Shown here: positions 1 to 64,000 of the stretch, piece after piece
How the letters are laid out: each line of letters starts with the position of its first letter
Position numbering within the stretch: the first letter of the stretch is position 1
Assembly: GCA_905178155.1 (NCBI GenBank)
Contig: CAJINV010000012.1
Location: forward strand, 677,271 to 741,270
Direction: 5' to 3'
DNA from: Amoebophrya sp. A120
Lineage: Eukaryota > Protista > Dinoflagellata
DNA: 64,000 bases
Notes under the pieces: generated by a model
The model's database searches: none
What the model was told of the DNA's origin: nothing
Seen by the model: the letters and a program-made list of their open reading frames with translations, nothing else
Translations under genes and position numbers: made by a program

Positions 1-206
1 CGTGTTTCCCATCGTGGATCCAGCAGGCCAGCTATGATCAGAAAGAAGAGAATGAATTTTGTCAATTTCGAATGATAATCCTAGGTTGGAGATGACACAG
101 GGCAACTCCAACGCGAGGGCTTCTATTAAATTTGTGATCATGTTGTATGGTAGACGCCTGCTCCACATTGAGCTAGGTAGATGCAAGTCGTTTTTCCTTT
201 CTCATG

Positions 207-3039
207 TTAGCAAGATCTTGGTACTACGTACAAGCATGTATCGCTTCTCTTCCCATACAGCTGCGCTACCGCCCCGCCAGCAATGTACTCTTGTTGCTGT
301 TGATTCACGGTTGCACCACCCGCTAATTTGCTTTTCTCTTCGAGCGATGAAATGTACTCTTCGGCCCCGTCTTTCCCAACCTTCGAACTGCTCGTGGTTA
401 TCACCATACGGAGCAGGCAAACCGTATGCATTGCAAAAGTAAATCGTACTCGTGTAAATGCATTACAAATTTCCTCAGCGTAAAATTTGTAATGCGGATT
501 TACCTTAAGAGCAAGGTTTGTAATGTATGTTTGCGATTACTACGAGTACGATACTTTTGCACAGGATAAACGGCATTCACGGTCGACACGAGGACGAGAA
601 CCACGGTCGAAAAGTCGGATCAAATGCAAATGTGTATGGGTCTGGAAACTTGTGATGCTAGTTCGTGAATGGTAGGCAACCTCCGTTAAGGGGCCACGCA
701 TGACAAGTTTCTGTGCAGCTACTTCTTGCATAACCTGCATGAGAAGCTGCGTTTTTGCATGACACAAAAGAGATGTTGGTATAGCACATCACGCATCACA
801 GCTTTTGCTCTCCTGTGTGCCAAGCATGACAAATCTCGCAATCGCAATCTTCCAGACCCAGACATATTTGCATTTGATAAGTCGAAAAGTAAGTCCAATT
901 TGTCGAGTCTGGGCTGGTGTTGAACAAAACTTCCGCTATTCTGCTGCTGATGCTGATGTCCTCTGTTCCTGTTCCCCCCACCGCCACCGATCCGGTCGTG
1001 CGTCGCGCTCTGCCAGTTGATCCGACCACCGTTATTTTGATGATTTCCACCGCCTGGCGTCGGAGCCGGGTGTTGATGATTTGCGCTGCGCAGCCCCATG
1101 AACACCCGGAGGGACTCGCCGTTGTGGTGAAACACCGCGTTCAAAGCCGTGAAGAAAACGAAAAAGGTTTGGAAGAAAAGGAAAAAAACCGTCACCCAGA
1201 GGCCGACCTGGTTCAGGGTGCGAGAAGTGTAGACCAGCGGGGAGGGGTCGATCACGGTCTTTAGATCTGATGTGTGTTTTTTTTTTTTACGTGAGTAACT
1301 GAACTGTTCTTACACGGACGAAGATGTTGTGCCGCAGCATCCGATGATCTTTGAAGGAGGAGGATATCATGCTCATCAACATCATTTTCATCGTACATAA
1401 AAATATACTACCTGAAACTGACTGCAACACTGGGCCCTTGATATTCTGTCCGCCACCGCCCCCCTTCAAATTTGCGGCACGGCTCGTCATCTCGGTTCCA
1501 TTTCCGTTGGCCACCAAGCCGCCCAGCTGCTCCGCGAGCGTCTTCCCAAAATTCGGCATGGCGACCCGCAAGATACAGGTAAAAACACACCAGAGGAGGA
1601 GCAAGACACACCCGACGACGAGAAAAACCGTCGTGAGAGTTTCCCGTGCAGAGTGGGCGTCCAACACGCCGGATACAGCGCTGTTGTTCATCCCATGTTG
1701 ATGACTTCCGCTTGAAGGTGTTCCCCCTCCATAATTTACCGGCCAATTCTTGCTCACATACAAAACCGCCACGTTTCCGATCAGCAAACCCAGACAGACT
1801 ATCAAAGCGTAATTCAAGTGGTGCGCGCTATGGATGTGTCAGGTTTGAAATCGACAAAGTTGAAATAATTTGTCATGCATAAAATGGATACCAGTTGGGA
1901 GACCAATTTCCAAGCGGCGCATGACAAATTTTCCGAGCACCGAAGTCCAATTTGTCATGCTGTTTGGGCACAGAAGACTGCTTTTGTCATGCTCCTTTAG
2001 CAGCTCTATCCCAAACCCTAAATAGGCGCACAATCTGCCTCACTTGCCAGCCCGGCAAGACAGGCTCTTTATGCCTTGCATTTTATGCATGGCAAATCAT
2101 TTCAACTTTGACGATTTCGATCCTGACAGATCCATACGCACGGGTGGAAAATTCGTCGTGGCGGCGAAACAGATATCCTGTGCAAAAGTATCGCATTCGT
2201 ATAAATGCAAGTCTTCGTTCGTTCGTTGTGGATCGGCTCTGCCGACCGGGTAACCCAACGCCTTGCATACAAGTGACCGACTTAGGCGAACCCCGTTGCG
2301 GGACATACAAATTGGCCGTACGGAAGGGCCCTAAGCGCTACATACATAGTTCACCCTAAGCGCCTACCACTTCGGTCTGGGACCTCGTCTACCTGATCCT
2401 GGGGGTCCACAGCGCACTAGCCCTCTGCTAGCATGAACAGACTGGGTTCTACAAACTGATCTAACTCCCTCTCTTCAACAGTAAGGCCATCATAAATGTG
2501 CGCTAAAACGGGTTCGGGGCGCTCCGTACGGAAGGGAGCCTTTCGACGCGGCGTACACTCTCCTGTAGAGATTTACGCATTACAAATTTTTTTCTTAAAG
2601 TAAATCAGCATGACAAATTTTATTTCTCATGCTGAAAAAAATTTGTAATGCATTTATACGAGTACGATACTTTTGCAGCTCATAACAGAGCGTCGACTTT
2701 TCGCAGCTGCTGCTGCTCGTGCAGTTGGGAGATGGTAGGAGGAACTCCTCCTGGTGAATTATTGTTGCCGTTGTTTTTATTCGTCCCGTTCTGTTGGTTC
2801 AGAAGTTGCTGGGGACCTTGCAGCTGTTGCGGCAGCACCTCTGGATTGTAAGCGGGAATGATGTAGGGCTGTGCGTTGTAAAAAGACTGGGAATTGTAGG
2901 AGGAATATGGGTAGTTGCTGTACGCGTTCTGCTGGTAGTTGTTACCCATGGTACAACCCCCACCAGCCAAGGGCTGGGCCTGTTGTTGAACTGTTGAGGA
3001 AAAGGGGGCGGCCATCGTGGCTGGGGATTGATAATCCAC
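207..3039 (-). CDS. Multi-exon hypothetical multi-pass membrane protein (Q/N-rich N-terminus)
   Basis: ORFs 2680-3039, 1287-1817, 719-1255 and 207-431 belong together. Removing introners plus one TSD joins the 5' exons in frame (...KVDALFRRHDEFSTRAHHLNYALIVCLG...). Several hydrophobic segments. A short canonical intron near 1267-1315 is inferred. Confidence 0.6.
425..568. mobile_element. Introner family A
   Basis: TIR TAT-N7-AAAAGTATCGTACTCGTA type; flanks aaccg/aacgg. Confidence 0.85.
618..879. mobile_element. Introner family B
   Basis: TIR (T/G)ATCAAATGCAAA..GGGTCTGGAA; TSD agtcg. Confidence 0.9.
1829..2136. mobile_element. Introner family C
   Basis: TIR TATGG..TGTCAGG..GAAATCGACAAAGTTGAAAT; flanks cgcgc/cgcac. 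Confidence 0.9.
2174..2684. mobile_element. Introner family A carrying a ~360-bp internal insertion
   Basis: Both family A TIRs present; TSD acaga; 511 bp versus ~150 bp for other copies. Confidence 0.85.
2216..2576 (-). mobile_element. Unclassified insertion, possibly a SINE/LINE 3' fragment
   Basis: Interrupts the family A consensus between gcaagtctt and gcattacaaat; (CGTT)3 at one end; internal repeats ccgtacggaaggg x2 and ccctaagcgc x2. Confidence 0.5.
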
Positions 3040-3995
3040 GTCAAAGCCAGAAGAAGCAGCACGGGAAACAATGTTTTCTTATTCGAGCACGACGACGTAA
3101 AGTACTTTTTTTGTTGATTTTGTGCTAGCTCGGTCTACTAGCAGCAAGGAGTGTAGTTTGTTGAATTCGTTGGTGTTGTTCAGATCGTTCTACATTTTTA
3201 GTTACTTCCTCGGTGGAGAACGACGAGAACTTCCTTGTTGATGTCTCGTGTATGAAATCAGGGAAAAAATGAACTTCTTGTCTTTCAGGGCGGTGCTTCT
3301 CATTGAAAACTAAGAAATAGGCCATGTAGCAGAAAGATTTTCGCGTGTCAAAAAGAAGAAGAAGAGCGAACCTTTGAAAGCCTCGGACCATTTTCTTGTG
3401 GAGCTTCTGAAAAAAAAAACAGATCGCACGTGGCGAATGCGGACGCGGAGGGTTTCAGCGTCAGGCTCATCAAAATGAGATTATTGACAAAATGAAAGTG
3501 ATCTTGGTGCTTACTCGTCAAGATCTTGATTATCAAGAAAAAGCAAAAACAAAAAGAACAACATCGAACAAAAAAAGAAGACCAGAATAAGAAGCCTCCT
3601 TGCGCCTTGCTGTTCTGGGACGCTGCGCAACGTTGTTGCCGCTGTCGATTCAGTCGACCACTACTTCTGGCTTCGATTATAACAGGAAAGCAAGAACTTC
3701 TACTTCATCTGCAAATGAAGATCTGGGCACAGCCACAGGTTTGGTGTGCAAGAACTGAAGGCGCACAAACAGCTCGAGGGGCATTGGCCTCTTCTCTTTG
3801 TCGCAACGAAGAGACGCAGAAGAACGCTGCCCATTGCACGAAAAAATGAATATCAAATGATTAGTGTCATCGAAGCAAGACTAATGTTGACTAAGAGTGA
3901 GCGTAGCGTATTTGATGTTCCCTATTTCCTACAGCCGACGTTGGCTCCCACTGCTACGGCGGCGACGCTGAAGTAGATGAAACCGACTGAAATTT

Positions 3996-6900
3996 CTACT
4001 CTCGCCACCGTTTCAGCGCGATGAATTTATGAACGTCCTTGAGTATGACCTGCAAAAGTATCGCACTCGTAGTTGTAATTGCAGTCATGCATTGCAAATC
4101 TTTTGCTCAAGGTAAATCCGCATTACAAATTGCATTTCTCATGCTAAGGAAATTTGTAATGCATTAATACGAGTACGATACTTTTGCAATGCATATTGAG
4201 CGCCACGTGTTTGAACCCGTACTGCTTAAACAGCACCGACAAAGCGCTCTGGTCCGCCATGTGTTTTTGGAAACCGGCGTAGTTTTTTACGGACTTGTCT
4301 ATCGACTCGACCTTCACAATCACCGGATCGATCATTTTTGATAGCCAGTGTCTCGCAAAGCGCAACGCCAGCGGGGTTTTCCTGAAAGCGAGGAAGTAGG
4401 CGCCCATCTGCGGTCGCTCCGAAATAGCATGGTGGTCGCCATTCAGGGCCTGGGTGATATTAGTTCGAATATTTCAAAAAAGCCACTTTCTGTATATTGT
4501 CGCTGCCTGCGGCGGATGACAATCAAAGTGCAATATCGAAGCGATTAAGATTATCATGTTTTGGCATCACACACGTCCTCCGTAATGATCAATGAAATAC
4601 CATCAAGGTTTCCCGCTTGCTCCAATCCGCTTCGAAGCAGCACTTCAGCTGCAGTACCGCCACATCGGTTTCTTTCAGTGCGTTATGCAGTGCAAAAGTA
4701 TCGTACACGTTGTAATTGCATTTCTGCATTTCAGCATTACAGTACAAATTCAATTTGTAATGCTGGGGGAATTTGTAATGCAATTTCTGCTAGTGCAATG
4801 TTTTTGCATTCCATATGCGTTTAGCACGAACAATCTTGGGTCGTTTGTGAAATGATTCCCGGCGTCGAGATACACCACGACGCTGTTCTATCCTATGTAA
4901 AAACACCCCCACCCCATGGCTGTCATGCAAAGCTGCATGCTCAAAACGTTTGTGATGCAGAGCCCCATGAGAAGCGTTTTCTAGTCGCCTGTTGGGATTT
5001 GTCATGCTCCAATAAGCACAACGCGCTAGCTCTGTGATGCTGCTGAACGAGCTCCACAGGAATGCACTACAATCAAGGCCAAAACTGTCACGCGCAACAG
5101 CCAAAGCTGGCAGATTTGTCTAGCAGATTCCCCATCTTGACTCTGGGGTGGGGATGTTTTTACTCAAGATATGTCCCACGGCACATTCTCGTCTTCTAGC
5201 GTCTTCAGCATCACATATGGTTTCCAAATCCACAATCCGCCCCCGGTTTTCACCGACAAGATGTCATTGTGCTGCTCTTTCCAAACCGGGTCGAAAGCAG
5301 TTGAGTCGTAAGCCCTCTGGTCCTGAAAGTAACCTTTTCCAGTTTCTAGATTTTTCTTTATCGCTTTCTGACAGCACCCGTCCGCGTAGGAGATGTGGAC
5401 CCAGTTGGTGGCTTGGATTTCGTGTTGTTGACTGCTTATCGTGTTCGTGGTGCTCCGGTAGAAGTGCTCTTTGGCGAGCAGTTTCGGGACGTTGATAGTA
5501 GTTTCTTGGGAAACTACCTCTGAAAGGTCAGAAGTAGATGCAGATACATTTGCGTTCTTTCTCCGCCTTCTTCTCTTCTTCCTCATGGCCGCACTACGAT
5601 CCTCGCCTTCAAGGAGTACATCGGCCCCACTACCTATCGAAACCTTGCTTTTTTCGATTTCCTGCTGAAGCAGATGGTCAACATCGGTACTGTCGTCATC
5701 TTCATCGCTGGAGGCAGAAGTGCCGACATCTCTACTTGTACTTCCATCCGCGGATGAAGCAGCCTCTCGTCCTTCGCCACTGCTTCTACGTGCTGCCCCG
5801 AGAATGATATCCTCCTCCACTTTCTCCAGAAACTCGTAGTTCTGAATTACATCGTTCTTCCTGATCGCTGCATCCAGAACGACTACACCATTCGCAACGG
5901 CGAGCTGGTTATCAAATGCAAATATGTGGTCTGGGTCTGGAAAGTCAAAGTTGTGATGCAGGTCACTGAATAATAAGCACACAGTCATGCGCCGCCAAGC
6001 ATGACCACAGGTTTTTTCATGGTTCTGTGTTGCGTATTCCGCATGAGAAACTGTGTGTTTGCATGACAGTCAAGAGGAGCTCTTGGCTGCCACGCAATAC
6101 TACAGAGCCCAGACTCATGCCAGACTAGCATGACAAGTCTAGCAATCTCCCACACCCAGACATATTTGCAACCCATACTGGTCAAATTTTCGGTACTTGG
6201 CGTACTTTTTCAGAATCGATTCGCCTGCGGTTGACAAAACTTTAACTTTTTCCTGGACTTCTGCGCCCTTGGTATTGATCATTTCACCATCGTCATCGTG
6301 ATAGAACCGCTGAAACAGTTCATCGGCGGATTCCGTGGCGGCGTGAAAGTGAAACCCAACCATTTCTCTCGGCGGGAAGGGATAAATCTCCTTCAACTGC
6401 TCCTCGGAAAGTTGTAGAAAATCTTTCCGATGCTGCATCTTTGCGCGTCGGATAGAAGCTGTCGTGGAGCCGCTTGATGTGGTCGCTGGTGGGTCGACGT
6501 CGTTTATTTTCACGACCCTTGCTTCTGCGTAGTCTTTGACATCTTGGATCCATTGTTCGTGTATGTTTTCCGCCCCTTCTTCCTTTTCCAACTCCTTCGT
6601 CAATCGCGGCGGCGCGTTCCAGGGTAGCAATGGCGTGACGTTGGACCTAGAACTCGCACCGGAGTCGGAGGTGGAGGAAAACGAAGAACACGAGCCTCCG
6701 CTTTGCCCCCCGCATTCCATGCTGAATCCGTCTCCGGAGGCGAGCACACAGGACTCCAACACTTTGTACCGCACTCCCCGGACCGGCAACGCGATCCGCG
6801 TTTCGTCCCAGTAGCTGATCGTTCGGTTGTCCGGGTTGGCCTGGTGGCTCCGGCCCTGGTAGTCCCACCCGCCAACGTCGTCGGCGCCCTGGCGGCCGAG

Positions 6901-9900
6901 GATCAGATCCCACATCTGCAGGTCAAACCCGAAGGGGTTGAGGAGGAGTGTGTGGCGGATCTGGTACAAAATGTCCAAAACGAGATTGGTTTTCGGGGTG
7001 CTGGGGCTCGACTGCGAATTTTGAATTTTGGATTTAGCAGCATGATGGCCGGTGATCAGAGAATCCGATACGACCAGCCCATCGGAGTCTACGGAGGCGG
7101 TATCCTGTGCAAAAGTATCGCACTCGTAGTAATTGCAAACACGCATTACAAATCTTGTTCTCAAGCTAAATCCGCATTACAAATTTTATTTCTCATGCTG
7201 AGGAAATTTGTAATGCAATTATACGAATACGATACTTTTGCAATGCATAAGCGGTAGAGGAAGCTGATGCTTTCATGTTTGTTGTTTCCGCCTCGTCGTG
7301 GTCCGCGTCGTCTTGTCCTGATCCACCAACTGCAGCTTGTCGTGGTGCTGGGACTACAGCGGTAAACGCATCCTCGCTTAATATCCCGGCTGCAGGACCA
7401 TGTGGTCCGACCTGTGGAAAAAATCCAGCTTTTGTGGGGGTAGTTTTCGCGCTGCCTTTGGTTGTTGATGACGTCTTTATTCTACTAGTACTAGTTCCTG
7501 GTCCACCGCCGATCGGCACACAGAGGACGGCGGGACTGACCCCGATGCCGTATTGATCCTTACTCGCCAGGACAAAATCGAACTTCTCGTCGAAAAGGTT
7601 TGCCGGCGACTGGAGCCAGGCGATGTCCAGGTCGACCCAACAGGCGCCGGTGGGAGGAGGAGGAGGTGATAATGTTCTACTTGCACCCGAACTAGAACTC
7701 CTACTCGCGCTGGTGGCACTAGGTTGGGAGACGAGCTCCTGCGCGTTCGTCGTTGTTACCAGATGAATCAAAGCATCGTATTTCGCAATCAAGGACGGAA
7801 ACGTGGGTAAGCACCAGGTCTCGAGTTCTTCTTTTGTGCACTGAGGTTCAGGTTCACTTTCATCGTGGTCGGCAGAAGTTCCTACTTGTTCTGAATCTGC
7901 AGGTGAGGAAGCTGAAGCTGCCGGTGTCCTTGTTGTGTCCATCAGGACAATCAAATTTAGGCCAAATTTTTCTCTAAATCTTCTCACCACTTTCCGTACG
8001 TGCGTCGCCATCCACCCGTAAGCTTGGGTAAAAAAGACGACGCTGTTCTTGTGCTTACTTTTTGAAGGTGTCGTTTTTCTACTTCCCGATGCAGTAGCTG
8101 TGGAAGTAGAAGCATCTTCTACTTTCTCCTGTACCGTGTCTATCATTCTGTTTTTGACAAGCCGCAAAAGGTGCCTCCTATCCACCAGACTGGGCTCATT
8201 GCGGGTTCGGGTGCGGAAACTCGTCGTGATGAATTCGGGGCTTACAATTCCGGTAGATTGATCATGTCTCTGATTCTCTGCTTCTTCAGGATCATTTCCT
8301 GGCACTATGACAGTGTCACCTGCTTCTCTGGCGGTTGCTTCTGCAGCTTCTGGAGCTGCCGGACCCCTCTCGCTAGATGTTCTTGAAACTCGTTCCTCAG
8401 TGTAGTCGTATGGATTGCAAATGTGTCTGGGTCTGGAAGAGTGCAAGATTTGTCTTCATGCATATTTATTCTCATGCTGGCCCGTAATGCCTGTAATGCA
8501 TGACCTAGCATCAGAGACTTTTAGAGGGCTTCGTGATGCACCACCTTCCGCATGAGAAATGCCCTGTCTGCGTAGCACAAACTGGACACCCCTTGCTAGT
8601 CATGCAATACAAATATTTTTCGAATCCAAAAACAGCATGACAACTTCCAGACCCAGACATTTTTGCATTTGATAAGTCGATCCTCGCCACCAAACTCCCG
8701 TCCCCGCGACTGGGGAAATCTAGCCGCTCCCGCCGCATTCTGTACAGCATGTCCCACAAACTATACACGGGCCAGTTGTCCGCCTTGATTGCGTCCGCGA
8801 TAGGTGCGTGGACCGCATGAACCGACGTTACCGCCGTCAGAAACCTCTGGAACCACGCTTGCCGGTCCGACCGGGCGTACCAGAACGCGTGCAACTATGC
8901 TGTGCAAAACTATCGTACTCGTATGAGTGCAATCATGCATGACAAATTGCATATCTTAGGCATATCAGCATTACAAACTGCCGTTTTCTCTTTGAAAAAA
9001 TTTGTAATGCAATTTATACTAAGTACGATGCTTTTTCAATTCATAGCAACACGTAGGCCGCAATCACCGCCAAGTGACACCCAGCTTTGTATTGGTCGGT
9101 GCGCCAGGATTGGAAAATCATGTCGGCGGAGTCCGCAACGTATCCACTGCAAAAGTATCGTACTCGTAGTAATTGCATTTATGCATTACAAATTTCTTTC
9201 TCAATGCAAATCAGCATTACAGATTTAATTTGTAATGCTGGGCGAATTTGTAATGCAATTTATACTAGTACGATGCTTTTGCAGTTCATACAACGGACAT
9301 CATTTTTTCCAGGTGGTACAGATCCTCCCACTTTTTGTAGTTCGCCGCAGTGTATCAAATGTAAAAATGTCTGGATCTGGAAGAATGCAACTTGTCATGC
9401 TAGATCTGAAAACATGCAAAAATCTGTATTGCATGATTACCAAAAGTCGTCCGGTTTGGACCAAGTCGGGAGGGAGTTTCTCATGCAGGATAGGCATGAT
9501 AGAGATCGCACAGAATCTGTCATGCTAGGTCCTGCATTCCAGACCTCATGGGTCATGGAAAAGCTGCATGACAAATCGCGCATTCTTCCAGACCCAGACA
9601 CTTTTACATTTGATACAGTGACCGTGATTTTCTGGTAGGTAGCGTCACCGTTACTCGGAATTTGGACGATAGTGTTTGCTTGCAAATTTCGTTGTGAGTC
9701 GTGCGCCGCGGTGGAAATTTGTTTCGTTTTCTTCCGCTTTGTTCCTGATTCTGTTTGTTCCACCCGCCCAGAAGCAGCGCTACCAGAACTTGACGCGTCC
9801 GTGGCGTTTACGAGTTGTTTGTAAAACAAATCCCAATCTACTCGTTTGTGCATGGGGATGGACTCGTCGTGGTGCTGCTTGCAGTGCCCCATCCGGGTAG

Positions 9901-11093
9901 ACCCCGTTTCCGGGTAAAGTAACATCAACATGTGCAACAGCCGAAACACCGGAAACGACGACCCAAGCAGCAAATGCGACGTGCCCTCAGTATCCTGTGC
10001 AAAAGTATCGTACTAGTATAAATGCATGACAAATTCCCTCAGCATGAGACATAAAATTTGTAATGCGGATTTACCTTGAGAAAAAAACTTGTAATGCATG
10101 ACTGCAATCGCTACGAGTACGATACTTTTGCACAGGATACTCAGGAACCCTCGCTAACTTCTTCCCGTCGGACGGACCCTGCACCGAGTTCGGCACCCAC
10201 TGGATCAATTCGTTGGAGAGCATCGCGTCCAAAACCAGTATGGCCGTTTCATCCTGCGGAAGCTTTCCCTGCAGCAATCCGGACTGCAGCAGCTCTAGCA
10301 AGGCCTTCATGACCAACGCAGTGATGCCCGCCGCTTTGCACTGGTGGTTGTTCTCCAAGACCGTTTCCACGTCGGCGGCCACGAAGGATATCGTTTCGAA
10401 GAGCCATTTGGAGGGCTTATGGTTGTGTCAGGATTGAAATCGACAAAGTTGAAATAATCTGTGATGCATAAAATGCAAGACACGAAGTGACTGTCTTGCA
10501 GAGATTGCAAGTGAGGCCGATTGTGAGCCTGTTTCGGGTTTGGGATATTAGAGCTGCTAAAGTAGCATGACAAAGGATACCATCTTTCGCTAAACAGCAT
10601 GACAAACTGGATTTCGATGACGTCGAAATTTGTCATGCGCCGCTTAGAAATTGGGCTTCCAACTGGTATCGGTTTTATGCATCGCAAATTTTTCAACTTT
10701 GTCGATTTCGATCCTGACACTTCCATACGGTTTTTTCGTGTTGTAAAGTTTCTCCACTTCGTCCGCGAATTTGAAAGACAAATGCGCAAACCCCTGCTCC
10801 CGCCTCGTCGGCATTTCCGGAGAAACGATTGGGTCGCAATCGAATTTCGTGTCGAAGATCGGTTGGATGATGTGAGGATCTGCTGCAGTTGTGCTCGACG
10901 TGACAGGCGCGCTAAAGATGAAGTAGAGAAGATGTGCGAGGAAGAGGATCTGCGTTGCGGCACAGGCATTTGCAAGTGGCTTCCGTCGTCCTCGACTCGG
11001 CATCAACATGTTATGGCCCGGGGGGCGGCCGAAGAACGACGAGAGGGAACCTATTTTTCGTCGCATTTTTTCCAGCACAAAGATCCTGCTCAA
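3996..11093 (-). CDS. Large multi-exon protein with two glycosyltransferase-like domains
   Basis: Spliced translation shows WVDLDIAW (DxD, nucleotide-diphospho-sugar transferase-like), then GGGLWIWKPYV..VYLDAG..DQSALSVL; hydrophobic segment near the N-terminus; 11 introners; ends ...FIALKRWRE*. Confidence 0.65.
4044..4195. mobile_element. Introner family A
   Basis: TIRs; TSD ttgag. Confidence 0.9.
4684..4815. mobile_element. Introner family A
   Basis: TIRs; TSD tgcgt. Confidence 0.85.
4889..5171. mobile_element. Introner family D
   Basis: TIR TATCCT..GTAAAAAC..CCCCACCCCA; flanks tgttc/tgtcc; similar to 25190-25469. Confidence 0.85.
5910..6177. mobile_element. Introner family B
   Basis: TIRs; TSD ctggt. 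Confidence 0.9.
7101..7249. mobile_element. Introner family A
   Basis: TIRs; flanks ggcgg/agcgg. Confidence 0.9.
8409..8674. mobile_element. Introner family B
   Basis: TIRs; TSD agtcg. Confidence 0.9.
8896..9045. mobile_element. Introner family A
   Basis: Degenerate TIRs; TSD gcaac. Confidence 0.85.
9141..9290. mobile_element. Introner family A
   Basis: TIRs; TSD caacg. Confidence 0.9.
9353..9615. mobile_element. Introner family B
   Basis: TIRs; TSD cagtg. Confidence 0.9.
9991..10139. mobile_element. Introner family A
   Basis: Near-perfect TIR TATCCTGTGCAAAAGTATCGTACT; TSD ctcag. Confidence 0.95.
10418..10727. mobile_element. Introner family C (opposite orientation to 1829-2136)
   Basis: TIRs; flanks gggct/cggtt; removing element plus 5 nt gives in-frame NTKKPSKWLFE. 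Confidence 0.85.
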
Positions 11094-12058
11094 TCTGACG
11101 CTTTGTTCAGATCGAGAGCAGCAGCTTCGGCTGGTCGGTCTCCTGTTAGAAGGATGAAGATTTCTCAGGAACAGTGCAGCTGCATGGTTCTTTGTGCGCC
11201 GCGGAGGTGCGCCGGAACAGGTGCAACTCTAGAAAATTTTCTTGGCCCCCCTGCATTTTGGTGCCTCTAATTTTTCGTGATTTAGATTTTTTCGAGATCT
11301 TCTAAACGGCGCCGGTAGGTCGGGATCGTCACAACACGAAAACAAAAATTTTCACCGTCGAGGGCCACAAACGAAGAAGAAGATCTCTTCAGGGGCAAAA
11401 GAAAACGAATCAGCAAACAAGATCTTCTGCTGACAGATTGATAACTTCTGTTACTGTTTCCTTTTGAACGAATTATGATTGCAGCTTTCGCCCGCAAAAA
11501 AGTACAAAAAAAGAATGTTCCACACGGAGAGCGCAGAACGTCTCCCCTGAGCAAATGTGCTCCACGACGAAGACAGCAAAGAAAAACTTAAAACCATACG
11601 AAAGCATACGACGTTACTTTCAACTACTAAGACAACAACTCGGCAGGAACAACAAGAAAAGATCGACGCCTTCGCGGCTCCGAGACCGAATGCAAATCGC
11701 AGCTGAGAAGAACTTGGCGAAGCCGCGCTCTCGTGGTCATGATCTACGTCAAGCGGGTGGAACAAAAGGCCTTACACGACCACGACTGTCTTCTGCTTCT
11801 ACCGTGGGATGACGATGATCTCCCAGCACCTGTTCATCGTCTAGACCAGAATCAGTGGAGCTCTTCACGCAATTTTGCTGTTGCGCAGCGACCACGCAAG
11901 TCATCAATCTCACTGCACACACGGATAGAGAGGAAAGGCGTAGAAGTCCTGAAGGTCACAAGCATCAAAGTCGGGTCGCGGTAGTAAGTTACACAGCAGG
12001 TCGTGGGGTAGCGCAAGAATATGAATAATGGAGCTAAATAAGGTTCGTGAGCAACATG

Positions 12059-12781
12059 TCAGCCCGCGCCCGCTGCAGTTCTCGCCAACATTTCAGCCCG
12101 CGCCCGCTCATGTTCTCTCTCTGTAGTCTCATTCAGCATTTGGTAGGCCACCAAACTCATCCGAAATTGATCGTTGCAGGTCGCGCACAAGCAGTAAGGT
12201 GCTGGTGGGCGATAGTTGTGGGTCATTATACGGCTGCTGCAGCTCCTCTGGAACTTTATTGACTCTGCACCTGCAGCAAAACGAGCAGAACTGCTCACAC
12301 TTCTGTCCCGACACTTTTGGCAGTAGTAGAACAGGCAGCGCTCGCCCAAGCGCAGGATCAGCTGATTGCAGTGATTGCAATACAGCCTGTTCACATTTTT
12401 GTACACTGGAAACTCGTTCTGTGGGTACGCTTGACGGATCTCGTAAGCTGGAGAAATGTCCTTCACGGCGCATAAGTGCCAAAGGGAATTTGAGGCATCG
12501 CAGGAGCTTCTTGGAGTAGAAGTAGCACATCTAGATTGATGCCCCGTCGTCGTCGAGGCGGGGGCTGCCGCGGAATCATAATGGCGCAAGAAAGGACCAA
12601 CCATAGCGATATTGGCAAACATGACCTTCGTTTCAGTACAACGAGATGGGGTAGCGACTGCGCCTTTCAGGTGGTCTCTTCTGGAGAAGACAGTGGGGGT
12701 CGTAGGTGGCGGTGCTCTTTTTGATAAAATATCAAGGTCTGGTGGTCGTGAAAAATGCTGTGCCAGCCTCAGCTGACCCAC
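12059..12781 (-). CDS. Cys-rich putative zinc-finger protein
   Basis: CNHC..CQKC..CATC motifs; start codon uncertain. Confidence 0.5.
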   Translation of the reverse strand: MGQLRLAQHFSRPPDLDILSKRAPPPTTPTVFSRRDHLKGAVATPSRCTETKVMFANIAMVGPFLRHYDSAAAPASTTTGHQSRCATSTPRSSCDASNSLWHLCAVKDISPAYEIRQAYPQNEFPVYKNVNRLYCNHCNQLILRLGERCLFYYCQKCRDRSVSSSARFAAGAESIKFQRSCSSRIMTHNYRPPAPYCLCATCNDQFRMSLVAYQMLNETTEREHERARAEMLARTAAGAG

Positions 12782-12837
12782 GTGTTACAAGTCAGCGTCG
12801 GTCCTCTGAGAAGTGTAGCGCTCTTCGGTTCGGTCAT

Positions 12838-13530
12838 CTAAAACTCTGCCCTCATCCCGTTTTTCTTCATCCAGGGCGCAAACACTTTCATCGCCTCTAC
12901 CATCTTGTCTGACCTGTGCGGATGGAATTTTGCTCGGTTAAACATGGTCAAGACAATTTGCTTCTGGTGCGTTAAATCGCGACACTGTTTCGAAATAATC
13001 TTCAACGTGTCCCGCGCTTTTTCCGCAGATCCGAAGCCGGTTCCCTGCACGGACTGTTTTGGGTTCCTGTTCCCCGCGTGGAGGGATATGTTCACGCCGT
13101 TTTGGACTTTTCGTGCGAGGCTTTGCTCCTCCTTTTTCGATTTCGGTATCCTACAGAAAAATTACTACGCCAACAGATACTTCTACCAGAAAAGAAGTAA
13201 ATTTCTGTTGCAGTGTTTGATGACACAATCAAGGTTTTTTTCCGGGTGGTTCGACATGCCAAACTTTTTCGATTGCACCTCTCTGACAGCACCCGAATCG
13301 CATTACAAACTGAACTCTACATGGCAGAAGATTGCATCTCTTTTGACTTTGCGTTCCAGCACAATTTTTAGTGACAGAAATCGACCAGCTGCAGCACAAA
13401 TTCACTATTTTTCTCGTAGCTCTGACTCTGCGGGTGTGTTTTTCTTTTTCTGTGGGATATTCGGCAGCGTTATCTTGCGAACTTTCTCGATGGCGGATCT
13501 GGCCACAGCCTTTGTTGCGGTTTTAGACAT
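12838..13530 (-). CDS. Small basic protein of unknown function, one introner
   Basis: ATG at 13530. MSKTATKAVARSAIEKVRKITLP joins KSKKEEQ..NPKQSVQGTGFGSAEKARDTL..TMFNRAKFHP in frame after removing 13147-13459 plus one TSD. Confidence 0.75.
13147..13459. mobile_element. Introner family K
   Basis: TATCCTACAGAAAAA...TTTTTCTGTGGGATA; TSD ttcgg. Confidence 0.85.
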
Positions 13531-14462
13531 GATTTTTGCTTTGTTGGATCGTTCTTGAATTGGGGTACTTAAGAGCTCCTTTGGTGATGGGAACTGATTG
13601 TTGGGCTTAGGCGTGGGCTATTATAGAATGACATTAACAGACATAGTGCAGTACTACTTCGACTTTTGTGTCAGTACCGAAACATATTATCGCACGAAAG
13701 GGCAGACAGAAATAAGGACAACCGAAATAGTGCTTCTCGCAGACTAAACGAGGCAGCAAGAAAGCCATGGAATTTTCATCAAATTTCATATACATGTCGC
13801 CTCTCGTAATCCCGCGAGACCGAATACATCGGGCGCAGTAGGAAACAAGTAGTCCGCTTGCCGTACTATTGTACTGATCCTCAACAAAGTGGCGGTCCTC
13901 GCGTACTTATCTCTTGAGAAGAGTTTGACGACGCTGACAATGCAACTGCTGATGCTGTGCTTTCCGATACGCCGCACCTTGGTGGATTTTATGCTGTCTC
14001 GACGCGAGAAGTTTTGCAAATCATACAGTGAGGGTCATGGACTACAACGACGTGGCTTGTACTAGCATCGTGTCGCTAGTACGGCAAAAAAAGAAATAGG
14101 GACTCAACTCAACAAAAACGGCATATCGTTCTTGTTGCTCTTCGTCTCTTATTTGGTGTTTCTAGGAAATGGAAAAGGTTGCGAGGAAAGCAGCGCTCCT
14201 CTTCATGTGGTAGTGGTATCATGCGAAAATAATTGTCGTGTGAAAATTCCATACTGGCCGCAGCTGGTTCATCTTATCGTACAAAGCCGCTTTTTGCTCG
14301 TTTTGGTAAATGGATCCGACAAAACTTGTTTGAAACAGGTACTACAGGAATTCGAATTCGTCTCAAAATTGAAAAATTAATATGCCACTTACATTTTTGA
14401 GATTGAACATCAAAAAGTATACTACCACAGTGACCACGTGCACCAACACTACTAAAAATTCA

Positions 14463-17400
14463 TCACCGAACCACGAAGCCACTGAAGCCGGCAAGGAAAG
14501 TAGCAAAACCGTCTTTCTTCTTGTCCTGTTTGTTCTTCTTTTTCTTGTTTCGATTGTTCTTGTCCGCCGCGCTCGGCTCAGAAGAGCCAGTTGCCGAAGA
14601 AGAGGAAGACGAACAAGAGGAAGAAGAACTGCTCACGTCTGTTTTCGACGCCGCCCTGTTCGCCCCGCACCCGCCCGCGCCGGCATGATTGTCTTTTCCT
14701 TTATTTTGCAAAAAACTGGGCCGAGAGGTCGCAGAATCCGTCGTGGTGGTCCCAGCGTGATGGACGATGGAAAACTTCTTGTCGTGCCTGAAATATCGCA
14801 GTTAAAAAGTGTTTCACTGTAAAAGGATTTTCCAAGTTTTGCATCACAAGTTTGTTTTATATGACAGAGAATAAAATTTGCCATGCGAGGCTCCGTAGGG
14901 AAAACACAGCTAAAAATCAACTGTCTTGCATCTGTAGCAAGGCAAACAGTTCTGAGATGCATTTTCTGCATTACAAGTTTACAGTGAAACAGCTTTTTTG
15001 TGGATATGAAAGTAGAAACCTCGTCCTCGTACTCCATTCGCGCTTCTTCGTTCAACATGCATTCCAATTTCCTTGCGTCAAGAATGTAGTCGGTGCTCCG
15101 CACCACACCGGAATACTTGGACTGTTTCGACGAGGACCCTCGGCGCTGTAGATCAATGAGGTACATTGATGTAGTTCAATCCTTATCCTTTGTTTTCCAC
15201 GTGCTTCTTGAAACAGTATCGAAATAAAGCGTTTTGTCAAAACCAAGAAGCAGCAGTCCGGACAAGAAAAATCATAAAATACAACAATCTGACGCAACAT
15301 TAGAAACGATTTCCAAATTCAGTCTACTAGGTCGTACTATCCCTTGTACCATGATGCTCGGCCGCAGGTCGATGGCTTTCCAGACCCGATCGCGCCACTT
15401 GGACCCGAAATTGTGCAAGGCCCTAAACAAACGATAGCCAGATCCGGGTTTCAGACTGGGAAACAGATTGAGGATGGATCTCCGCCCGCCTGTCCGAACG
15501 TCGAAGTTGTTCACAGATGAGTTTTTGTCGTGGCAGGCTTGTGGTTGTAGTACTTGCGAAGGGTGATCCTCTTCCTTGTCTTCGACACTGTTTTGTTCCG
15601 CGTGGATCAGCTTGCTTCCTCTGCCCTGGTGCAGCAACTCGGTAGCTCTTTGTAGTCTCGCTGCCCGCGTCGTCGTTCGCTCGGGTTTTATTTTCGACGT
15701 GCTGCTGCAATCATTTTTTGTATGACAGTGCACAACTCCCCCTCCCCCTCAATGTCATGAAAAGTCCCAAATGCAGTGGGTGCCTTGTGGCACGGTTTGC
15801 ATCACAAATCCCGGAAGCTGAAACAGTACTACGCTAGGCTAAGAAACTTGTCATGCACTGGCTCCACGTGTGCTGGTCTTTGTATTGCTATTCATGCCAT
15901 ACAAATGAGGGGGAGGGGGAGTTGTGCACTTTCATACTTTCGCACCACCTCGAAGTGCCGGTACTTCAAGTCCTTCAAGAGCCAGTATAGCCTGCTCAAA
16001 CGTTACACTCTCAAGCGTTACAATAGAATCTGGGTTTTGTATTGCATGATGAGCATGACAGACTCCCGCGGCATTCCACTTTCAGCAATACAAATTTCGC
16101 CAGATTGTATATGCGGATCGGGACTCCAGAACTTGTCATGCGCAATCCTATGCGAGTTGGATAGATAATGCACTTCTTGCAACACAAATTCCAGATTCTA
16201 TTGTAACGCTTGAGATTGTAACACCTGAACAGGTTATAGCCAGCTCGGAGCCGTAATCTCGGGGTCGCAGTTTCCCACTTGCACGATCGGATGCATGGCG
16301 AGGTCCCTTTCGACGTCCTGCTCCTCGGTCGTAACATGATTTGTCGGTGCAGCTTGGTTACTGATACTGCCTTCCCGAGCATGCTTGCGATATTTTTCTC
16401 CTGGTTCTTCGGTAGAAGTGTTCATCTCCCCCGCGTCCAGAACTTCGAGCGAGGACGAGGAAGAAGAAGCGGAGGATGCTGAAGAGGATCTAGCGGCTCT
16501 CTCCCGCGGCCCTCGGCTCAGATCAACATTTCTTGCTCCGTACATGGCCGCACTGAATTCGCCAAACGCCGCTGAAGAAAGCCACACGATTCCCTGCTTC
16601 AGATCCATCCGATACAGTTTCTTCTCATTGATCACAATCTTCGCCGTCCATTTGGCTTGGTACAGTTTACTGCTATTGACGGTCCTCGATGATGACTTAT
16701 TCGATTGGTTGATGTCAGAGGCTGCAGCTGCGCTCACACTTCCTTGTGCAGCAGAAGCCCCCTCCTGCTGAGCGGAGGACGTTGTCGTTCCCGAGATTAT
16801 TTCTGCTTCGTGGTAAACCAGAATCTGCACCCTCCTGTGACAATCGTCCGGCGGAAGGTAGACATCTGTTTCCACAGTCACAACCTCCTTCGTCGAGCCG
16901 TCTAACACCAGAAATTTGAAATACAACCGGTGCCCCATCGCTTCGATCGCGATTGACGGCTCGGGGGAGCCGCGGGTCGTCAATGACATCACGGACCATC
17001 GCTCTTTGGTGGTTTGCTCCACCTTATCCGCCTTCGCCGTGGGTGTGAGGTGGATGTAGAAGCTCATCTCGAAGCAATCTGGAAACGGCCAAAGCTCGCA
17101 CGCCTCCGTCCCCTGGTCGAGGGAAATCAAGTCCAACAGCGTGTGCAGTTTCCCCAACTTTTTAATCGGCACCGCCCGCTGCGAAAGCAGGTGCTGGTGA
17201 CAAAACAGCTTGACGGCCTCCGTGTGCGCCCGTTGCTGGTTCACCGTTCGGGCGGCTTCTTGGTCTTTTGCGGATACGGTTTCCAAGATTTTCAAAGGTC
17301 GCTTCGGTTGTCGGTGTCGTTCTGGTGGGCCACGAGTGGTAGTTGTTCCCCCGACTTTCCGGAGCGACAAGGGGACAGGAAGTTCTGAAGAGGGTGGAGA

Positions 17401-18915
17401 AGCAGATGAAACACCTGTAGGAGTTTCATGCTTGTTCTCAACTTCGCTTTTCGTTTTATTCAGCACCGCCTCAGCCACCACGTCTTCAAGTCGGTTGTTG
17501 TGTTTATGCACCGTGCACTGCTGTTGAAGACCGATTTTCTGGGAGAAGACTGCTTTTTTCGAAGCAGTACCGGGCTGCGTAGACGTAGTAGAAGAGGTGT
17601 TTGTTTCATCTCCTGTGGATTTTGGATGTCCTGTCTCACTTCGCATCCCTGAAGCTGCTTCTTGCTTACTTTTCGCCAAGGCACTGCGAATTCTGCTGCC
17701 GGTCGTAGTGCCAGAGGGGAAGGTCGATGTTGAGTTACTACCATTTTCTCTGTCGACCTCCGGTAGCCGTTCCTTTGTTGCACTCTCCGTCTTCATCTCC
17801 GCTGCGCCTGCATGGGATGAGCTGCTTCTACTACGCCCGGCTACAAGTTCTGCAGATGTTTTGCTCGTCTTGATGGTGTCGTTCCGCTGATCATCTGGAT
17901 CTGCCACTTCGTCAGGAGCTTGCTCCACGCGTCGAGGAAATTCATCCACTCCGGGTAGCTCTGCGAAAGTCACGGTTTGATGTCGGGGCTTCGGCTTGAT
18001 CATCATTTCACAGGTTTGTAGTTGAGAAGGTGAGGAAGAGGAACTGAGCGCCGCCGTCGACGTCGAATCTTTTGCTGTGCCTGTGTCTACTGTGTCTTCA
18101 AAACGACCGCTACTTCTTCCATCATGTCCATCCACCTGATTGTTCTTTTCGTAAGTGGAAGAAGTCGACAAAGCAGCAGTACCCGGACGAGGTGGTACAC
18201 GAACTGCTGCTTCTCCAGCCGCGCCGACAAAATTTGCATCTCCATTTGTTGATAGCAAATTCGGTGGCAAAAAGGAATCCGCGGTGCAACTCGACCCAGG
18301 CCTACTAGATGTTGTTGCATAGTGGAAATTGTTGACGCACGACGAGCCCTCGCTCTCCGCCTGGTCCTCCTGTTTGATGCTCCGGCTATAGCAGTTTCCT
18401 TTATCTTGTTGTTTTAAAATCGAGCCCTTCGTTGCTGCTGCAAAGGGGTACGCCTGGAAATCTTTGTTCACGTTTTCTTTGGGTAGAGAGAACAAAGTCG
18501 CTGCACTTTGTGTAGTTGACATCGTTTTTTTTGTCTTGCTACCACACCTATTGCCGTCGGCAGAAGAAGTGGCGCTGTTGTTATAGTTGCTGCTGTTTGA
18601 AGATGTAGTTGTGATGTAACGGTCCCCCGGCTCTCGCGACGACGTGCCAGTGTACTCATCTCCCCTCGCCAGAAAGAACTTGCTCTCGGGTCCTACCAAT
18701 CTTGTCGAGTTGCTGTTGCGACCGGACAAGAGATTCGCGTCTACTTCTGCGTTTGTGGCGGATGGAAGTTGTCCAGAACGACCTCCAGCGCCGTCACCAG
18801 CCAAGGTCTGAGGTTTTCCGATCAGAGTGCCGGTTCGCCCGGCTGTCGCCCAGGAGGAGGCGGATGAAATAGTGGCGACCATGGAGTTTGTTTTTCTTTT
18901 TCTTTCGATTTGCAA
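14463..18915 (-). CDS. Large low-complexity hypothetical protein, multi-exon
   Basis: 893-aa first exon continues in frame (SWLLKDLKYRHFEVVRK|NDCSS; later STF|RHDKKF) across three introners; one canonical intron inferred near 15150-15340. Confidence 0.6.
14794..15006. mobile_element. Introner family H
   Basis: TIR TATC..AAAAAG(C)TGTTTCACTGTAAA; TSD tgaaa. Confidence 0.85.
15721..15936. mobile_element. Introner family G
   Basis: TIR TATGA.AGTGCACAACTCCCCCTCCCCCTC; flanks ttttg/ctttc. Confidence 0.85.
15986..16238. mobile_element. Introner family E
   Basis: Long TIR TATA.CCTG.TCA...GTTACAATAGAATCTGG; TSD gccag. Confidence 0.9.
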
Positions 18916-19361
18916 AAAAGGGGCGGGAGCTGCAGGGAGGGCGCCAGCTGTTAATGCTGTCGTGTTATGTTCTACTTGCCTTCATCAACTTCGGGGCAAC
19001 GATTCAGCATTTTCATTTTCTATGTGTGGGCGGAAACAAATTATTCATAGCGAATAAACATGGTATAGACATCACATGCGAAACTTTCTTTGACTGAGCT
19101 CTCATCATCATCATCTCAATCCATGCAATAACACCCCCGGAAACGGAATTTTGCATGCGCTCTCAAACTAAATACATCTGAAGGTGGAAGATGCACCCAA
19201 CCTCCTAATCGAAAGAGAACAAACATGACGAACGGTCGTCCCTTAAGCATCTATCCATGGCGAATCTGAATCAAAACGTTCGTGCATGAGAAATAAATAT
19301 GATGGATTCATTGCATATTAACACGCATTTTTCGAAACAGGTCCAGCACGCGCCCACTGCG

Positions 19362-19669
19362 TATGGGAGCGTCAGGTTTGAAATCAACAAAGTTGAAATG
19401 ATTTGTCATGCATAAAATGCAAGGCATGAAGTGCCTGTCTTGCCGGGATGGCAAGTGAGGCCGACTGTCAGCCTGTTTAGGGTTTGAAATAGAGCTGCTA
19501 AAGTAGCACGACAAAAGCAGTCGTCTGTGCCCAAACTGCATGACAAATTGGATTCCGTTACTCGGAAAATTTGTCATGCGCCGCTTGGAAATTGGGCTTC
19601 CGGCTGGTATCGACTTTATGCATTACAAGTTATTTCAACTTTGACGATTTCAATTCTGACACTCCCATA
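19362..19669. mobile_element. Introner family C outside any evident long CDS
   Basis: TIRs; TSD ctgcg. Confidence 0.9.
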
Positions 19670-20380
19670 CTGCGTCAAGCCATGATCTTGCGCTCACTGG
19701 AGACAAGGTACAAAGAAGCACCGGACAACGGCAGAAAAAGTTTGAGAGCAGGGCTAAAAAAATTCCAAGTATATGTCAAAGAAACATGTATAATATGCTG
19801 AAAAACCTAAACTACTACCAATGCCGACCACTACGCAGTTGCGTCGACAAGGCTCGGCTCATACTTGGTACTGTATTCAGTGCGTTTTCATCTCGTCCAC
19901 GTTCATTCTCCGAACAAACGCGTTAAGAGCTCAAACGTAGCGGCTACTGTGCTTCCAAAAAAAAAAGAAAATCTATCAGGTAAAATTTAAATTGTCTTCG
20001 CGAAAAATTATAGGCGAGCTAAAGTGCTGAAACAGTATGAAACTACAGGTGGATGGGGCTAAAAGTGAAAATTTTTCTTACCTATACCTACGTTGCTGAA
20101 AATGGGAAAAGTCTTTTGTGATGTATCTTCTCTAACTTTATACAGCATATTGACATTGTTCATCCGACTTTCTTCGTTAATGGGTAAAAGATCTGGACTG
20201 GACATTGGTATTCTACACGAAAAATCTTAAACTGTACATGGGATAGCGGCGTAGCGACACACTTTGAAACGCTCTTGGTCTATGAAATGCACGAAATAAA
20301 TTCAACTTGGTGTGCTACGTATTAGACTGGAATATCAGTAGAATTTTATCCTCAACTTCTACCACCCCTAGTAACGCCAC

Positions 20381-21415
20381 CTACTCGGGGGGCCGCGGCG
20401 GCTGCTGGAGCGTCACGGAAGGTGAGTTCTTGGTGGACGAAGCTCCGGATGGAGAAGATGACGAGGAAGAAGATGTTTTTGTTTGCATTTGCTGCGTTTG
20501 GTCCGCCGTGGTAGTTGCGAGGTCATTATTATTTTGTGCAAGTTTCAGTAACAGATCCTCATCGTGGTCGTCTTGCAATTCTTGCAGCAAGGTCGTTGGA
20601 GTTGTTGGCATGTCGTGGGTTGGTTCTTCTCCTCCAGCTACGTTTGCGCTCTTTATTCCAGCGACGGTTATTTGATTCGCTTGTTCCGCCGCGCCACTGT
20701 TCAACATCCCGCCCGTTCGCTTGTTCCTCCTCTCCTCCTCACTCGGCAGGTGCAGCGAGCAAAGACTGCGCTCCAACAATTCATCCGCTTGTAGTTCATG
20801 ATGATCTCGTTGCGCAGCATCTACTGCTACTTCTACTTCCGTGGTCGTTGGATTAATGTCCCCATCCCGGCGGGAGGTGTTGCTAGTACGACAACTGCCA
20901 ACATCACCATCCCCTTCGGTTTGTAGTCTTTGATCACCATCATGATCTTCCTGAGCAAACACTTCCTCCTTCGGGCTCCCGCTCTGTTCATCTGGGAGTT
21001 CGAAATTTACCTTCACCGCGTATTTGGACCGGACGCAAAAAGTTTTGTCGTTTTTCGTACTCGTAATACAGCTGTCCCGGTCGTATTGTTCGCCGTTTCG
21101 CAATGCAGCTGGGGTACTAGTTCTTACATCTGGCGCACCACAAGAGCTGTTCGGCGTAGAAGTAGTTGCTCGGGTCGTCCTGTCCTCAGCGCTCCTCTTT
21201 TTCGCCGAAGCCAAAATCGAGTTCGGCGCGGGAGTGCCGGGTGTAGTAGGAGTGGGCGTTGTCTTTATCAACAAAGGGGACGTTGATGTTCTTTCCGTCT
21301 GTCCATTCGGTGCAGTAGTAGTTCTGCGATCAGCCGTTGAAGAACTACTTTCACCAGACGCAGAGCTGAAACTGTTCTCGTCGCAGAGTGGCAAGGTTGG
21401 ATCCACAAGTTTCAA
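20381..21415 (-). CDS. S/T-rich 344-aa ORF, probably a terminal exon
   Basis: Long open frame with the composition of neighbouring genes; no ATG start. Confidence 0.5.
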   Translation of the reverse strand: MKLVDPTLPLCDENSFSSASGESSSSTADRRTTTAPNGQTERTSTSPLLIKTTPTPTTPGTPAPNSILASAKKRSAEDRTTRATTSTPNSSCGAPDVRTSTPAALRNGEQYDRDSCITSTKNDKTFCVRSKYAVKVNFELPDEQSGSPKEEVFAQEDHDGDQRLQTEGDGDVGSCRTSNTSRRDGDINPTTTEVEVAVDAAQRDHHELQADELLERSLCSLHLPSEEERRNKRTGGMLNSGAAEQANQITVAGIKSANVAGGEEPTHDMPTTPTTLLQELQDDHDEDLLLKLAQNNNDLATTTADQTQQMQTKTSSSSSSSPSGASSTKNSPSVTLQQPPRPPE

Positions 21416-21533
21416 CGCCAGGCGGAGAAAGTACTGTTTGCTTCGACTATACAGTTATACAAATCTACCGAACGTCGACTACACGACGTGCCAGAGGCAC
21501 AAGAACTGCGCCAGGTCCAGCTGCCACCACCGC

Positions 21534-22471
21534 GAGTAGAGTTTGCAGTGCGGAATAAGGTCAAACTAAGAACCCTAAACGACCCTAGAACCCTGAAACC
21601 CTTGCCGCGTAGGCCTCGGCACAGGGACGAGCTGCGTAGGCTGCGGAACCGGGACGTGTAGCGGAGGTCGCGGAGGAAGGGAAGAAGAAGGCGCACATGG
21701 CGGAATGCGGAGAAAGGCGTAGAAGCAACATTTTTGAAAAAGAAGTATAAGCATTTTTTTGAAAATAAAATATAATAAATCCCATAATACAACCCACCCA
21801 AAAAAAACACTGCTTGGTGCCAGTAGGGCCCAGGAGGAGAAAAGCAAGCAAAAGGAAGGCAAAGTAAGACTACTACATAAAAAGCGCTAGTAAAGCCTAT
21901 TGCTCTGATCCGTCTAGGCGGGCCCGCCCTTCTGGTTCTAAAGCTTCAGCAGTGCTGAGAACGTTCCGACCCTAAACCTCGAGGCACAAGTGCCAGAGAT
22001 CTACGTACGTATGCGCACGAGCAAGGCAGGATAGGTGCCTGGTATGGACACACAATCCAACTAAAACAAAAAGCAAAACAAAATCGAAAAGCAAAACAAA
22101 TTCGAAAGAGTTCCCTCATGCCATCTCATACGAAGGCGAGATCGAGAGGAAACTCAGCATGTCAAGATGTTTGTGTTAAACATCCATTTGCTCTTCGGAT
22201 TTATTTATGTACAAGTCAAGCAGTCACGTTCATATTCGTGTTCGAATGTTTCAAAAAAGTTTTTTATGATTGTGATCAGCCCAGGCTTGTATACATAAGC
22301 GCAATGTAATACTAGTGCTGCATGAGACTAGAAACATTCTGCAGGTAAAGTGAAAGCAGCATCAGAACATACAAATGCATGAAAACACGGAGACATATAC
22401 AAAATGCATGACAACCTGCAGGAGCATGACAGATAAAATGCAAAGAGTAGAGTTTGCAGTGCGGAATAAGG
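21534..22471. repeat. 27-bp perfect direct repeat pair bracketing ~885 bp
   Basis: gagtagagtttgcagtgcggaataagg at 21534-21560 and 22445-22471. Confidence 0.85.
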
Positions 22472-22779
22472 GAAGATACAGATACTGCAAGAAGAAGAGC
22501 CTCATTTTTACATCATGACCACGAACATCACGACGTTTACAGGTACGTCGTGGACGTCAGTAGATTGTTCACTGTCCATAAGCAACATCCTCCCCAGATT
22601 GGACTAACGCAACCATCGTCGGGTCTTCCCCGACTTTTTCCAGCACCACACAGAGCCTGTTTGTGTTTTCGTTGTACAGAGTTTGATATTGATTTTCAAA
22701 AGCACAAACAACTACGTTTATTCCATCGAGATTTCATTGTCTACGACGAATTTCGATTTCCATTTTTTCCTCTAGTAGT

Positions 22780-25700
22780 ACCTGAGAAAGTAATTCTTCT
22801 CTACACCCCACTTCCGGTCGTCTTTCGATTCGCCGACACCGAACACCTTGTAACTGTCCCACTCGTCCTCCTCCTCGTCTTCGTTTTCTACTTCTTCCTT
22901 GAGTTTGTGCAAGATCGGCCACTATCAAATGTAAAAATGTCTGGGTCTGGAAGAATGCAAGATTTGTGATGCAGGTTTTCCATGACCCATGAGGTCTGGA
23001 ATGCGAGACCCAGCATAACAGATTTTTTGAGGTCTCTTTTATGCCTTTCCTGCATGAGAAACTCCCTCTCAACTTGGTCAAAAGCGGACAGCTCTTGGCA
23101 CTCACGCAACACAGATTTTTGCATCGTTCAGATTTAGCATGACAAGTTCTAACCCTCGTCCAGACCCAGACACTTTTGCACTTGATAGCCACACTAGCTC
23201 CAGTGCGTCGTCCTCGTCTAGGATACCCAGGTAACCCAATGCCTCGTAAACGATCGAGATGGAGGCAATGAGGTCCCAGAAATTTGCTTTTTTCACCAGC
23301 TCATCCTGTGCAAAAGTATCGCACTCGTACTAATTGAGTTTATGCATTACAAATCTTTTTCCGAAGGAAAATCCGCATTACAAATTAATTGCTAAGTCAA
23401 TTTGTATATGCAATTTACACTAGTACGATACTTTTGCAATGCATACAGCTGCGAAGATGATCCACCACGACCCGATGAAGTGGTGAAGTTGTTTCCATAG
23501 TTCCCGTTTATTGGCTCATCCGAGTCTTCGTCTTCATCCCGGTAGTTGTTCACCCACTCATCTGCCGCACTGTTTATCGTATTGTTGCTGTCGCGACCGC
23601 CATATCCTGCGCAAAAGTATCGCACTCGTATTGCAGTCATGCGTTACAAGTCTTTTTTTTAAGGTAAACCCGCATTACAAATTTTCTTTCTCATGCTTGG
23701 GAAATTTGTAATGCATTTATACGAGTACGATACTTTTGCAGTTCATACGCCACCCAGGTTTGAATGTTCGATCTTCCCTAGGAGAAGGTCAAACCTGGTT
23801 TTCAGCTTCACCATCTTTATCAGAAACGAGTTCTGTTCTATCCCACGAAAAAAGTGTTACAGTTACACACTTGTAGTGAATTCAGCAACACAAATTTCTC
23901 TGCATGAAAGTAATGCAGAAATCCCACGATAAAACACCTATTGAACGGGGCTCCTAGGCATATCCCGCATGACAGAACTTGTCTGTCTTGCTTGGCCTGC
24001 AACGCAATGTGTAACTGTAACACTTTTTTCTTGCGATATGTTCCTTGTCGGTCCTCGCCTCTGCTGACTTGAAGACCTATCCTGTGCAAAAGTATCGTAC
24101 TACTCGTATAAATGCAAGTCTTGCGTTACAAATCCTTTTCATCAGGTAAACCCGCATTACAAAATTTATTTCTCAAGCTGAGGAGATTTGTAATGCATTT
24201 ATACGAGTACGATGCTTTTGCAGTTCATAAGACCACGGCGGTAACCATGTTGAGGAGCAGAAGAGCGGACACCGAAAGGTAGGTTGTGAAGAAGAACAAC
24301 ATCAAAACCGGGCTGCCCGTGGCCGCGACCACCTCCTCAATACTCTCAACCCAACCGTCCAGGGTCATGATTTGCAGAAGCGTGTTATCCTGTGCAAATA
24401 AAGTGTCGTGCTCGTATTGCAATCATGCATTACAAATGTTTTTCTTAAGATGCATCAGCATTACAAATTTTATTTCTCACGCTGAGGAAACTTGTAATGC
24501 ATTTATACGAGTACGATGCCATACTTTTGCACTTCATACGTGTAGAACGCCGGCAGGGTCCGGTGGCACTGCAAGGCGTCGGGGTTCTGGGCGATGAAGT
24601 TGTCGTAGTTGAATGTGTATGAACTGCAAAAGTATCGCACTCGTATAAAAAATGCATTACAAATTTTCTCAGCATGAGAAGTAAAATCTGTAATGCGGAT
24701 TTACCTTAACAAAAAGCATGATTGCAATGCGATTGCAATCATGCATGATTGCAATGCGAGTACGATACTTTTGCAATGCCTAATGTGCACAAAGCGACCA
24801 CCACCATGGAGAAGATGAAGCACACCATATTGCGAGGAAAAATCCCCCCTCCCCATATTGAAAAGGACACTTGTGATGCTGGATTTGGGTACACGACTCG
24901 ACTTGTATTGCCTGCAGGCCAAGCGACGCAGTTCTGGCGTGAATTGCAGGCAGCTGTCATGCTGATTTCCACTTCCAGTTGCCTCCTGTCATGCTGAAGA
25001 TGCAAGGCTTTCCCATGCCAGCCAGCACTACAGTGTCTACATCTTGATCCTTTGCCTTCTAGCATGACAACGTGATTTGTGGTAGCAAATCATGCTACAC
25101 AAATCTCCGTTTTAGTATGGGGAGGGGGCTTTTTTCACAATGATACACCGTCAGTGTGAAGATCACGGTCCAAAGCAACGGCTGCACGGTATCCTGAGTA
25201 AAAACGTACCCACGCCAGAGTTGTAATGCAAATCTGCATGCTGAAAATGTTTCTCATGCGGAGCCCCATGAGAAGCATTTTCTAGTCGTGTTTTGCAATT
25301 TGTCATGCTCCAATCAGCATGGTATGCTAGATCTGTGATGCTGCTGAGCTAGCTCAAACAGCACTACACTACGAATCCAAATTTGTCATGCAAAACAGCC
25401 AAAACTTGTGGATTTGTCTAGCCGATTCCCCATCTTGACTATGGTGTGGGTACGTTTTTACTCAGGATACACGGCAAAGAGAAAGGTCAGGGTGACCGTC
25501 CACAAGTGCTCTATCATGCTAAACATGCGCACCACGCGGACGCAATTTAAAGCTTTGGTCATCGAGAGAATCTCCGCGATGTATCCTCTGTAAAAACATC
25601 CCCACCCCAGAGTTGTCATGCTAAACAAAATGCGACACACTTTGCCCCCCCATTGTGCCATGGCCGCAGATGGCTTGAGACGCAGGGCGGGTGGGTCAGG

Positions 25701-28520
25701 CGGACACCAAAGTGCCATCACCATCATCTCCCGGCCACGATAAAGAGTTGTCATGCAGATTTGCAATGACAAGAACATTTGTGATGCGCATCCCGATGAT
25801 GGGCATTTCCAGTCGTGTTTTGGAATTTGTAATGCTGTCAACAGGATACGTATCTCGATTTGTAATGCGGCTGCCCTTGCTAACCTGCACTACACTACGG
25901 GCTGCAACTTGTCATGCGTGGCGTCCAAAACGCCTGGATCTGTGTTGCGGAGATCCCAACTTAACTATGGGGTGGGAAAATTTTTACACAGGATACGATG
26001 TTCGAGTTACTCTTCTCGCTGCTGGTGTTGTCGGCACCTCCGTCCGACCCGTCCGGATCCCGCAAGGCGGCGAAAATCACGTACGGAAGGATGACGTCGG
26101 TGACCCAAGCCAGCACCAAGACGAACAGATCGAACCAGAGCCACTTGGTAAAATTTCTCGTGGTGTAATTCGCTTCGATATCAAATGCAAATATGTCTGG
26201 GTCTGGAAGGTTGGAAGTTTTGTCTTCATGCAGGCTTTCCATGACGCGTGAAGTCTGTTTTACATGACCCAGCATGACAGATTTTGTCCGACCCCTATCA
26301 TGCCTCGTCTGCATGAGAAACTCCCTATCAACAGCTGTGGTCAAAAGTGAGCAGCTTTTGGCAATCATGCAACACATATTTTTGCACTATTCAGAATTAG
26401 CATGACAAGTTGCATTCTTCCAGACCCAGACATATTTGCAACGCATATTCGACGAACCGCATGAGAAATTCGAGGGTGAAGAGGATGACCAGAAACACGT
26501 TGGCAAACTGAAACCAGAAAGTGTCTCGATCCTCGATTTCCAGTTCGTACTCCAAACCGAGCAGAAACCCGTTCACCAAAAGCAACAATCCGATCAGCAT
26601 GTCGAACCTTATATGAAAATTTTGATTTTCATCCCATTGATTTGATGAACCCACGACTCCGTGGTCTTTTATAATATTCACAGATTAAAAATAATCTTCT
26701 TCACAGAAAATGCACCGCACAATCCTAAGTTCGCCTCCGCCTGTGCTCAGTGCCAAAAAAGTCGGCTACGCATGACAAAAAGTAAACAGCTCTATGAATG
26801 TACGTTGGCAGCTCCACAATGGCTAACACCTTCTGCTCCCAGACACTTCTCTGCACCACCTCGCCCTCAATTGGATCGTCGTCGAAGGGAACATATGCAT
26901 TGCAAAAGTATCGTACTCGTAAACCATTTCAGACATGAACACGACAAATATTTTTCCAAACCTGCGGCGGAATTACAAATTCCATTCTTGAGCTTCACAA
27001 GCTTTGTGATGCTATTCATTACACACTAGCAGGATACTTTTGCACATTGCATAGACTGCCGTCAAGAAGGTCGAGACCGTCGAGCCGAACTGAGCCTGGG
27101 CGGAAATTGACCAGAGACCCGCGCCCGTTGTTGTTGTTGGCCGCTTTCGTATTGGAGGCTGTTACGACGAAGGGCGCCTTGCGTAAGCTCTGCACGCGTC
27201 TCGTGGACAGTCTCTTATTTTCGCCGTTGTTGTGCTGCTCTTTTTCGCCTCCAACGACCAGGCTGTCACGAATGTGCACACCCTTCCCGCTATGGCACTG
27301 CACAACTCACCGTATTTTTCCCCTGATTTGTGATGCAAAATCCCAAATCAGGTTGCTGCCTTCTTGCCCTGTTTGCATGACAAATGCCACTAAAATCTTC
27401 TCAAGCAGTACTCGAGTCGGTGCATGATGAACTTGTCGTGCACATGCTCCGCGCGTGCTGGTATTTGTATTGCTGCAGCTCCTGCCATAGTACAAATGAG
27501 AGGGAGAATCGTGAGCTGTGCAATCTCATACCCGCGACAAGATTTTCGCAACGAAGCTCTTGGTGCACCTGTTGGAGGAAAGGATCCCGGATTATTGTAG
27601 TTGTGGCTATTGCTATTCCTATTTGGCCGCGGCGCGGAAGAGTTGTTATGTTCTCTCTTTTTTGCTTTCTGCTTCTGGCTATCAAATGTAAAAATGTCTG
27701 GGTCTGGAAGATTCTGAGACTTTTCATGCAAGTTTTGCGTGAGCCATGATGTCTGTGATGCATGCCCTAGCATCAGAGATTTTTTGAGGGCTTCTGGATG
27801 CCTATTCCGCATGACAAATGCCCTCTTCCCGTAGCAAAAAGACACTCCCTTTGCTGCTATATGCAATACAGATTTCTTTGGAATCCAAATGCAGCATCAC
27901 AAGTTGCATCCTTCCAGACCCAGACATTTTTGCATTTGATACTGGCTCGTTTCGGTTGGGCTGCTGGCATGATTCATCCCACCACCACCCGCCGGCCCCG
28001 GTATGGGAGTGTCAGGATCGAAATCGACAAAATCGAAATGATCTGTAATGCATAAAATGCTACGCAGAAAGCGACTCTTTTGCAGAGGATGCAAGGAAGG
28101 CGGATTGTAGTCCTGGTAAGGGTTAAGCGTTGGGCTGCTGACTAGCATGACAGAAGGCAGCTCTTTTGCCCTAAACCGCATGACAGATTTGCCTCCAGGA
28201 TGGAGCGAATTTGCCATGCGCCGACTACAAACTGTGGGTCTAACTGGCATCGATTTTCTGCATCACAAGTTTTTCGATTTTGTCAATTTCGATTCTGACA
28301 CTTCCATACCCGGGCGCGAGGGTGTAGTCGTGGTATAATTGTTCTCCTCTGCAATCCAGGCTCGGGGGTCCAGGGTTTTTAGCAGCACTGACGGGAGTTT
28401 CGTAGAGGAGGCCAACTTTTTCAAACTGTTCATCTTTGACAGTGGCGACTTTTTCGCCAACGAAGGACTCGAAGGCCCTGCCTGCAGGGCCGCGGCCGTG
28501 CCCTGGCGGGTGAGCGGCAT
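22780..28520 (-). CDS. Single-domain voltage-gated cation channel (Ion_trans, 6TM, CatSper/NaChBac-like)
   Basis: Spliced S1-S6: FDMLIGLLLLVNGFLLGLE, LFTLEFLMRF, WLWFDLFV, KALNCVRVVRMF (S4), pore TLLQIMTLDGW, S6 LLLLNMVTAVV; 15 introners; 3' end uncertain. Confidence 0.8.
22923..23187. mobile_element. Introner family B
   Basis: TIRs; TSD gccac. Confidence 0.9.
23302..23445. mobile_element. Introner family A (CAT end variant)
   Basis: TIRs; TSD cagct. Confidence 0.9.
23603..23747. mobile_element. Introner family A
   Basis: TIRs; TSD cgcca. Confidence 0.9.
23839..24038. mobile_element. Introner family H-like
   Basis: TIR TATC..GAAAAAAGTGTTACAGTTACAC; TSD tgttc. Confidence 0.9.
24078..24229. 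mobile_element. Introner family A
   Basis: TIRs; TSD agacc. Confidence 0.9.
24386..24538. mobile_element. Introner family A
   Basis: TIRs; TSD cgtgt. Confidence 0.9.
24618..24782. mobile_element. Introner family A
   Basis: TIRs; TSD atgtg; short internal duplication. Confidence 0.9.
24828..25145. mobile_element. Introner family F
   Basis: TIR TAT..GAAAAA.CCCCCTCCCCATA; flanks cacca/caccg. Confidence 0.85.
25190..25469. mobile_element. Introner family D
   Basis: TIR TATCCTGAGTAAAAACGTACCCAC; TSD cacgg. Confidence 0.9.
25582..25995. mobile_element. Introner family D2 (long form)
   Basis: D-type TIRs; TSD cgatg; body related to the reverse complement of 35795-36079. Confidence 0.9.
26179..26447. 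mobile_element. Introner family B
   Basis: TIRs; TSD ttcga. Confidence 0.9.
26894..27053. mobile_element. Degenerate introner family A
   Basis: Left TIR clear, right TIR degenerate; TSD decayed. Confidence 0.7.
27291..27530. mobile_element. Introner family G-like
   Basis: TIR TATG...TGCACA(A/G)CTCAC; TSD cccgc. Confidence 0.85.
27680..27941. mobile_element. Introner family B
   Basis: TIRs; TSD ctggc. Confidence 0.9.
28002..28308. mobile_element. Introner family C
   Basis: TIRs; TSD cccgg. Confidence 0.9.
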
Positions 28521-29243
28521 CTTGTGCTGCTGCCTGGTGACTTCCTTTTAATGACGTTACACTGGGCCGCGCCAGATAGTCGTAGATGTAGAAGCTGCTC
28601 TTGTAGTTGTATGAACAACAGTCATCAAGTGAAAATACACGAGTGATCGTACCCTAGTCGAGGCACCATATGCACTAAAGGCAACGGCGTCTGAAAGTAG
28701 CGGGGCTGGGATTAACACCACGACACGACGAGTTTTTTACAATTTGTGTTCTTTGCGCGAGATGAATGAGATTATACAGAGGACAACTGCTCTTCACTCT
28801 AATAGATCCCGTCATTCTAATGTCGTTTTTGCGTATAGAAGTGTAGCCGGTCTTTTTGTTCAACAGAGCCGTTTTTCTTTTGATTCCCATGTTCTCGTCC
28901 GTCCTTTTGAACGTCCCTCGCGGATGAAAGCGGTTCTTTCACGGTAAGAGCTGCACTGGAGCTAGAAACAACTTTCGAAGACTACCACGACCAGTGTATT
29001 GATGAAACCGAAGGATGATTCGTGTAACAGAATCAAACGAAGACTACGAAGAAGCAACTGATAGTACCTTCTACGGGACGACAAAAGTACCGAAACCAGA
29101 GGCGTCAATGACCGAAAAACGAAAACACCCAACAGAAGTTCACCGAGATAGAAGTTGAAGTTGTGTGGCAAATATAAAACATTCTAAACCTGCTCCAGCG
29201 GAAACCAAACTGCAAATAGAGAGCCAGCGTCACAGCTGCTGAA

Positions 29244-30247
29244 GTTGCGCTCCTCTGCGGATTTTTGACTGTTTCGGATCATAATTTCTACAAGATTGGG
29301 GTCGGCCGATTGGCCGACCCTATCTTGATGGACAGTTTGTAGGCATAAGAAGCAGCGTAGGTTAGTAGTATCGAAGCCGAGGGTCCAAAGTAGTTGTCTA
29401 CAGTGCAAGAGAAGTGTGCTAGTGTTGAAAAAGCAGGATGTTCGTAAAGCAGCAAGACAGATAGTGGCGAGCGTGTTCCGATCTAAAAGGCAGCGCAAGA
29501 GAACGATGAGAATTTGACGCTGATTCACATGCGGAAAAATGATTGATGAAGTTCATCACCAGGCGCAAAAATAACTATTGGCGTGCACACAGATGTAGAA
29601 ATAGATGCTGAGTTTTGATTTTTGTTTTTTGTAGTTGTTTTAAGGTCCGCACCAGAAGACGTCTTGCTGTATTTTTGTAGTCTCCTGCTACGCTTATAGG
29701 ACACTTCGACGTCAGCAACGAATTCAAAAAAAAAAGTTCTAGTAGCGAATCTTTAGAAACGAATCTTCAGTGTTGGAGGTCAGAAGCGAACTTTCAGAAA
29801 AACAAAAAAAAACATGCCTTCGCAGTCCTCTGAGAAATTGCGACTGCCGTCGCCTATGCGGCCGGTCCGCCTGCCCCTGCCGCCGGCAGCCGGCGCGGGC
29901 GAAGACAAAGACTACCAGGACTGGTTCTGGGAAGACTACCCTATGCGCTGCAAATGTAATTTTCGGGTCTGGAAGGTTGGAAGCTGTTTTTGTCATGTCG
30001 TTTGTGAATAGCAACAGTTTCTACATAAATCTGTCATGCGGAGTAGATGTCTGCCATGCAGAGTAGGCATCAGTTAGTAGTAGTAGCATGCGTTTTTCGC
30101 AGTTAGCTCAGCAGCGGCGCCGCCTGCTTCCGTTACAAACAGCGCGAACAACAAAAGCGGCCCCGCCCGCATCTCGCCGGCTGTTGAGCGCCCATTGAGC
30201 CGCCGCTGTTGCGCTCCTCTGCGGATTTTTGACTGTTTCGGATCATA
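29244..30247. repeat. 40-bp perfect direct repeat pair
   Basis: gttgcgctcctctgcggatttttgactgtttcggatcata at 29244-29283 and 30208-30247. Confidence 0.85.
29942..30070. mobile_element. Truncated introner family B (one end only)
   Basis: TATGCGCTGCAAATG...GGGTCTGGAAGG; no partner TIR found. Confidence 0.6.
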
Positions 30248-31096
30248 TTTTCTGTACAGGGACATACAATCAACAAATCTGCTTCGTCGTGTCTTCAACG
30301 TGGGTCGTCGTCTTCTTGGTTTACAATACTACAATAGATATCTGCCATCATCGGGCTACTGATTTCATCTTCAAAACGATCTCTCATCGCAAGAAGGAAG
30401 CCAGGCTCTACTGGTTCGGGTCGTTTACGTTTTGCCTGAGAGACCACGTGTAGGCAACCGTCACCACGAGGTCCAACTTCTTCTTGTTCTTTCCGACGCA
30501 GGATCAGAAAGAAGATTTGGTTTTAGTTTCAACATTCTGCGGCCCGGTGGAAGATTATAACAGCAGGATCATCCTGTTAATAAACTACAAGTTCGTATTA
30601 AATATTGGTATTCAAGGTGTGTGGAGAGATAAATGAATTCTTCTGGTTTTCTATATTCTTTGTCTCGATACAATGAAAAAACTTGCAAATCAATCTCATC
30701 TACGATCTGACAGCGGGCGTGGTGGCCTGTCGTACAGTTGTGAATCTACCGCAACAATAATCCAAATTCTCAGTCTTTGTTTTTTTTCCTATCAGTGACA
30801 GAGTGGTTGTTACATCGAAAATTGAATGTGAAATTGTAATTGATGAAAGCATTTTACGGTAGAATTAATTTGTCTGGTAAATGGAAATAAACTGCTAGTA
30901 CTGTAGTATCGAATCTGTTTTAGAGGTACTCGTCTAAAAAAATGAAAGAGAGCACGCTCGTGCTCGTTTGCAAATTCAAATTCTTTACTTGGTGTGCTAA
31001 CTCTTTTTCTTTTAATCTCGATTTTTTTTTTCTCTCGACGATGTGACCGAGGAAGTGCTTCCTATCTTCTCGGTATAATAAAACTAGCAGCTTGTT

Positions 31097-34000
31097 CTAC
31101 GTGGGTTTTCGGAAATTCCCCTGTTTGTTTTTCTTCTCCATGATGTTTGTCTCGCCTTGTTTTTCTTCAAAGGAGCTTGCCGCCGCCTTTTTTTTCTTTC
31201 CCTTGTTTTTCGCGTTGTTCTTTCCCTTCCCTTTTGCCTTGCCCTTGCCCTGCCTCTTTGCCTTCCCCTTGCTCTTTGCCTTCCCCTTGCCTTTCTTTTT
31301 CGTCCGCGCGCTCGCGCTCTCTGGCGCCGGTGTTGGTGTATCGTCGTCGTCGTCGTCAGCAGCGTCTCCTGTAGACCTGGTGCTGGTGCTGCTCGACTCC
31401 TTCGCGGGTGCAGCTGGTGTCGGGCCGCTACCGTCAGTGTCTACTTGTCGCGAAGAGGATGACGTACTGTCGCCTAGAGCATCATCATCACCATCATCAT
31501 CGCGATCTTTATTATCATCACCTGCTGTAGTAGTTGCTTGTAAAGAATCTGCTCCACCATCGGATGAGGTCGTGGCTCCTGTGGCGCTTGTTTATGGCGT
31601 AGTTCTCAAACGTCGTTACAGACTCGACTGCTACATGAATTTTTCGTGATGCAAAAGTACGATAAGCAGCCACGCGATCAAGTAGCTACTTCGCATGACA
31701 AATTACTCAAGGGGAGGCTAAGCAGCGCCTAATTTTTCTGTACCAAATTTGTGCTGCGAGAGCTGCAAGCTTACCCGCTTCACTGTTGCTGCTCTTGCAT
31801 TGCAAGTCCATCTAACATCTGAGAATGTAAACGCTTGAGATGAATCCCATACGCCTGCTTGACTACGAAAGGCCGTGTCCGCCGCTGTCCTCAAGGAACC
31901 GGCTAGCCGACCAGCGGCAACTATGCACTGCAAAAGTTGTATTATACTTCATCCTGGTAAAGATCGCAGGTATAATAGATTACAGGTCTCAATCTTGAGG
32001 TAAAAAACCCGCACTACAACAAATTGCGTTTGTTCTCATGCTGACCAAATTTCTGAAGATGCGACTACTACTAGTATCGAATACATTTGTATCCAGGAAA
32101 AAAAGTGTGTAAGTGTAACTTTCTTTGAGAAACAGCATCACAAATTTGCTCTACATGACAGAGAAAACCTGTCATGCGTGGCTTGTAAGGGGAAACACAG
32201 TTGAAAAGAGGACTTCGTGGCTGTCTGGCATGACAGGTGTAACTCTCTTGCATGTTCTGCAACACAAATTTACACTTACACAGTTTTTTTCTTGCATAAT
32301 TTGCAATTCATAGCCTTTTCCACGCTGTTCTCCACGTTCTCGTATTGAGAAGAAAAATCCCCTCTCCCCATATCGAAAAGGCCTGTTTCCGCAAATTTGT
32401 CTTGCTGATTTGAGACCACAAATCACGTCTGTCTTGCAAGAAGACAACTCCACAGGCTCTGCCGCATTATGCCGGCGGTTTGTGATGCTGTTGGACCTAC
32501 ATGATAGTCGTTTCTCATGCTAAGCGCCTAGGCCAAAAGCTCTCTACTCAGGCTTGGCAGGAGCCTGCAGTCCTCTGCTGCAAGACAAACCTGATTTGTA
32601 TACGCAAATCCAGCATCAGAGACTTCCTTTTGATATGGGGAGGGGGGATTTTTCCTTGTGATATCTCGAGCGCTTTGGTCACGCCCTTGGGCACGGCCTT
32701 TTTCACATTGTCTTTGATGCGTATCAGGGTGCACAACTGCCCCTCCCCGCCCTCATTTGTATTGCATAAACAGCAACACAAGCGTCACCCATTTTGGCGT
32801 TGGGCCACCCAAATGGTCACCCAACGCCAAATGTAATCATGACCCGGATTCATCATTTTGCATAAACAAGTGAGGGGAAGGCGGGGGAGTCGTGCATTTT
32901 CTTAATTTTATCCTTGTTTGCATAGGTCCAGCCACCAGCACCGGCGGCTCCGAGCAGCGCAGCGTCAAAGCCAAAAAGTGTTAATCTAAACGGAACATTT
33001 TGGCATGCAGAAACGCAACAGCAACAGCACAAAAGGTTTTTCATGCATGACAGACTGCATTCTGTCGTGGCAGCCGTTAGGATTCACACTTTTTTTTTGT
33101 TTGATATACAGCAGCGACCGGCCCTGGGTGCTCTGTAATAATGTCGCCCACGTCGACATGAGGTCCACCACCCCCGCCCTGAAACGGGTTGCTATGGCGT
33201 TCTCAACTGTTACATTCTCAACTGTTACATGAATTTGTCATGCAGAATTACAATCAAAATTGACACGATCAAGCTGCTTTGCATGACAAATTCGCGAAGA
33301 GCCAAACAGGCTCAGAATCTGCGCCGAATCTGTCATGCAATTATACGCGCAAGGTCACCCCCTTTAGTTTTGCCGTTCTTGCATCACAAATTCATGTAAC
33401 AGTTGAGAATGTAACGTTTGAGAACGCGGCCATAGTTGCCCAAGTGTGGGTGCAAAGCGGCGTTCTGGATGTCGTGCACGGAGGCCGCTACAACGTTTCC
33501 CGATTTCGTAAACCAATCGCCATATCCCATGCAAATTATGTGTCTGGGTCTGGATAAGTGCAATAATGTTTATTGCCATGCACATTTTTCATGACCTTCC
33601 ATGATGTCCTCATCTGTGGTGTATGCCTTTCAAAATGGCATCATTTCTTGCGAGGGCTACTTATACTTCCAGACCTAGACATTCTGCTCGCGATGCATAC
33701 GCCGATCGAGCTCTTCATTTCATCCATGTAGGTGGCCTGCGGGTCGTCGGGCGTGTGGAAAGCGTTATCCACAGGAAATTCCCCGCACATGTACAAATGC
33801 AGTCTCTGCATGACAAAACTTGGCTTCGATCCTAGTTTAGCGTGACAAGTTTCACACTCCAAATTGGGGAAATTTATTGTGATGCATCTTGTACATGTAC
33901 GGGAAATTTGTATTGCATAAGCGTCACATTTACTCAACAGGTCGCTTATGTCCGTCGCCTGCTCGGCTGTTGTGGTATAGTTAATCGATAGATGCATTGT

Positions 34001-37000
34001 TTTTGTGCTGCTCCTTGTTTCTTGGCAAGATGAGCGCAAAGGGTCGCACCACAACTATGATAGATCACACAGCAGCAGGTGGCACGACATCGAGACTTCT
34101 TTGAGATCATGAAACAAGACTTCAACTTCTGAAGTCCACTTATTATATCAAGCAACACGATGCTGGAAATGGAAATCATGCGCAATAAAACAACTACTAC
34201 AAACATCATCAATAGTATTCCGCGAAGTTTTACAGTTCTACAACTGGTGCTGTTCCGTACCTTTCGACTTCTGCATCCAGTCCGAGATCGAGAAGACCAA
34301 ATCCTTATCCTGTGCAAAAGTATCGTACTCGTACTAAAACTAAATTGCTTTTACGCATTACAAATCTTTTTCTTCAGGGAAATCCGCATCACAAATTCCA
34401 TTCCATTTGTAAATCATGTAATGCTGAGCTAAAAATTCGTATTGTAATTTATGCAAGTACGATGCTTTTGCATTTCATAATCCTGATCTGTCCCTGCGGC
34501 AGGGACGGCAATATCCTGCGCAAAAACTACGTCACCCCCACCCCCTGGATTTCACGAAAAGTTGCGCGTTGAGGATGTGGTCTCTCATGCGGCGCAGAGG
34601 ACCGATGCAACATGAGGAGAGTCTAGTCTTTCATTTTTAGCTTGTTGTTCCAGATTTCTTGTAGTCATGCGCCGTTCATCCAAATTCCAGATTTCTTGTA
34701 GTCATGCAAATCAAAATGCTGTGCGATGAACTTCATCGCGCAGCATTTTGATTTGTGAAAGAAAATTATTCTTTTTATCTTGACTTTGGGGTCGTGTTTT
34801 TACGCAGGATAGGTAAATGTTTTGTGGGCCGCATCGTGGTGGGACATCAGGTATCCTGTGCAAGAAAGGTGTATCGCACTGCTCGGAGTAATGAAAAATT
34901 GCTATATTGTATGAAAAACCTGGCTCGTTAGCTGGTTCAGCATGACAAGAACAACTTTCAACTTTCACTTGTTACGCACATGCAGCACGCTGAGGAAGTT
35001 TGCATATGCAATAATTCCAACTACTTCTAGCACGATACACCTTTTGCAATGCGTACCAGGTGGCTGATCAGTTCCGGGGCGCCTATGTTGTCCTGCTTGC
35101 TCCCTTCCAGGGCAACACGGAACAAAAACCCCACGTTTGAGAGTTGGCTCCCGGGCACATTGCCTTTGTATCCGTCCGCTATCGTGCTCATGGACCGGAT
35201 GAACTCTGCCTTCTGCGCGGGGTTACTCAGCTCTTCGTGCACGATCTGCCACAGACCCCCTTTCCCGTTGTCTTCGTCCACACCGTTCACGGCCGCCCCA
35301 GCGAGGGCTTCGAAGTCCACACTCTGGAGGCTGCTCTGCACCGCTTGCACTGCGCCCGCCGCGTCTGTGTTCGTCTCCGCCGCGAGTCTGGTGGCTTCCA
35401 GTATGACCTGCTCAAGCGTTACAATCTTCTCAAGCGCTACAATAGAGTCTGGGATTTGTCTTGCATAATGAGCATGGCAGACTCGCAGACCATTCCACTT
35501 TCTGCAAGACAAATTTCGGCAGATTGTAGTGCGGTTTGGGACTGCTCCGGAACTTGTCATGTGCAGTCCTATGAAACTTGGCTAGATCATGCACTTCTTG
35601 CATCACAGATTTCCAAATTCTATTGGAACGTTTAAGATTGGGACGCTTGAGCAGGTCATATCCAGGGCGATGGGAATTTGGACCGCGGCCTCCGACTTCA
35701 GCAAATTATCGCCACCCGTGGCGAAGGCGCTGTTTACCGTCTTCAGGCCGGCTAGATACTGACTCGCTTTGCTCCAGTCGTCTTTGTCCGCCCGTATCCT
35801 GAGCAAAAGCGTCCCCACCCCATAGTCCAGTTGGTCTATATGCAGCACAAATCTCCACGGTTTGGGAGTTGTGCATGACAAGTTCCCATCTGCAGTGTCG
35901 TACTGGTTAGCAAGGGCAGCCACATGAGAAAGCCAGCTTGTAATCCTGCTTACACATTTACAAACTTCAAAACACGATTGGTAACGACCACGCCTGGCAG
36001 GGACATGCGCATTACAAATCTTCCTGCCATCGCAAATCTGCATGACAACTCTGGGGTGGGGACGTTTTTACACAGGATAGCCCGCAAACCCGACTTCATA
36101 TTTTCAAACAGCTCCTTGACTTCCGTTTTTGCGCCTTCCGTCCCCTTGTCGTCGTCAACGGCGGCCTGCATCGTAAGAAAACCCTGTTTCACTGTGAACT
36201 TGTGATGCAGAGAACGGAACACAAATGCGGTTGTCTTGCTACACATGCAAGACATTGGACTTTTTTTAGCTGTGTTTTCTCTTAGAGAGCACGCATGCCA
36301 AGTTTTTTTTGTCATGTGTAACAAACTTGTGACGCGATTCTTGCAAAATCATTACACTGAAGCAGTTTTTTCGTGGGATAGCCTGCGCCGCCACTGCAAT
36401 CGCGAGCGAGAGCTTTTCATGGGTTAGCTCCTTTGCTTTGGCGTCCCAGTGCACGTTCTTGCCGTTTTCGTCCTGGGACCGGAAGAGTTCGTGTATGTCC
36501 TGGTCTTTGTCGAGCTCGTCCGCGGCTACGATCATGGCGGCTTTGAACTCACTTTTTGCGCTGTCGTCTTCTTTTATTTCGTCGGGAATGCTATCGCTGT
36601 CACGAAATAGATCGGCCCAAATATCGTCGGCCCACGACTCTTTGTCAGCGTCGTCCCAAGTTGCGCTATCCGATGCGCCAGGGTATCCACAGAAAAAGTT
36701 CAACTAGACCCCTCCGCGTATGTTGTAATTTGTCAACATGCAAAGCATGCACATTAGTATAACAGGCTCAGATGTCGAATTCAACGGATTTTGAAAAAAT
36801 TTTTTTCGCTTGCTAAAGCGCCTAAATAGTTAAACTTTAAATAGCTACTTATGCATTCTGCGCATCCGCAAAGGCCCTACCGAAACCTGAGCTAACTAGT
36901 TTAAAACTACATCATCTCAAAAAATAACTAGTTCTTGTTGAAGGCGCTTTCGCTAGCTAAAAAAATGTTTTTCAAAATTGATTGAATTCGACATCTGAGC

Positions 37001-40000
37001 CTGTTATACAGATCAGAGCAACCTTATTGCTCTGAATATTATTCATAGTGTCTCCTGTCATCATGCAGAACACGGAAAATCGGGATCATAGGTCGTCCTT
37101 TTTTGTCCATAGGTGGTCAGGAAGCGCGTCCAGAGCGTCTGAATGGATGCCGTGTGCCTCCTCCAACACTTTCCCGACACTGTCGCTCAGCCAATCCTCA
37201 CCTCCAAAGTCCCAGTTTATGTCCAGGAACGGCACGTCGATGCTCTGTTGCTTGTTCATCGCCCCTTCCTGTTCTCCCACTCCGGTGGACTGCGACGTTT
37301 TCTTCTTGGCCGCTAGGTTTGTTCTTCTCTGTTGCTCCAGCTTCAGGATTTGGTTTTTGCGGTATTTCTTCCTCTTCTCTATCCGCCGAAGACGAATTTG
37401 TTCTCGTATCGTGTGCAGTTGCTGCAGCTTGTGGAGTTGCTGCTGCTGCTGCAGCTCCTGCGACATCCGGTACGTCCTCTGCGCGACCTGGTTCTCTTCC
37501 TTGTGTAGTCTCTGTAGTTGCTCGCCTTCTCTCATCATCTCTTCATCCAATTCAAGAAAATTGTTTTTTTGCGGAGATGGCACTACACTTCCACTTTTCC
37601 GCGCCGGCGCGCCGATTCTTGTAGCATGCTGGGAGACGAGAGGCTGAGGCTCATCGTCAAGCTTGTGACGTTCTTCGTGTTCGTGTGCTACTGCAGCAGT
37701 TGCAGTTGGTTCTTGAGCATCTACTTCTGCGATGAAGGATGCTGGCAACACTGGTTCTTCCTGCGTATTTCCTGTTCTTGTATGTCGTTGCGCAGCTGCA
37801 GTTGGCTGCTCATCTACTTCCAAAGTCGTGGAGGCGAGCAGGTTTGGTGTAGTTGCTTCGTCCCATAATTCTTCCACCGCTGCCACCCCGCCGTCGTTCG
37901 ACACGGCGACTGCCTGCTCTGGTGGTTTTTGACTGGCTCCGGTAGTTATTTTTGGCCCGAAGATCCCAGAGGAGTGGTCCTGCTGCTCGAGCAGCTCGAG
38001 CCCGCGCGAAGGAGAACGGCCAGCGCCTCTTAGGGCATGATGTGCATGCGTGGGGGCAGCCGCAGCACCCCCGCCCGCAGACGCGACTAGTTCTAACGCA
38101 GAAGAGGATGAAGGAGAAGGAAGTCCCTCTTGTTGTTGTACTGCATGACTAGGCTGTGCAGTTATAATCTTATGCTGATCTTCTTCTGCAGGAGAATCTC
38201 CTGGTCCTGGAAACTGGGCGTCCTTTTCGTTTTCTCCCGGTCCCCCTGCTCCTCCTGCTGCGTGAGTAGAGGACATCAAACCTGCTTCGCCCAGAGGTGG
38301 ACCGTTGGCGCTGCTCGCCGTGCTTGTGCTGCTACTAATTTTGGTGCCCCCAGGGTGGTCGTAGTGGTTGTCATCTACGGAGATCATTTCCTCCTCGCCA
38401 CCCACAGCAACTTTCCGTGCGGCAACTAGAAAAGTAGCCATGTTGTTGTGCAGTTTCTGTGAAGATGAGTCATCATCTCGTCCGCGTGGTGAAGTAGACG
38501 GTGAAGAGGTCCTGGGAAAGCTACGCAGTTGTGTTGACAAGAGCAGCAAAACCGCCGTAAAGAACATCAGACACGTTGTCGTTGTAAGGAGCGGCACATA
38601 ATAAAAGCAAGGCGGAGGTTTGTTTTTACTTTTCGCGGCCACAGTCGTGGAAGAACTCCAACAAGAAGTTGTTCGCCATGTGGTGGATGAAGAGAATTTT
38701 TTGTTCAAAATCTTCATCGCGGCGGAAATCTTTTTCCTAGTCTTCCTTCTCGTGCACAATGAAGGAGACCATTTGATGTTCAATGGGCCGCGATCATGTC
38801 GAACAACGGGAACTAGAAGCTGCTGTTGTTCTTCTTGCAACTCTCCTCCTCGCGGAAGTGGTAGTGGACTGCTGCCACGACTCATGTCAGTCTGTGAGAC
38901 CTCCCTTTGGAAGACGAGTTGTGTACTGTAGGAAGTAGATGTAGTTGACAGCGGCCAAAGCCTTGCTCTTCCATCGGACGTCGTCGTCGAAGAGGACGCC
39001 TTACCACTTCGTTGCTCGTCGCGTCCTGTGTAGTCTGACTCTGCTAGTAGGCGGCGGCCATTGAAGGTAGTGCTACAACTCCGGATCATGTCGGGGGCAG
39101 ATTGGTTGCTGCGGTCGTCGTCCACAGGCAGCTCTCTTGCGCAAGTAGATGTTGTTTGTTTCCTAATCCTTTCCTCGTCCGCCTGCTTGACTACTACTGC
39201 GCGGTGTCGTGGTTGCAGCTTGGACGCCGACGTGCAATTACCTCGCCAGAACTGCTGCTGCTGCCGTTGCTTCCGGGATCTCTCGTCGAGATCATCCCTC
39301 CCGCGGCCCGTGGTTCTCTTGATAGTTGCCCTCTCGCAGTTGCAGCAATGGTCCTGCTGCTGCTGCTGAGAAGTGGCACGAGCGGAGCTTGAGTTTCTCC
39401 TCCTGGTGCAGAACGGGAAATGAAATCGCGACAGCAACAGTCCTCGTCCGATCAAGGTAGGCGCGGCAGCGTCGTCTCTGTTCTTATCCTCTGCCGACAG
39501 CGACGAGAACAGCTTCTGCCGCCTGAGTTTATGTTTGCAGTTCTGTCGCCAGCCGGAGGGTGAAAACCAAAACCTACACCAGCTGGAACAAGTTGTCACA
39601 ACGACCGATGTTGAACAGGCTAGCATATTACACGGAGCAACAGAAGAAGAAGGAGTTCTCTGCCCGCGCGCATCATCATGATTTCGCCCGTCGAACGAGG
39701 AGGAAAACATCTGCGATGAAATGCTGCATGTTCTTGAGGAACTACTTGTGCTGCTGCTGCTGCCCCCTCCTGAAGGTAGTTGCTCTGTTACTTTTTGCAC
39801 TCGGAGAATTTCTATCTCTGGTAGCATCTGTGATGTCGCCGATGTGGAGGTGTTCGTAGTTCCTGCTACCGGGGGCCGTGAACAAGCAGATGCAGTCGGT
39901 CCCAAACTGCTGCTCGGTGTGCTGTGCAGATCAGCGCTAGAAGAAGTAGCAGCACTTGCTGGACGAGGACTTCTACTCCGAAGACTTGAATTTTGCTGCT

Positions 40001-41207
40001 CCTGCACCTCCTTGACAGGAACTCGAACTTCGCCGTCTGATACTACCATCGTTTTTATGTTCGAAACCTCATTCATTACTACCTCGCTTTTATTCAAACA
40101 AGCGCAAGCCCTGGATGAAGATGAAGATGAAGATGAAGATGCGAGAGAGCGGACGGCGCTAGTGCCCGCAGGTAATGTCGTTGCACTGTTACTAGTTTCC
40201 TTTGGCCTTGTCCAGCCGGAACAAGTTTCTGGAGTGTTTTTCATCCTTGCGCATGGTCTTCTACTTCTCGTTGCACCATCAGCTGACGCAGTCGATGTTG
40301 AGATAGAAGCTGCTCGTCTAGTTGTACCACCGGAGTTCTTCAACATATTGCAACCTCTGGTCGCGCACCTGGAACTGTTCAACTGTCCACACGGATTAAG
40401 TGCGTTTGGACTTCGGTTTCTAGTTTCAATCAGGCTTACGCAGTTCATCCCCTGTTGCTCCTGCGCCACTGGTGGTCCTTCTACCTGCTGGTGCAGCTGT
40501 TCCAGTGTCGCATCTGACTTTGGTCTTTGCGAAACAGGCCGCACAGATGGTCGTGTTCTTGTTCCACCTTGCCGCTCCTGCTCCGTGTGTGACGAGGACG
40601 AAAAACAAGACGAAGAGGACGCAGTTGCAAAGCGTGTTGATGTTATTAATCCACCGTCTTCAACACGTTGTATAAACCGCGTAGAAGAAGAGGAGGTCAA
40701 GGAACTAGCACAACTAAAGCTTGAAGCTGATCCAGCGGCCCCTCGACTAGGAACATCATCTTCACGACTTGACAAGGAAGACTCCTCGATGCGCCCTCCC
40801 CTGCTTTGCCGGCTTTCAGGAGCATCAAAGATCATCCTACTTGAAATAGACCTAGACGCTGGAACTACGACCGGATTGGTAGAAGAAGTGCTAACGTCGG
40901 CACGCGGGAAAAAAGCCGTGGGCGATGAGCTGCTCGCCGTTCTACTGCAGGAACGCGACGTAGCAGCAGGGTTGTTTTCACCTCCTCGAGAACCGGCTGG
41001 GGTAAGAAGATTGTCGTTTTTGTTCATGATCTCTTGGCCAACGTCGAGCTGCATTGAACTATCTTGCGCCCGGCCAAGCCCCTGCTGGCATGGCGCAACC
41101 GAAGATGACACCATTTTTACACGGTCGTGAAGTTCTAGTGCAGCGGTCATCTTCCACCTGTTCATCTCCTCGTTCTTTCTGTCATCATCAACATCTCCCA
41201 CCTCCAT
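31097..41207 (-). CDS. Very large multi-exon hypothetical protein (possibly two genes); S/T-rich 1373-aa first exon, K-rich C-terminus
   Basis: Exons such as PGASDSATWDD, AAVDDDKG, LEATRLAAE and KIKDNVKKAV separated by more than 12 introners; internal hydrophobic segment; not every junction verified. Confidence 0.5.
31922..32312. mobile_element. Degenerate introner family A containing a nested H element
   Basis: TATGCACTGCAAAAG ... tagtatcgaatac-atttg[H]atttg-caattcata. Confidence 0.75.
32090..32298. mobile_element. Introner family H nested in the TIR of a family A element
   Basis: TIRs; TSD atttg. Confidence 0.9.
32343..32663. mobile_element. Introner family F
   Basis: TIRs; TSD tctcg. 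Confidence 0.9.
32722..32904. mobile_element. Degenerate introner family G
   Basis: TATCAGGGTGCACAACT.CCCCTCCCC and an imperfect partner; frame restored by removing element plus 5 nt. Confidence 0.7.
32964..33107. mobile_element. Highly degenerate introner
   Basis: Imperfect IR tcaaagccaaaaagtgttaatctaaacgg / ccgttaggattcacacttt..tttga; gcatgacag core; ends approximate. Confidence 0.5.
33193..33434. mobile_element. Introner family I
   Basis: Long TIR TATGGCGTTCTCAA..GTTACATTCTCAACTGTTACATGAATTTGT; TSD gttgc. Confidence 0.9.
33523..33699. mobile_element. Short degenerate introner family B
   Basis: GTCTGGGTCTGGA / TCCAGACCTAGAC; flanks cgcca/cgccg. Confidence 0.8.
33766..33919. mobile_element. 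Introner family M
   Basis: TIR TAT..AAATT.CCG.ACATGTACAA; TSD agcgt. Confidence 0.85.
34306..34479. mobile_element. Introner family A
   Basis: TIRs; TSD atcct. Confidence 0.9.
34512..34811. mobile_element. Introner family D-like
   Basis: TATCCTGCG(C/T)AAAAAC..CCCCA; flanks ggcaa/ggtaa. Confidence 0.8.
34852..35055. mobile_element. Degenerate introner family A
   Basis: TIR remnants; flanks tcagg/ccagg. Confidence 0.75.
35402..35660. mobile_element. Introner family E
   Basis: TIRs; TSD tccag. Confidence 0.9.
35795..36079. mobile_element. Introner family D2
   Basis: TIRs; TSD gcccg. Confidence 0.9.
36169..36380. mobile_element. Introner family H (CAT end variant)
   Basis: TIRs; TSD gcctg. 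Confidence 0.85.
36684..37090. mobile_element. Degenerate composite introner
   Basis: TAT...ATA ends between two exons that join in frame; TIR and TSD decayed; contains a MITE. Confidence 0.55.
36758..37008. mobile_element. AT-rich MITE with a 27-bp perfect TIR
   Basis: TATAACAGGCTCAGATGTCGAATTCAA ... TTGAATTCGACATCTGAGCCTGTTATA; no 5-bp TSD, possible TA TSD. Confidence 0.85.
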
Positions 41208-41790
41208 TATCAGAACCGGACCAAGACGCTGGATCGACTGCTGCCCACAAGAGCAGAGCCCAGCGACCTCATTCTGTGGTCATGATTTGTTGGAAGAAAA
41301 GCATCGCTGTGCTCAAAAGAGCTCAACACAGTAGGTATTTTCATTAGTCTACGTCGCCTAAACGTGAATACGTTTTGGAGAGAGCAGTCCTCAAAATCAT
41401 TGCTCACTCATCTTGCCCTTTCCAAACAATATTCCGATGATGTCACAATGCCATCCTGCTCCTGCATGCACTCACGACAATCTCTCTTTAAAGCTTCCAC
41501 TCATGTTCCCCGAGGGCCCCACGATGAAAATTGACACGTGATATGATTCATCACAGACGAGCGAGAACGAGCGAGATTGTAGTACTCTTATTCGAATTTT
41601 TGCGCATGTCCTGTGATCGAACCTCAAACGTTGGCCGTTTTTGCGCTATTCGTGCATCGTCGTGTTTGATGTAGAGAGTCTGATTCTTAATCGATGGTCC
41701 GGCGACCCCTACTGTGTGTCAACATTGCGACGCTTTATTCACATTTTTCGCTTGATGGCACTTGCTTCACATGTACATGTTCGTACTGAG

Positions 41791-43523
41791 TCATTGACTT
41801 GCGGTAGTGTTCCGAGTCTGTGTCTGCTTTGTTTGTTCCGCGTCAGTAGTACTATTGTTTTGGTGCACCAGTTTTTCTTGTTCAGAGCTATTGGTGACCA
41901 CGTGCTGCGCTCTTGCCGAGCCAGTATCATGATCTATTTCTTGCTTTTGCTTCGGCTTCGCCGGTATCATCATGGTGCAGTTCCTCTTCCTTCCCAGCAA
42001 GTGCACGCTTGCGTTCACGCCATTCAGCGATAGCAAGTCCATAGCCGAAGCGTTGTTATCCTCTGCTGTAGTCCTCGAAGTGGTGAAATTGTTCTTCGTG
42101 CCATTTTTACCGGAGAATTCGTCGACAGCGGCAGCCCCGGAAAATGCGACATCTGGATCTGTGACGTTCGGACATGATGATAAAATTGATGTTGAAGCTG
42201 CAGCCAAGTCATCTACTGCTTCCCCCTCCTCCCCCTGCACCGACGCCGGCGCAACAACCGCGGGCCTGCACGCCGACAAGCGGAGGAGATACTCACGGCT
42301 CCCGACTTGCCACCATCCCTGCTTTATCCAGTGCAAAAGCATCGTACTCGTAGCAATTATGGCAGCCATGCATTACAAATCTTTTTCTTCAGGTAGATCC
42401 GCATTACAAAATTTCTCATGCTGAGGAAATTTGTATTAATGCATTTATGCGAGTACGATACTTTTGCAGTGCATATGCTTCGCCAGCACGATCCAGCCGC
42501 CGTGCCCTACCGGCGGCGCGAGTCTCCCCATGTAGAGCACACTGCCGCTCGTGTATGGGAGTGTCAGGTTTGAAACCGACAAAGTTGAAATAACTTGCAA
42601 TGCATAAAAAACATCGATACCAGTTGGAAGCTCAATTTTCAAGCAGCGCATGAGAAATTTCGGCGCCGTCTAAATCCAGTTTGTCATGCTGTTTAGCGAG
42701 AGAAGGCGTTTTTTGTCATGCTACTTTAGCAGCCCTACCGCAGACCCAGAACAGGCTGACAGTCGGCCTCACTTGCCGTCCCTGCAAGAGAGGCACTTCA
42801 TGCCTTGCAGTTTATGTATGAGAAATCATTTCAACTTTGACGATTTCAATCCTGACGCTTCCATATCGTGTGCGTCTGCCGCACTTCGGTGATGTTCACA
42901 CAACGCGCCGTTGGGACGGGTATCAACTGCAAATCTGTCTGGGTCTGGAAGAGTCATGCTGTTTTTGCATGACACAGAAGGACTCGCATGGAAGCTCTAG
43001 CATCACAGGTTTCTCTAGGTTTCGAGAAGCTTCCACAATGGTGCCGAATCCGCATGACAAATCCCCCACTTTGTTGACGGAAAGTGGGCAACTTTTGCTG
43101 CCTAGGCATGAGAGATTTGTATGCGTTGTGAAATGCGCATCACAAGTTTGCACTCTTCCAGACACAGACATATTTGCAATCCATAGCGGGCTCCGGATAC
43201 CGACTGCGAGGCGAGGCAAGGGAGGGTGTCGGCCACTCCGCGTACAGCCAAGGCGTGTTCAGGCGATTCCGTGCGGTTTGGTAGAACCCAGGGGCTGGGG
43301 GACCAGGTGGAGGCTTTGGTGCGTCGGCCTCTGGTTTAACTACGGAAACTGCAGCTCCCTCTGTATAATTTGTCATGTTGGTACTGTTCGTCGTCGTCGT
43401 CGTCGTCGTGGGATTCGTATGATTTGTTCCCACCGCCGCGCCGGCAGTGGCGCTGAAGGCCGGCAAGATGACACCAGCAGGTACCAGCAACGTAAGCCAA
43501 CACGAACGACGAGGAGCCAGCAT
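41791..43523 (-). CDS. Putative secreted hypothetical protein, three introners
   Basis: Signal-like MLAPRRSCWLTLLVPAGVILPAFSA; T/P-rich linker; exon fragments flank three introners. Confidence 0.6.
42325..42475. mobile_element. Introner family A
   Basis: TIRs; TSD tgctt. Confidence 0.9.
42554..42865. mobile_element. Introner family C
   Basis: TIRs; TSD tcgtg. Confidence 0.9.
42921..43185. mobile_element. Introner family B
   Basis: TIRs; flanks acggg/gcggg. Confidence 0.9.
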
Positions 43524-44001
43524 GTCTGATTGAAACAACACCTTTTTTAGGAACAGAAGAGCAATAGCCTCACTTTGGTTCTTGGTTGAGCAATACAAGC
43601 GTACGCCCTCGCTCTCTGTGCTGCGTGAAAGCACGAGAAGATGTTCATCGCGCTACGGTACGAACTATGTCTCTACCAATAGGTCGACGTCAAGAAAAAA
43701 AGTCGCAAATAGGATCTCCCGCACACACACGCTCTACTACCCCGCGTCAAATGCCCTTGCAGAGCATTGTGAGCAGACTTCTGTTTGCCAAGCCCAGGAG
43801 ACGCAGTGCGTCGTTTTTCTTTGTTCTGTGGTTCTGCGCAACGAAAATTTTGAAACGTCCTCGGACAGCTCAGTGCTAGTCAAGTTGCTGATATTGTCTT
43901 CTTTGAAAAAAAACTACACAAACGGACTGCTACTAGGTAGCTCTGGGCAGTAGATTTGGTCTTAGCCAGGGAGGCTTTAGTGAGGTGAATACAACACAAC
44001 C

Positions 44002-46214
44002 TCAATCCGCCTCTACCGTGGTGGGCTCGAGCGTGATTCTCTCCCGCAGAAAGTAGTCCAGGTAAATATAACCATCTCAGGTGTTACAATCTCAAACGTT
44101 ACAATAGAGTCTGGGATTCGTCTGGCATCATGAGCATTACAGACTCGTAGACCGTTACACTTTCTGCAATACAAATTTCGCCAGTTTGTAGTGTGGTTTG
44201 GGACTCCGGAACTTGTCATGCGCAGTCCTATGAGAGTTGGCTAGATCATGATCATGCATTTCTTGCATCACATATTTCCAGACTCTATTGTAACGTTCGA
44301 GATTGTAACGCTTGAGCAGGTCATAGTAAAGGCACACGGCGCGAAACTCCCGCGGCGCCCAGAAGTGCGTACCGTTCGGCACCAGAACCGCGACGGCGTG
44401 TTGCCCTTCGGCCCGCGTGCAACGGTTCTCCTCTGCTGAGGGGCTCTCCAGCGCGGCGACGGGGTCACCGCCGGGGAACAATTGCTGCAATTGCTGCTTG
44501 AAGGCCGACACAGAACAGTAGCCGTCGTATGAACTGCAAAAGTATCGTACTCGTATAAATGCATGACAAATTTTCTCAGCACGAGAAATAAAATTTGTCA
44601 TGCTGATTTACCTTACGAAAAATATTTGTGATGCAAGACCTGCATTTATACGAGTACGATACTTTTGCACAGGATACGTCGTTCGTCCCGTTGATGTACA
44701 GCTGGGGTCGCTTATTGGGCGACGGCGACTGATATCAAGAGCACAAGTGTCTGGGTCTGGAAGAGTGCCAGGTTTGTCATGCATATTTTGCATAACCCAT
44801 GACGCCTGTGATGCATGACCTAGCATCTTCAGAGATTTCTAAAGGGCCTTCTGATGCGTATTCCGCATGAGAAACGCCCACTCCGCGCAGCACAAACTGA
44901 ACTCCTCTTGCTGGTCATGCAATACAGATTTTTTATTTTGCCTTCCAAAGACAGCATCACAAGTTGCAACCTTCCAGACCCAGACATTTTTGCATTTGAT
45001 AACTGAATCAGGCCGCCGAGAAACAGGTTCCCCAAAAAGCCAAAGGGTGGAGATAACGCGACAATGCTATCAAAAGGAAAAATCCCCCCTCCCCATATCA
45101 AAACGGAAATCTGTGATGCAGATTTGTTGTCACAAATCAGCTTTGTCATGCTACACGGGACAAGATGCGCACTGTAGTACTGGGTGGCGTGGGGAAGCCT
45201 TGCATCTTCAGCATGATAGGAGGCAGCTAAGAGTGGAAAACAGCATGACAAATTGCCTGCAAACGAGGCCACGACTGCGGCTCTTGGCCTTCTAGCATGA
45301 CAAGTCGATTTGTGACCTCAAATACAGCATCACAAATTTCGTTTTCGATATGGGGAGGGGGGATTTTTCCTTTTGATAAATGCCCGCGACGCGCTCGTCC
45401 GTCGCAAACCGGTTCCCAACCGCAATGGCCGCGTTGGCACCGGCGGAGTACCCCACCACGAGGACCCGACGGCACTTCGGCAGGTGTTTCGCACAGTCGC
45501 CCCGGGTGAGCGCCTCCACAGCTTTACAGGCGTCCTCGGTTTCGCCGTACCCCCGAAGGCTGGGGTGCGCCGTGTCGTACCGCACGGCCGGAAGTCGGTG
45601 CTGCGACGCCAGATAGTGCTGCAACCAGGTCACCACGTAGTTATTCTTGTCTCCGCCCAGGTAGTACATCGGGAGCTATGCATTGCAAAAGTATTATAAT
45701 CGCGGCCATCGTAGCAATTGCAAATATGCATTACAAGTCTCCTTCTCAAGGCGAACCGGCATTAGAAATTCCATTTCTCATGCTGGGAATCAAATTTGGC
45801 ATGCATTTTCCATAATACGTTGTTGTACTTTTGTATTGCATAGGTGCAGTACCAGTGCAACCAGCGTGCCCTCTCCGGTTTCCCCATGCTCGTCCGCAGG
45901 CCGAAGTAAGTCGCATTGCATATCCTGTGCAAAAGTATCGCACTCGTACCAATTGCAGCCATGCGTTACAACTCTCCTTTTTATTTAGGCAAATCCGCAT
46001 TACAAATTCCATTTCTAATGCTCAGAAAATCTGTAATGCGATTTCTACTAGTACGATGCTTTTGCATTTCATAGTGCAGCAGGTCCGCCAAAACAAACTG
46101 AGAACTTTGGGTCTTCTGTGCGGGTCCCAGCGCGCCGGTGCTCGTCTCGGATCCCGCTCGAGTCTGACGGCTACCGGAAGCCGCTGCTGTGGTCGCGCGC
46201 GACGGCGATGACAT
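44002..46214 (-). CDS. Alpha/beta-fold hydrolase, six introners
   Basis: Spliced motifs H-x-P..LGGDKNNYVV, VVGYSAG (GxSxG), IVALSPP, LYINGTND (Asp), NGTHFW (His); ends ...EPTTVEAD*. Confidence 0.85.
44067..44325. mobile_element. Introner family E
   Basis: TIRs; TSD gtaaa. Confidence 0.9.
44528..44676. mobile_element. Introner family A
   Basis: TIRs; TSD cgtcg; close to 52292-52440 in sequence. Confidence 0.95.
44733..45001. mobile_element. Introner family B
   Basis: TIRs; TSD actga. Confidence 0.9.
45068..45378. mobile_element. Introner family F
   Basis: ~30-bp TIR TATCAAAAGGAAAAATCCCCCCTCCCCATATC; TSD aatgc. Confidence 0.95.
45677..45842. mobile_element. Degenerate introner family A
   Basis: TIR remnants; flanks ggagc/ggtgc. 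Confidence 0.8.
45921..46073. mobile_element. Introner family A (empty site present at 48933-48937)
   Basis: TIRs; flanks ttgca/gtgca. Confidence 0.95.
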
Positions 46215-46473
46215 TCTTCTTCAACAACTCGTATTTGTCTCAGGGTCAGACGGATGGATCGTCGATGTAAAAAGGCTGGTAAGGCACGATATGGGTTCAA
46301 ACCATATGTTGACACAGAAGTTTACGTAGTAAAATAGCGATTTGTTAAGCCAGAAAGAATCATGACTTGGAAAATCCCCCCCCTTTGCGTCGGAAACTCC
46401 CCTCGTTGGGGAACGAGAGCCCAAATGCTACAACTTCGAGCGTTTTAAACATACTGAAGCCAAAACATCGGGC

Positions 46474-46519
46474 GACGTTGCGAACCACAAAAATCGGACG
46501 TTGCGAACCACAAAAATCG
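46474..46519. repeat. 23-bp tandem duplication
   Basis: gacgttgcgaaccacaaaaatcg x2. Confidence 0.9.
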
Positions 46520-46939
46520 GGCGTGGCTTACGAACGACATCACAGGCACCTTGCAGGCAGTGTCGCAGGGCGTTCCTATCGGCGATGTGGCGCGGGCAAT
46601 AGCGCGCTGCAATTAGAAGGCTCGCAAAAAATTTTTCGCGCCATGCAGCAAACGCTACTAGCGACAGAGCAACACGCTTACGGAACGTCCTGCAATTTGA
46701 ATCGGTAGCCCTCGCCCTATTTCTGCCATGTGTGCTGTAAAAGGTCAGCGCTTGCGGTTTTTTTTTGTTCATGTAGTCATAACTCACTGAATTGCCACTC
46801 TACGAAAATCCCACTTCTAGAATGATTCCGGGATGAGATAGCTTTTCTCTGGGGTGGTAATTCAGCGAGCCCTTGCTCCGGAAGAACCAGAAGCCTAGTA
46901 ATTCACTTTTCGAAATAGCGGAGTGAGATTGTTCCAGGA

Positions 46940-48020
46940 GTGAATATTCACTGAATTTTCACTCGGTTTCTCGTTCCGGAACGAGAAATCGAGTGAAAAT
47001 TCAGTGAATTTTCACTTTTGGAAAAATCCTGCTTCCCGAATTCGCGCTCCGGGAAAACTTCGCCTCCGGAGTGAAAATTTTCAAAAAGTGAAAATTCACT
47101 GAATTTTCACTCGATTTCTCGTTCCGGAACGAGGCCTCGTTCCGGAACGAGGCCTCGTTCTGGAACGAGGAATCGAGTGAAAATTCACTGAATTTTCACT
47201 TTTTGAAAATTTTCACTCTGGGAGCTCAAGTCTCTCTCCCGGAAAATTCGTGATCCAAAAGTGATTTTTTTCAAAAAGAAAAAGTGAAAATTCACTGAAT
47301 TTTCACTCGGCTTCTCGTTCCGGAACGAGAAATCGAGTGAAAATTCAGTGAGTATTCACTTTCGGAAAATTTTAACTCCGGGAGCCGAAGCCTCTCTCCA
47401 GAAACATGCATGCTCCAAAAGTTATTTTTTTCAAAAAGTGAATACTCACTGAATTTTCACTCGGCTTCTCGTTCCGGAACGAGAAACCGAGTGAAAATTC
47501 AGTGAATATTCACTTTCGGAAAATTTTCACTCCGGGAGCCGAAGCCTCTCTCCAGAAACATGCATGCTCCAAAAGTGATTTTTTTCAAGAAGTGAATACT
47601 CACTGAATTTTTACTCGGCTTCTCGTTCCGGAACGAGAAATCGAGTGAAAATTCAGTGAATATTCACTTTTTGAAAAGTCCCACTTTGGGATCCCGAATT
47701 TTCCGGGATTGAGAATTCACTAAATTCTACTCACTCCATTTCTCGTTCCGAAACGAAAACCAAGTGAGAACTCATTGAGTTCTCACTTTTTGAAAAGTCC
47801 TGGAGTGAGAATTCAGAAAATTCTCACTCCATTTCTCGCTCCGGAACGAGAAGCCGCGCAAGAATTCACTGCGTTCTCACTTTTTAAAAAGTCCTGGAGT
47901 GGCAATTCAGTGAGTTCTCACTTCGTTTCTCGTTCCGGAACGAGAGCCCACACGAAAACTCGCTGCGTTCTCACTTTTTGAAAAAATCCGGGCATTACGC
48001 GCCTCGTTCCCGAACGAGGG
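46940..48020. repeat. Array of nested palindromes centred on CTCGTTCCGGAACGAG
   Basis: About 11 cores; arms GTGAAAATTCACTGAATTTTCAC; 154-bp period at 47316/47470/47624. Confidence 0.95.
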
Positions 48021-48333
48021 GAGTTTCCGATGTCATTTTGTGGTAGAGGTTCCAAGTCATGGAAGGAAAGAATATCATCACCGGACATGATTGCTTTTTC
48101 CTTTTTTCTGCAAGAACGGCAGGCCTGAATATCAAATCTCGTTCATGCCCTTTGTTATTTCATCAACTCTCGGTCTCTACAACACTCAATGTCCGTCGTC
48201 CACGGAGCACAGGTAGCTGATCATCTAGATTCTTCCGGAACACACACAACTCGTCTGTGCCCATCCTCAAAACATCGGCTCTGTTTTAGTTCTACTTGGT
48301 GATTTCATCTTTTACCCGCCTGGACGGCGATTG

Positions 48334-48892
48334 GATTTTTCACCTGGCGGAAAAGAAAAGCAAAAGAAAGCTGTACTGAGATGCTATATCGGGGCCTCAG
48401 TTCCGGCATTCAAAATTCAACCAGTGTTGAGATTTGCTTCTGTTCAACACTAAATTTTCTCGTCATCATGAAGAATCTGAATCACAAAGTAAAGTTGTAA
48501 AAGAGAACCAAAATAAGCTCGGTAGCTGAAAAAGGAGGCAAAATAAAGTTGAGTCGTGATCCAGAAGTTTAGGCACTAGTTTTCGTATCGCTTCGGGTGC
48601 AGAAGCTTTAGCTCAGAACAATTGATCATTCCTTCTCCAGGAAGTTCTTATACTCGTATTGACATGCAGATGCAACTCATTTCTCTCGTCGTACTCGTAG
48701 TCAGCAGCAGTTCGCTGTCTAATCTTTGTAGACCACGCGAAGAGCTTGTCACTGTCTTTTTGAACTTTTGTCGTTGAAAAAGATAAAGCGTAAATTTCCC
48801 AAATAAAACTACGCCACTTCAACTCACCACCGGCATCGCGTAGCTGCAGGTCGTTTCTGCAACGGCTCTCGGTAAAACAATCGCTTTTTCGT
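48334..48892 (-). repeat. Diverged duplicate of 49324-49903 (last codons and 3' region of the upstream gene)
   Basis: Collinear with many indels; the coding part is nearly identical. Confidence 0.9.
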
Positions 48893-49073
48893 AGAGATTT
48901 ACGCGGAACACGGATGGGCCGCGGAAGTCGCATTGCAGCAGGTCCGCCAAAACAAACTTAGAACTTTGGGTCTTCTGTGCGGGTCCCAGCGCACCGGTGC
49001 TCGTCTCGGATCCCGCTCGACTCTGACGGCTACCGGAAGCCGCTGCTGTGGTCGCGCGCGACGGCGATGACAT
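48819..49073 (-). pseudogene. Chimeric 84-aa ORF: hydrolase N-terminus fused to the adhesin-gene C-terminus
   Basis: MSSPSRATT..LADLLQCD + filler + EKAIVLPRAVAETTCSYAMPVVS*. Confidence 0.7.
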
Positions 49074-49321
49074 TCTTCTTCAACAACTCGTATTTGTCTC
49101 AGGGTCAGACGGATGGATCGTCGATGTAAAAAGGCTGGTAAGGCACGATATGGGTTCAAACCATATGTTGACACAGAAGTTTACGTAGTAAAATAGCGAT
49201 TTGTTAAGCCAGAAAGAGTCATGACTTGGAAAATCCCCCCCCTTTGCGTCGGAAACTCCCCTCGTTGGGGAACGAGAGCCCAAATGCTACAACTTCGAGC
49301 GTTTTAAACATACTGAAGCCA
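48925..49321 (-). repeat. ~99% duplicate of 45908-46462 lacking the introner
   Basis: Four substitutions seen by eye; single ttgca at the junction. Confidence 0.95.
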
Positions 49322-49829
49322 TAGATTTTTCACCTGGCGGAGAAGAAAAGCAAAAGGAAGCTGATGTAGGTGTTCCATCGCAGCCTCAGTTCTGGCATAT
49401 GTTGAGAATTCAAGCAGTGGAATTTGCTCCGCCTGCTGCTGCTCCTCCACACTACTGGTCATCAATTGAAGTAGACGGAGATACTATAAAGAAAATCACA
49501 AAGTAAAGTTGTAGTAAATTGTGAAGAGAACCAAAATAAGCTCGGCAGCTGAAAAAGGAAGCAAAAAATGAGAATGACTGAGTTCAGGCACTAGTTTTCT
49601 TATCGTGTCGGGTGAAGAGGCTTTAGCTCAGCACAATTAATCATTCCTCCTCCGTGAAGTTATCTACTCGTATTGGCATGCATCAACTCACTTGCTTCGT
49701 CGTAGTCAGCACTTCGCTGTCTAATCTTTGTAGACGCGAAGAGCTTGTCTTTTCGAACTTTTAATATTGTTGAAAAAGCAAAAGGTAAAAGGAAAAGCCC
49801 ATACTAAACTTCCCAAAAACTACGCCACT

Positions 49830-52800
49830 TCAACTCACCACCGGCATCGCGTAGTTGCAGGTCGTTTCTGCAACTGCTCTCGGTAAAACAATCGCTTTTT
49901 CGTGGCAAAGCGGAATCAGAGCGCTTTCCTTCACCATTTCCGTCGGCGACCCGAGAGTGGCGCTGCTGGAGTTGTTCGGCACGACCGGTCGCTGCGTTTC
50001 CACCATGAGCCACTCGACGCGGCTAGCTACTTGCTCCTCGCCCTTCATATCACCCAGGTCGCCGTCAAAACTGTCTTTCCTTTCGCCTCCGGCGGCGGTA
50101 AACGAGGCAGAGGAGCTACTCCCAGAGGAAGAGACCATCCCGATGGATTGCTTACTCGCACTGCGGCTCCGGCTTGTGTAGTTATTCATCGCTGCACCAG
50201 TAGTACTCGCGTCTAGGCTCTCGGAACTGGAATTGGCACCGCTGCTGTTATTCCCCTTCTCTGCAACAGGCTGGGGAAAGTAGGACAGCAAAGTGTGTTC
50301 CGACCGGAGCAGGCGCGGTTTTGAGGTCGCGGTGAAAGCGATAGAAGAACTACTCTTCTGTTTCTCAACTGCCGTCTTCTTCGCCATACTGGTCGTTACT
50401 GTTGCGACTTGCCACTTCGAAAACGCTTTGAAAGCGTGTGCTTGGTCGTCTTGGGCGGTTCCGGTTGAGGCGTTAAAAATGTTGCTGTTACTATTTGACG
50501 TAGTCCTTTCAACATCATCCGCAAGGGCGTAAACTACCTCAGTGTTCTTCTCAAAGTACCTCCTTATCCTCGTTGCGTCCACCCGGAAGGGTTTCGGCTG
50601 CATCTTCTTCGGTGGTAACTTCACGATGTACCCCCGGAATCCCGGCAGCGCTTTCTCCACAACGCAGGGTCCGATCCAGGAGAGGGATTTGTTGCTAGAC
50701 AAAGTTGTATCGGAAGATGCTGAAAATTGCGTCGGAGCAGGTTGTTCTTTGGAAGAAGGTACTATCTCTGTCGTGCTTTCCTCCAGCGTTTTGTTGTGGT
50801 CCTGGACGTTTTTACCACTTTCCTCCATTTCCACGCAAACTATGAAAGCCTCAGGTTGGAAATCCTCAAAGTGAAAATAATTTGTAATGCAAAAAAACGA
50901 CTCCAGTTGAAGCACCATTTCTAGTCGGCGCATGACAAATTTCCCGGGCACTCAAAGCGTGTTTGTCATGCTAGTTAGGCAAAGCGGTGCCCCACCCTCG
51001 TGCTAATCAGCAGCCCAATTCTGAACCTGTAGAAGCACAATAGTCGGCCTCCATTGCGTTCTCTCCAATACAGTCTTTTTGGTGTCGCATTTCATGCATC
51101 ACAAATTATTTTTACTTTGAGCATTTCCATTCTGAGGGTGTCATACAAACTTGACACAGCTCCCCGACCCGCAATGGGATCCGCAGTTTTGTTATCGGGC
51201 AGGACCTCTTGACCTGCTTCCCCTGAATCAAAACATCGACAACGCCCGCAGTTTGGATGCTTTGGGAAACAGTTGTTGCAGTTGTACTGGTTGCAGCACT
51301 ACTACTCGTTGTTGCCAAAATGGACGCGGGGACGTATGTGCCGAACCTCTGCGACCAATACTCGACCTTCTCGCCCGCGGAATAGCACGCCGGTGGGCGG
51401 TTCGTCGGATTCTGTTCAGAGGAAACGGCTGTGGAAATCTCGCTAGTCTTGTCGATTGGCTTAGAAGTGCTGGTTACGCTTTTCCTTTCTGCAAGATCTA
51501 CGGCTTTGACCGGCGAAGTAGTTGTGTCGTCCACCTTCACTTCAAACGTCGCTGCTTTTACCACCTCCTGCTGATCGTAATCCCAGATAATTTTCCGTTT
51601 CCCGGTTTTCTCGTCCATCATGATTTTCCAATGCGTGTTTAACTTCGTGTGTTTTTCCAGTTCCAGAGTCAAATTCTGCTTCCCCTTCTTCGGCTTCTTA
51701 CACCCGTAGTAGCAGTACACACTGGCGCAGAGCCAGAAGAGGGCGATAACCGCGAAAATAGAGGACTTCAAGATCATCGCTTGGTCAGCGCAGGAAAAGG
51801 AATCCTCGGAATGCAACGGGCAGTCGAGGAAGCTGCAATTATTGTAGTTTTTACAATTCTGCTCAATTTCCGGTTTTGTTGTTTGATCGCATTCATCCCC
51901 ATCGTTCGCATTGCCGCAGACAAGCAATCCAATTCGGGCCTGGATCCCCTTTCCGCACAGGTTGGAGCACGTGTCCCAGGCGCCAGGCTGGAGATCATGT
52001 TCTTGAGTGCTTTGTGATGCAGTAGTTCTTGCGCCGTCAGTAGTTGTAGATGAATCATCAACCACGAATCCCCATTCATTTTTCGTCACAATCGCGTTTG
52101 CAGTGAAGCGGATAGTTTCTGTGTTCAGGGAGAAACTCTGTAGGAAGTCGGCTTGTTGTGCTGATGTTGTGACAGTGGCAAGTTCCCGTCTGACCGACGC
52201 AGGAACAACTACTTGCGACGAGGACTCTGCCGGCCCCAGCCCTAACACGTCGGCTCGGTGTCGGTGCAACTCGTTAACAAATGCGGACCGGTATGAACTG
52301 CAAAAGTATCGTACTCGTATAAATGCATGACAAATTCCCTCAGCATGAGAAATCAAATTTGTAATGCGGATTTCCCTAGGGAAAAGAATTTGTAATGCAA
52401 GACTTGCATTTATACGAGTACGATACTTTTGCACAGGATAACCGGACACTCGGTGTTATCTCCGCGGAGGAGGAAAAGCTGGATGCTATTCCCCGAAAAT
52501 TAACCATCCCCATCCACTTTTTGCATGACAGACGCCGAATTTCCTACATGTTTTGCATGACAAATTGGATGGGGATGGGTGATTTTCAGGGAATAGATGC
52601 CATGGAGATCAAGTGATTCCTTACCGTCTGTGCCCGGGTGGATTTCAAATCCCCTCGAGTGCGAACCTCGAAAGAGACTTGGAAGGTCTTGGTTGATATG
52701 GATTGCAAAAGTGTCTGGGTCTGGAAGAGTGGAACTTGTAATGCTGTCTGCAGATTCTAGAAATGTCTGTGTTGCATGAGCAGCAAGAGGAGTCAGCTCT

Positions 52801-55800
52801 TGGACGCAGATAGGGCTTTTCTCATGCGTAATTAGCATCAAGAAGCTGTCGAAAAATCTGCGATGCTAGCACCAGCATCACAGACCTCACGGGTCATGCA
52901 AAATGTGCATGAAAAAACCCAACTCCTCCAGACCCAGACACTTTTGCATTTGATAGTTGAGGATGCTGTTGAGCTAGTGCTGTGTTGGTTTGGCACAATT
53001 TCCACCGGGGCCCGAACCGCAATTGTGTCGTAGGTAGGTGATTGTGCGGAAGATGATGATGATGATGTTCTTATTGACAACTCCGACGTCAGCGACCGAG
53101 CCTCCCCTTGTCCTGCTTGTTGCTGCATCCGGAGCATTCCATTCGGTAACAAAGCTAGAAACGCCTTGCGGTAGGCGGATCTCATGATCGGGTCTCGAGT
53201 TAGCAGGTTCGTGTCGAGGGCTGGTGAAGCAGGTTCTTGCTGCGATGGTGCCGAAGATGCCGGCGAGGTGCTGTCGACGCTGGTTGTAATAGAAGATTCG
53301 TACCCTTCTATTGTTCCAGAAGTTGGCGATGAGGTAGAAACTTCCGGCGCCAACATAGCAGCAGCTCCAACAGGGCCGATCTGCAAGAACTCTTTCACCA
53401 ACGTCTCCGTTTGTTGCAGTTCGAAATTAATCGTCACCGATGTGGAGCTAATCACCTCCCCCACGGCCCCTTCTTTGATGCAGCCGGCGTTGTTAGTACT
53501 GGGAGTTTCAGACGACGGAGAAGTAGCACTACCCTCTCCTGCAGACGTCGTGGTAGAGGACACCGCTGCGGCAGACCCCGCCGCTGTGAAAACTCCGTCT
53601 ACGCAAGTGACCGGGAAACTCACGCTTGAAACTTTCCCCGCGTCCCCGTTCCAAATATCGTATCCAGTGGGGCAGGTTGCTGCGCACTGCATGCCGGTGG
53701 GGTAGGTGTTTGCTTGCTCGGTAGAAGTGCTCGCTCCTTCTTCCTTACCAGAGGAGGGGGATGAACTTGATGAACCGCTGCAGTCGATGGTAGTGGATGT
53801 CTGAAACACGGAAGACGCTGCTGTAGTACTGCCTACCCCTGGTGCGCCGCCGGTCGGACTGCTGTTAGATGTTCCTGCAGCATTCGTCAACCCACAACTC
53901 GCCGCTCGGCGACACAAATTTTCCAACTGTGGTGAAGATGACGATCCTCCTGCAGCTGTCCCTCGCAACATCCATTCCCGCCCTTCCTGGTCACAAACCA
54001 ACTTCGCGACAGCGTTATTTTGGCCCGAAATCACTACAGTTTGCTGCGGCACGAACTCCGGCCCCTTGCAGGAAATCTCCACTTGATTCGGGTCAGTGGG
54101 CTTGTCATGCATAACCAGCATGGAAGCTGCACTTGAATCAATGAAGTGACTGATCGTAGGCGCCGGCCCGCAATACGCCGGGGGTAGAGTCGTAGAGGAA
54201 GAGCTGCTTGAAGCTGCAATAACGGGTGGAGGAGTCGTTGTGGTCGTAATCCTCAGTGGTACCAATCTCGTCGTGATTATCTCCACACTTGCATCGCTCA
54301 CCGCAAACACCGGCCCCATAGAGGTGCTGGTGGTGAAGGTTGATGTGGCACCAGATAATTCATCCGCCGGTCGTCCCGGTGGTGGAGAAGACGAGGATTC
54401 TTCAGAGGACTCAGGGAGTTCTCTCCGTTTGTTCGGGTCTTGCGAAGCAGCCGCTCCTGCATTCACACTCGCCAAGCTTGTCCCCGAAACCACGTCGCTC
54501 AAAAACCCAAATTGCCCATTGGTGTGCTTAGTCAAGAACAAATTGCTTCGGATGATTCCCTCCTCTGTCGGCGTAAATTTGTTTTCATCTGCTTGTCCTG
54601 ATTCTGATCCAGATCCACCACCACCATCGCTTCCACCTGGCAATACAACCGCCCCCGAGATCCCTTTCGTTTCAAAATCCCTCACTTTCGCATTCCACGT
54701 ATTTTCCAAAAAGCTCCCCGCGTGTTCTCTTGTCTTGAATTCACCAAAAGCAAACTCCACTGTGATGTTGACGTTGAGAGATGGAGCGACGGGGCCGTTT
54801 GAACCGCTGCTCTGACCGGCACTCGAAGAACCCGTCGTGCTACTAAACACCTCCACCGGTTGGTCGCTCAGGTCTAGATGGAGAAGAGCCAGACTCGTGT
54901 TGAAATGGATTTTCATTTCCCTTGCGGAAAAATCACCGTTGAAAATTTCTTTGTCCAGTTTCAATTTCAAATACTGGTAGAAGTTGTTCGCAATCAATTT
55001 TTTTCGGTTTTTCAAATTCTCCGCATCTTGTCCGATTTGATCATGTCCGTTTGCATTCCCCGTTGGATTCGCCACCGACTCCCACCAAGCCCTCGGCTTG
55101 TTATGCAGTGCAAAAGCATCGTACTCGTAGTAATCGCAGTAATGCATTACAAATCTCCTTCTTAACCTAAATCCGAACTACAAATTTCATTTTTCATGCT
55201 GAGGGAATTTGTCATGCGATTTCTACCAGTACGATGCTTTTGCATTTCATACTTGTCCGGGCTGTGCAACTGGTAGGTCAAAGAGAACTTCAACTGGTAA
55301 ACCACCTCCGGGTCCCGCAAATAGTCCTTCTTCGCGAAATTCATATCCAGGCCGCATTTCTCTGTTGCGTACCCGTCTTCGAAGATCTGTTTGTACATGG
55401 GATCAGGATTGTTCCCGCTGTGGTCCCTACCCGCGCAGTTCTGCGCCGAGCAAACTCCTAACCTGCGCCACGTTGCGCAACACACGTCCGCGGTGAACCT
55501 TTCCGGGCTGGTGCAGGACAAAAGGTCGAAATTAGGGGGGGCAGAGAACTCTCGGTAAGCTAAGGTTCCGGTCTTATCGCAGATTTTGTCGAAGCAAGTG
55601 GTGAACTGTCGGTTGGTGGATAAAGACGGATTTCCGTTCATCCTCGGTTCGTAGCGGAACCGGAGAAAGAAATCCTCCGGATCGGAGGCCGGGAGAATGT
55701 AGTAGTTGTAGGAAGGTGGAGCAGGACTAGTTGGCGACGTCGCGTCTTGCTGTGCATCTCCTACACTGTTTGTTGTACTTTGCAGCCCGCTATTCCGAAT

Positions 55801-58800
55801 CGCTTGCTCTAGTTTCTGCTCAAACATTATCCACAGAAAAACACCCATCCCGGCCATCCATTTTTTGCATAACAAATAGTGGAATTTATGCACATTCTGC
55901 ATGACAAATTGGATGGGGATGGTTGTTTTTTCCTGAATAAACTTCTCCTCAATTTTCCACTCCTCGGTTCCGAAAAAGTAGTCCGAAGCCGCCGGCGGCC
56001 AAAAATTCTTCAAGTGGATTGTCACGACAAACGACCGCTTGTAATCATTACTACTTGGTGAAGGAGATGATGCGGAGCCGGAATCACCACTATTACTCGG
56101 AACTAGAATCACCCGAACGGTGAAGAGTCTATTCATCGCTGTTTCGTCGAAGTTGTTGCTGTTGGAAAAGCTCTGCGGGAAAAACTCCCGCATGGTGTTC
56201 ACGAAGGATTCTCTTACAAGCTTTTCCGCTTCGCCGGTCTTCGGTTGGAGAAATTTTTGGAGGAAAATAGGGGTGAAACCTCCGGTGGAAGAAGAGGATA
56301 AAGCCCTTATTTCGCTTGTTTGTTCTGTCATCTTTCGTCGTTTCTCCTCTTGCGGAGGGGCTTTTCCACTTGGCGGAGGAGACGACTCACTATCCCCTAT
56401 ACTTGCCGGACCCATCACCGACACAAGCTGAAAAGTCGCTTCTAGGTGTAGATCCAACCCCGTTTCGATCTCCTTGAACGGGTTCGCAATCGCACTGCAG
56501 GACTGCTCTATCGCGGTTTGCTCTGCGGTAAAGGTGTGTTGATTCGTGCCTCCAGTACTACACTGCCTCGCCGCACAATAGCCAATTTTCGCGACGGGGA
56601 GCTGTTGACAGCACTCGTTTTTGAAAGACAGTAGAGCGGAAGAAGTTGTAGTCGAACTGTCACCGTTGCTCCCGACGATCGAGTTCACAGTTGTAGTTCC
56701 AGCAGCAGAATTCGCAGATGAAGAAGTACTAAAGCACTGCCTGTATTCCCCCAACCGCGTGTGTGCAAACACGTTCCGCGCCGGAATATCTTCGTTCTGC
56801 TCGTAGACACAGTTTTCCGCCATGCAGTTCAAATGTTCTGGGAATTGATTCGAAACCTTCTCAATCCGCAACTCATTGTTCCTCAGCAACTCCGCGTGTC
56901 GGTAGTCCAAATGCCAATAGTTATCCGCGATGCCGTACACCACTCTTCCCGGCGTGTCCTGGCTTCGCACTGAGGTCATGTAAAACGCCGCTTGGCCCGC
57001 ATTTGCGCTATTACCCTTCGCGTTCTGGAACAACCCACCGCTATTCCCGTAGTCAAGTTGTGTATTTCCGAGGAAGAGTTTCTGCTTCAGAAAGTTCTCC
57101 CGGAAGGACATTGCATGTTCTTCCGTTCTGAAAGGGCCGAGTCTGAAGGTAAAGGTGAGGTTGAACACGTGCTCCTTGTCGAACTGGTTTTCCCACCAGG
57201 TAGTTTGTTGTTCTTGATTCTTATCGTCCTGCTGTTGTTCCTGAAAGGACTCCACTTGCATCCGGATCCAGTTATCCTCCAACGTAGTTATGTTCCGCAA
57301 ATCCGTGATTTGCAATTCGATTGGGAAGAAGTCGCTATTTCCCGTTGTCTATCCTGTGCAAATGTATCGCACTCGTACTGATTGCAAATATGCATGACAA
57401 ATCTCCTTCCTAAGGTAAAACAGCATTACAAATTCCACATTTCTTCTTGCCCATTTTGTGACGCAATCTATACTAGTACGAGGATACTTTTGCAATGCAT
57501 ATTGTCCGATCCTCCGTGTAGTTCCAGAGCCGCAAAACGGTGTTCGCGATGTACTTTTTCAGGTAAAACTCGTAGAAAAATTTGCTGTCGCTGACTTTCA
57601 GATTTCGTGTTGGAGTTGTACCTGTTGTACCTGCCGCAGCGTCACCTGTGGATGCTGAAATTGTGTAAAATGCACCCGACCCCGTACTGCTCGCCGCACC
57701 ACTGGAAGATGAGCTGTTTCCCATTCCTGGAGTTGTAGTGCCGGAAGTAGATCCGAGCCAGCCGGAAATTCCGCGAGATCGATTGGAAAAACCGATCCCC
57801 ATCGGGAAACTGTTTGTTCCATTCACGTTTTCCGCGATAAACCGTGCCCGTTTTTCCCCCGGTGGCCCGTTCGTCGACCCAAAAGCGCCGACCATCCAGG
57901 CGCGCTGCGACAGGTAGAGCAGTTGCGACCCGGTGACGAAGAACCGGTCAGAGGTTTTTTGGGAGTGGAGGTTCACCCCACAGGACTCTTCGATGTTAGA
58001 TAAATGATGGTTGAGGCTGAAAATTGGGTTCGTTACCGCTCGCTTGGTTGGGGGGGCTGGAGACGAAAAATCTGCATTGGTGCCTTGTAGGGCTCTTGGT
58101 GTTGACGTTCCTTTCTGTAGCTGCTCCCGGTTGATTTTTTCATACGTTGTTGCCAAAGAAGACCAAGAAGACCCTACCAGCCGCCGCGATTCATGAGGCT
58201 GACTGTCGTCATTACTACTCCTTGGCGCCGGAAAATTGATTTCCCGTCGCATTCCGGACGCTTGGAACAATTTGCGGCCGTGTGAACTATCACTATCACT
58301 GAAGTCCGGGCAGTTCCGTTTCAAGCACTGCATGATGGGCGATAGATAGGAACAGCAGGAATTCTCTAGTTGCCGCTTCTCCTGACCCTGATCGGAGGCG
58401 ACAAACTGCACGGCGAAGTCCATCCGATGCGTCCCAACCGGGTCCCGATCGTCCCAACTATCCTGCACTTGCAAGCACTCGTGGTACAGTCGCGCACTGG
58501 GCGAGAAAGATTCGTAGTTGAAGTCAAAATACTGCAAAGGGGCGCTATTCCACTTCGCTTCTTCGAAAATTGTATCGCAGTGTGCGAAGAAGCAGTGCCC
58601 GTGCACTCCGATCTGATTGTCGAGAACCGTGTTACTAATCCTCCAATACTGCCCGCAAACCGACTGCTGCGTTCCCATGTCGTAAGACTCGGTGAGGGAA
58701 AGTTGTTCTACTTCGAAGTCGGAAGGTTGGGTATTGCTACTGCCGTCTTGTCCAGTTGTTCCCTGCTGTTGTACGAGATGCTGATTCACGGTGTACTTGA

Positions 58801-59779
58801 TCTGATTCCGCCAGTTGTTGCTCATCTCCAACTTGGACATGTAGGGGCCGCCCGCGTATCGGTTGTTGAAATTTTCGAAAATGTTCACCGCGTCGAAATC
58901 CGAGTTGGAAGTAACCGTGTAGTTGTAAATGAGGAACGGAACGCAGGTTTCACACGCCCGGACGACCGAGAGGGTGTCGGCTGTGACATTGAATTTCGGG
59001 TTTTTGTGCTGGGTAGTTGTTGTTCCTGCTGTGCCGCTAGGGTTGTCTCCGGTCATGTCTAGCGGCTGGCCCGTTATGGGAAACATCTCTGCTGTGATCA
59101 TGCTTTCCACCCCGAGCTTCAATGCTTGTTTCAATTTCTCATCCTTACTGGCGTTTTCTAAAGTCGCGAGGTCCATTTGCTGTTGATCTGGTCCACCGTT
59201 CGCACCTCCAGTGCTCATCGTCGATTGTCCTGTTGATTTCTGTTTGATTCCCTGCAGCCAAAGATCTAATTTCAAGTTCGACTCCTGCTTGAAAAATCGG
59301 AAACTGTAGTGGCATTGTTGTTCGATTTGTTGCTTCTGGTTCGTCGCTGGGGGAGGAGAGTAGGAGGTGAGAAACGTGGAGTGTTTCAGATTGAGCGCAG
59401 TCGCGCAGAAGTTCAAATGCTTCGCATTGTCGCAGCATTGCTGCTGGATATTGGGATCGGACGGCGGGGCGGTGCTTGCAGCACCCGTTTGTCCTTGCGA
59501 AGACGTCGGCGGCGGAGGAAAACAGGTTTGGTACTGCTGTAGCGGCGACGGTGGATCTGATCCAGCAGTAGGTGTGTTTTGTTCCAATCGAAAAACGGGA
59601 AACGACCCGGATTGCGGTGTTGGCACTCCTTGGAGGCAGTGCCGCTCAAATTGGTTATCATCCGTCTCCCGTGGGGTTTGGGCGGAAATGAGGTGGGGGA
59701 CGAGCAGGGAAATGCAGGAAAAGTGTAGCAGCAACGACCGCATGCTTCGGCGCGAAGGCCGGAGGTGAAGGTCAATCAT
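49830..59779 (-). CDS. ~2,900-aa type I membrane protein: signal peptide, Cys-rich repeats, Sushi-like and TSP1 modules, TM, cytoplasmic tail
   Basis: MRSLLLHFSCISLLVPHLISAQ; CAATCPTGY..VTCVDG; GAWDTCSNLCGKGIQAR..C (TSP1); SSIFAVIALFWLCASVYCYYGC (TM); seven introners; frame checked across 52292-52955. Confidence 0.75.
50841..51145. mobile_element. Introner family C variant
   Basis: TATGA...CCTCAG..TGGAAAT.CTCAAAGT; TSD caaac. Confidence 0.9.
52292..52440. mobile_element. Introner family A
   Basis: TIRs; TSD accgg. Confidence 0.95.
52487..52595. mobile_element. Introner family L (109 bp)
   Basis: TIR TATTCCC.GAAAAT.A.CCATCCCCATCCA; TSD gatgc. Confidence 0.9.
52697..52955. mobile_element. 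Introner family B
   Basis: TIRs; TSD gttga. Confidence 0.9.
55102..55251. mobile_element. Introner family A
   Basis: TIRs; TSD cttgt. Confidence 0.9.
55828..55939. mobile_element. Introner family L, open in frame
   Basis: CCATCCC..CCATCC / GGATGGGGATGG; flanks aacat/aactt; 112+5=117 nt. Confidence 0.85.
57350..57501. mobile_element. Introner family A
   Basis: TIRs; TSD ttgtc. Confidence 0.9.
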
Positions 59780-60563
59780 TTCTGCAGATGACGTTCCCGG
59801 CGCGCACTGTGGTTGTTTATTTACTTATGTTTTTTTTTTGTGTTTCCGTTTTCAGGTGTTCATGCTTGATTAGGTTTTGTGCATGCACTGTTTCATCACA
59901 TTGATTTGCAGCAGTGTTCGTCTTCATAACAAGCAAAGAAATGAACGATAAAGTGAAAAAGTGCAACTTTGCGTGAAGGCTACAAAAGGTAGACAATAGG
60001 AAGTCCTTTTTTCCTTATGCATAATGCTTTTTGTGCATTCTGATTTACTGAAAAACATGCTATCCTCATTCCTCATAACGAACTAACTAACATAACACAA
60101 AGCACTACCTCTTGTCGCAATTTGCGAATTGTCGTCCTGATCCTTCCGTCACACACACGCAGCGTTTTTCATTTTGCTTTTAAAACGCGAACAGCGCCAC
60201 TGCTTCTGTGTGTTGACATCAACAAGGAACAACACGCAAAAACAAAAAATATCCACTCAAGCATACTCCTACTCGTTGAGCGTCGAACTCAGGTTTTACA
60301 TCCAAAAAGAAAATGACGAACAGAAAAAAACAAAACTGTGCCGCGCAAATAAATGCACAAAAACATTACAGGACCAAATAACTGCGGCATTTTTTGCTTA
60401 ATGCGACTCATCACTCTCTAGCACTCAAAAACTGCTACTGCAGCCAGTTGCAACATTTTGCCCACACTCAGGATTAGCAACACAGGACTGACTCTTCATC
60501 TGTTTGCGTCGCGTGTCCCTCATCCGCTCTTCAGACGAGTGACTCTTCATGATGAACAAGCTA

Positions 60564-61546
60564 AGCTTTCCAATATTCGCGAAAGCGTTTTTGTTCGCTT
60601 TTGCCTGTGCGAACCGACGTGAAGCAATTCAGTTGTCGTCGTGCTCGTAGCTCTCGGGCCACTACCTCTCCCATAACACAGGTGGAGGAACAAGAGAGCC
60701 CGCCCGACTTGTTCTGCACCATGTGGTGCGCGAGGAACCCGCTGAGCTATCTTCCTTTTGCAACAACACAGCGCCCGCGCGACAGTGCGCGCCCTTCCTG
60801 CTTCGGACGGCGCGCTCGCACAGGGAAAGACAGGCGGCGCCCCAGGTGCTCCTGCGCGCGCCACCGGGCCCGCGGGGGTCACTCACTGCGATGGACCCCG
60901 CGAACGCCGGCGAGCAGGGCTGCCTGCGAAGGGGCTGCGCGATCGATGAGGGCAGGGCCAATGCCCGAAGAGGTAGGCCGCGCGCCCCCCTCCCGGCCCG
61001 GGAAGAGGCCGGCGGCGGACGAGTCACAACAACCAGCCAGGGCAAGCGCCACAACCCGACCGGGCGGCCGGCGCACCCCCAGACGGCGGGCGGGCCACAC
61101 CGCACGGCACCGGTCAAGCCTGGGGAGGGTACACAGGGCCAAAGGGCGCGACACCGCGCCCGCAACACGATCGCCGTGGCCGTCGCGGCTTCCCGTCTCT
61201 TTTTTTCTCGCGGCTTCCCGTCCCACGGCACGGTCTTCGCGGCGCGGGTTTCCTTCGTGCTTCTGCGGGAGCTGCTTCCTCATGTCATAGCGCCGCCCTC
61301 GTGTCTGCAAGGAGAGACAAGGGAAGCCACGGCAGGGCGCACAACATGCCCCACACCATGGCCCACGTCGTTGAACTCCTCCGCCGCACTGATCCAGGCG
61401 AAAAGTCCAACCACCCGCAGAGCCGGGGCCGGCGGTCTCGGCGAGTGGCGCGCCCAGCCGACTCGGCTCACACAACAACGCCGGGCCGCAGCATCTCATC
61501 AGTGCCGTGCCCGTCTGAGTAGATACGGAGAAGCACCCCCATGCAG
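60564..61546. other. GC-rich segment of unknown origin
   Basis: Much more GC-rich than its flanks, open in many frames, no introners; acaagcta occurs on both sides. Confidence 0.4.
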
Positions 61547-62260
61547 ACAAGCTACACTAGCACAATCTTAATAGGTGATTTAGAGCTAGATGATGGAAGA
61601 TGAGAAACGTTGTTGTGAGTAATCAGGAGGTAGTTGTATGTGCATCTTTCAAACGTCTTGCAATTCGCTGCACTGCTAACCACACTGCCTCGTCGAGTGC
61701 GAGTCGCTTTTGTACTTACACACACTCACTCTTCACCACGCTCGTTCACAAGCAAATAGAAACCACTTGACTCACACTCACTCATCGCAACTAGATGTAA
61801 GTAGTACAACCTGCAGCTTCTCGTCTTGGTTTCCTCTCTCGTCGTCCATATGTTACGCTTACGATAGAACAGTGCCGTTCCGGTAATAAAACAGGTCCAA
61901 AATAACAATAAGACCACTGACCGCGACGGTCATGGTCGTACGCGACCAACTGTTGAAGACGACGTTTCATGGTCGCACGGAAGAAGACGTGCTCTGTGTC
62001 ATGCTATGTTGAGGTCAGCACATGCACATCAAACCTGTGCGTGCTGCAGTCAACACCTTCAGTCACCTGCAGGAGGCTTAAACATGACTCCCCGAACACT
62101 GCCACCGATGCATGAAACCGAAACGGCATGTAACAGAAACCCAATAATAATCTAGAAGACAAGTATCTACTACTACGTCGTTCTGCAAATAAGTGCTGTA
62201 CTGTACAAAGCTATATGTTGACTATGATTTCCAAAAACGTTAAAGTTCTCTCGCTCCCCC

Positions 62261-63422
62261 TCACGGCAACTTCTGCAGAAACTGTTTGAGCTCCGACAGC
62301 GGCATTGCGTGGACCCACACGGTGACAAAAACCGGCAACACCATGGGGTAGTCCTCCCAAAAATACTGTTGGTCCTCCATGATAAACTCCACGTAAAAAG
62401 TCAACCGCTCGTTGTTCTCCACTCTTATCCCCTGTTGCGGGAACCACTGCTCGCGCAGCATCTTTTTTACTTTGGAAACCGTCGTATTGGGCTCGATCTT
62501 CTCTGCGGGAACGACGATTTTGTCCTTCGCATCTTTCGGCGCGCCCGAGGCAAAGTTGGGCTTGGTGGGGGTGAGCCGCTGCTGCACCTGGCTACGGGAG
62601 GAGGCGTGGACGTTCATCCGGAATACGTTGAAGAAGACCTGTGATAGAAGAGTTTCATTGCTCCATCGATCTCACATTGTAATTGCAGCACAAATAAAAT
62701 TATTGGCTCAGCATTTTTACAAATCAAATTTGTAATGCGGGTTTACCTTAACGAACTAGATTTGTTATGCAAAACTGCAATGATCAAAGTGAGTACGTGA
62801 TCCCCCCACTTTTTCCGCAGCGCCTTTTCCTTATCGATCCATTCTCTTACTTCATCGTCCCCCTGCGCGATTATCTGTCCGGTGGCGTGGTTGATCAAAT
62901 TTACCTGGTCGAAATAGTCATCGTCCTCATACCCATCGTCCCCGCCATATCCATAATCCACTTCCGATTTCACCGCAGCTTGCCCTTTCCCCCCGCCCTT
63001 CCCTCCTTTGGCACCGCCTTTGCCCCCGCCACCCTTGGGGCCGGCGGGGCCGGCGCCCGTGTCACCAGAAAGGAAGTCGTCGAAATCCATTTCCATGGGT
63101 TATCGAGTGGAAAAACAACATCTACTTCGCACAAGAACTCGTACTAATTGCAAGCATCTTTACAGCATTACAGACCTGGTTTCAGCAGCTTGTTGCTACC
63201 TGATTCATCATGATCGGGGGCAACACAAACTTCGTTTCTTTTCTGAAATAAAGTCTTTTGCAATGCAATTTCGATCAGTTGCGCGTAGAGTTGTTTTGTT
63301 GCACTGCATACACTTGGGTCGCCCGGATAGTAGCCTTGCTGCTTCTGGTTCTGTTGACCGTTGTACTGGGTAGTTTTTTTGGATGGCGGCTTCGGCGGCT
63401 GAGCGCAACAGGGACATGCCAT
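62261..63422 (-). CDS. Three-exon hypothetical protein (MACPCC N-terminus, G/K-rich linker)
   Basis: YYPGDP|PMEMDFDDF..KKWGDH|VFFNVFRMNVH join in frame. Confidence 0.65.
62639..62796 (-). other. Canonical GT-AG intron derived from a family A introner
   Basis: GTACTC..TATCACAG on the minus strand; interior matches the family A core aaatttgtaatgcgg.tttacctt. Confidence 0.7.
63101..63310. mobile_element. Highly degenerate introner (family A-like)
   Basis: TAT...ATA ends with gcattacag and tttgcaatgc cores; removing element plus 5 nt restores the frame. Confidence 0.65.
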
Positions 63423-64000
63423 TGTGTTGTAAGTGGGCTGGGGAGTGTTGTGTAGTATGCCGCTCTTGGGTTTTTATGGGATGAAGTTTCTTGATTTCAA
63501 ATTCAAATCTCAATGGTAATCTTGTTCTGAGGGGTAGGGTGTTGGGTTTATCAAAACACTTGGATCAGGAGCAGGAGTACCAAGGTTTTGATTTTGTTTG
63601 CTGTTGATGTTCGAAAACACAAATGGAAAAGGTGGAGAAATTTTTTTTTCTAAGTTAGTATAGAAAGAGAACGACTACAACAAGTCTTCAAACTATTTTC
63701 AGAGGTGGACGATGAGAACGAATACGAAACGCACAGCGAGAACGAAAAGCCATGTACGTAAACGACTTGTTTCCGATGTTTTACAACTTCTAGCTCTTGA
63801 CCGAAATCATTCAAGAAGACCAAGAGGCAATAGAAGCTGCAGCACGATATCAAGAAGAACAAAAACATACGGTGTTCGCGAAAAGTCAGTGTTGTATCTC
63901 GCTTTATTCGTCGCGGGTCGTTGGTCCCGTGGCGGTGGCGGAACGAAAACGAATGGATAGGATTAGGATATTACGGAAGCACAGTCAAAAATACCACGGG

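What the first reader, a model, noticed from the sequence alone, without database searches (positions are those of the whole stretch)
425..57501. Families with unrelated TIRs share a repeated internal motif GCAT(G/T/C)ACAA
Seen: gcatgacaaa, gcattacaaa, gcatcacaaa or their complements (tttgtcatgc etc.) occur, usually several times and in both orientations, in families A, B, C, D, E, F, G, H, I, K, L and M. They appear rare in the long exons. Inference: one protein recognises all families through this motif. It could be a shared transposase or chromatin factor on DNA, or an RNA-binding factor marking the segment for non-canonical splicing; the opposed copies could also pair to fold the RNA. I do not recall this common cis-code being described. 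It is my best candidate for an undescribed system here.
Basis: partly seen in the sequence, partly recalled or inferred. Interest (0 to 1): 0.88.

Follow-up and report, generated by a model that had tools for sequence, protein, structure and literature searches.

The report
Shared paired motif in Amoebophrya introners
The many families of intron-forming mini-transposons in this marine parasite share one short DNA word, often as a pair 31-32 bases apart, which is likely the landing site of the unidentified protein that moves them and gives a direct bait for finding it.

Summary
The motif is real: 130 copies against 2.2 expected, 126 of them inside 68 elements covering 15 kb. The window is Amoebophrya sp. 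A120 DNA, and the elements are its published introners (TAT...ATA ends, 5-bp target duplication, spliced out). I found no description of the internal code in the papers searched. The unit is a same-strand pair of GCA(T/A)(G/T/C)ACAR 30-33 bp apart, mostly 31-32, about three helical turns. It occurs in all 9 multi-copy families, whose spacers differ, and in 68 of 96 held-out elements from a second assembly (14 expected). The core is as conserved as the TIRs (0.94 against 0.79 for neighbours); the fifth base drifts but avoids A. The RNA readings fail: no strand bias (138:134), no covariation between opposed copies, and spliced forms exist for elements with antisense-only or no sites. The TIRs are not unrelated: they share TAT-S-N6-AAAA. 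Best reading (0.6): subterminal binding sites for one shared, probably integrase-like transposase; no protein was identified. A new variant of a known kind (Ac/Ds1, IS607 logic) that makes an open question testable.

The parts
425..568 (.). introner, family A (~150 bp, 21 copies by BLAST clustering)
   Evidence: TIR+TSD
618..879 (.). introner, family B (~265 bp); left end GAT
1829..2136 (.). introner, family C (~308 bp); sites 46-,95+,128-,160-,231+,263+
2174..2684 (.). family A element with ~360-bp unrelated insert
4044..4195 (.). introner A
4684..4815 (.). introner A (short)
4889..5171 (.). introner D (all motif sites on one strand)
   Evidence: inside restored 4,467-nt ORF
5910..6177 (.). 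introner B
7101..7249 (.). introner A
7143..7183 (+). example motif pair, 31-bp period (family A)
8409..8674 (.). introner B
8896..9045 (.). introner A
9141..9290 (.). introner A
9353..9615 (.). introner B
9991..10139 (.). introner A, 24/24 TIR, TSD CTCAG
10418..10727 (.). introner C
10565..10606 (+). example motif pair, 32-bp period (family C)
13147..13459 (.). single-copy TAT..ATA element, 3 motif sites, no pair
14794..15006 (.). introner E (~210 bp)
15721..15936 (.). introner H (~220 bp)
15986..16238 (.). introner F (~256 bp)
19362..19669 (.). family C element, probably outside coding sequence, 5 motif sites
   Evidence: no long minus-strand ORF restored
22923..23187 (.). introner B; sites 46-,78-,95+,134+,188+,219+
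23302..23445 (.). introner A; left end CAT
23603..23747 (.). introner A
23839..24038 (.). E-like element (cluster 10), no strict motif, 3 degenerate sites
24078..24229 (.). introner A
24386..24538 (.). introner A
24618..24782 (.). introner A
24828..25145 (.). introner G (~320 bp); three motif pairs
25190..25469 (.). introner D; six same-strand sites in three pairs
25582..25995 (.). introner D with ~135-bp internal insert
   Evidence: RNA contig piece starts at 25996
26179..26447 (.). introner B
26894..27053 (.). degenerate introner A
27291..27530 (.). introner H
27680..27941 (.). introner B
28002..28308 (.). introner C
31589..31852 (-). spliced element (cluster 8, distant relative of F); coordinates are the RNA joint
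31922..32081 (.). degenerate A-like element, right end approximate
32090..32298 (.). introner E
32343..32663 (.). introner G, spliced
32722..32904 (.). degenerate H element, spliced
32977..33107 (.). degenerate element, left end approximate
   Evidence: RNA exon piece starts at 33108
33193..33434 (.). introner, cluster 8, spliced
33523..33699 (.). decayed B-like element, no motif site, spliced
33766..33919 (.). introner (s13), one pair on the antisense strand only, spliced
34306..34479 (.). introner A, spliced
34512..34811 (.). decayed D-like element, one weak site, spliced
34852..35055 (.). divergent element, 2 sites, spliced
35402..35660 (.). introner F, no strict motif, 5 degenerate sites, spliced
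35795..36079 (.). introner D, all 4 sites antisense to the RNA, spliced
36009..36049 (+). example motif pair, 31-bp period (family D)
36169..36380 (.). introner E, spliced
36684..37111 (.). decayed element without motif site, holding a nested 251-bp palindromic insert; spliced as 36680-37112
42325..42475 (.). introner A
42554..42865 (.). introner C
42921..43185 (.). introner B
44067..44325 (.). introner F
44528..44676 (.). introner A
44733..45001 (.). introner B
45068..45378 (.). introner G, 24/24 TIR
45295..45336 (+). example motif pair, 32-bp period (family G)
45677..45842 (.). introner A (divergent)
45921..46073 (.). introner A
50841..51145 (.). introner C
52292..52440 (.). introner A
52487..52595 (.). 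introner I (109 bp): TIRs plus a single motif pair, the smallest family
52697..52955 (.). introner B
55102..55251 (.). introner A
55828..55939 (.). introner I
57350..57501 (.). introner A

Best explanation
The elements are the short TAT...ATA, 5-bp-TSD introners of Amoebophrya A120, and the motif, usually a same-strand pair 31-32 bp apart, is likely a subterminal binding site on double-stranded DNA for one mobilising protein shared by all families, probably an integrase-like DDE transposase supplied in trans. Shown: the motif, its pairing and its conservation; removal of the element plus one TSD from the transcript; indifference of that removal to orientation. Inferred: two protomers, or a two-domain dimer, sit on one face of the helix three turns apart; the outward-pointing site lies about 37, 47 or 57 bp from the end, in phase with the cut; TIR and interior sequence may drift as long as the TAT-S-N6-AAAA end and one or more phased pairs remain; copies that keep the pair are amplified more, and inserted copies lose it slowly. 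Splicing would use the symmetric ends (TIR hairpin plus TSD) and not the motif.
For: Same-strand spacing peaks at 31 (31 pairs) and 32 (30 pairs); a 30-33 bp pair occurs in 10 of 18 groups, including all 9 multi-copy families (null mean 2.0, max 8 in 20,000) and in 49 of 68 elements (null 7.9). Held-out set from a second assembly, after dropping the 43 of 139 elements that held the search pattern: 95 of 96 have a site, 68 of 96 a pair (null 14.1, max 27), including 3 of 3 elements tested from clusters 11, 12 and 27, which have no window member. Spacer identity is 0.61 within a site, 0.35 across families and 0.30 shuffled. Conservation: core 0.941 (234 columns), other interior 0.785 (1,092), TIR 0.881, fifth base 0.769 with A at 1% (8 families, 135 sequences; window alone 0.925 against 0.776, base-matched). 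Change rate core/other is 0.19 on internal and 0.50 on terminal branches, the same direction as the TIRs (Fisher p 3e-7, 6 families). The first outward site is phased to the end: R 0.86 at 10.5 bp for 12 multi-copy clusters; R 0.51, p 0.005 for all 21 clusters. No RNA strand bias: 138 against 134. A published A120 family (fam38, ~810 bp) has the same '5-bp TSD, TA/TA termini' and integrase-like homology. Precedents: Ac/Ds1 subterminal hexamers (PMC3260210) and helically phased IS607-family motifs (PMC6188088).
Against: No protein was identified: no transposase or integrase Pfam hit in 95 ORFs of 200 aa or more, and Farhat et al. found no transposase in A120. Terminal branches still show only half the neutral change rate in the core, which leaves room for constraint after insertion; any purifying selection pushes changes to the tips, and trees from 150-300 bp are noisy. 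Inward-pointing first sites show no phase (R 0.23, p 0.55), and family A has no outward site near its ends; the phase test is post hoc and the families are not independent. Cluster 8 has sites but no pair (0 of 3 held out), and 28 of 96 held-out elements lack one. Some families are related: F and cluster 8 align over 96% of their length, and 24 of 78 masked consensus pairs share 9-33 nt patches. The second assembly may be the same strain. Spacing cannot tell a transposase from a host DNA-binding protein.
Confidence: 0.6

Rival explanations
1. The pair is bound on DNA by a host protein (chromatin, architectural or transcription factor) that the elements exploit as a transposition cofactor or licence, and that might also help load the splicing machinery while the gene is transcribed.
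For: All the geometric evidence fits any double-strand binder. No transposase reported in A120 and no U1 found (PMC7789003). Residual constraint on terminal branches, 0.50. Pairs also lie deep inside elements, 130-180 bp from an end, in C, D and G.
Against: The motif is nearly absent outside elements (0.08/kb), including the intergenic stretches and the one RNA-verified GT-AG intron, which is unlike a general host factor. Two TIR-derived introns with no site are spliced.
Confidence: 0.22
2. The motif works in the RNA: a single-strand binding factor marks the segment for non-canonical splicing, or opposed copies pair to fold the intron.
For: The elements are spliced with non-GT-AG ends. Family A RNA folds into a strong hairpin in which one opposed pair is paired (z -11.7).
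Against: Motif strand is random to transcription (138:134; no family biased; one-strand families D 4:2 and I 1:4). Spliced forms exist for 35790-36079 and 33760-33918 (sites antisense only) and for 33518-33699 and 36680-37112 (no site). The variable base does not covary between opposed copies: mean excess 0.01, 2 of 38 pairs at p<0.05, against 3 of 45 same-strand controls. The conserved relation is direct, not inverted. The contigs show presence of spliced forms, not efficiency.
Confidence: 0.08
3. The motif is a neutral relic: all families descend from one ancestor built of repeats, and the word is simply inherited.
For: Shared end signature and TSD length; short shared patches and one distantly related family pair; cross-family spacer identity slightly above shuffle, 0.35 against 0.30.
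Against: The core is far more conserved than its neighbours while the embedded fifth base drifts. The spacing is kept while spacer sequence is lost. The median best local alignment between family consensuses covers 13% of the length. Common descent is probably true as history but does not explain the selective retention.
Confidence: 0.07

Closest known systems
Amoebophrya sp. A120 introner elements (Farhat et al. 2021, PMC7789003; Gozashti et al. 2025, PMC12130899)
   Same: These are the same elements: host identity, IR starting TAT + 7 nt + AAA, 5-bp direct repeats, non-canonical splicing, family lengths 106-109, 149, 209, 256-261, 277-279, 305, 319-322 bp.
   Different: In the passages, section and supplement text I saw, families are defined by IRs; no shared internal motif, 31-32 bp pairing or end phasing is mentioned, and Farhat et al. 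rule out general transposase-mediated mobilisation.
Maize Ac/Ds1 (hAT) subterminal AAACGG repeats (PMC3260210)
   Same: Short non-autonomous elements that share only the ends and a short internal transposase-binding word with their mobiliser; Ds1 can also be spliced as an intron (seen only as titles in that paper's reference list).
   Different: hAT makes 8-bp TSDs and has repeats at variable spacing (PMC6188088); here 5-bp TSDs, TAT ends, a 10-bp word at a fixed 31-32 bp period, and no known autonomous partner.
IS607-family ends (IS1535, PMC6188088)
   Same: Short direct-repeat motifs in helical phase, up to 60 bp or more inside the end, nucleate transposase binding while terminal sequences differ.
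   Different: Bacterial serine recombinase, no TIRs, no TSD, 10-11 bp period; here eukaryotic, TIRs, 5-bp TSD, three-turn period.
IS3EU/GingerRoot and Ginger2 DDE transposons (PMC10045372); A120 fam38 (PMC12130899)
   Same: TA..TA termini (IS3EU/GingerRoot); 4-5 bp TSD (Ginger2); fam38 has both TA/TA ends and a 5-bp TSD with integrase-like homology.
   Different: IS3EU TSDs are usually 6 bp; fam38 is reported to lack Ginger homology, termini and TSDs; no transposase in hand, so the superfamily is unassigned.
Euglenid nonconventional introns (PMC12501133, abstract and introduction only)
   Same: TIR/TSD-derived non-GT-AG introns with paired ends.
   Different: Their splicing code is a CAG/CTG-type signature at the boundaries; the motif here is internal and strand-independent.

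Membership tests
Amoebophrya A120 introner elements | Host is Amoebophrya sp. A120 | tested here: met
   Exon 45379-45669 is 100% identical to a protein named Amoebophrya sp. A120
Amoebophrya A120 introner elements | IR starts TAT, 7 variable nt, then 3 or more A | tested here: met
   A 0.73-0.89 at positions 11-15; families C and F lack the A-run at that place; TAT was required by the detector
Amoebophrya A120 introner elements | 3-5 nt direct repeat at the boundaries | tested here: met
   5-bp TSD, perfect in 112 of 139 loci elements, detector required 4 of 5 or better; window
Amoebophrya A120 introner elements | Removed from the RNA with non-canonical ends | tested here: met
   14 of 15 listed joints are TIR elements, in 4 runs of 1 study whose RNA status is a guess; ORFs of 4,467, 1,350, 5,142 and 8,721 nt restored; 273 of 328 residues of P0001 reproduced through five excisions
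Non-autonomous TIR DNA transposon (MITE) | Short, TIRs, fixed-length TSD, no coding capacity, multi-copy families | tested here: met
Non-autonomous TIR DNA transposon (MITE) | Cognate autonomous element or transposase | tested here: inconclusive
   None in 95 ORFs from the window and 31 of the 49 loci; no long TIR element besides one 1.1-kb pairing of C-type ends; whole genome not held
IS3EU/GingerRoot | TA..TA termini | tested here: met
IS3EU/GingerRoot | 6-bp TSD | tested here: not met
   TSD is 5 bp; most RNA joints have 5 ambiguous letters
IS3EU/GingerRoot or Ginger2 | Transposase phylogeny | not testable with these tools
   No transposase sequence obtained
hAT (Ac/Ds-type subterminal repeats) | 8-bp TSD | tested here: not met
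   5 bp here; 8 bp for Ac/Ds. It may work like Ds1 but is not a member
Subterminal transposase-binding repeat | Bound by the transposase and needed for excision | not testable with these tools
   Only indirect: conservation, spacing and phase
Intronic splicing enhancer (RNA element) | Sense-strand bias and presence in spliced introns | tested here: not met
   138:134; spliced elements with antisense-only or no sites
Euglenid-type nonconventional intron | N3CDG...CH'GN5-6|R boundary signature | tested here: inconclusive
   No fixed CDG at element positions 4-6, but the cut site is ambiguous within the 5-bp TSD

The most novel reading that the evidence does not exclude
One protein, a domesticated integrase-like enzyme or a host DNA-binding factor, reads this three-turn pair on tens of thousands of elements, mobilises ~2,000 families regardless of TIR sequence, and marks them on the chromosome for U1-independent, orientation-blind excision from the nascent RNA: a DNA-encoded intron address shared by transposition and splicing.
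Probability: 0.12. Interest if true: 0.88.

Novelty: new variant of a known kind. Interest (0 to 1): 0.58.

Why it matters
Amoebophrya A120 has about 29,850 introners in 1,954 families covering 17% of the assembly, with no transposase and no U1 snRNA found; how they move and how they are spliced is open (PMC7789003). A motif pair common to the families suggests one machine rather than thousands of families each with its own. It gives a defined 42-bp bait for pull-down, a signature for finding the autonomous element, and a minimal element (family I, 109 bp: TIRs plus one pair). It also separates the two problems, pointing splicing at the symmetric ends and mobility at the interior.

Tried and rejected
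Whole-genome work was not possible (no genome held; loci records not searchable by handle). Viral scans with an inverted-pair pattern (13 loci) and a direct-pair pattern (12 loci) gave isolated matches with 2-4 strict copies per locus, read as chance. The metagenome scan covered 7 of 64 parts; of 125 loci stored, 48 held the element families, all from one assembly (JACKZZ01 records); one more locus of that assembly had no family hit; the other 76 had none and were dropped. No other lineage with the system was seen, which is weak evidence. No RNA holder was on record. Raw RNA runs X9 and X10 matched only element sequence and no exons, so they gave nothing on splicing; the first lay's joint table was swamped by the DNA run. 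A singleton-versus-shared allele count was biased by allele saturation and replaced by the tree count. A hand-compiled phase test (R 0.83) was replaced by an automatic one. Opposed-pair spacings (33-34, 47, 65) are confined to two families each. An apparent ~82-bp period (79-86) appears in several families but was not tested. A second patch, SBACTACA, occurs in D (5 of 11), H (6 of 11) and G (5 of 8) but is not enriched in the window (9 in, 23 out). Three look-ups of earlier findings returned nothing. Resemblance to RBFOX UGCAUG or ApiAP2 TGCATGCA sites is recalled, not tested, and fits neither the free fifth base nor the lack of strand bias.
Full report
Observation. GCATBACAA occurs 130 times (70 on +, 60 on -) where shuffles give 2.18, at most 6. 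I catalogued elements by TAT...ATA ends, inverted repeats and a 5-bp target duplication. 54 elements found without using the motif hold 110 of the 130 copies in 12,480 bp. With 14 degenerate elements added, some found beside unassigned hits, 68 elements (15,385 bp) hold 126 and the remaining 48,615 bp hold 4. BLAST clustering of 61 of them gives nine multi-copy families (A 21, B 10, C 6, D 4, E 3, F 3, G 3, H 2, I 2) and seven singletons. A weight matrix trained on the interiors reads GCA(T/a)(G/T/C)A(C/g)A(A/G)(A/G)TT and finds 272 sites inside and 38 outside.

What the elements are. One exon is 100% identical to a protein that its source names Amoebophrya sp. A120. Farhat et al. 2021 (PMC7789003; I saw passages, section 16 and a text search of the supplement, not the figures) describe A120 introners whose inverted repeats start with TAT, seven variable bases and three or more A, with 3-5 nt direct repeats; U1 and a transposase were not found. 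Family lengths in the table of Gozashti et al. 2025 (PMC12130899; passages and rows 1-41 of 58 A120 rows of supplement file 8; files 13 and 14 not searched) match mine. Contigs of four runs (two samples, one study, RNA status guessed) skip 15 listed segments in 31400-37400; 14 are TIR elements, one joint spanning two of them, and one is a GT-AG intron. Removing each element with one TSD restores minus-strand frames of 4,467, 1,350, 5,142 and 8,721 nt across 10, 11, 7 and 7 elements and reproduces 273 of 328 residues of the public protein through five excisions. The exact cut is hidden by the TSD. So the elements are known, and their TIRs share a signature: C/G at position 4, an A-run at 11-15, and poor left-right matching at positions 4-7 (0.40-0.63 against 0.75-0.96 further in).

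The unit is a pair. Same-strand distances peak at 31 and 32 bp (31 and 30 pairs). A 30-33 bp pair is present in 10 of 18 groups, all nine multi-copy families among them (null mean 2.0, max 8 of 20,000), and in 49 of 68 elements (null 7.9). The upstream half is looser than the downstream half. Spacers are 0.61 identical within a site, 0.35 across families and 0.30 when shuffled. For an outside test I scanned metagenomes with the pair (7 of 64 parts scanned). Of 125 loci stored, 48 held these families, all from one assembly, which may be the same strain. Its 49 loci gave 139 elements, with one false call on shuffled sequence. Dropping the 43 that held the search pattern, 95 of 96 have a site and 68 of 96 a pair (null 14.1, max 27); cluster 8 has sites but no pair in 3 of 3.

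It is under selection. In eight family alignments (135 sequences, pattern-selected rows dropped) the six core bases are 0.941 conserved, other interior columns 0.785, the TIRs 0.881 and the fifth base 0.769; the fifth base takes G, C or T and A in 1%. The window alone gives the same result with CpG columns removed and bases matched. On trees of six families the core changes at 0.19 of the background rate on internal branches and 0.50 on tips, in the same direction as the TIRs, while the fifth base behaves like background. This fits selection acting mainly on copies that go on to multiply, but the tips are not neutral and such short trees are noisy. Some common ancestry is visible: F and cluster 8 align over 96%, and 24 of 78 masked pairs share 9-33 nt patches.

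DNA rather than RNA. For the 135 of 207 elements whose gene strand could be called from restored frames, strict copies fall 138 on the RNA strand and 134 opposite; no family is biased, and the one-strand families D and I sit both ways (4:2, 1:4). Spliced forms exist for elements with antisense-only sites (35790-36079, 33760-33918) and with none (33518-33699, 36680-37112); contigs cannot show efficiency. Family A RNA does fold with one opposed pair paired, whereas family D, whose sites all lie on one strand, closes its ends by the TIR arms; the variable base does not covary between opposed copies (2 of 38 pairs at p<0.05; 3 of 45 controls). A 31-32 bp period is three turns of B-DNA (established knowledge). 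Where the first site points outward it lies near 36-38, 44-48 or 56-59 bp from the end: R 0.86 at 10.5 bp for 12 multi-copy clusters and R 0.51, p 0.005 for all 21; inward sites show no phase (p 0.55). That test is post hoc and the families are related, so I treat it as suggestive.

Mechanism. Most likely (0.6) the pair is a subterminal binding site for one mobilising protein acting in trans; the step from geometry to protein is inference. The logic is that of Ac/Ds1, which share only ends and short transposase-binding words (PMC3260210, passages), and of IS607-family ends with helically phased direct motifs (PMC6188088, passages). TA ends and a 5-bp TSD point to the integrase-like DDE group: IS3EU/GingerRoot has TA..TA ends but usually 6-bp TSDs (PMC10045372, passages), and A120 fam38 is listed with '5-bp TSD, TA/TA Termini' and integrase-like homology. 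I could not see the fam38 sequence and found no transposase in 95 ORFs, so the superfamily stays open. A host DNA-binding cofactor (0.22) fits the geometry equally and fits the reported lack of a transposase, but the word is nearly absent outside the elements. An RNA signal (0.08) and a neutral relic (0.07) are contradicted above.

Novelty. Eight literature searches and text searches of two supplements for the motif strings found no description of the motif, its pairing or its phase. Roy et al. 2023 (Curr Biol, seen only as a reference), the figures S19-S25 of Farhat et al., two unsearched supplement files and theses could bear on this. The review PMC11282704 (passages) and the Euglena paper PMC12501133 (abstract and introduction) treat boundary signals only. 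Verdict: known elements, a known kind of cis-code, and a new, sharply defined variant that turns an open question about these introners into a direct experiment. Interest 0.58.

Noticed in passing
window 46860-48030: Array of palindromic units (GAATTTTCACTCGG...CTCGTTCCGGAACGAG...), partly with a 154-bp period, without the motif; lies between duplicated segments.
   Followed up: partly
window 46075-46374 and 48934-49233; 48334-48889 and 49324-49900: Local duplications: 300 nt at 99% that copy the 5' exon of the alpha/beta-hydrolase gene without the adjacent introner, and a ~1-kb spaced repeat.
   Followed up: partly
window 36758-37008: 251-bp AT-rich (35% GC) element with a perfect 27-bp inverted repeat starting TATAAC, no motif site and no TSD, nested in a decayed introner: an exception to the shared code or a different element type.
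   Followed up: partly
window ~2211-2570: ~360-bp unrelated insert inside a family A element; not classified.
   Followed up: no
all elements, TIR positions 4-7: Positions 4-7 are variable and often not complementary between the two ends (0.40-0.63), so the end hairpin has a bubble next to TAT; may matter for splicing or for the cut.
   Followed up: partly
window 44067-44325: The public protein P0001 reads into this family F element for its last ~55 residues, probably an annotation miss of the intron.
   Followed up: partly
window 22800-27285, 43500-46200, 51115-52455, 62300-62638 (minus strand): Host genes: ion-transport channel with 12 or more introners, alpha/beta hydrolase, thrombospondin-domain protein, ubiquitin-like domain. 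Nearly all callable genes lie on the minus strand.
   Followed up: partly
window ~26608-26803: Probable GT-AG intron (read from the sequence; length fits the 245-nt gap in the RNA contig) that holds one of the four strict motif copies outside elements (26770).
   Followed up: partly
runs X9, X10 on window 22923-23187 and 25384-25440: Raw RNA runs of the same species label hold family B and D sequence at 95-99% but no exon of this region, which suggests transcripts with unspliced copies from other loci or another strain.
   Followed up: no
spacer of the pair, 10-7 bases before the second half: Weak T-(G/C)-(C/G)-A preference one turn upstream of the second motif, in both window and loci.
   Followed up: partly

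What the first reader, a model, noticed from the sequence alone, without database searches (positions are those of the whole stretch)
425..63310. About 65 non-canonical TIR introns from ~11 families follow one grammar: 5-bp repeat + TAT...ATA
Seen: roughly a fifth to a quarter of the window consists of 109-511 bp hairpin-ended elements inside coding exons. About 47 have a perfect 5-bp direct repeat and about 12 match 4/5. Removing the element plus one repeat restored the frame at every junction I translated. For repeats such as ctcaa, tttac and tcaac (sense strand), no splice register gives GT or AG. Known from memory: Amoebophrya genomes were reported to have IR/DR introners starting with TAT, so the class itself is not new. 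Inference: the repeat is a uniform 5-bp TSD from one transposase type, and removal depends on terminal structure rather than GT-AG.
Basis: partly seen in the sequence, partly recalled or inferred. Interest (0 to 1): 0.8.

Follow-up and report, generated by a model that had tools for sequence, protein, structure and literature searches.

The report
Parasite transposon introns, one fixed cut
About 67 small hairpin-ended insertions in genes of the marine parasite Amoebophrya A120, an already published class, are missing from transcript-like sequence by exactly their length plus five bases, and every junction that can be placed fits one cut position, likely read by a loosened spliceosome rather than by GT-AG.

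Summary
Observation confirmed. I count 67 elements (109-511 bp, 23.5% of the window, one nested in another); 47 have a perfect 5-bp flanking repeat and 12 match 4/5. The window is Amoebophrya A120 DNA. The class, the TAT start and a 5-bp repeat are already in print (PMC7789003; PMC12130899 Dataset row fam38).

Putative RNA contigs skip element+5 nt at 11 of 11 junctions, none at GT-AG. Repeats whose two copies differ place the cut: 11 informative junctions all allow, and two fix, intron = N|TAT...ATA|NNNN. Farhat et al. call this position variable or unknown.

In this register the terminal T is intron +2. It never changes (0 of 279 metagenome copies, 0 of 66 here), while the other two T's of the termini do (14 changes). 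So removal reads a U at +2 as well as the hairpin. The likely agent is a U1-less U2/U6 spliceosome; a Euglena-like non-spliceosomal machine is the main rival. No transposase was found. The scan reported the same 1+4 register earlier on other DNA of this genome.

The parts
425..63310 (-). Span of 67 TIR introner elements: 425-568, 618-879, 1829-2136, 2174-2684, 4044-4195, 4684-4815, 4889-5171, 5910-6177, 7101-7249, 8409-8674, 8896-9045, 9141-9290, 9353-9615, 9991-10139, 10418-10727, 13147-13459, 14794-15006, 15721-15936, 15986-16238, 19362-19669, 22923-23187, 23302-23445, 23603-23747, 23839-24038, 24078-24229, 24386-24538, 24618-24782, 24828-25145, 25190-25469, 25582-25995, 26179-26447, 26894-27053, 27291-27530, 27680-27941, 28002-28308, 31593-31851, 31922-32312, 32090-32298 (nested), 32343-32663, 32722-32904, 32963-33106, 33193-33434, 33523-33699, 33766-33919, 34306-34479, 34512-34811, 34852-35055, 35402-35660, 35795-36079, 36169-36380, 42325-42475, 42554-42865, 42921-43185, 44067-44325, 44528-44676, 44733-45001, 45068-45378, 45677-45842, 45921-46073, 50841-51145, 52292-52440, 52487-52595, 52697-52955, 55102-55251, 55828-55939, 57350-57501, 63101-63310. 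Host genes read on the minus strand.
   Evidence: strand (65 of 66 scored minus; codon model trained on this window)
31589..31852 (-). Intron with exact register: 1 nt + element 31593-31851 + 4 nt; ends GT..CA
   Evidence: joint 31588|31853, skip 264, no ambiguity, runs X6 and X3
31918..32313 (-). Outer ~150-bp-family element 31922-32312 carrying a nested element 14 nt inside its sense-5' TIR; removed whole (396 nt); 5' overhang 0-2
32090..32298 (-). Nested element with its own perfect 5-bp repeat
32343..32663 (-). Element; skip 326 = length+5
32722..32904 (-). Old element, sense 5' end TAA; skip 188; 5' overhang 0-2
32959..33107 (-). Intron with exact 5' register: 1 nt + element 32963-33106 (sense 3' end decayed, placed by eye against its family) + 4 nt; ends AT..GC
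   Evidence: joint 32958|33108, skip 149, no ambiguity
33193..33919 (-). Three elements (33193-33434, 33523-33699, 33766-33919); skips 247, 182, 159 = length+5
33967..34260 (-). Ordinary 294-nt GT-AG intron in the same gene; internal control that the contigs are spliced RNA
   Evidence: joint 33966|34261; ends read
34306..35055 (-). Three elements (34306-34479, 34512-34811, 34852-35055); skips 179, 305, 209; overhang <=2 for the second, >=1 for the third
27291..28308 (-). Three elements; the gap in RNA contig X3 record 11 is 199 nt = span minus (3 elements + 15)
   Evidence: table 8, my arithmetic
35402..36380 (-). Three elements; the gap in RNA contigs X3 and X6 is 213 nt = span minus (3 elements + 15)
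   Evidence: table 8, my arithmetic
4044..10727 (-). Eleven elements in one gene; the annotated A120 protein P0001 fits only removal of element+5; the A25 ortholog P0002 aligns without a gap at 9 of 10 junctions shown
44067..46073 (-). Six elements in an alpha/beta-hydrolase gene (PF12697); five fit element+5 in P0003 (45677: overhang <=2; 45921: >=1); the annotation reads through 44067-44325, but ortholog P0004 matches the spliced form

Best explanation
These are non-autonomous hairpin-ended elements, likely DNA transposons, that sit in coding exons between 5-bp repeats and are missing from transcript-like contigs by their length plus 5 nt, with the cut one base before TAT and four bases after ATA wherever it can be placed, likely made by a relaxed U2/U6 spliceosome. 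Insertion (inferred): an integrase-like DDE transposase of the Ginger or IS3EU/GingerRoot kind, recognising TA..TA ends, inserts the element and duplicates 5 bp. Removal: the intron is N-TAT...ATA-NNNN (shown). The 5' exon keeps 4 nt of the first repeat copy and the 3' exon 1 nt of the second, so exactly one copy and the original codons are restored at any target and in either orientation. The element's first bases supply positions +2 U and +3 A of an ordinary donor; +1 is free. The terminal stem (pairs 1-3 and 8-14 of the TIR) is predicted to bring the ends together, to stand in for the undetected U1 snRNA and for AG recognition, and to set the acceptor 4 nt past the stem (inferred).
For: Shown: 11 of 11 joints skip length+5, and none is GT-AG in the 1+4 register. 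The same contigs lack a canonical GT-AG intron, while contigs of run X1 run through several elements unbroken. Register: exact at 31593 and 32963; <=2 at 31922, 32722 and 34512, 26894 (piece start) and 45677; <=3 at 4889; <=4 at 33523; >=1 at 34852 and 45921. The only common value is 1. The +2 T is unchanged in 279 of 279 oriented metagenome copies called without using TAT, while the +4 T changes 5 times and the T of the closing ATA 5 times (chance of none at +2 = (2/3)^10 = 0.017). Adding the window (0, 3, 1 of 66) gives 0.003. +2 and +4 are both 5' U paired to 3' A, so wobble pairing does not explain the difference. +3 is A or G only. All nine 'predominant' A120 motifs and all nine A25 motifs in Farhat Table S4 have T at +2, although A25 ends start TTA. 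Most spliceosome proteins and U2, U4, U6 are present and U1 was not detected (PMC7789003 section 10). Terminal pairing is predicted in 62 of 66 elements; median z about -8 on 8 crude shuffles each.
Against: No lariat, branch point or spliceosome binding was tested. No G enrichment at +1 (87 of 296) and no AG enrichment at the acceptor (23 of 296). The +5 G bias seen in the window (39 of 66) did not replicate in the loci (115 of 296 at the 5' end, 118 at the 3' end). Only two junctions fix the register exactly; both come from old elements in one gene, and the runs are from one study with RNA status guessed by the tool. One of the two has a decayed 3' end placed by eye. Strand in the loci is inferred from a codon model (254 of 257 within-locus agreement), and splicing of those copies is not shown. 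The U+2 idea arose from the window, so the pooled p-value is post hoc. Euglena has a similar spacer-plus-triplet code that its authors suggest is non-spliceosomal. No transposase was found.
Confidence: 0.55

Rival explanations
1. Same fixed 1+4 register, but cut by a separate non-spliceosomal machine (structure-specific endonuclease plus ligase), as proposed for Euglena nonconventional introns, which happens to read a U at +2.
For: The Euglena code is a 3-nt spacer + CAG ... CTG + 5-nt spacer, with motif and donor-side spacer length required (PMC12501133 passages) and circular excised introns (PMC11282704 passage). The A120 grammar has the same form. No AG, +1 G or +5 G signal here. Both orientations of an element occur in genes: 57 vs 70 in the largest family.
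Against: The invariant base falls exactly at spliceosomal +2, with a purine at +3, and A25, with different ends, also shows T at +2. The same gene mixes canonical and element introns, so a spliceosome is active there.
Confidence: 0.3
2. The cut position slides within the repeat from intron to intron or molecule to molecule, as Farhat et al. describe; the 1+4 agreement is chance.
For: Fig. 3 legend of PMC7789003 says sites relative to the hairpin are variable. Most junctions are ambiguous. Contigs drop minority variants.
Against: For the eight RNA-based informative junctions, a uniform 0-5 register gives these data with probability about 0.001 (my arithmetic); three gene-model junctions also agree.
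Confidence: 0.1
3. The elements are lost at the DNA level or are absent in the strain that gave the contigs, or they are assembly artefacts.
For: The tool only guesses that X3 and X6 are RNA.
Against: The same contigs also lack a GT-AG intron, show no base differences from the window in the region laid, and carry chimeric repeats made from both diverged copies. X1 contigs contain the elements. The same families with 5-bp repeats occur in a separate assembly.
Confidence: 0.03

Closest known systems
Introner elements / non-canonical introns of Amoebophrya sp. A120 (Farhat et al. 2021, PMC7789003; abstract, sections 10 and 16, passages of 11, supplement legends and Tables S4-S6 read; figures not visible)
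   Same: Same organism (100% identity to annotated A120 proteins); inverted repeat starts TAT, then about 7 variable bases, then A-run; direct repeats; hairpin; non-GT-AG; many families.
   Different: The paper gives repeats of 3-5 nt of varying position, splice sites variable or unknown relative to the hairpin, no clear dinucleotide signature, and rules out general transposase mobilisation. Here the repeat is uniformly 5 bp, the register is 1+4 and U+2 is invariant.
A120 introner family 38, classed Ginger-like (Gozashti et al. 2025, PMC12130899; passages, and Dataset file 8 part 15 and row 580 read)
   Same: '5-bp TSD, TA/TA Termini'; TIR DNA element with integrase-related ORFs; most A120 families listed as TIR DNA, unknown.
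   Different: One ~810-bp family; automated TSD calls for the other A120 rows I saw are 2-5 bp or none; no fixed splice register in what I read. I could not test whether window elements relate to family 38.
Euglena nonconventional introns (PMC12501133 passages; review PMC11282704 passages)
   Same: TIR-bounded, repeat-flanked, fixed spacers between cut and a paired terminal triplet; register found from non-slidable junctions.
   Different: 3+5 spacers and CAG/CTG versus 1+4 and TAT/ATA; unrelated lineage; circles reported in Euglena, products unknown here.
IS3EU/GingerRoot and Ginger2 DNA transposons (PMC10045372 passages)
   Same: IS3EU/GingerRoot have TA..TA termini; Ginger2 has 4-5-bp TSDs.
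   Different: IS3EU/GingerRoot TSD is usually 6 bp, not 5; no transposase available here to place the elements.
Fritillaria borealis MITE-derived non-canonical introns (PMC11282704, PMC13326754 passages)
   Same: Transposon-derived, TIR/TSD introns handled by a modified U2 spliceosome.
   Different: Preferred AG-AC and AG-AT ends with U1 conserved; here +1 and the acceptor are free and U1 is undetected.

Membership tests
Amoebophrya A120 introner elements | From the A120 genome | tested here: met
   Window exons 100% identical to proteins named Amoebophrya sp. A120
Amoebophrya A120 introner elements | Terminal inverted repeat starting TAT with A-run about 8 nt later | tested here: met
   End profile; TAT-blind calling 835 of 864 ends
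Amoebophrya A120 introner elements | Short direct repeat at the exon/intron borders | tested here: met
   5 bp, 47 of 67 perfect
Amoebophrya A120 introner elements | Repeated families, removed from RNA at non-GT-AG sites | tested here: met
MITE (non-autonomous TIR DNA transposon) | Short, non-coding, TIRs, fixed-length TSD, multi-copy | tested here: met
   no empty-site allele was available to prove duplication
MITE (non-autonomous TIR DNA transposon) | Cognate autonomous element with matching ends | tested here: inconclusive
   No element of 450-10,000 bp with unused ends in the window or 158 loci; no genome held
IS3EU/GingerRoot | TA..TA termini | tested here: met
IS3EU/GingerRoot | 6-bp TSD | tested here: not met
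   0 of 64 and 0 of 282 at 6 bp; not filed as a member
Ginger / IS3EU superfamilies | Integrase-like DDE transposase | not testable with these tools
   No coding element found
U2-type spliceosomal intron | GT (or GC) donor and AG acceptor | tested here: not met
   0 of 66 GT-AG in the 1+4 register, 1 of 66 in any register; only U+2 and purine+3 are kept
U2-type spliceosomal intron | Branch point and lariat product | not testable with these tools
   No raw reads covering the window's exons
Euglena nonconventional intron | N3-CAG ... CTG-N5 | tested here: not met
   N1-TAT ... ATA-N4; works alike in form, not a member

The most novel reading that the evidence does not exclude
Amoebophrya A120 runs a second genome-wide splicing code, N|UAU...AUA|NNNN. 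A spliceosome that has lost U1 keeps only the +2 U and +3 purine of the donor, takes them from the transposon end, and measures the acceptor 4 nt from the base of the terminal stem. Any insertion of these transposons, at any site and in either orientation, is then a scar-free intron. A25 would have converged on the same +2 U, +3 A donor with unrelated elements.
Probability: 0.45. Interest if true: 0.8.

Novelty: already known. Interest (0 to 1): 0.5.

Why it matters
The elements are published, but how they are removed is an open question, and the paper leaves the cut position unknown. A fixed register with one invariant base turns 'no signature' into a rule that can be tested by lariat sequencing and reporter mutants. 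It explains why insertions are harmless, since exactly one target copy is restored. It would also correct the gene models: one of two annotated proteins checked reads through an element. If spliceosomal, it shows how far donor and acceptor recognition can be replaced by RNA structure.

Tried and rejected
Whole-genome search: no genome held; the metagenome records are not searchable by handle, so no genome-wide TSD table or transposase search was possible. Long autonomous elements: none in the window or 158 loci of <=12 kb; three uninterrupted frames had no Pfam hit. Viral contigs: 0 matches to the commonest end motif. Rfam: only hairpin-like miRNA matches below gathering scores. The first lay was swamped by other element copies, so only its contig pieces were usable. 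No listed holder run is on record as RNA. No locus was orthologous to the window, so no empty-site allele was seen. GC/AT polarity of repeat mismatches did not tell which copy is exonic. +1 G, +5 G and acceptor AG preferences: not supported or not replicated. Orientation-dependent conservation inside the largest family showed nothing beyond the termini (4 of 150 columns at p<0.02, about chance). Branch point at the first A of ATA (-7): only A or G seen, but 2 changes versus 5 at the neighbouring A is not significant. Bulge-helix-bulge (tRNA-endonuclease) geometry was considered from recalled knowledge and rejected: it needs complementary, not identical, flanks and a 1+6 spacing. An 8-bp repeat at 31593 was excluded by the 264-nt skip. 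Dropped from the catalogue as weak or different: 34903-35013, 60016-60265, 62485-62625; 13688, 20281, 29942, 36758, 46987, 62223.
Full report
1. Observation. A scan for TAT..ATA pairs with matching ends, extended by family searches, gives 66 elements plus one nested element: 109-511 bp, 23.5% of the window, with 5-bp flank matches of 5/5 in 47, 4/5 in 12 and less in 8. The repeat length is not an artefact of selection. Among all TAT..ATA pairs with strong TIRs, 31 of 45 have a perfect 5-bp repeat (chance 0.1%), and no element has a perfect repeat at 4 or at 6-10 bp. Removing element+5 yields minus-strand frames of 2907, 1489 and 1076 aa and spans 57 of 64 elements, against 39-44 for out-of-frame alternatives. 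Only 1 of 66 has a GT-AG register.

2. Identity. Two exons are 100% identical to proteins named Amoebophrya sp. A120. Farhat et al. 2021 (PMC7789003; abstract, sections 10 and 16, passages, supplement legends and Tables S4-S6; figures unseen) describe these introners: TAT start, 8-20-nt inverted repeats, 3-5-nt direct repeats (5 bp in the Fig. S19 legend), U1 snRNA undetected, splice position 'variable' or 'unknown'. Gozashti et al. 2025 (PMC12130899; passages and part of Dataset file 8; files 13-14 not searched) list A120 family 38 as Ginger, '5-bp TSD, TA/TA Termini'. The class is known.

3. Removal from RNA. Contigs of two putative RNA runs (X6, X3; one study; RNA status is the tool's guess) were laid on 31300-35390. 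They show 11 element joints, each skipping length+5, and one 294-nt GT-AG intron. One further listed joint is a cross-element match from another locus. Two more three-element stretches fit by sum. Contigs of run X1 cross several elements unbroken. The annotated protein P0001 fits only +5 at 11 of 11 junctions and P0003 at 5 of 6; the sixth is read through in the annotation but spliced by comparison with ortholog P0004. The A25 ortholog aligns gap-free at 9 of 10 junctions.

4. Register. Where the two repeat copies differ, the RNA shows which bases are kept. In sense orientation the number of bases between the cut and TAT is exactly 1 at 31593 and 32963; at most 2 at 31922, 32722, 34512, 26894 and 45677; at most 3 at 4889; at most 4 at 33523; at least 1 at 34852 and 45921. 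The intron is therefore N-TAT...ATA-NNNN. In that register the 11 RNA-tested ends are GT-CA, CT-TG, AT-AG, TT-CA, AT-GC, CT-AA, GT-GC, TT-GC, TT-GA, CT-GC and GT-TG. I reached this before consulting earlier notes. Three earlier reports on other DNA of this genome state a fixed register; they are AI notes and are not counted as evidence.

5. What is read. The register puts the terminal T at +2 and A at +3, as in a spliceosomal donor. To test this off the window I fetched 158 metagenome loci carrying the same families (419 unique elements, 296 orientable). With a caller that does not use TAT (432 calls, 279 oriented in loci), the +2 T is unchanged in 279 of 279, +3 is A or G, the +4 T changes 5 times and the T of the closing ATA 5 times. 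The window shows 0, 3 and 1 of 66. Because +2 and +4 are both 5' U paired to 3' A, a pure hairpin model does not predict this (p = 0.017 for loci alone, 0.003 pooled and post hoc; my arithmetic). Farhat's Table S4 lists nine predominant motifs per strain, all with T at +2. Against a fuller donor: no +1 G or +5 G preference and no AG preference in the loci. TIR pairs 1-3 and 8-14 are conserved and predicted to form; positions 4-7 often mismatch. A nested insertion leaves only 14 nt of the outer 5' TIR contiguous, yet the outer element is cut at element+5.

6. Mechanism. Shown: uniform 5-bp repeat; removal of element+5; 1+4 register at the placeable junctions; invariant U+2. Inferred: insertion by an integrase-like DDE transposase (TA..TA ends as in IS3EU/GingerRoot, whose TSD is 6 bp; Ginger2 has 4-5 bp; PMC10045372 passages); excision by a U1-less U2/U6 spliceosome positioned by the stem (0.55). 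The main rival is a Euglena-type machine (0.3): Euglena uses 3-nt and 5-nt spacers around CAG/CTG (PMC12501133 passages) and yields circles (PMC11282704 passage). Fritillaria shows that a modified U2 spliceosome can handle transposon-derived non-GT-AG introns. 'One transposase' is untested: none was found and no genome was held. The internal motif shared by 65 of 66 elements is compatible with it.

7. Novelty. The elements, TAT ends and 5-bp repeats are in print. A fixed register or +2 U rule for Amoebophrya was not found in five full-text searches naming the genus or in the passages read. The library lacks most subscription papers, and unseen figures or supplements may bear on it. Verdict: already known class, with an apparently unpublished and testable splicing rule. 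Interest 0.5.

Noticed in passing
window 31922-32312 with 32090-32298: An element nested 14 nt inside the TIR of an older one. The pair is removed whole in the contigs; whether the inner one is spliced first is unknown.
   Followed up: partly
all elements: Internal motif GCAT(G/T/C)ACA on both strands, 10.9 per kb in elements versus 0.22 outside; 65 of 66 elements carry a relaxed match. Possibly a shared transposase-binding or splicing signal; no clear strand asymmetry.
   Followed up: partly
window 2211-2575: About 365 nt of cargo inside element 2174-2684, starting with a short TTCG repeat; no Rfam hit and no second copy in the window or loci. Possibly the 3' end of a retroelement.
   Followed up: partly
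window 44067-44325: Annotated protein P0003 reads into this element, but ortholog P0004 matches the spliced form, so the public gene model probably missed an intron.
   Followed up: yes
window 36758-37008: Element between open frames with a perfect 25-bp TIR starting TAT but no 5-bp repeat; apparently a different MITE.
   Followed up: no
window 46932-47945: Cluster of AT-rich palindromic repeats (foldback-like).
   Followed up: no
window 62671-62797: Truncated remnant of the ~150-bp family between two open frames, lacking outer TIRs; a GT-AG reading does not restore the frame.
   Followed up: partly
window 29942-30160: A lone left end of the ~265-bp family just beyond the end of an RNA contig; no partner end found.
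   Followed up: no
window 37089-41279: A 1397-codon open frame with no element and no Pfam match.
   Followed up: partly
loci L001-L158: A metagenome assembly holds the same families (best identities 71-98%) with the same 5-bp repeat; none of its loci is orthologous to the window.
   Followed up: yes

What the first reader, a model, noticed from the sequence alone, without database searches (positions are those of the whole stretch)
45908..49321. Exact empty site: a ~99% identical copy of the hydrolase 5' end lacks the introner precisely
Seen: the gene reads aagtcgcaTTGCA[introner 45921-46073]GTGCAgcaggtcc, whereas the copy at 48925-49321 reads aagtcgcaTTGCAgcaggtcc and translates LADLLQCD, the predicted spliced product. 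This directly supports the element + 5 bp boundary. Inference: the introner has a mismatched TSD and imperfect TIRs while the duplicate differs at about 4 of 400 sites, so precise loss (cDNA-mediated or scarless excision) fits better than insertion after duplication. The alternative is a very recent insertion of an already diverged element.
Basis: partly seen in the sequence, partly recalled or inferred. Interest (0 to 1): 0.85.

Follow-up and report, generated by a model that had tools for sequence, protein, structure and literature searches.

The report
Introner-free gene copy in rearrangement patch
A 397-base, 99% identical copy of a hydrolase gene's start lacks a jumping-gene intron exactly, and it was likely copied from the neighbouring gene during a local rearrangement just before that intron arrived, though exact loss during copying is about as likely.

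Summary
The empty site is real. The window is Amoebophrya sp. A120. The copy (48925-49321) differs from the hydrolase 5' end at 4 of 397 sites and lacks introner 45921-46073 plus 5 bp. RNA contigs show the gene's six introners spliced as element plus 5 bp, giving the same junction. The copy is not a lone retrocopy. It sits 3 kb from its source, between two old versions of the upstream gene's tail, joined through 33 bp of a multi-copy repeat. It includes 103 bp of a transposon end and has no poly(A) or flanking duplication. That points to a locally templated patch. Loss versus later gain is unresolved. The terminal-repeat argument for age fails: both ends recur exactly in other copies and the element has 1 private base. 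Only the one-base target-duplication mismatch argues for age (1.5-12% chance if younger than the copy). My odds: insertion after copying 0.45; skipped during DNA copying 0.25; local spliced RNA template 0.15; excision 0.05. No whole genome, second strain or DNA contig across the empty site was available.

The parts
45921..46073 (.). Introner, 153 bp, TAT-N7-AAA termini, intron 1 of the hydrolase gene H
   Evidence: spliced out in RNA contigs
45916..45920 (+). Target-duplication copy TTGCA; its distinguishing base is the one kept in mRNA and in the empty site
46074..46078 (+). Target-duplication copy GTGCA; the mismatched G is spliced out
   Evidence: DNA contigs X1 and X7 carry G
   Evidence: PF12697 30 bits over cutoff 26.3; A120 protein P0001
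45908..46462 (-). Source segment of the copy: 13 bp at and beyond the site, introner, exon 1, 248 bp upstream of the ATG
48925..49321 (-). Copy H', 397 bp, 4 differences, empty site at 48933-48937; present in RNA contigs
48891..48924 (-). Filler: 33 bp of a multi-copy repeat (48891-48923; 2-bp overlap with the X' tail) plus one G
   Evidence: loose ends of X1 and X6 contigs continue as in window 2549-2564
48331..48892 (-). X': last 88 bp region of the upstream gene X (2 differences from X) plus an old version of its 3' flank (14% substitutions, 25 gaps)
49322..49903 (-). 3' end and 3' flank of gene X, cut where the copy begins
46361..48061 (.). Low-copy foldback-like element with terminal inverted repeats and internal 154- and 94-bp tandem arrays; its outer ~100 bp are in the copy with 0 differences
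   Evidence: raised DNA depth and loose ends at its end
48819..49073 (-). In-frame chimeric ORF, 84 aa: H exon 1 + filler + X tail; function not shown
   Evidence: exact sequence not in the protein collection
2216..2580 (-). Another piece of the filler's repeat, nested in introner 2174-2684; (AACG)3 tail, no target duplication; LINE-like by anatomy only

Best explanation
The copy is likely a DNA patch templated from the neighbouring hydrolase gene during a local rearrangement, made shortly before the introner inserted, so its empty site would be a snapshot of the pre-insertion sequence. Shown: a 99% copy, an exact empty site, splicing of element plus 5 bp, and a junction of X' tail, 33 bp of repeat, H copy and X 3' flank. 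Inferred: an old tandem duplicate of gene X (or of its 3' part) lay here; a recent event removed most of it and joined the ends through two templated pieces; the introner then landed in H with a 5-bp target duplication, and the intronic copy of that duplication changed by one base. I put the local-template origin at about 0.8 and this order of events at 0.45.
For: Locality: the source is 3 kb away; a diffusible mRNA would come from the next gene by chance about once per gene number (inference). The copy holds 103 bp of a transposon end with 0 differences and 145 bp of upstream DNA with 1. No poly(A), spliced leader or flanking duplication. The 3' flanks of X and X' are old (61 of 433 sites differ) while the transposon end is not (0 of 103; Fisher p=1e-6). 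The introner looks young: both 24-bp ends recur exactly in other copies; 1 private base at conserved columns; 1 listed near-private site against 2-7 for four other introners of H (40 of 123 rows shown). At that site contigs with its own base sum to depth 153 against about 30 for single-copy DNA, which hints at close siblings. Farhat et al. report 97 identical element pairs in A120 (PMC7789003), so recent insertions exist. No rare deletion mechanism is needed.
Against: The target duplication has a mismatch; 39 of 50 surveyed elements have none. The chance of a mismatch is 1.5-12% if the insertion is no older than the copy's divergence (95% range 0.3-2.6%). The nearest relative in the window is only 87% identical, though the window samples about 50 of some 29,850 elements. 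97 pairs among 29,850 means very recent copies are rare. Farhat et al. found no transposase in A120. The insertion must also fall within 13 bp of the copy's end.
Confidence: 0.45

Rival explanations
1. Exact loss during DNA copying: the introner was already in H; repair synthesis that had just switched onto H met the introner hairpin and slipped from one TGCA repeat to the other, so the copy lost element plus one duplication.
For: The mismatch suggests age. Single-stranded DNA of the element folds at -23.5 and -26.2 kcal/mol (z -2.8 and -2.4; 1 and 3 of 200 shuffles as good), with its ends at the stem base. The junction already shows two template changes, one of them 13 bp from the site. Deletion between short direct repeats by slippage is established in yeast (PMC3874155, passage).
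Against: No direct sign separates this from pre-insertion copying. The element shows little internal decay. The rate of such exact skips is unknown and must reach several percent per crossing to compete (my estimate).
Confidence: 0.25
2. RNA-templated patch: a reverse transcriptase primed at the broken X' end copied 33 nt of a LINE-like RNA, then switched to a freshly spliced H transcript still near its locus.
For: The empty site equals the spliced product. H piece and repeat piece are in the same orientation, with the H piece 5', as in mammalian mRNA/LINE-1 chimeras (10.1101/2025.02.02.635956, passages). The repeat has a microsatellite tail and occurs in RNA contigs. The filler overlaps the point where the copy at 2216-2580 is truncated. 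A120 has non-LTR elements.
Against: The repeat's 3' tail and a target duplication are absent. The repeat was not shown to encode a reverse transcriptase (no hit). The copy reaches 248 bp upstream, into a transposon end. Capture of the adjacent gene's RNA needs a cis mechanism not shown in this lineage.
Confidence: 0.15
3. The copy first carried the introner; a transposase cut it out and the gap was closed on the target-duplication microhomology.
For: Precise repair through target-duplication microhomology is shown for mPing (PMC4561436, abstract).
Against: The same abstract says non-matching duplications raise footprints. No transposase was found in A120. Only 8 bp of H lie beyond the site, and the time window is short.
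Confidence: 0.05
4. The copy is a second allele: two haplotypes, one without the introner, were joined by an unequal crossover.
For: The layout reads as two units of X tail, spacer and H start; coding parts differ by about 2%.
Against: It needs 14% divergence in the X flank beside 0 of 103 differences in an unconstrained transposon end.
Confidence: 0.06
5. Assembly artefact, or a copy that carries the introner in DNA and only looks empty.
For: No listed DNA contig covers 48849-48890 or crosses the empty site. The X1 contig at the right junction has 30 letters on one side, one short of the tool's bridging rule. X1 depth over the shared part is 38, against 27-36 for single-copy neighbours, less than two copies would suggest.
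Against: Two RNA samples of one study hold the left junctions with 0 differences. X1 and X7 DNA contigs each mix bases of both copies. X7 depth there is 10.9 against 5-7. An assembler does not remove an intron exactly.
Confidence: 0.04

Closest known systems
Amoebophrya A120 introner elements (Farhat et al. 2021, PMC7789003)
   Same: Same strain; TAT-N7-AAA inverted repeats, short direct repeats over the exon borders, non-canonical splicing.
   Different: The passages read compare intron positions between A25 and A120, not filled and empty paralogs; 'intron loss' occurs 0 times in the main text. Supplements were not read.
Empty-site paralogs used as evidence of recent transposition ('related to empty sites'; name recalled, from no call)
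   Same: A near-identical duplicate without the element and with one target copy.
   Different: Here the element is a spliced intron, so the empty site also equals the mRNA, and the direction is ambiguous.
Templated insertions at rearrangement junctions (MMBIR/FoSTeS, polymerase-theta end joining; general knowledge, recalled)
   Same: Several short templates, one local, stitched at a junction; 2-bp overlap at one joint.
   Different: Repair enzymes were not examined; microhomology at the other two joints is unclear.
Processed pseudogenes and mRNA/LINE-1 chimeras (10.1101/2025.02.02.635956); dinoflagellate retroposition (PMC11453091)
   Same: First exons joined without the intron, 5' of a LINE-like piece, same orientation.
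   Different: No poly(A), no element tail, no target duplication, no spliced leader; source is adjacent; upstream transposon DNA is included.

Membership tests
A120 introner element | Repeated in the genome | tested here: met
   20 members aligned from the window; summed DNA depth 13,827 at 46031
A120 introner element | Terminal inverted repeats starting TAT, seven bases, then three or more A | tested here: met
   (18 of 24 terminal bases pair); definition
A120 introner element | 3-5 nt direct repeat over the exon borders | tested here: met
   TTGCA/GTGCA, 4 of 5
A120 introner element | Removed from mRNA at non-canonical borders | tested here: met
   spliced contigs in X3 and X6; none of the five possible cut registers gives GT-AG (read)
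Processed retrocopy | Intron absent at the exact splice junction | tested here: met
Processed retrocopy | mRNA 3' end with poly(A) and a flanking target duplication | tested here: not met
   the copy stops 8 bp past the duplication in exon 2 and runs into a repeat piece; flanks are unlike
Processed retrocopy | 5' end at or inside the transcript start (or a spliced leader) | tested here: inconclusive
   no leader in the copy; contigs cannot show starts
mRNA/LINE chimera | Cellular exons 5' of a LINE piece in the same orientation | tested here: inconclusive
   order and orientation fit; the repeat's class is inferred from anatomy; no protein hit
mRNA/LINE chimera | LINE 3' tail and target duplication retained | tested here: not met
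   only 33 internal bases are present
Templated-insertion junction | Pieces copied from separate loci, at least one nearby | tested here: met
   H 5' end 3 kb away plus a multi-copy repeat
Templated-insertion junction | Microhomology at the joints | tested here: inconclusive
   2 bp at X'|filler; one unexplained G at filler|copy; ancestral sequence unknown at copy|X flank
Precise intron loss | Intron present in the ancestor of both copies (outgroup or age test) | not testable with these tools
   no genome held; metagenome scans empty; X9 gave 4 reads, none on H exons

The most novel reading that the evidence does not exclude
Hairpin introners are erased exactly, with no mRNA retrocopy and no transposase, when repair synthesis slips across their own target duplication (or copies the locus's nascent spliced RNA). 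This locus would then be a caught case of introner loss that also built a transcribed in-frame chimera from two neighbouring genes.
Probability: 0.4. Interest if true: 0.6.

Novelty: new member of a known kind. Interest (0 to 1): 0.35.

Why it matters
Either direction says something about A120 introners. Gain after copying means the family moved within about 1% divergence in a genome where no transposase was reported, and gives a dated insertion with its target. Loss during copying would be a route by which introners disappear exactly, which bears on how intron bursts decay. One locus cannot settle it, but the test is cheap and scales: every recent partial duplicate in the A120 assembly is a filled/empty comparison. 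The boundary result only confirms what RNA-seq had already defined for this strain.

Tried and rejected
Whole-genome donor search: no genome held. Conspecific loci: exact 23-mer in metagenome contigs, 0 matches; P0001 in metagenome contigs, 57 pattern matches and none confirmed; filler 23-mer in viral contigs, 0. 46359 as an assembly error: first suspected, rejected because X7 DNA reads A there. Filler as diverged exon 2 or a chance match: rejected, contigs show a multi-copy repeat. Class of that repeat: a 51-aa frame found no homolog; Rfam gave 4 matches, all far below gathering scores. Orthologs to polarise the mismatch: A25 has Arg and a JGI protein Lys where A120 has Gln; this mildly favours TTGCA as ancestral and fits gain and loss alike. 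Transcript start at 46462: no RNA contig of X3 or X6 continues past it along H, and X6 carries H bases in exon 1 but the copy's base at 46359; contigs cannot show starts, so this is not used. A full paralog of X elsewhere in the window: none. Earlier findings of the scan: nothing in 3 look-ups.
Full report
Organism and element. An exon of the gene matches an Amoebophrya sp. A120 protein at 100% (P0001), with relatives in A25 (59%) and a JGI sample (49%). P0001 passes the Pfam Abhydrolase_6 cutoff. The element at 45921-46073 fits the A120 introner description in Farhat et al. (PMC7789003; abstract, outline, passages and part 3 of Results read; supplements not read, and their direct-repeat figures S19-S25 may bear on the mismatch argument).

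Observation. Removing element plus 5 bp aligns 397 bases to 48925-49321 without gaps and with 4 differences. Of 50 elements tested, only this one has an exact empty junction in the window. In RNA runs X3 and X6 the gene's contigs skip the introners. The X3 contig is 965 nt, exactly the length of the exon chain with each of six elements removed with 5 bp, and it ends in exon 2 followed by the same bases as the empty site. The boundary claim stands.

Is the copy real? RNA contigs of X3 and X6 (two samples, one study) span 48814-48954 with no difference. An X3 contig runs 48925-49845 with all four copy alleles. In DNA, an X1 contig begins at 49292 and crosses the right junction, with 30 letters on the short side. 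The X1 contig over exon 1 has three H bases and one copy base; the X7 contig has two of each, at about twice neighbouring depth. Such mixing is expected when two near-identical copies are collapsed (inference). Against: no listed DNA contig crosses the empty site, and X1 depth there (38) is only slightly above single copy (27-36). The tool warns that holes and depths prove little. I put artefact at 0.04.

Along the minus strand the order is: gene X; its 3' flank (cut at 49322); the copy; 33 bp of a multi-copy repeat plus one G; the last 88 bp region of X again; an old version of the 3' flank; a 1.7-kb foldback-like element; then H. The two flanks differ at 61 of 433 sites with 25 gaps, the 88-bp tails at 2, and the copy at 0 of 103 (transposon end), 1 of 145 (upstream) and 3 of 136 (exon). 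Tail and copy are compatible in age (p=0.30); both are much closer than the flanks (p=0.001 and 1e-6). The simplest history is an old tandem duplicate of X, mostly deleted later and patched with pieces from H and from a repeat (inference). The repeat also occurs nested in introner 2174-2684, with an (AACG)3 tail and no target duplication; that is LINE-like anatomy, and no protein evidence was found. The joined pieces form an 84-aa open frame; being in frame has a chance of roughly one in five (my estimate), so I make nothing of it.

Template. The source is 3 kb away, the copy includes a transposon end, and it lacks poly(A), leader and flanking duplication. A retrocopy of mature mRNA in trans is therefore unlikely, although retroposition is common in dinoflagellates (PMC11453091, passages). 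A local DNA template, or the locus's own nascent RNA, remains.

Age of the introner. A scan found 59 candidates; I dropped 9 with two or fewer flank matches (internal or satellite pairings). Of 50, 39 have perfect 5-bp duplications, 9 one mismatch and 2 two (the scan favours good matches and missed some decayed copies). A mismatch thus marks a minority. If the insertion is no older than the copy, the chance of one is 1.5-12%. That is the only argument for age. The terminal repeats give none: each end recurs exactly in other copies, and asymmetry of this size is common with perfect duplications. Among 20 aligned members this one has 1 private base at conserved columns (range 0-12, median 2.5). 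Three of the five mismatched members there have only 1-2, so mismatch and internal decay are poorly linked. In one search it has the fewest listed near-private sites of five H introners, from a truncated table (40 of 123 rows). Its nearest window relative is 87% identical, which says little with about 50 of 29,850 elements sampled.

Weighing (inference, rough). Old elements outnumber young ones by perhaps 4-9 to 1, the mismatch adds about 5 to 1, and signs of youth take back 2-3 to 1: about 13 to 1 for old before the empty site is counted. An old element must then be dropped exactly. I guess 3-9% for slippage, cis-RNA templating and excision together. That leaves near-even odds, and later insertion is the single most likely history (0.45) against 0.25, 0.15 and 0.05 for the three loss routes. 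The hairpin is real in folding. Slippage between short repeats (PMC3874155, passages) and microhomology-guided precise repair (PMC4561436, abstract) have precedent, as do mRNA/LINE chimeras (10.1101/2025.02.02.635956, passages).

Literature. Searches (listings only) showed no paper on filled and empty paralogs or introner loss in Amoebophrya. 'Excision' and 'empty' do not occur in Gozashti et al. 2025 (PMC12130899, passages), which attributes A120 introners to several transposon classes. Gozashti et al. 2022 (PMC9860276, passages) filter paralogs out. Roy et al. (10.1101/2020.10.14.339549, passages) reconstruct gain and loss across species. The library lacks most subscription papers.

Verdict. 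A genuine, transcribed empty-site duplicate of a known introner type. The boundary is confirmed; precise loss is possible but not shown. Interest 0.35.

Noticed in passing
window 44067-44325: The public protein P0001 (328 aa) reads into this introner, but RNA contigs of X3 and X6 splice it out; the RNA-supported protein is 291 aa and shares the first 272.
   Followed up: yes
window 46361-48061: Foldback-like element between genes X and H, with terminal inverted repeats, palindromic 154- and 94-bp arrays, a few genomic copies, and GAAAGAAT on both flanks (offset by 4 bp on the right); a 93% relative appears in an RNA contig.
   Followed up: partly
window 2174-2684: An introner carries a nested 365-bp insert with an (AACG)3 tail and no target duplication; the same repeat supplied the 33-bp filler at 48891-48923.
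   Followed up: partly
window 7101, 34306, 45921, 55102 and others: Introner ends look modular: the same few 24-bp end variants recur in different left/right combinations across copies, which hints at end swapping.
   Followed up: no
window 45672-45847 and 45916-46078: In both mismatched target duplications of H the odd base is in the spliced-out copy; if both use one register, the cut falls after base 3 or 4 of the duplication in transcript direction.
   Followed up: partly
window 48819-49073: In-frame 84-aa chimera of H exon 1, repeat filler and X tail, covered by overlapping RNA contigs; own transcript versus long 3' flank of X not resolved.
   Followed up: partly
window 46465, 32976, 25404, 21216: An 8-base motif resembling the recalled dinoflagellate spliced-leader 3' part occurs 4 times on the minus strand and 0 times on plus; one straddles the source's end at 46462. 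May be chance.
   Followed up: no
window 29244-29289 and 30208-30253: 46-bp direct repeat, 98% identical, 964 bp apart; possibly another local templated copy.
   Followed up: no
window 14804-14998 / 36178-36370 and 31615-31840 / 33209-33423: Two further repeats outside the masked introners: 76% inverted and 68% direct.
   Followed up: no
window 37086-41279: A 1397-codon stop-free, low-complexity frame on the minus strand with no introner found inside it, in a window averaging about 0.8 per kb.
   Followed up: no
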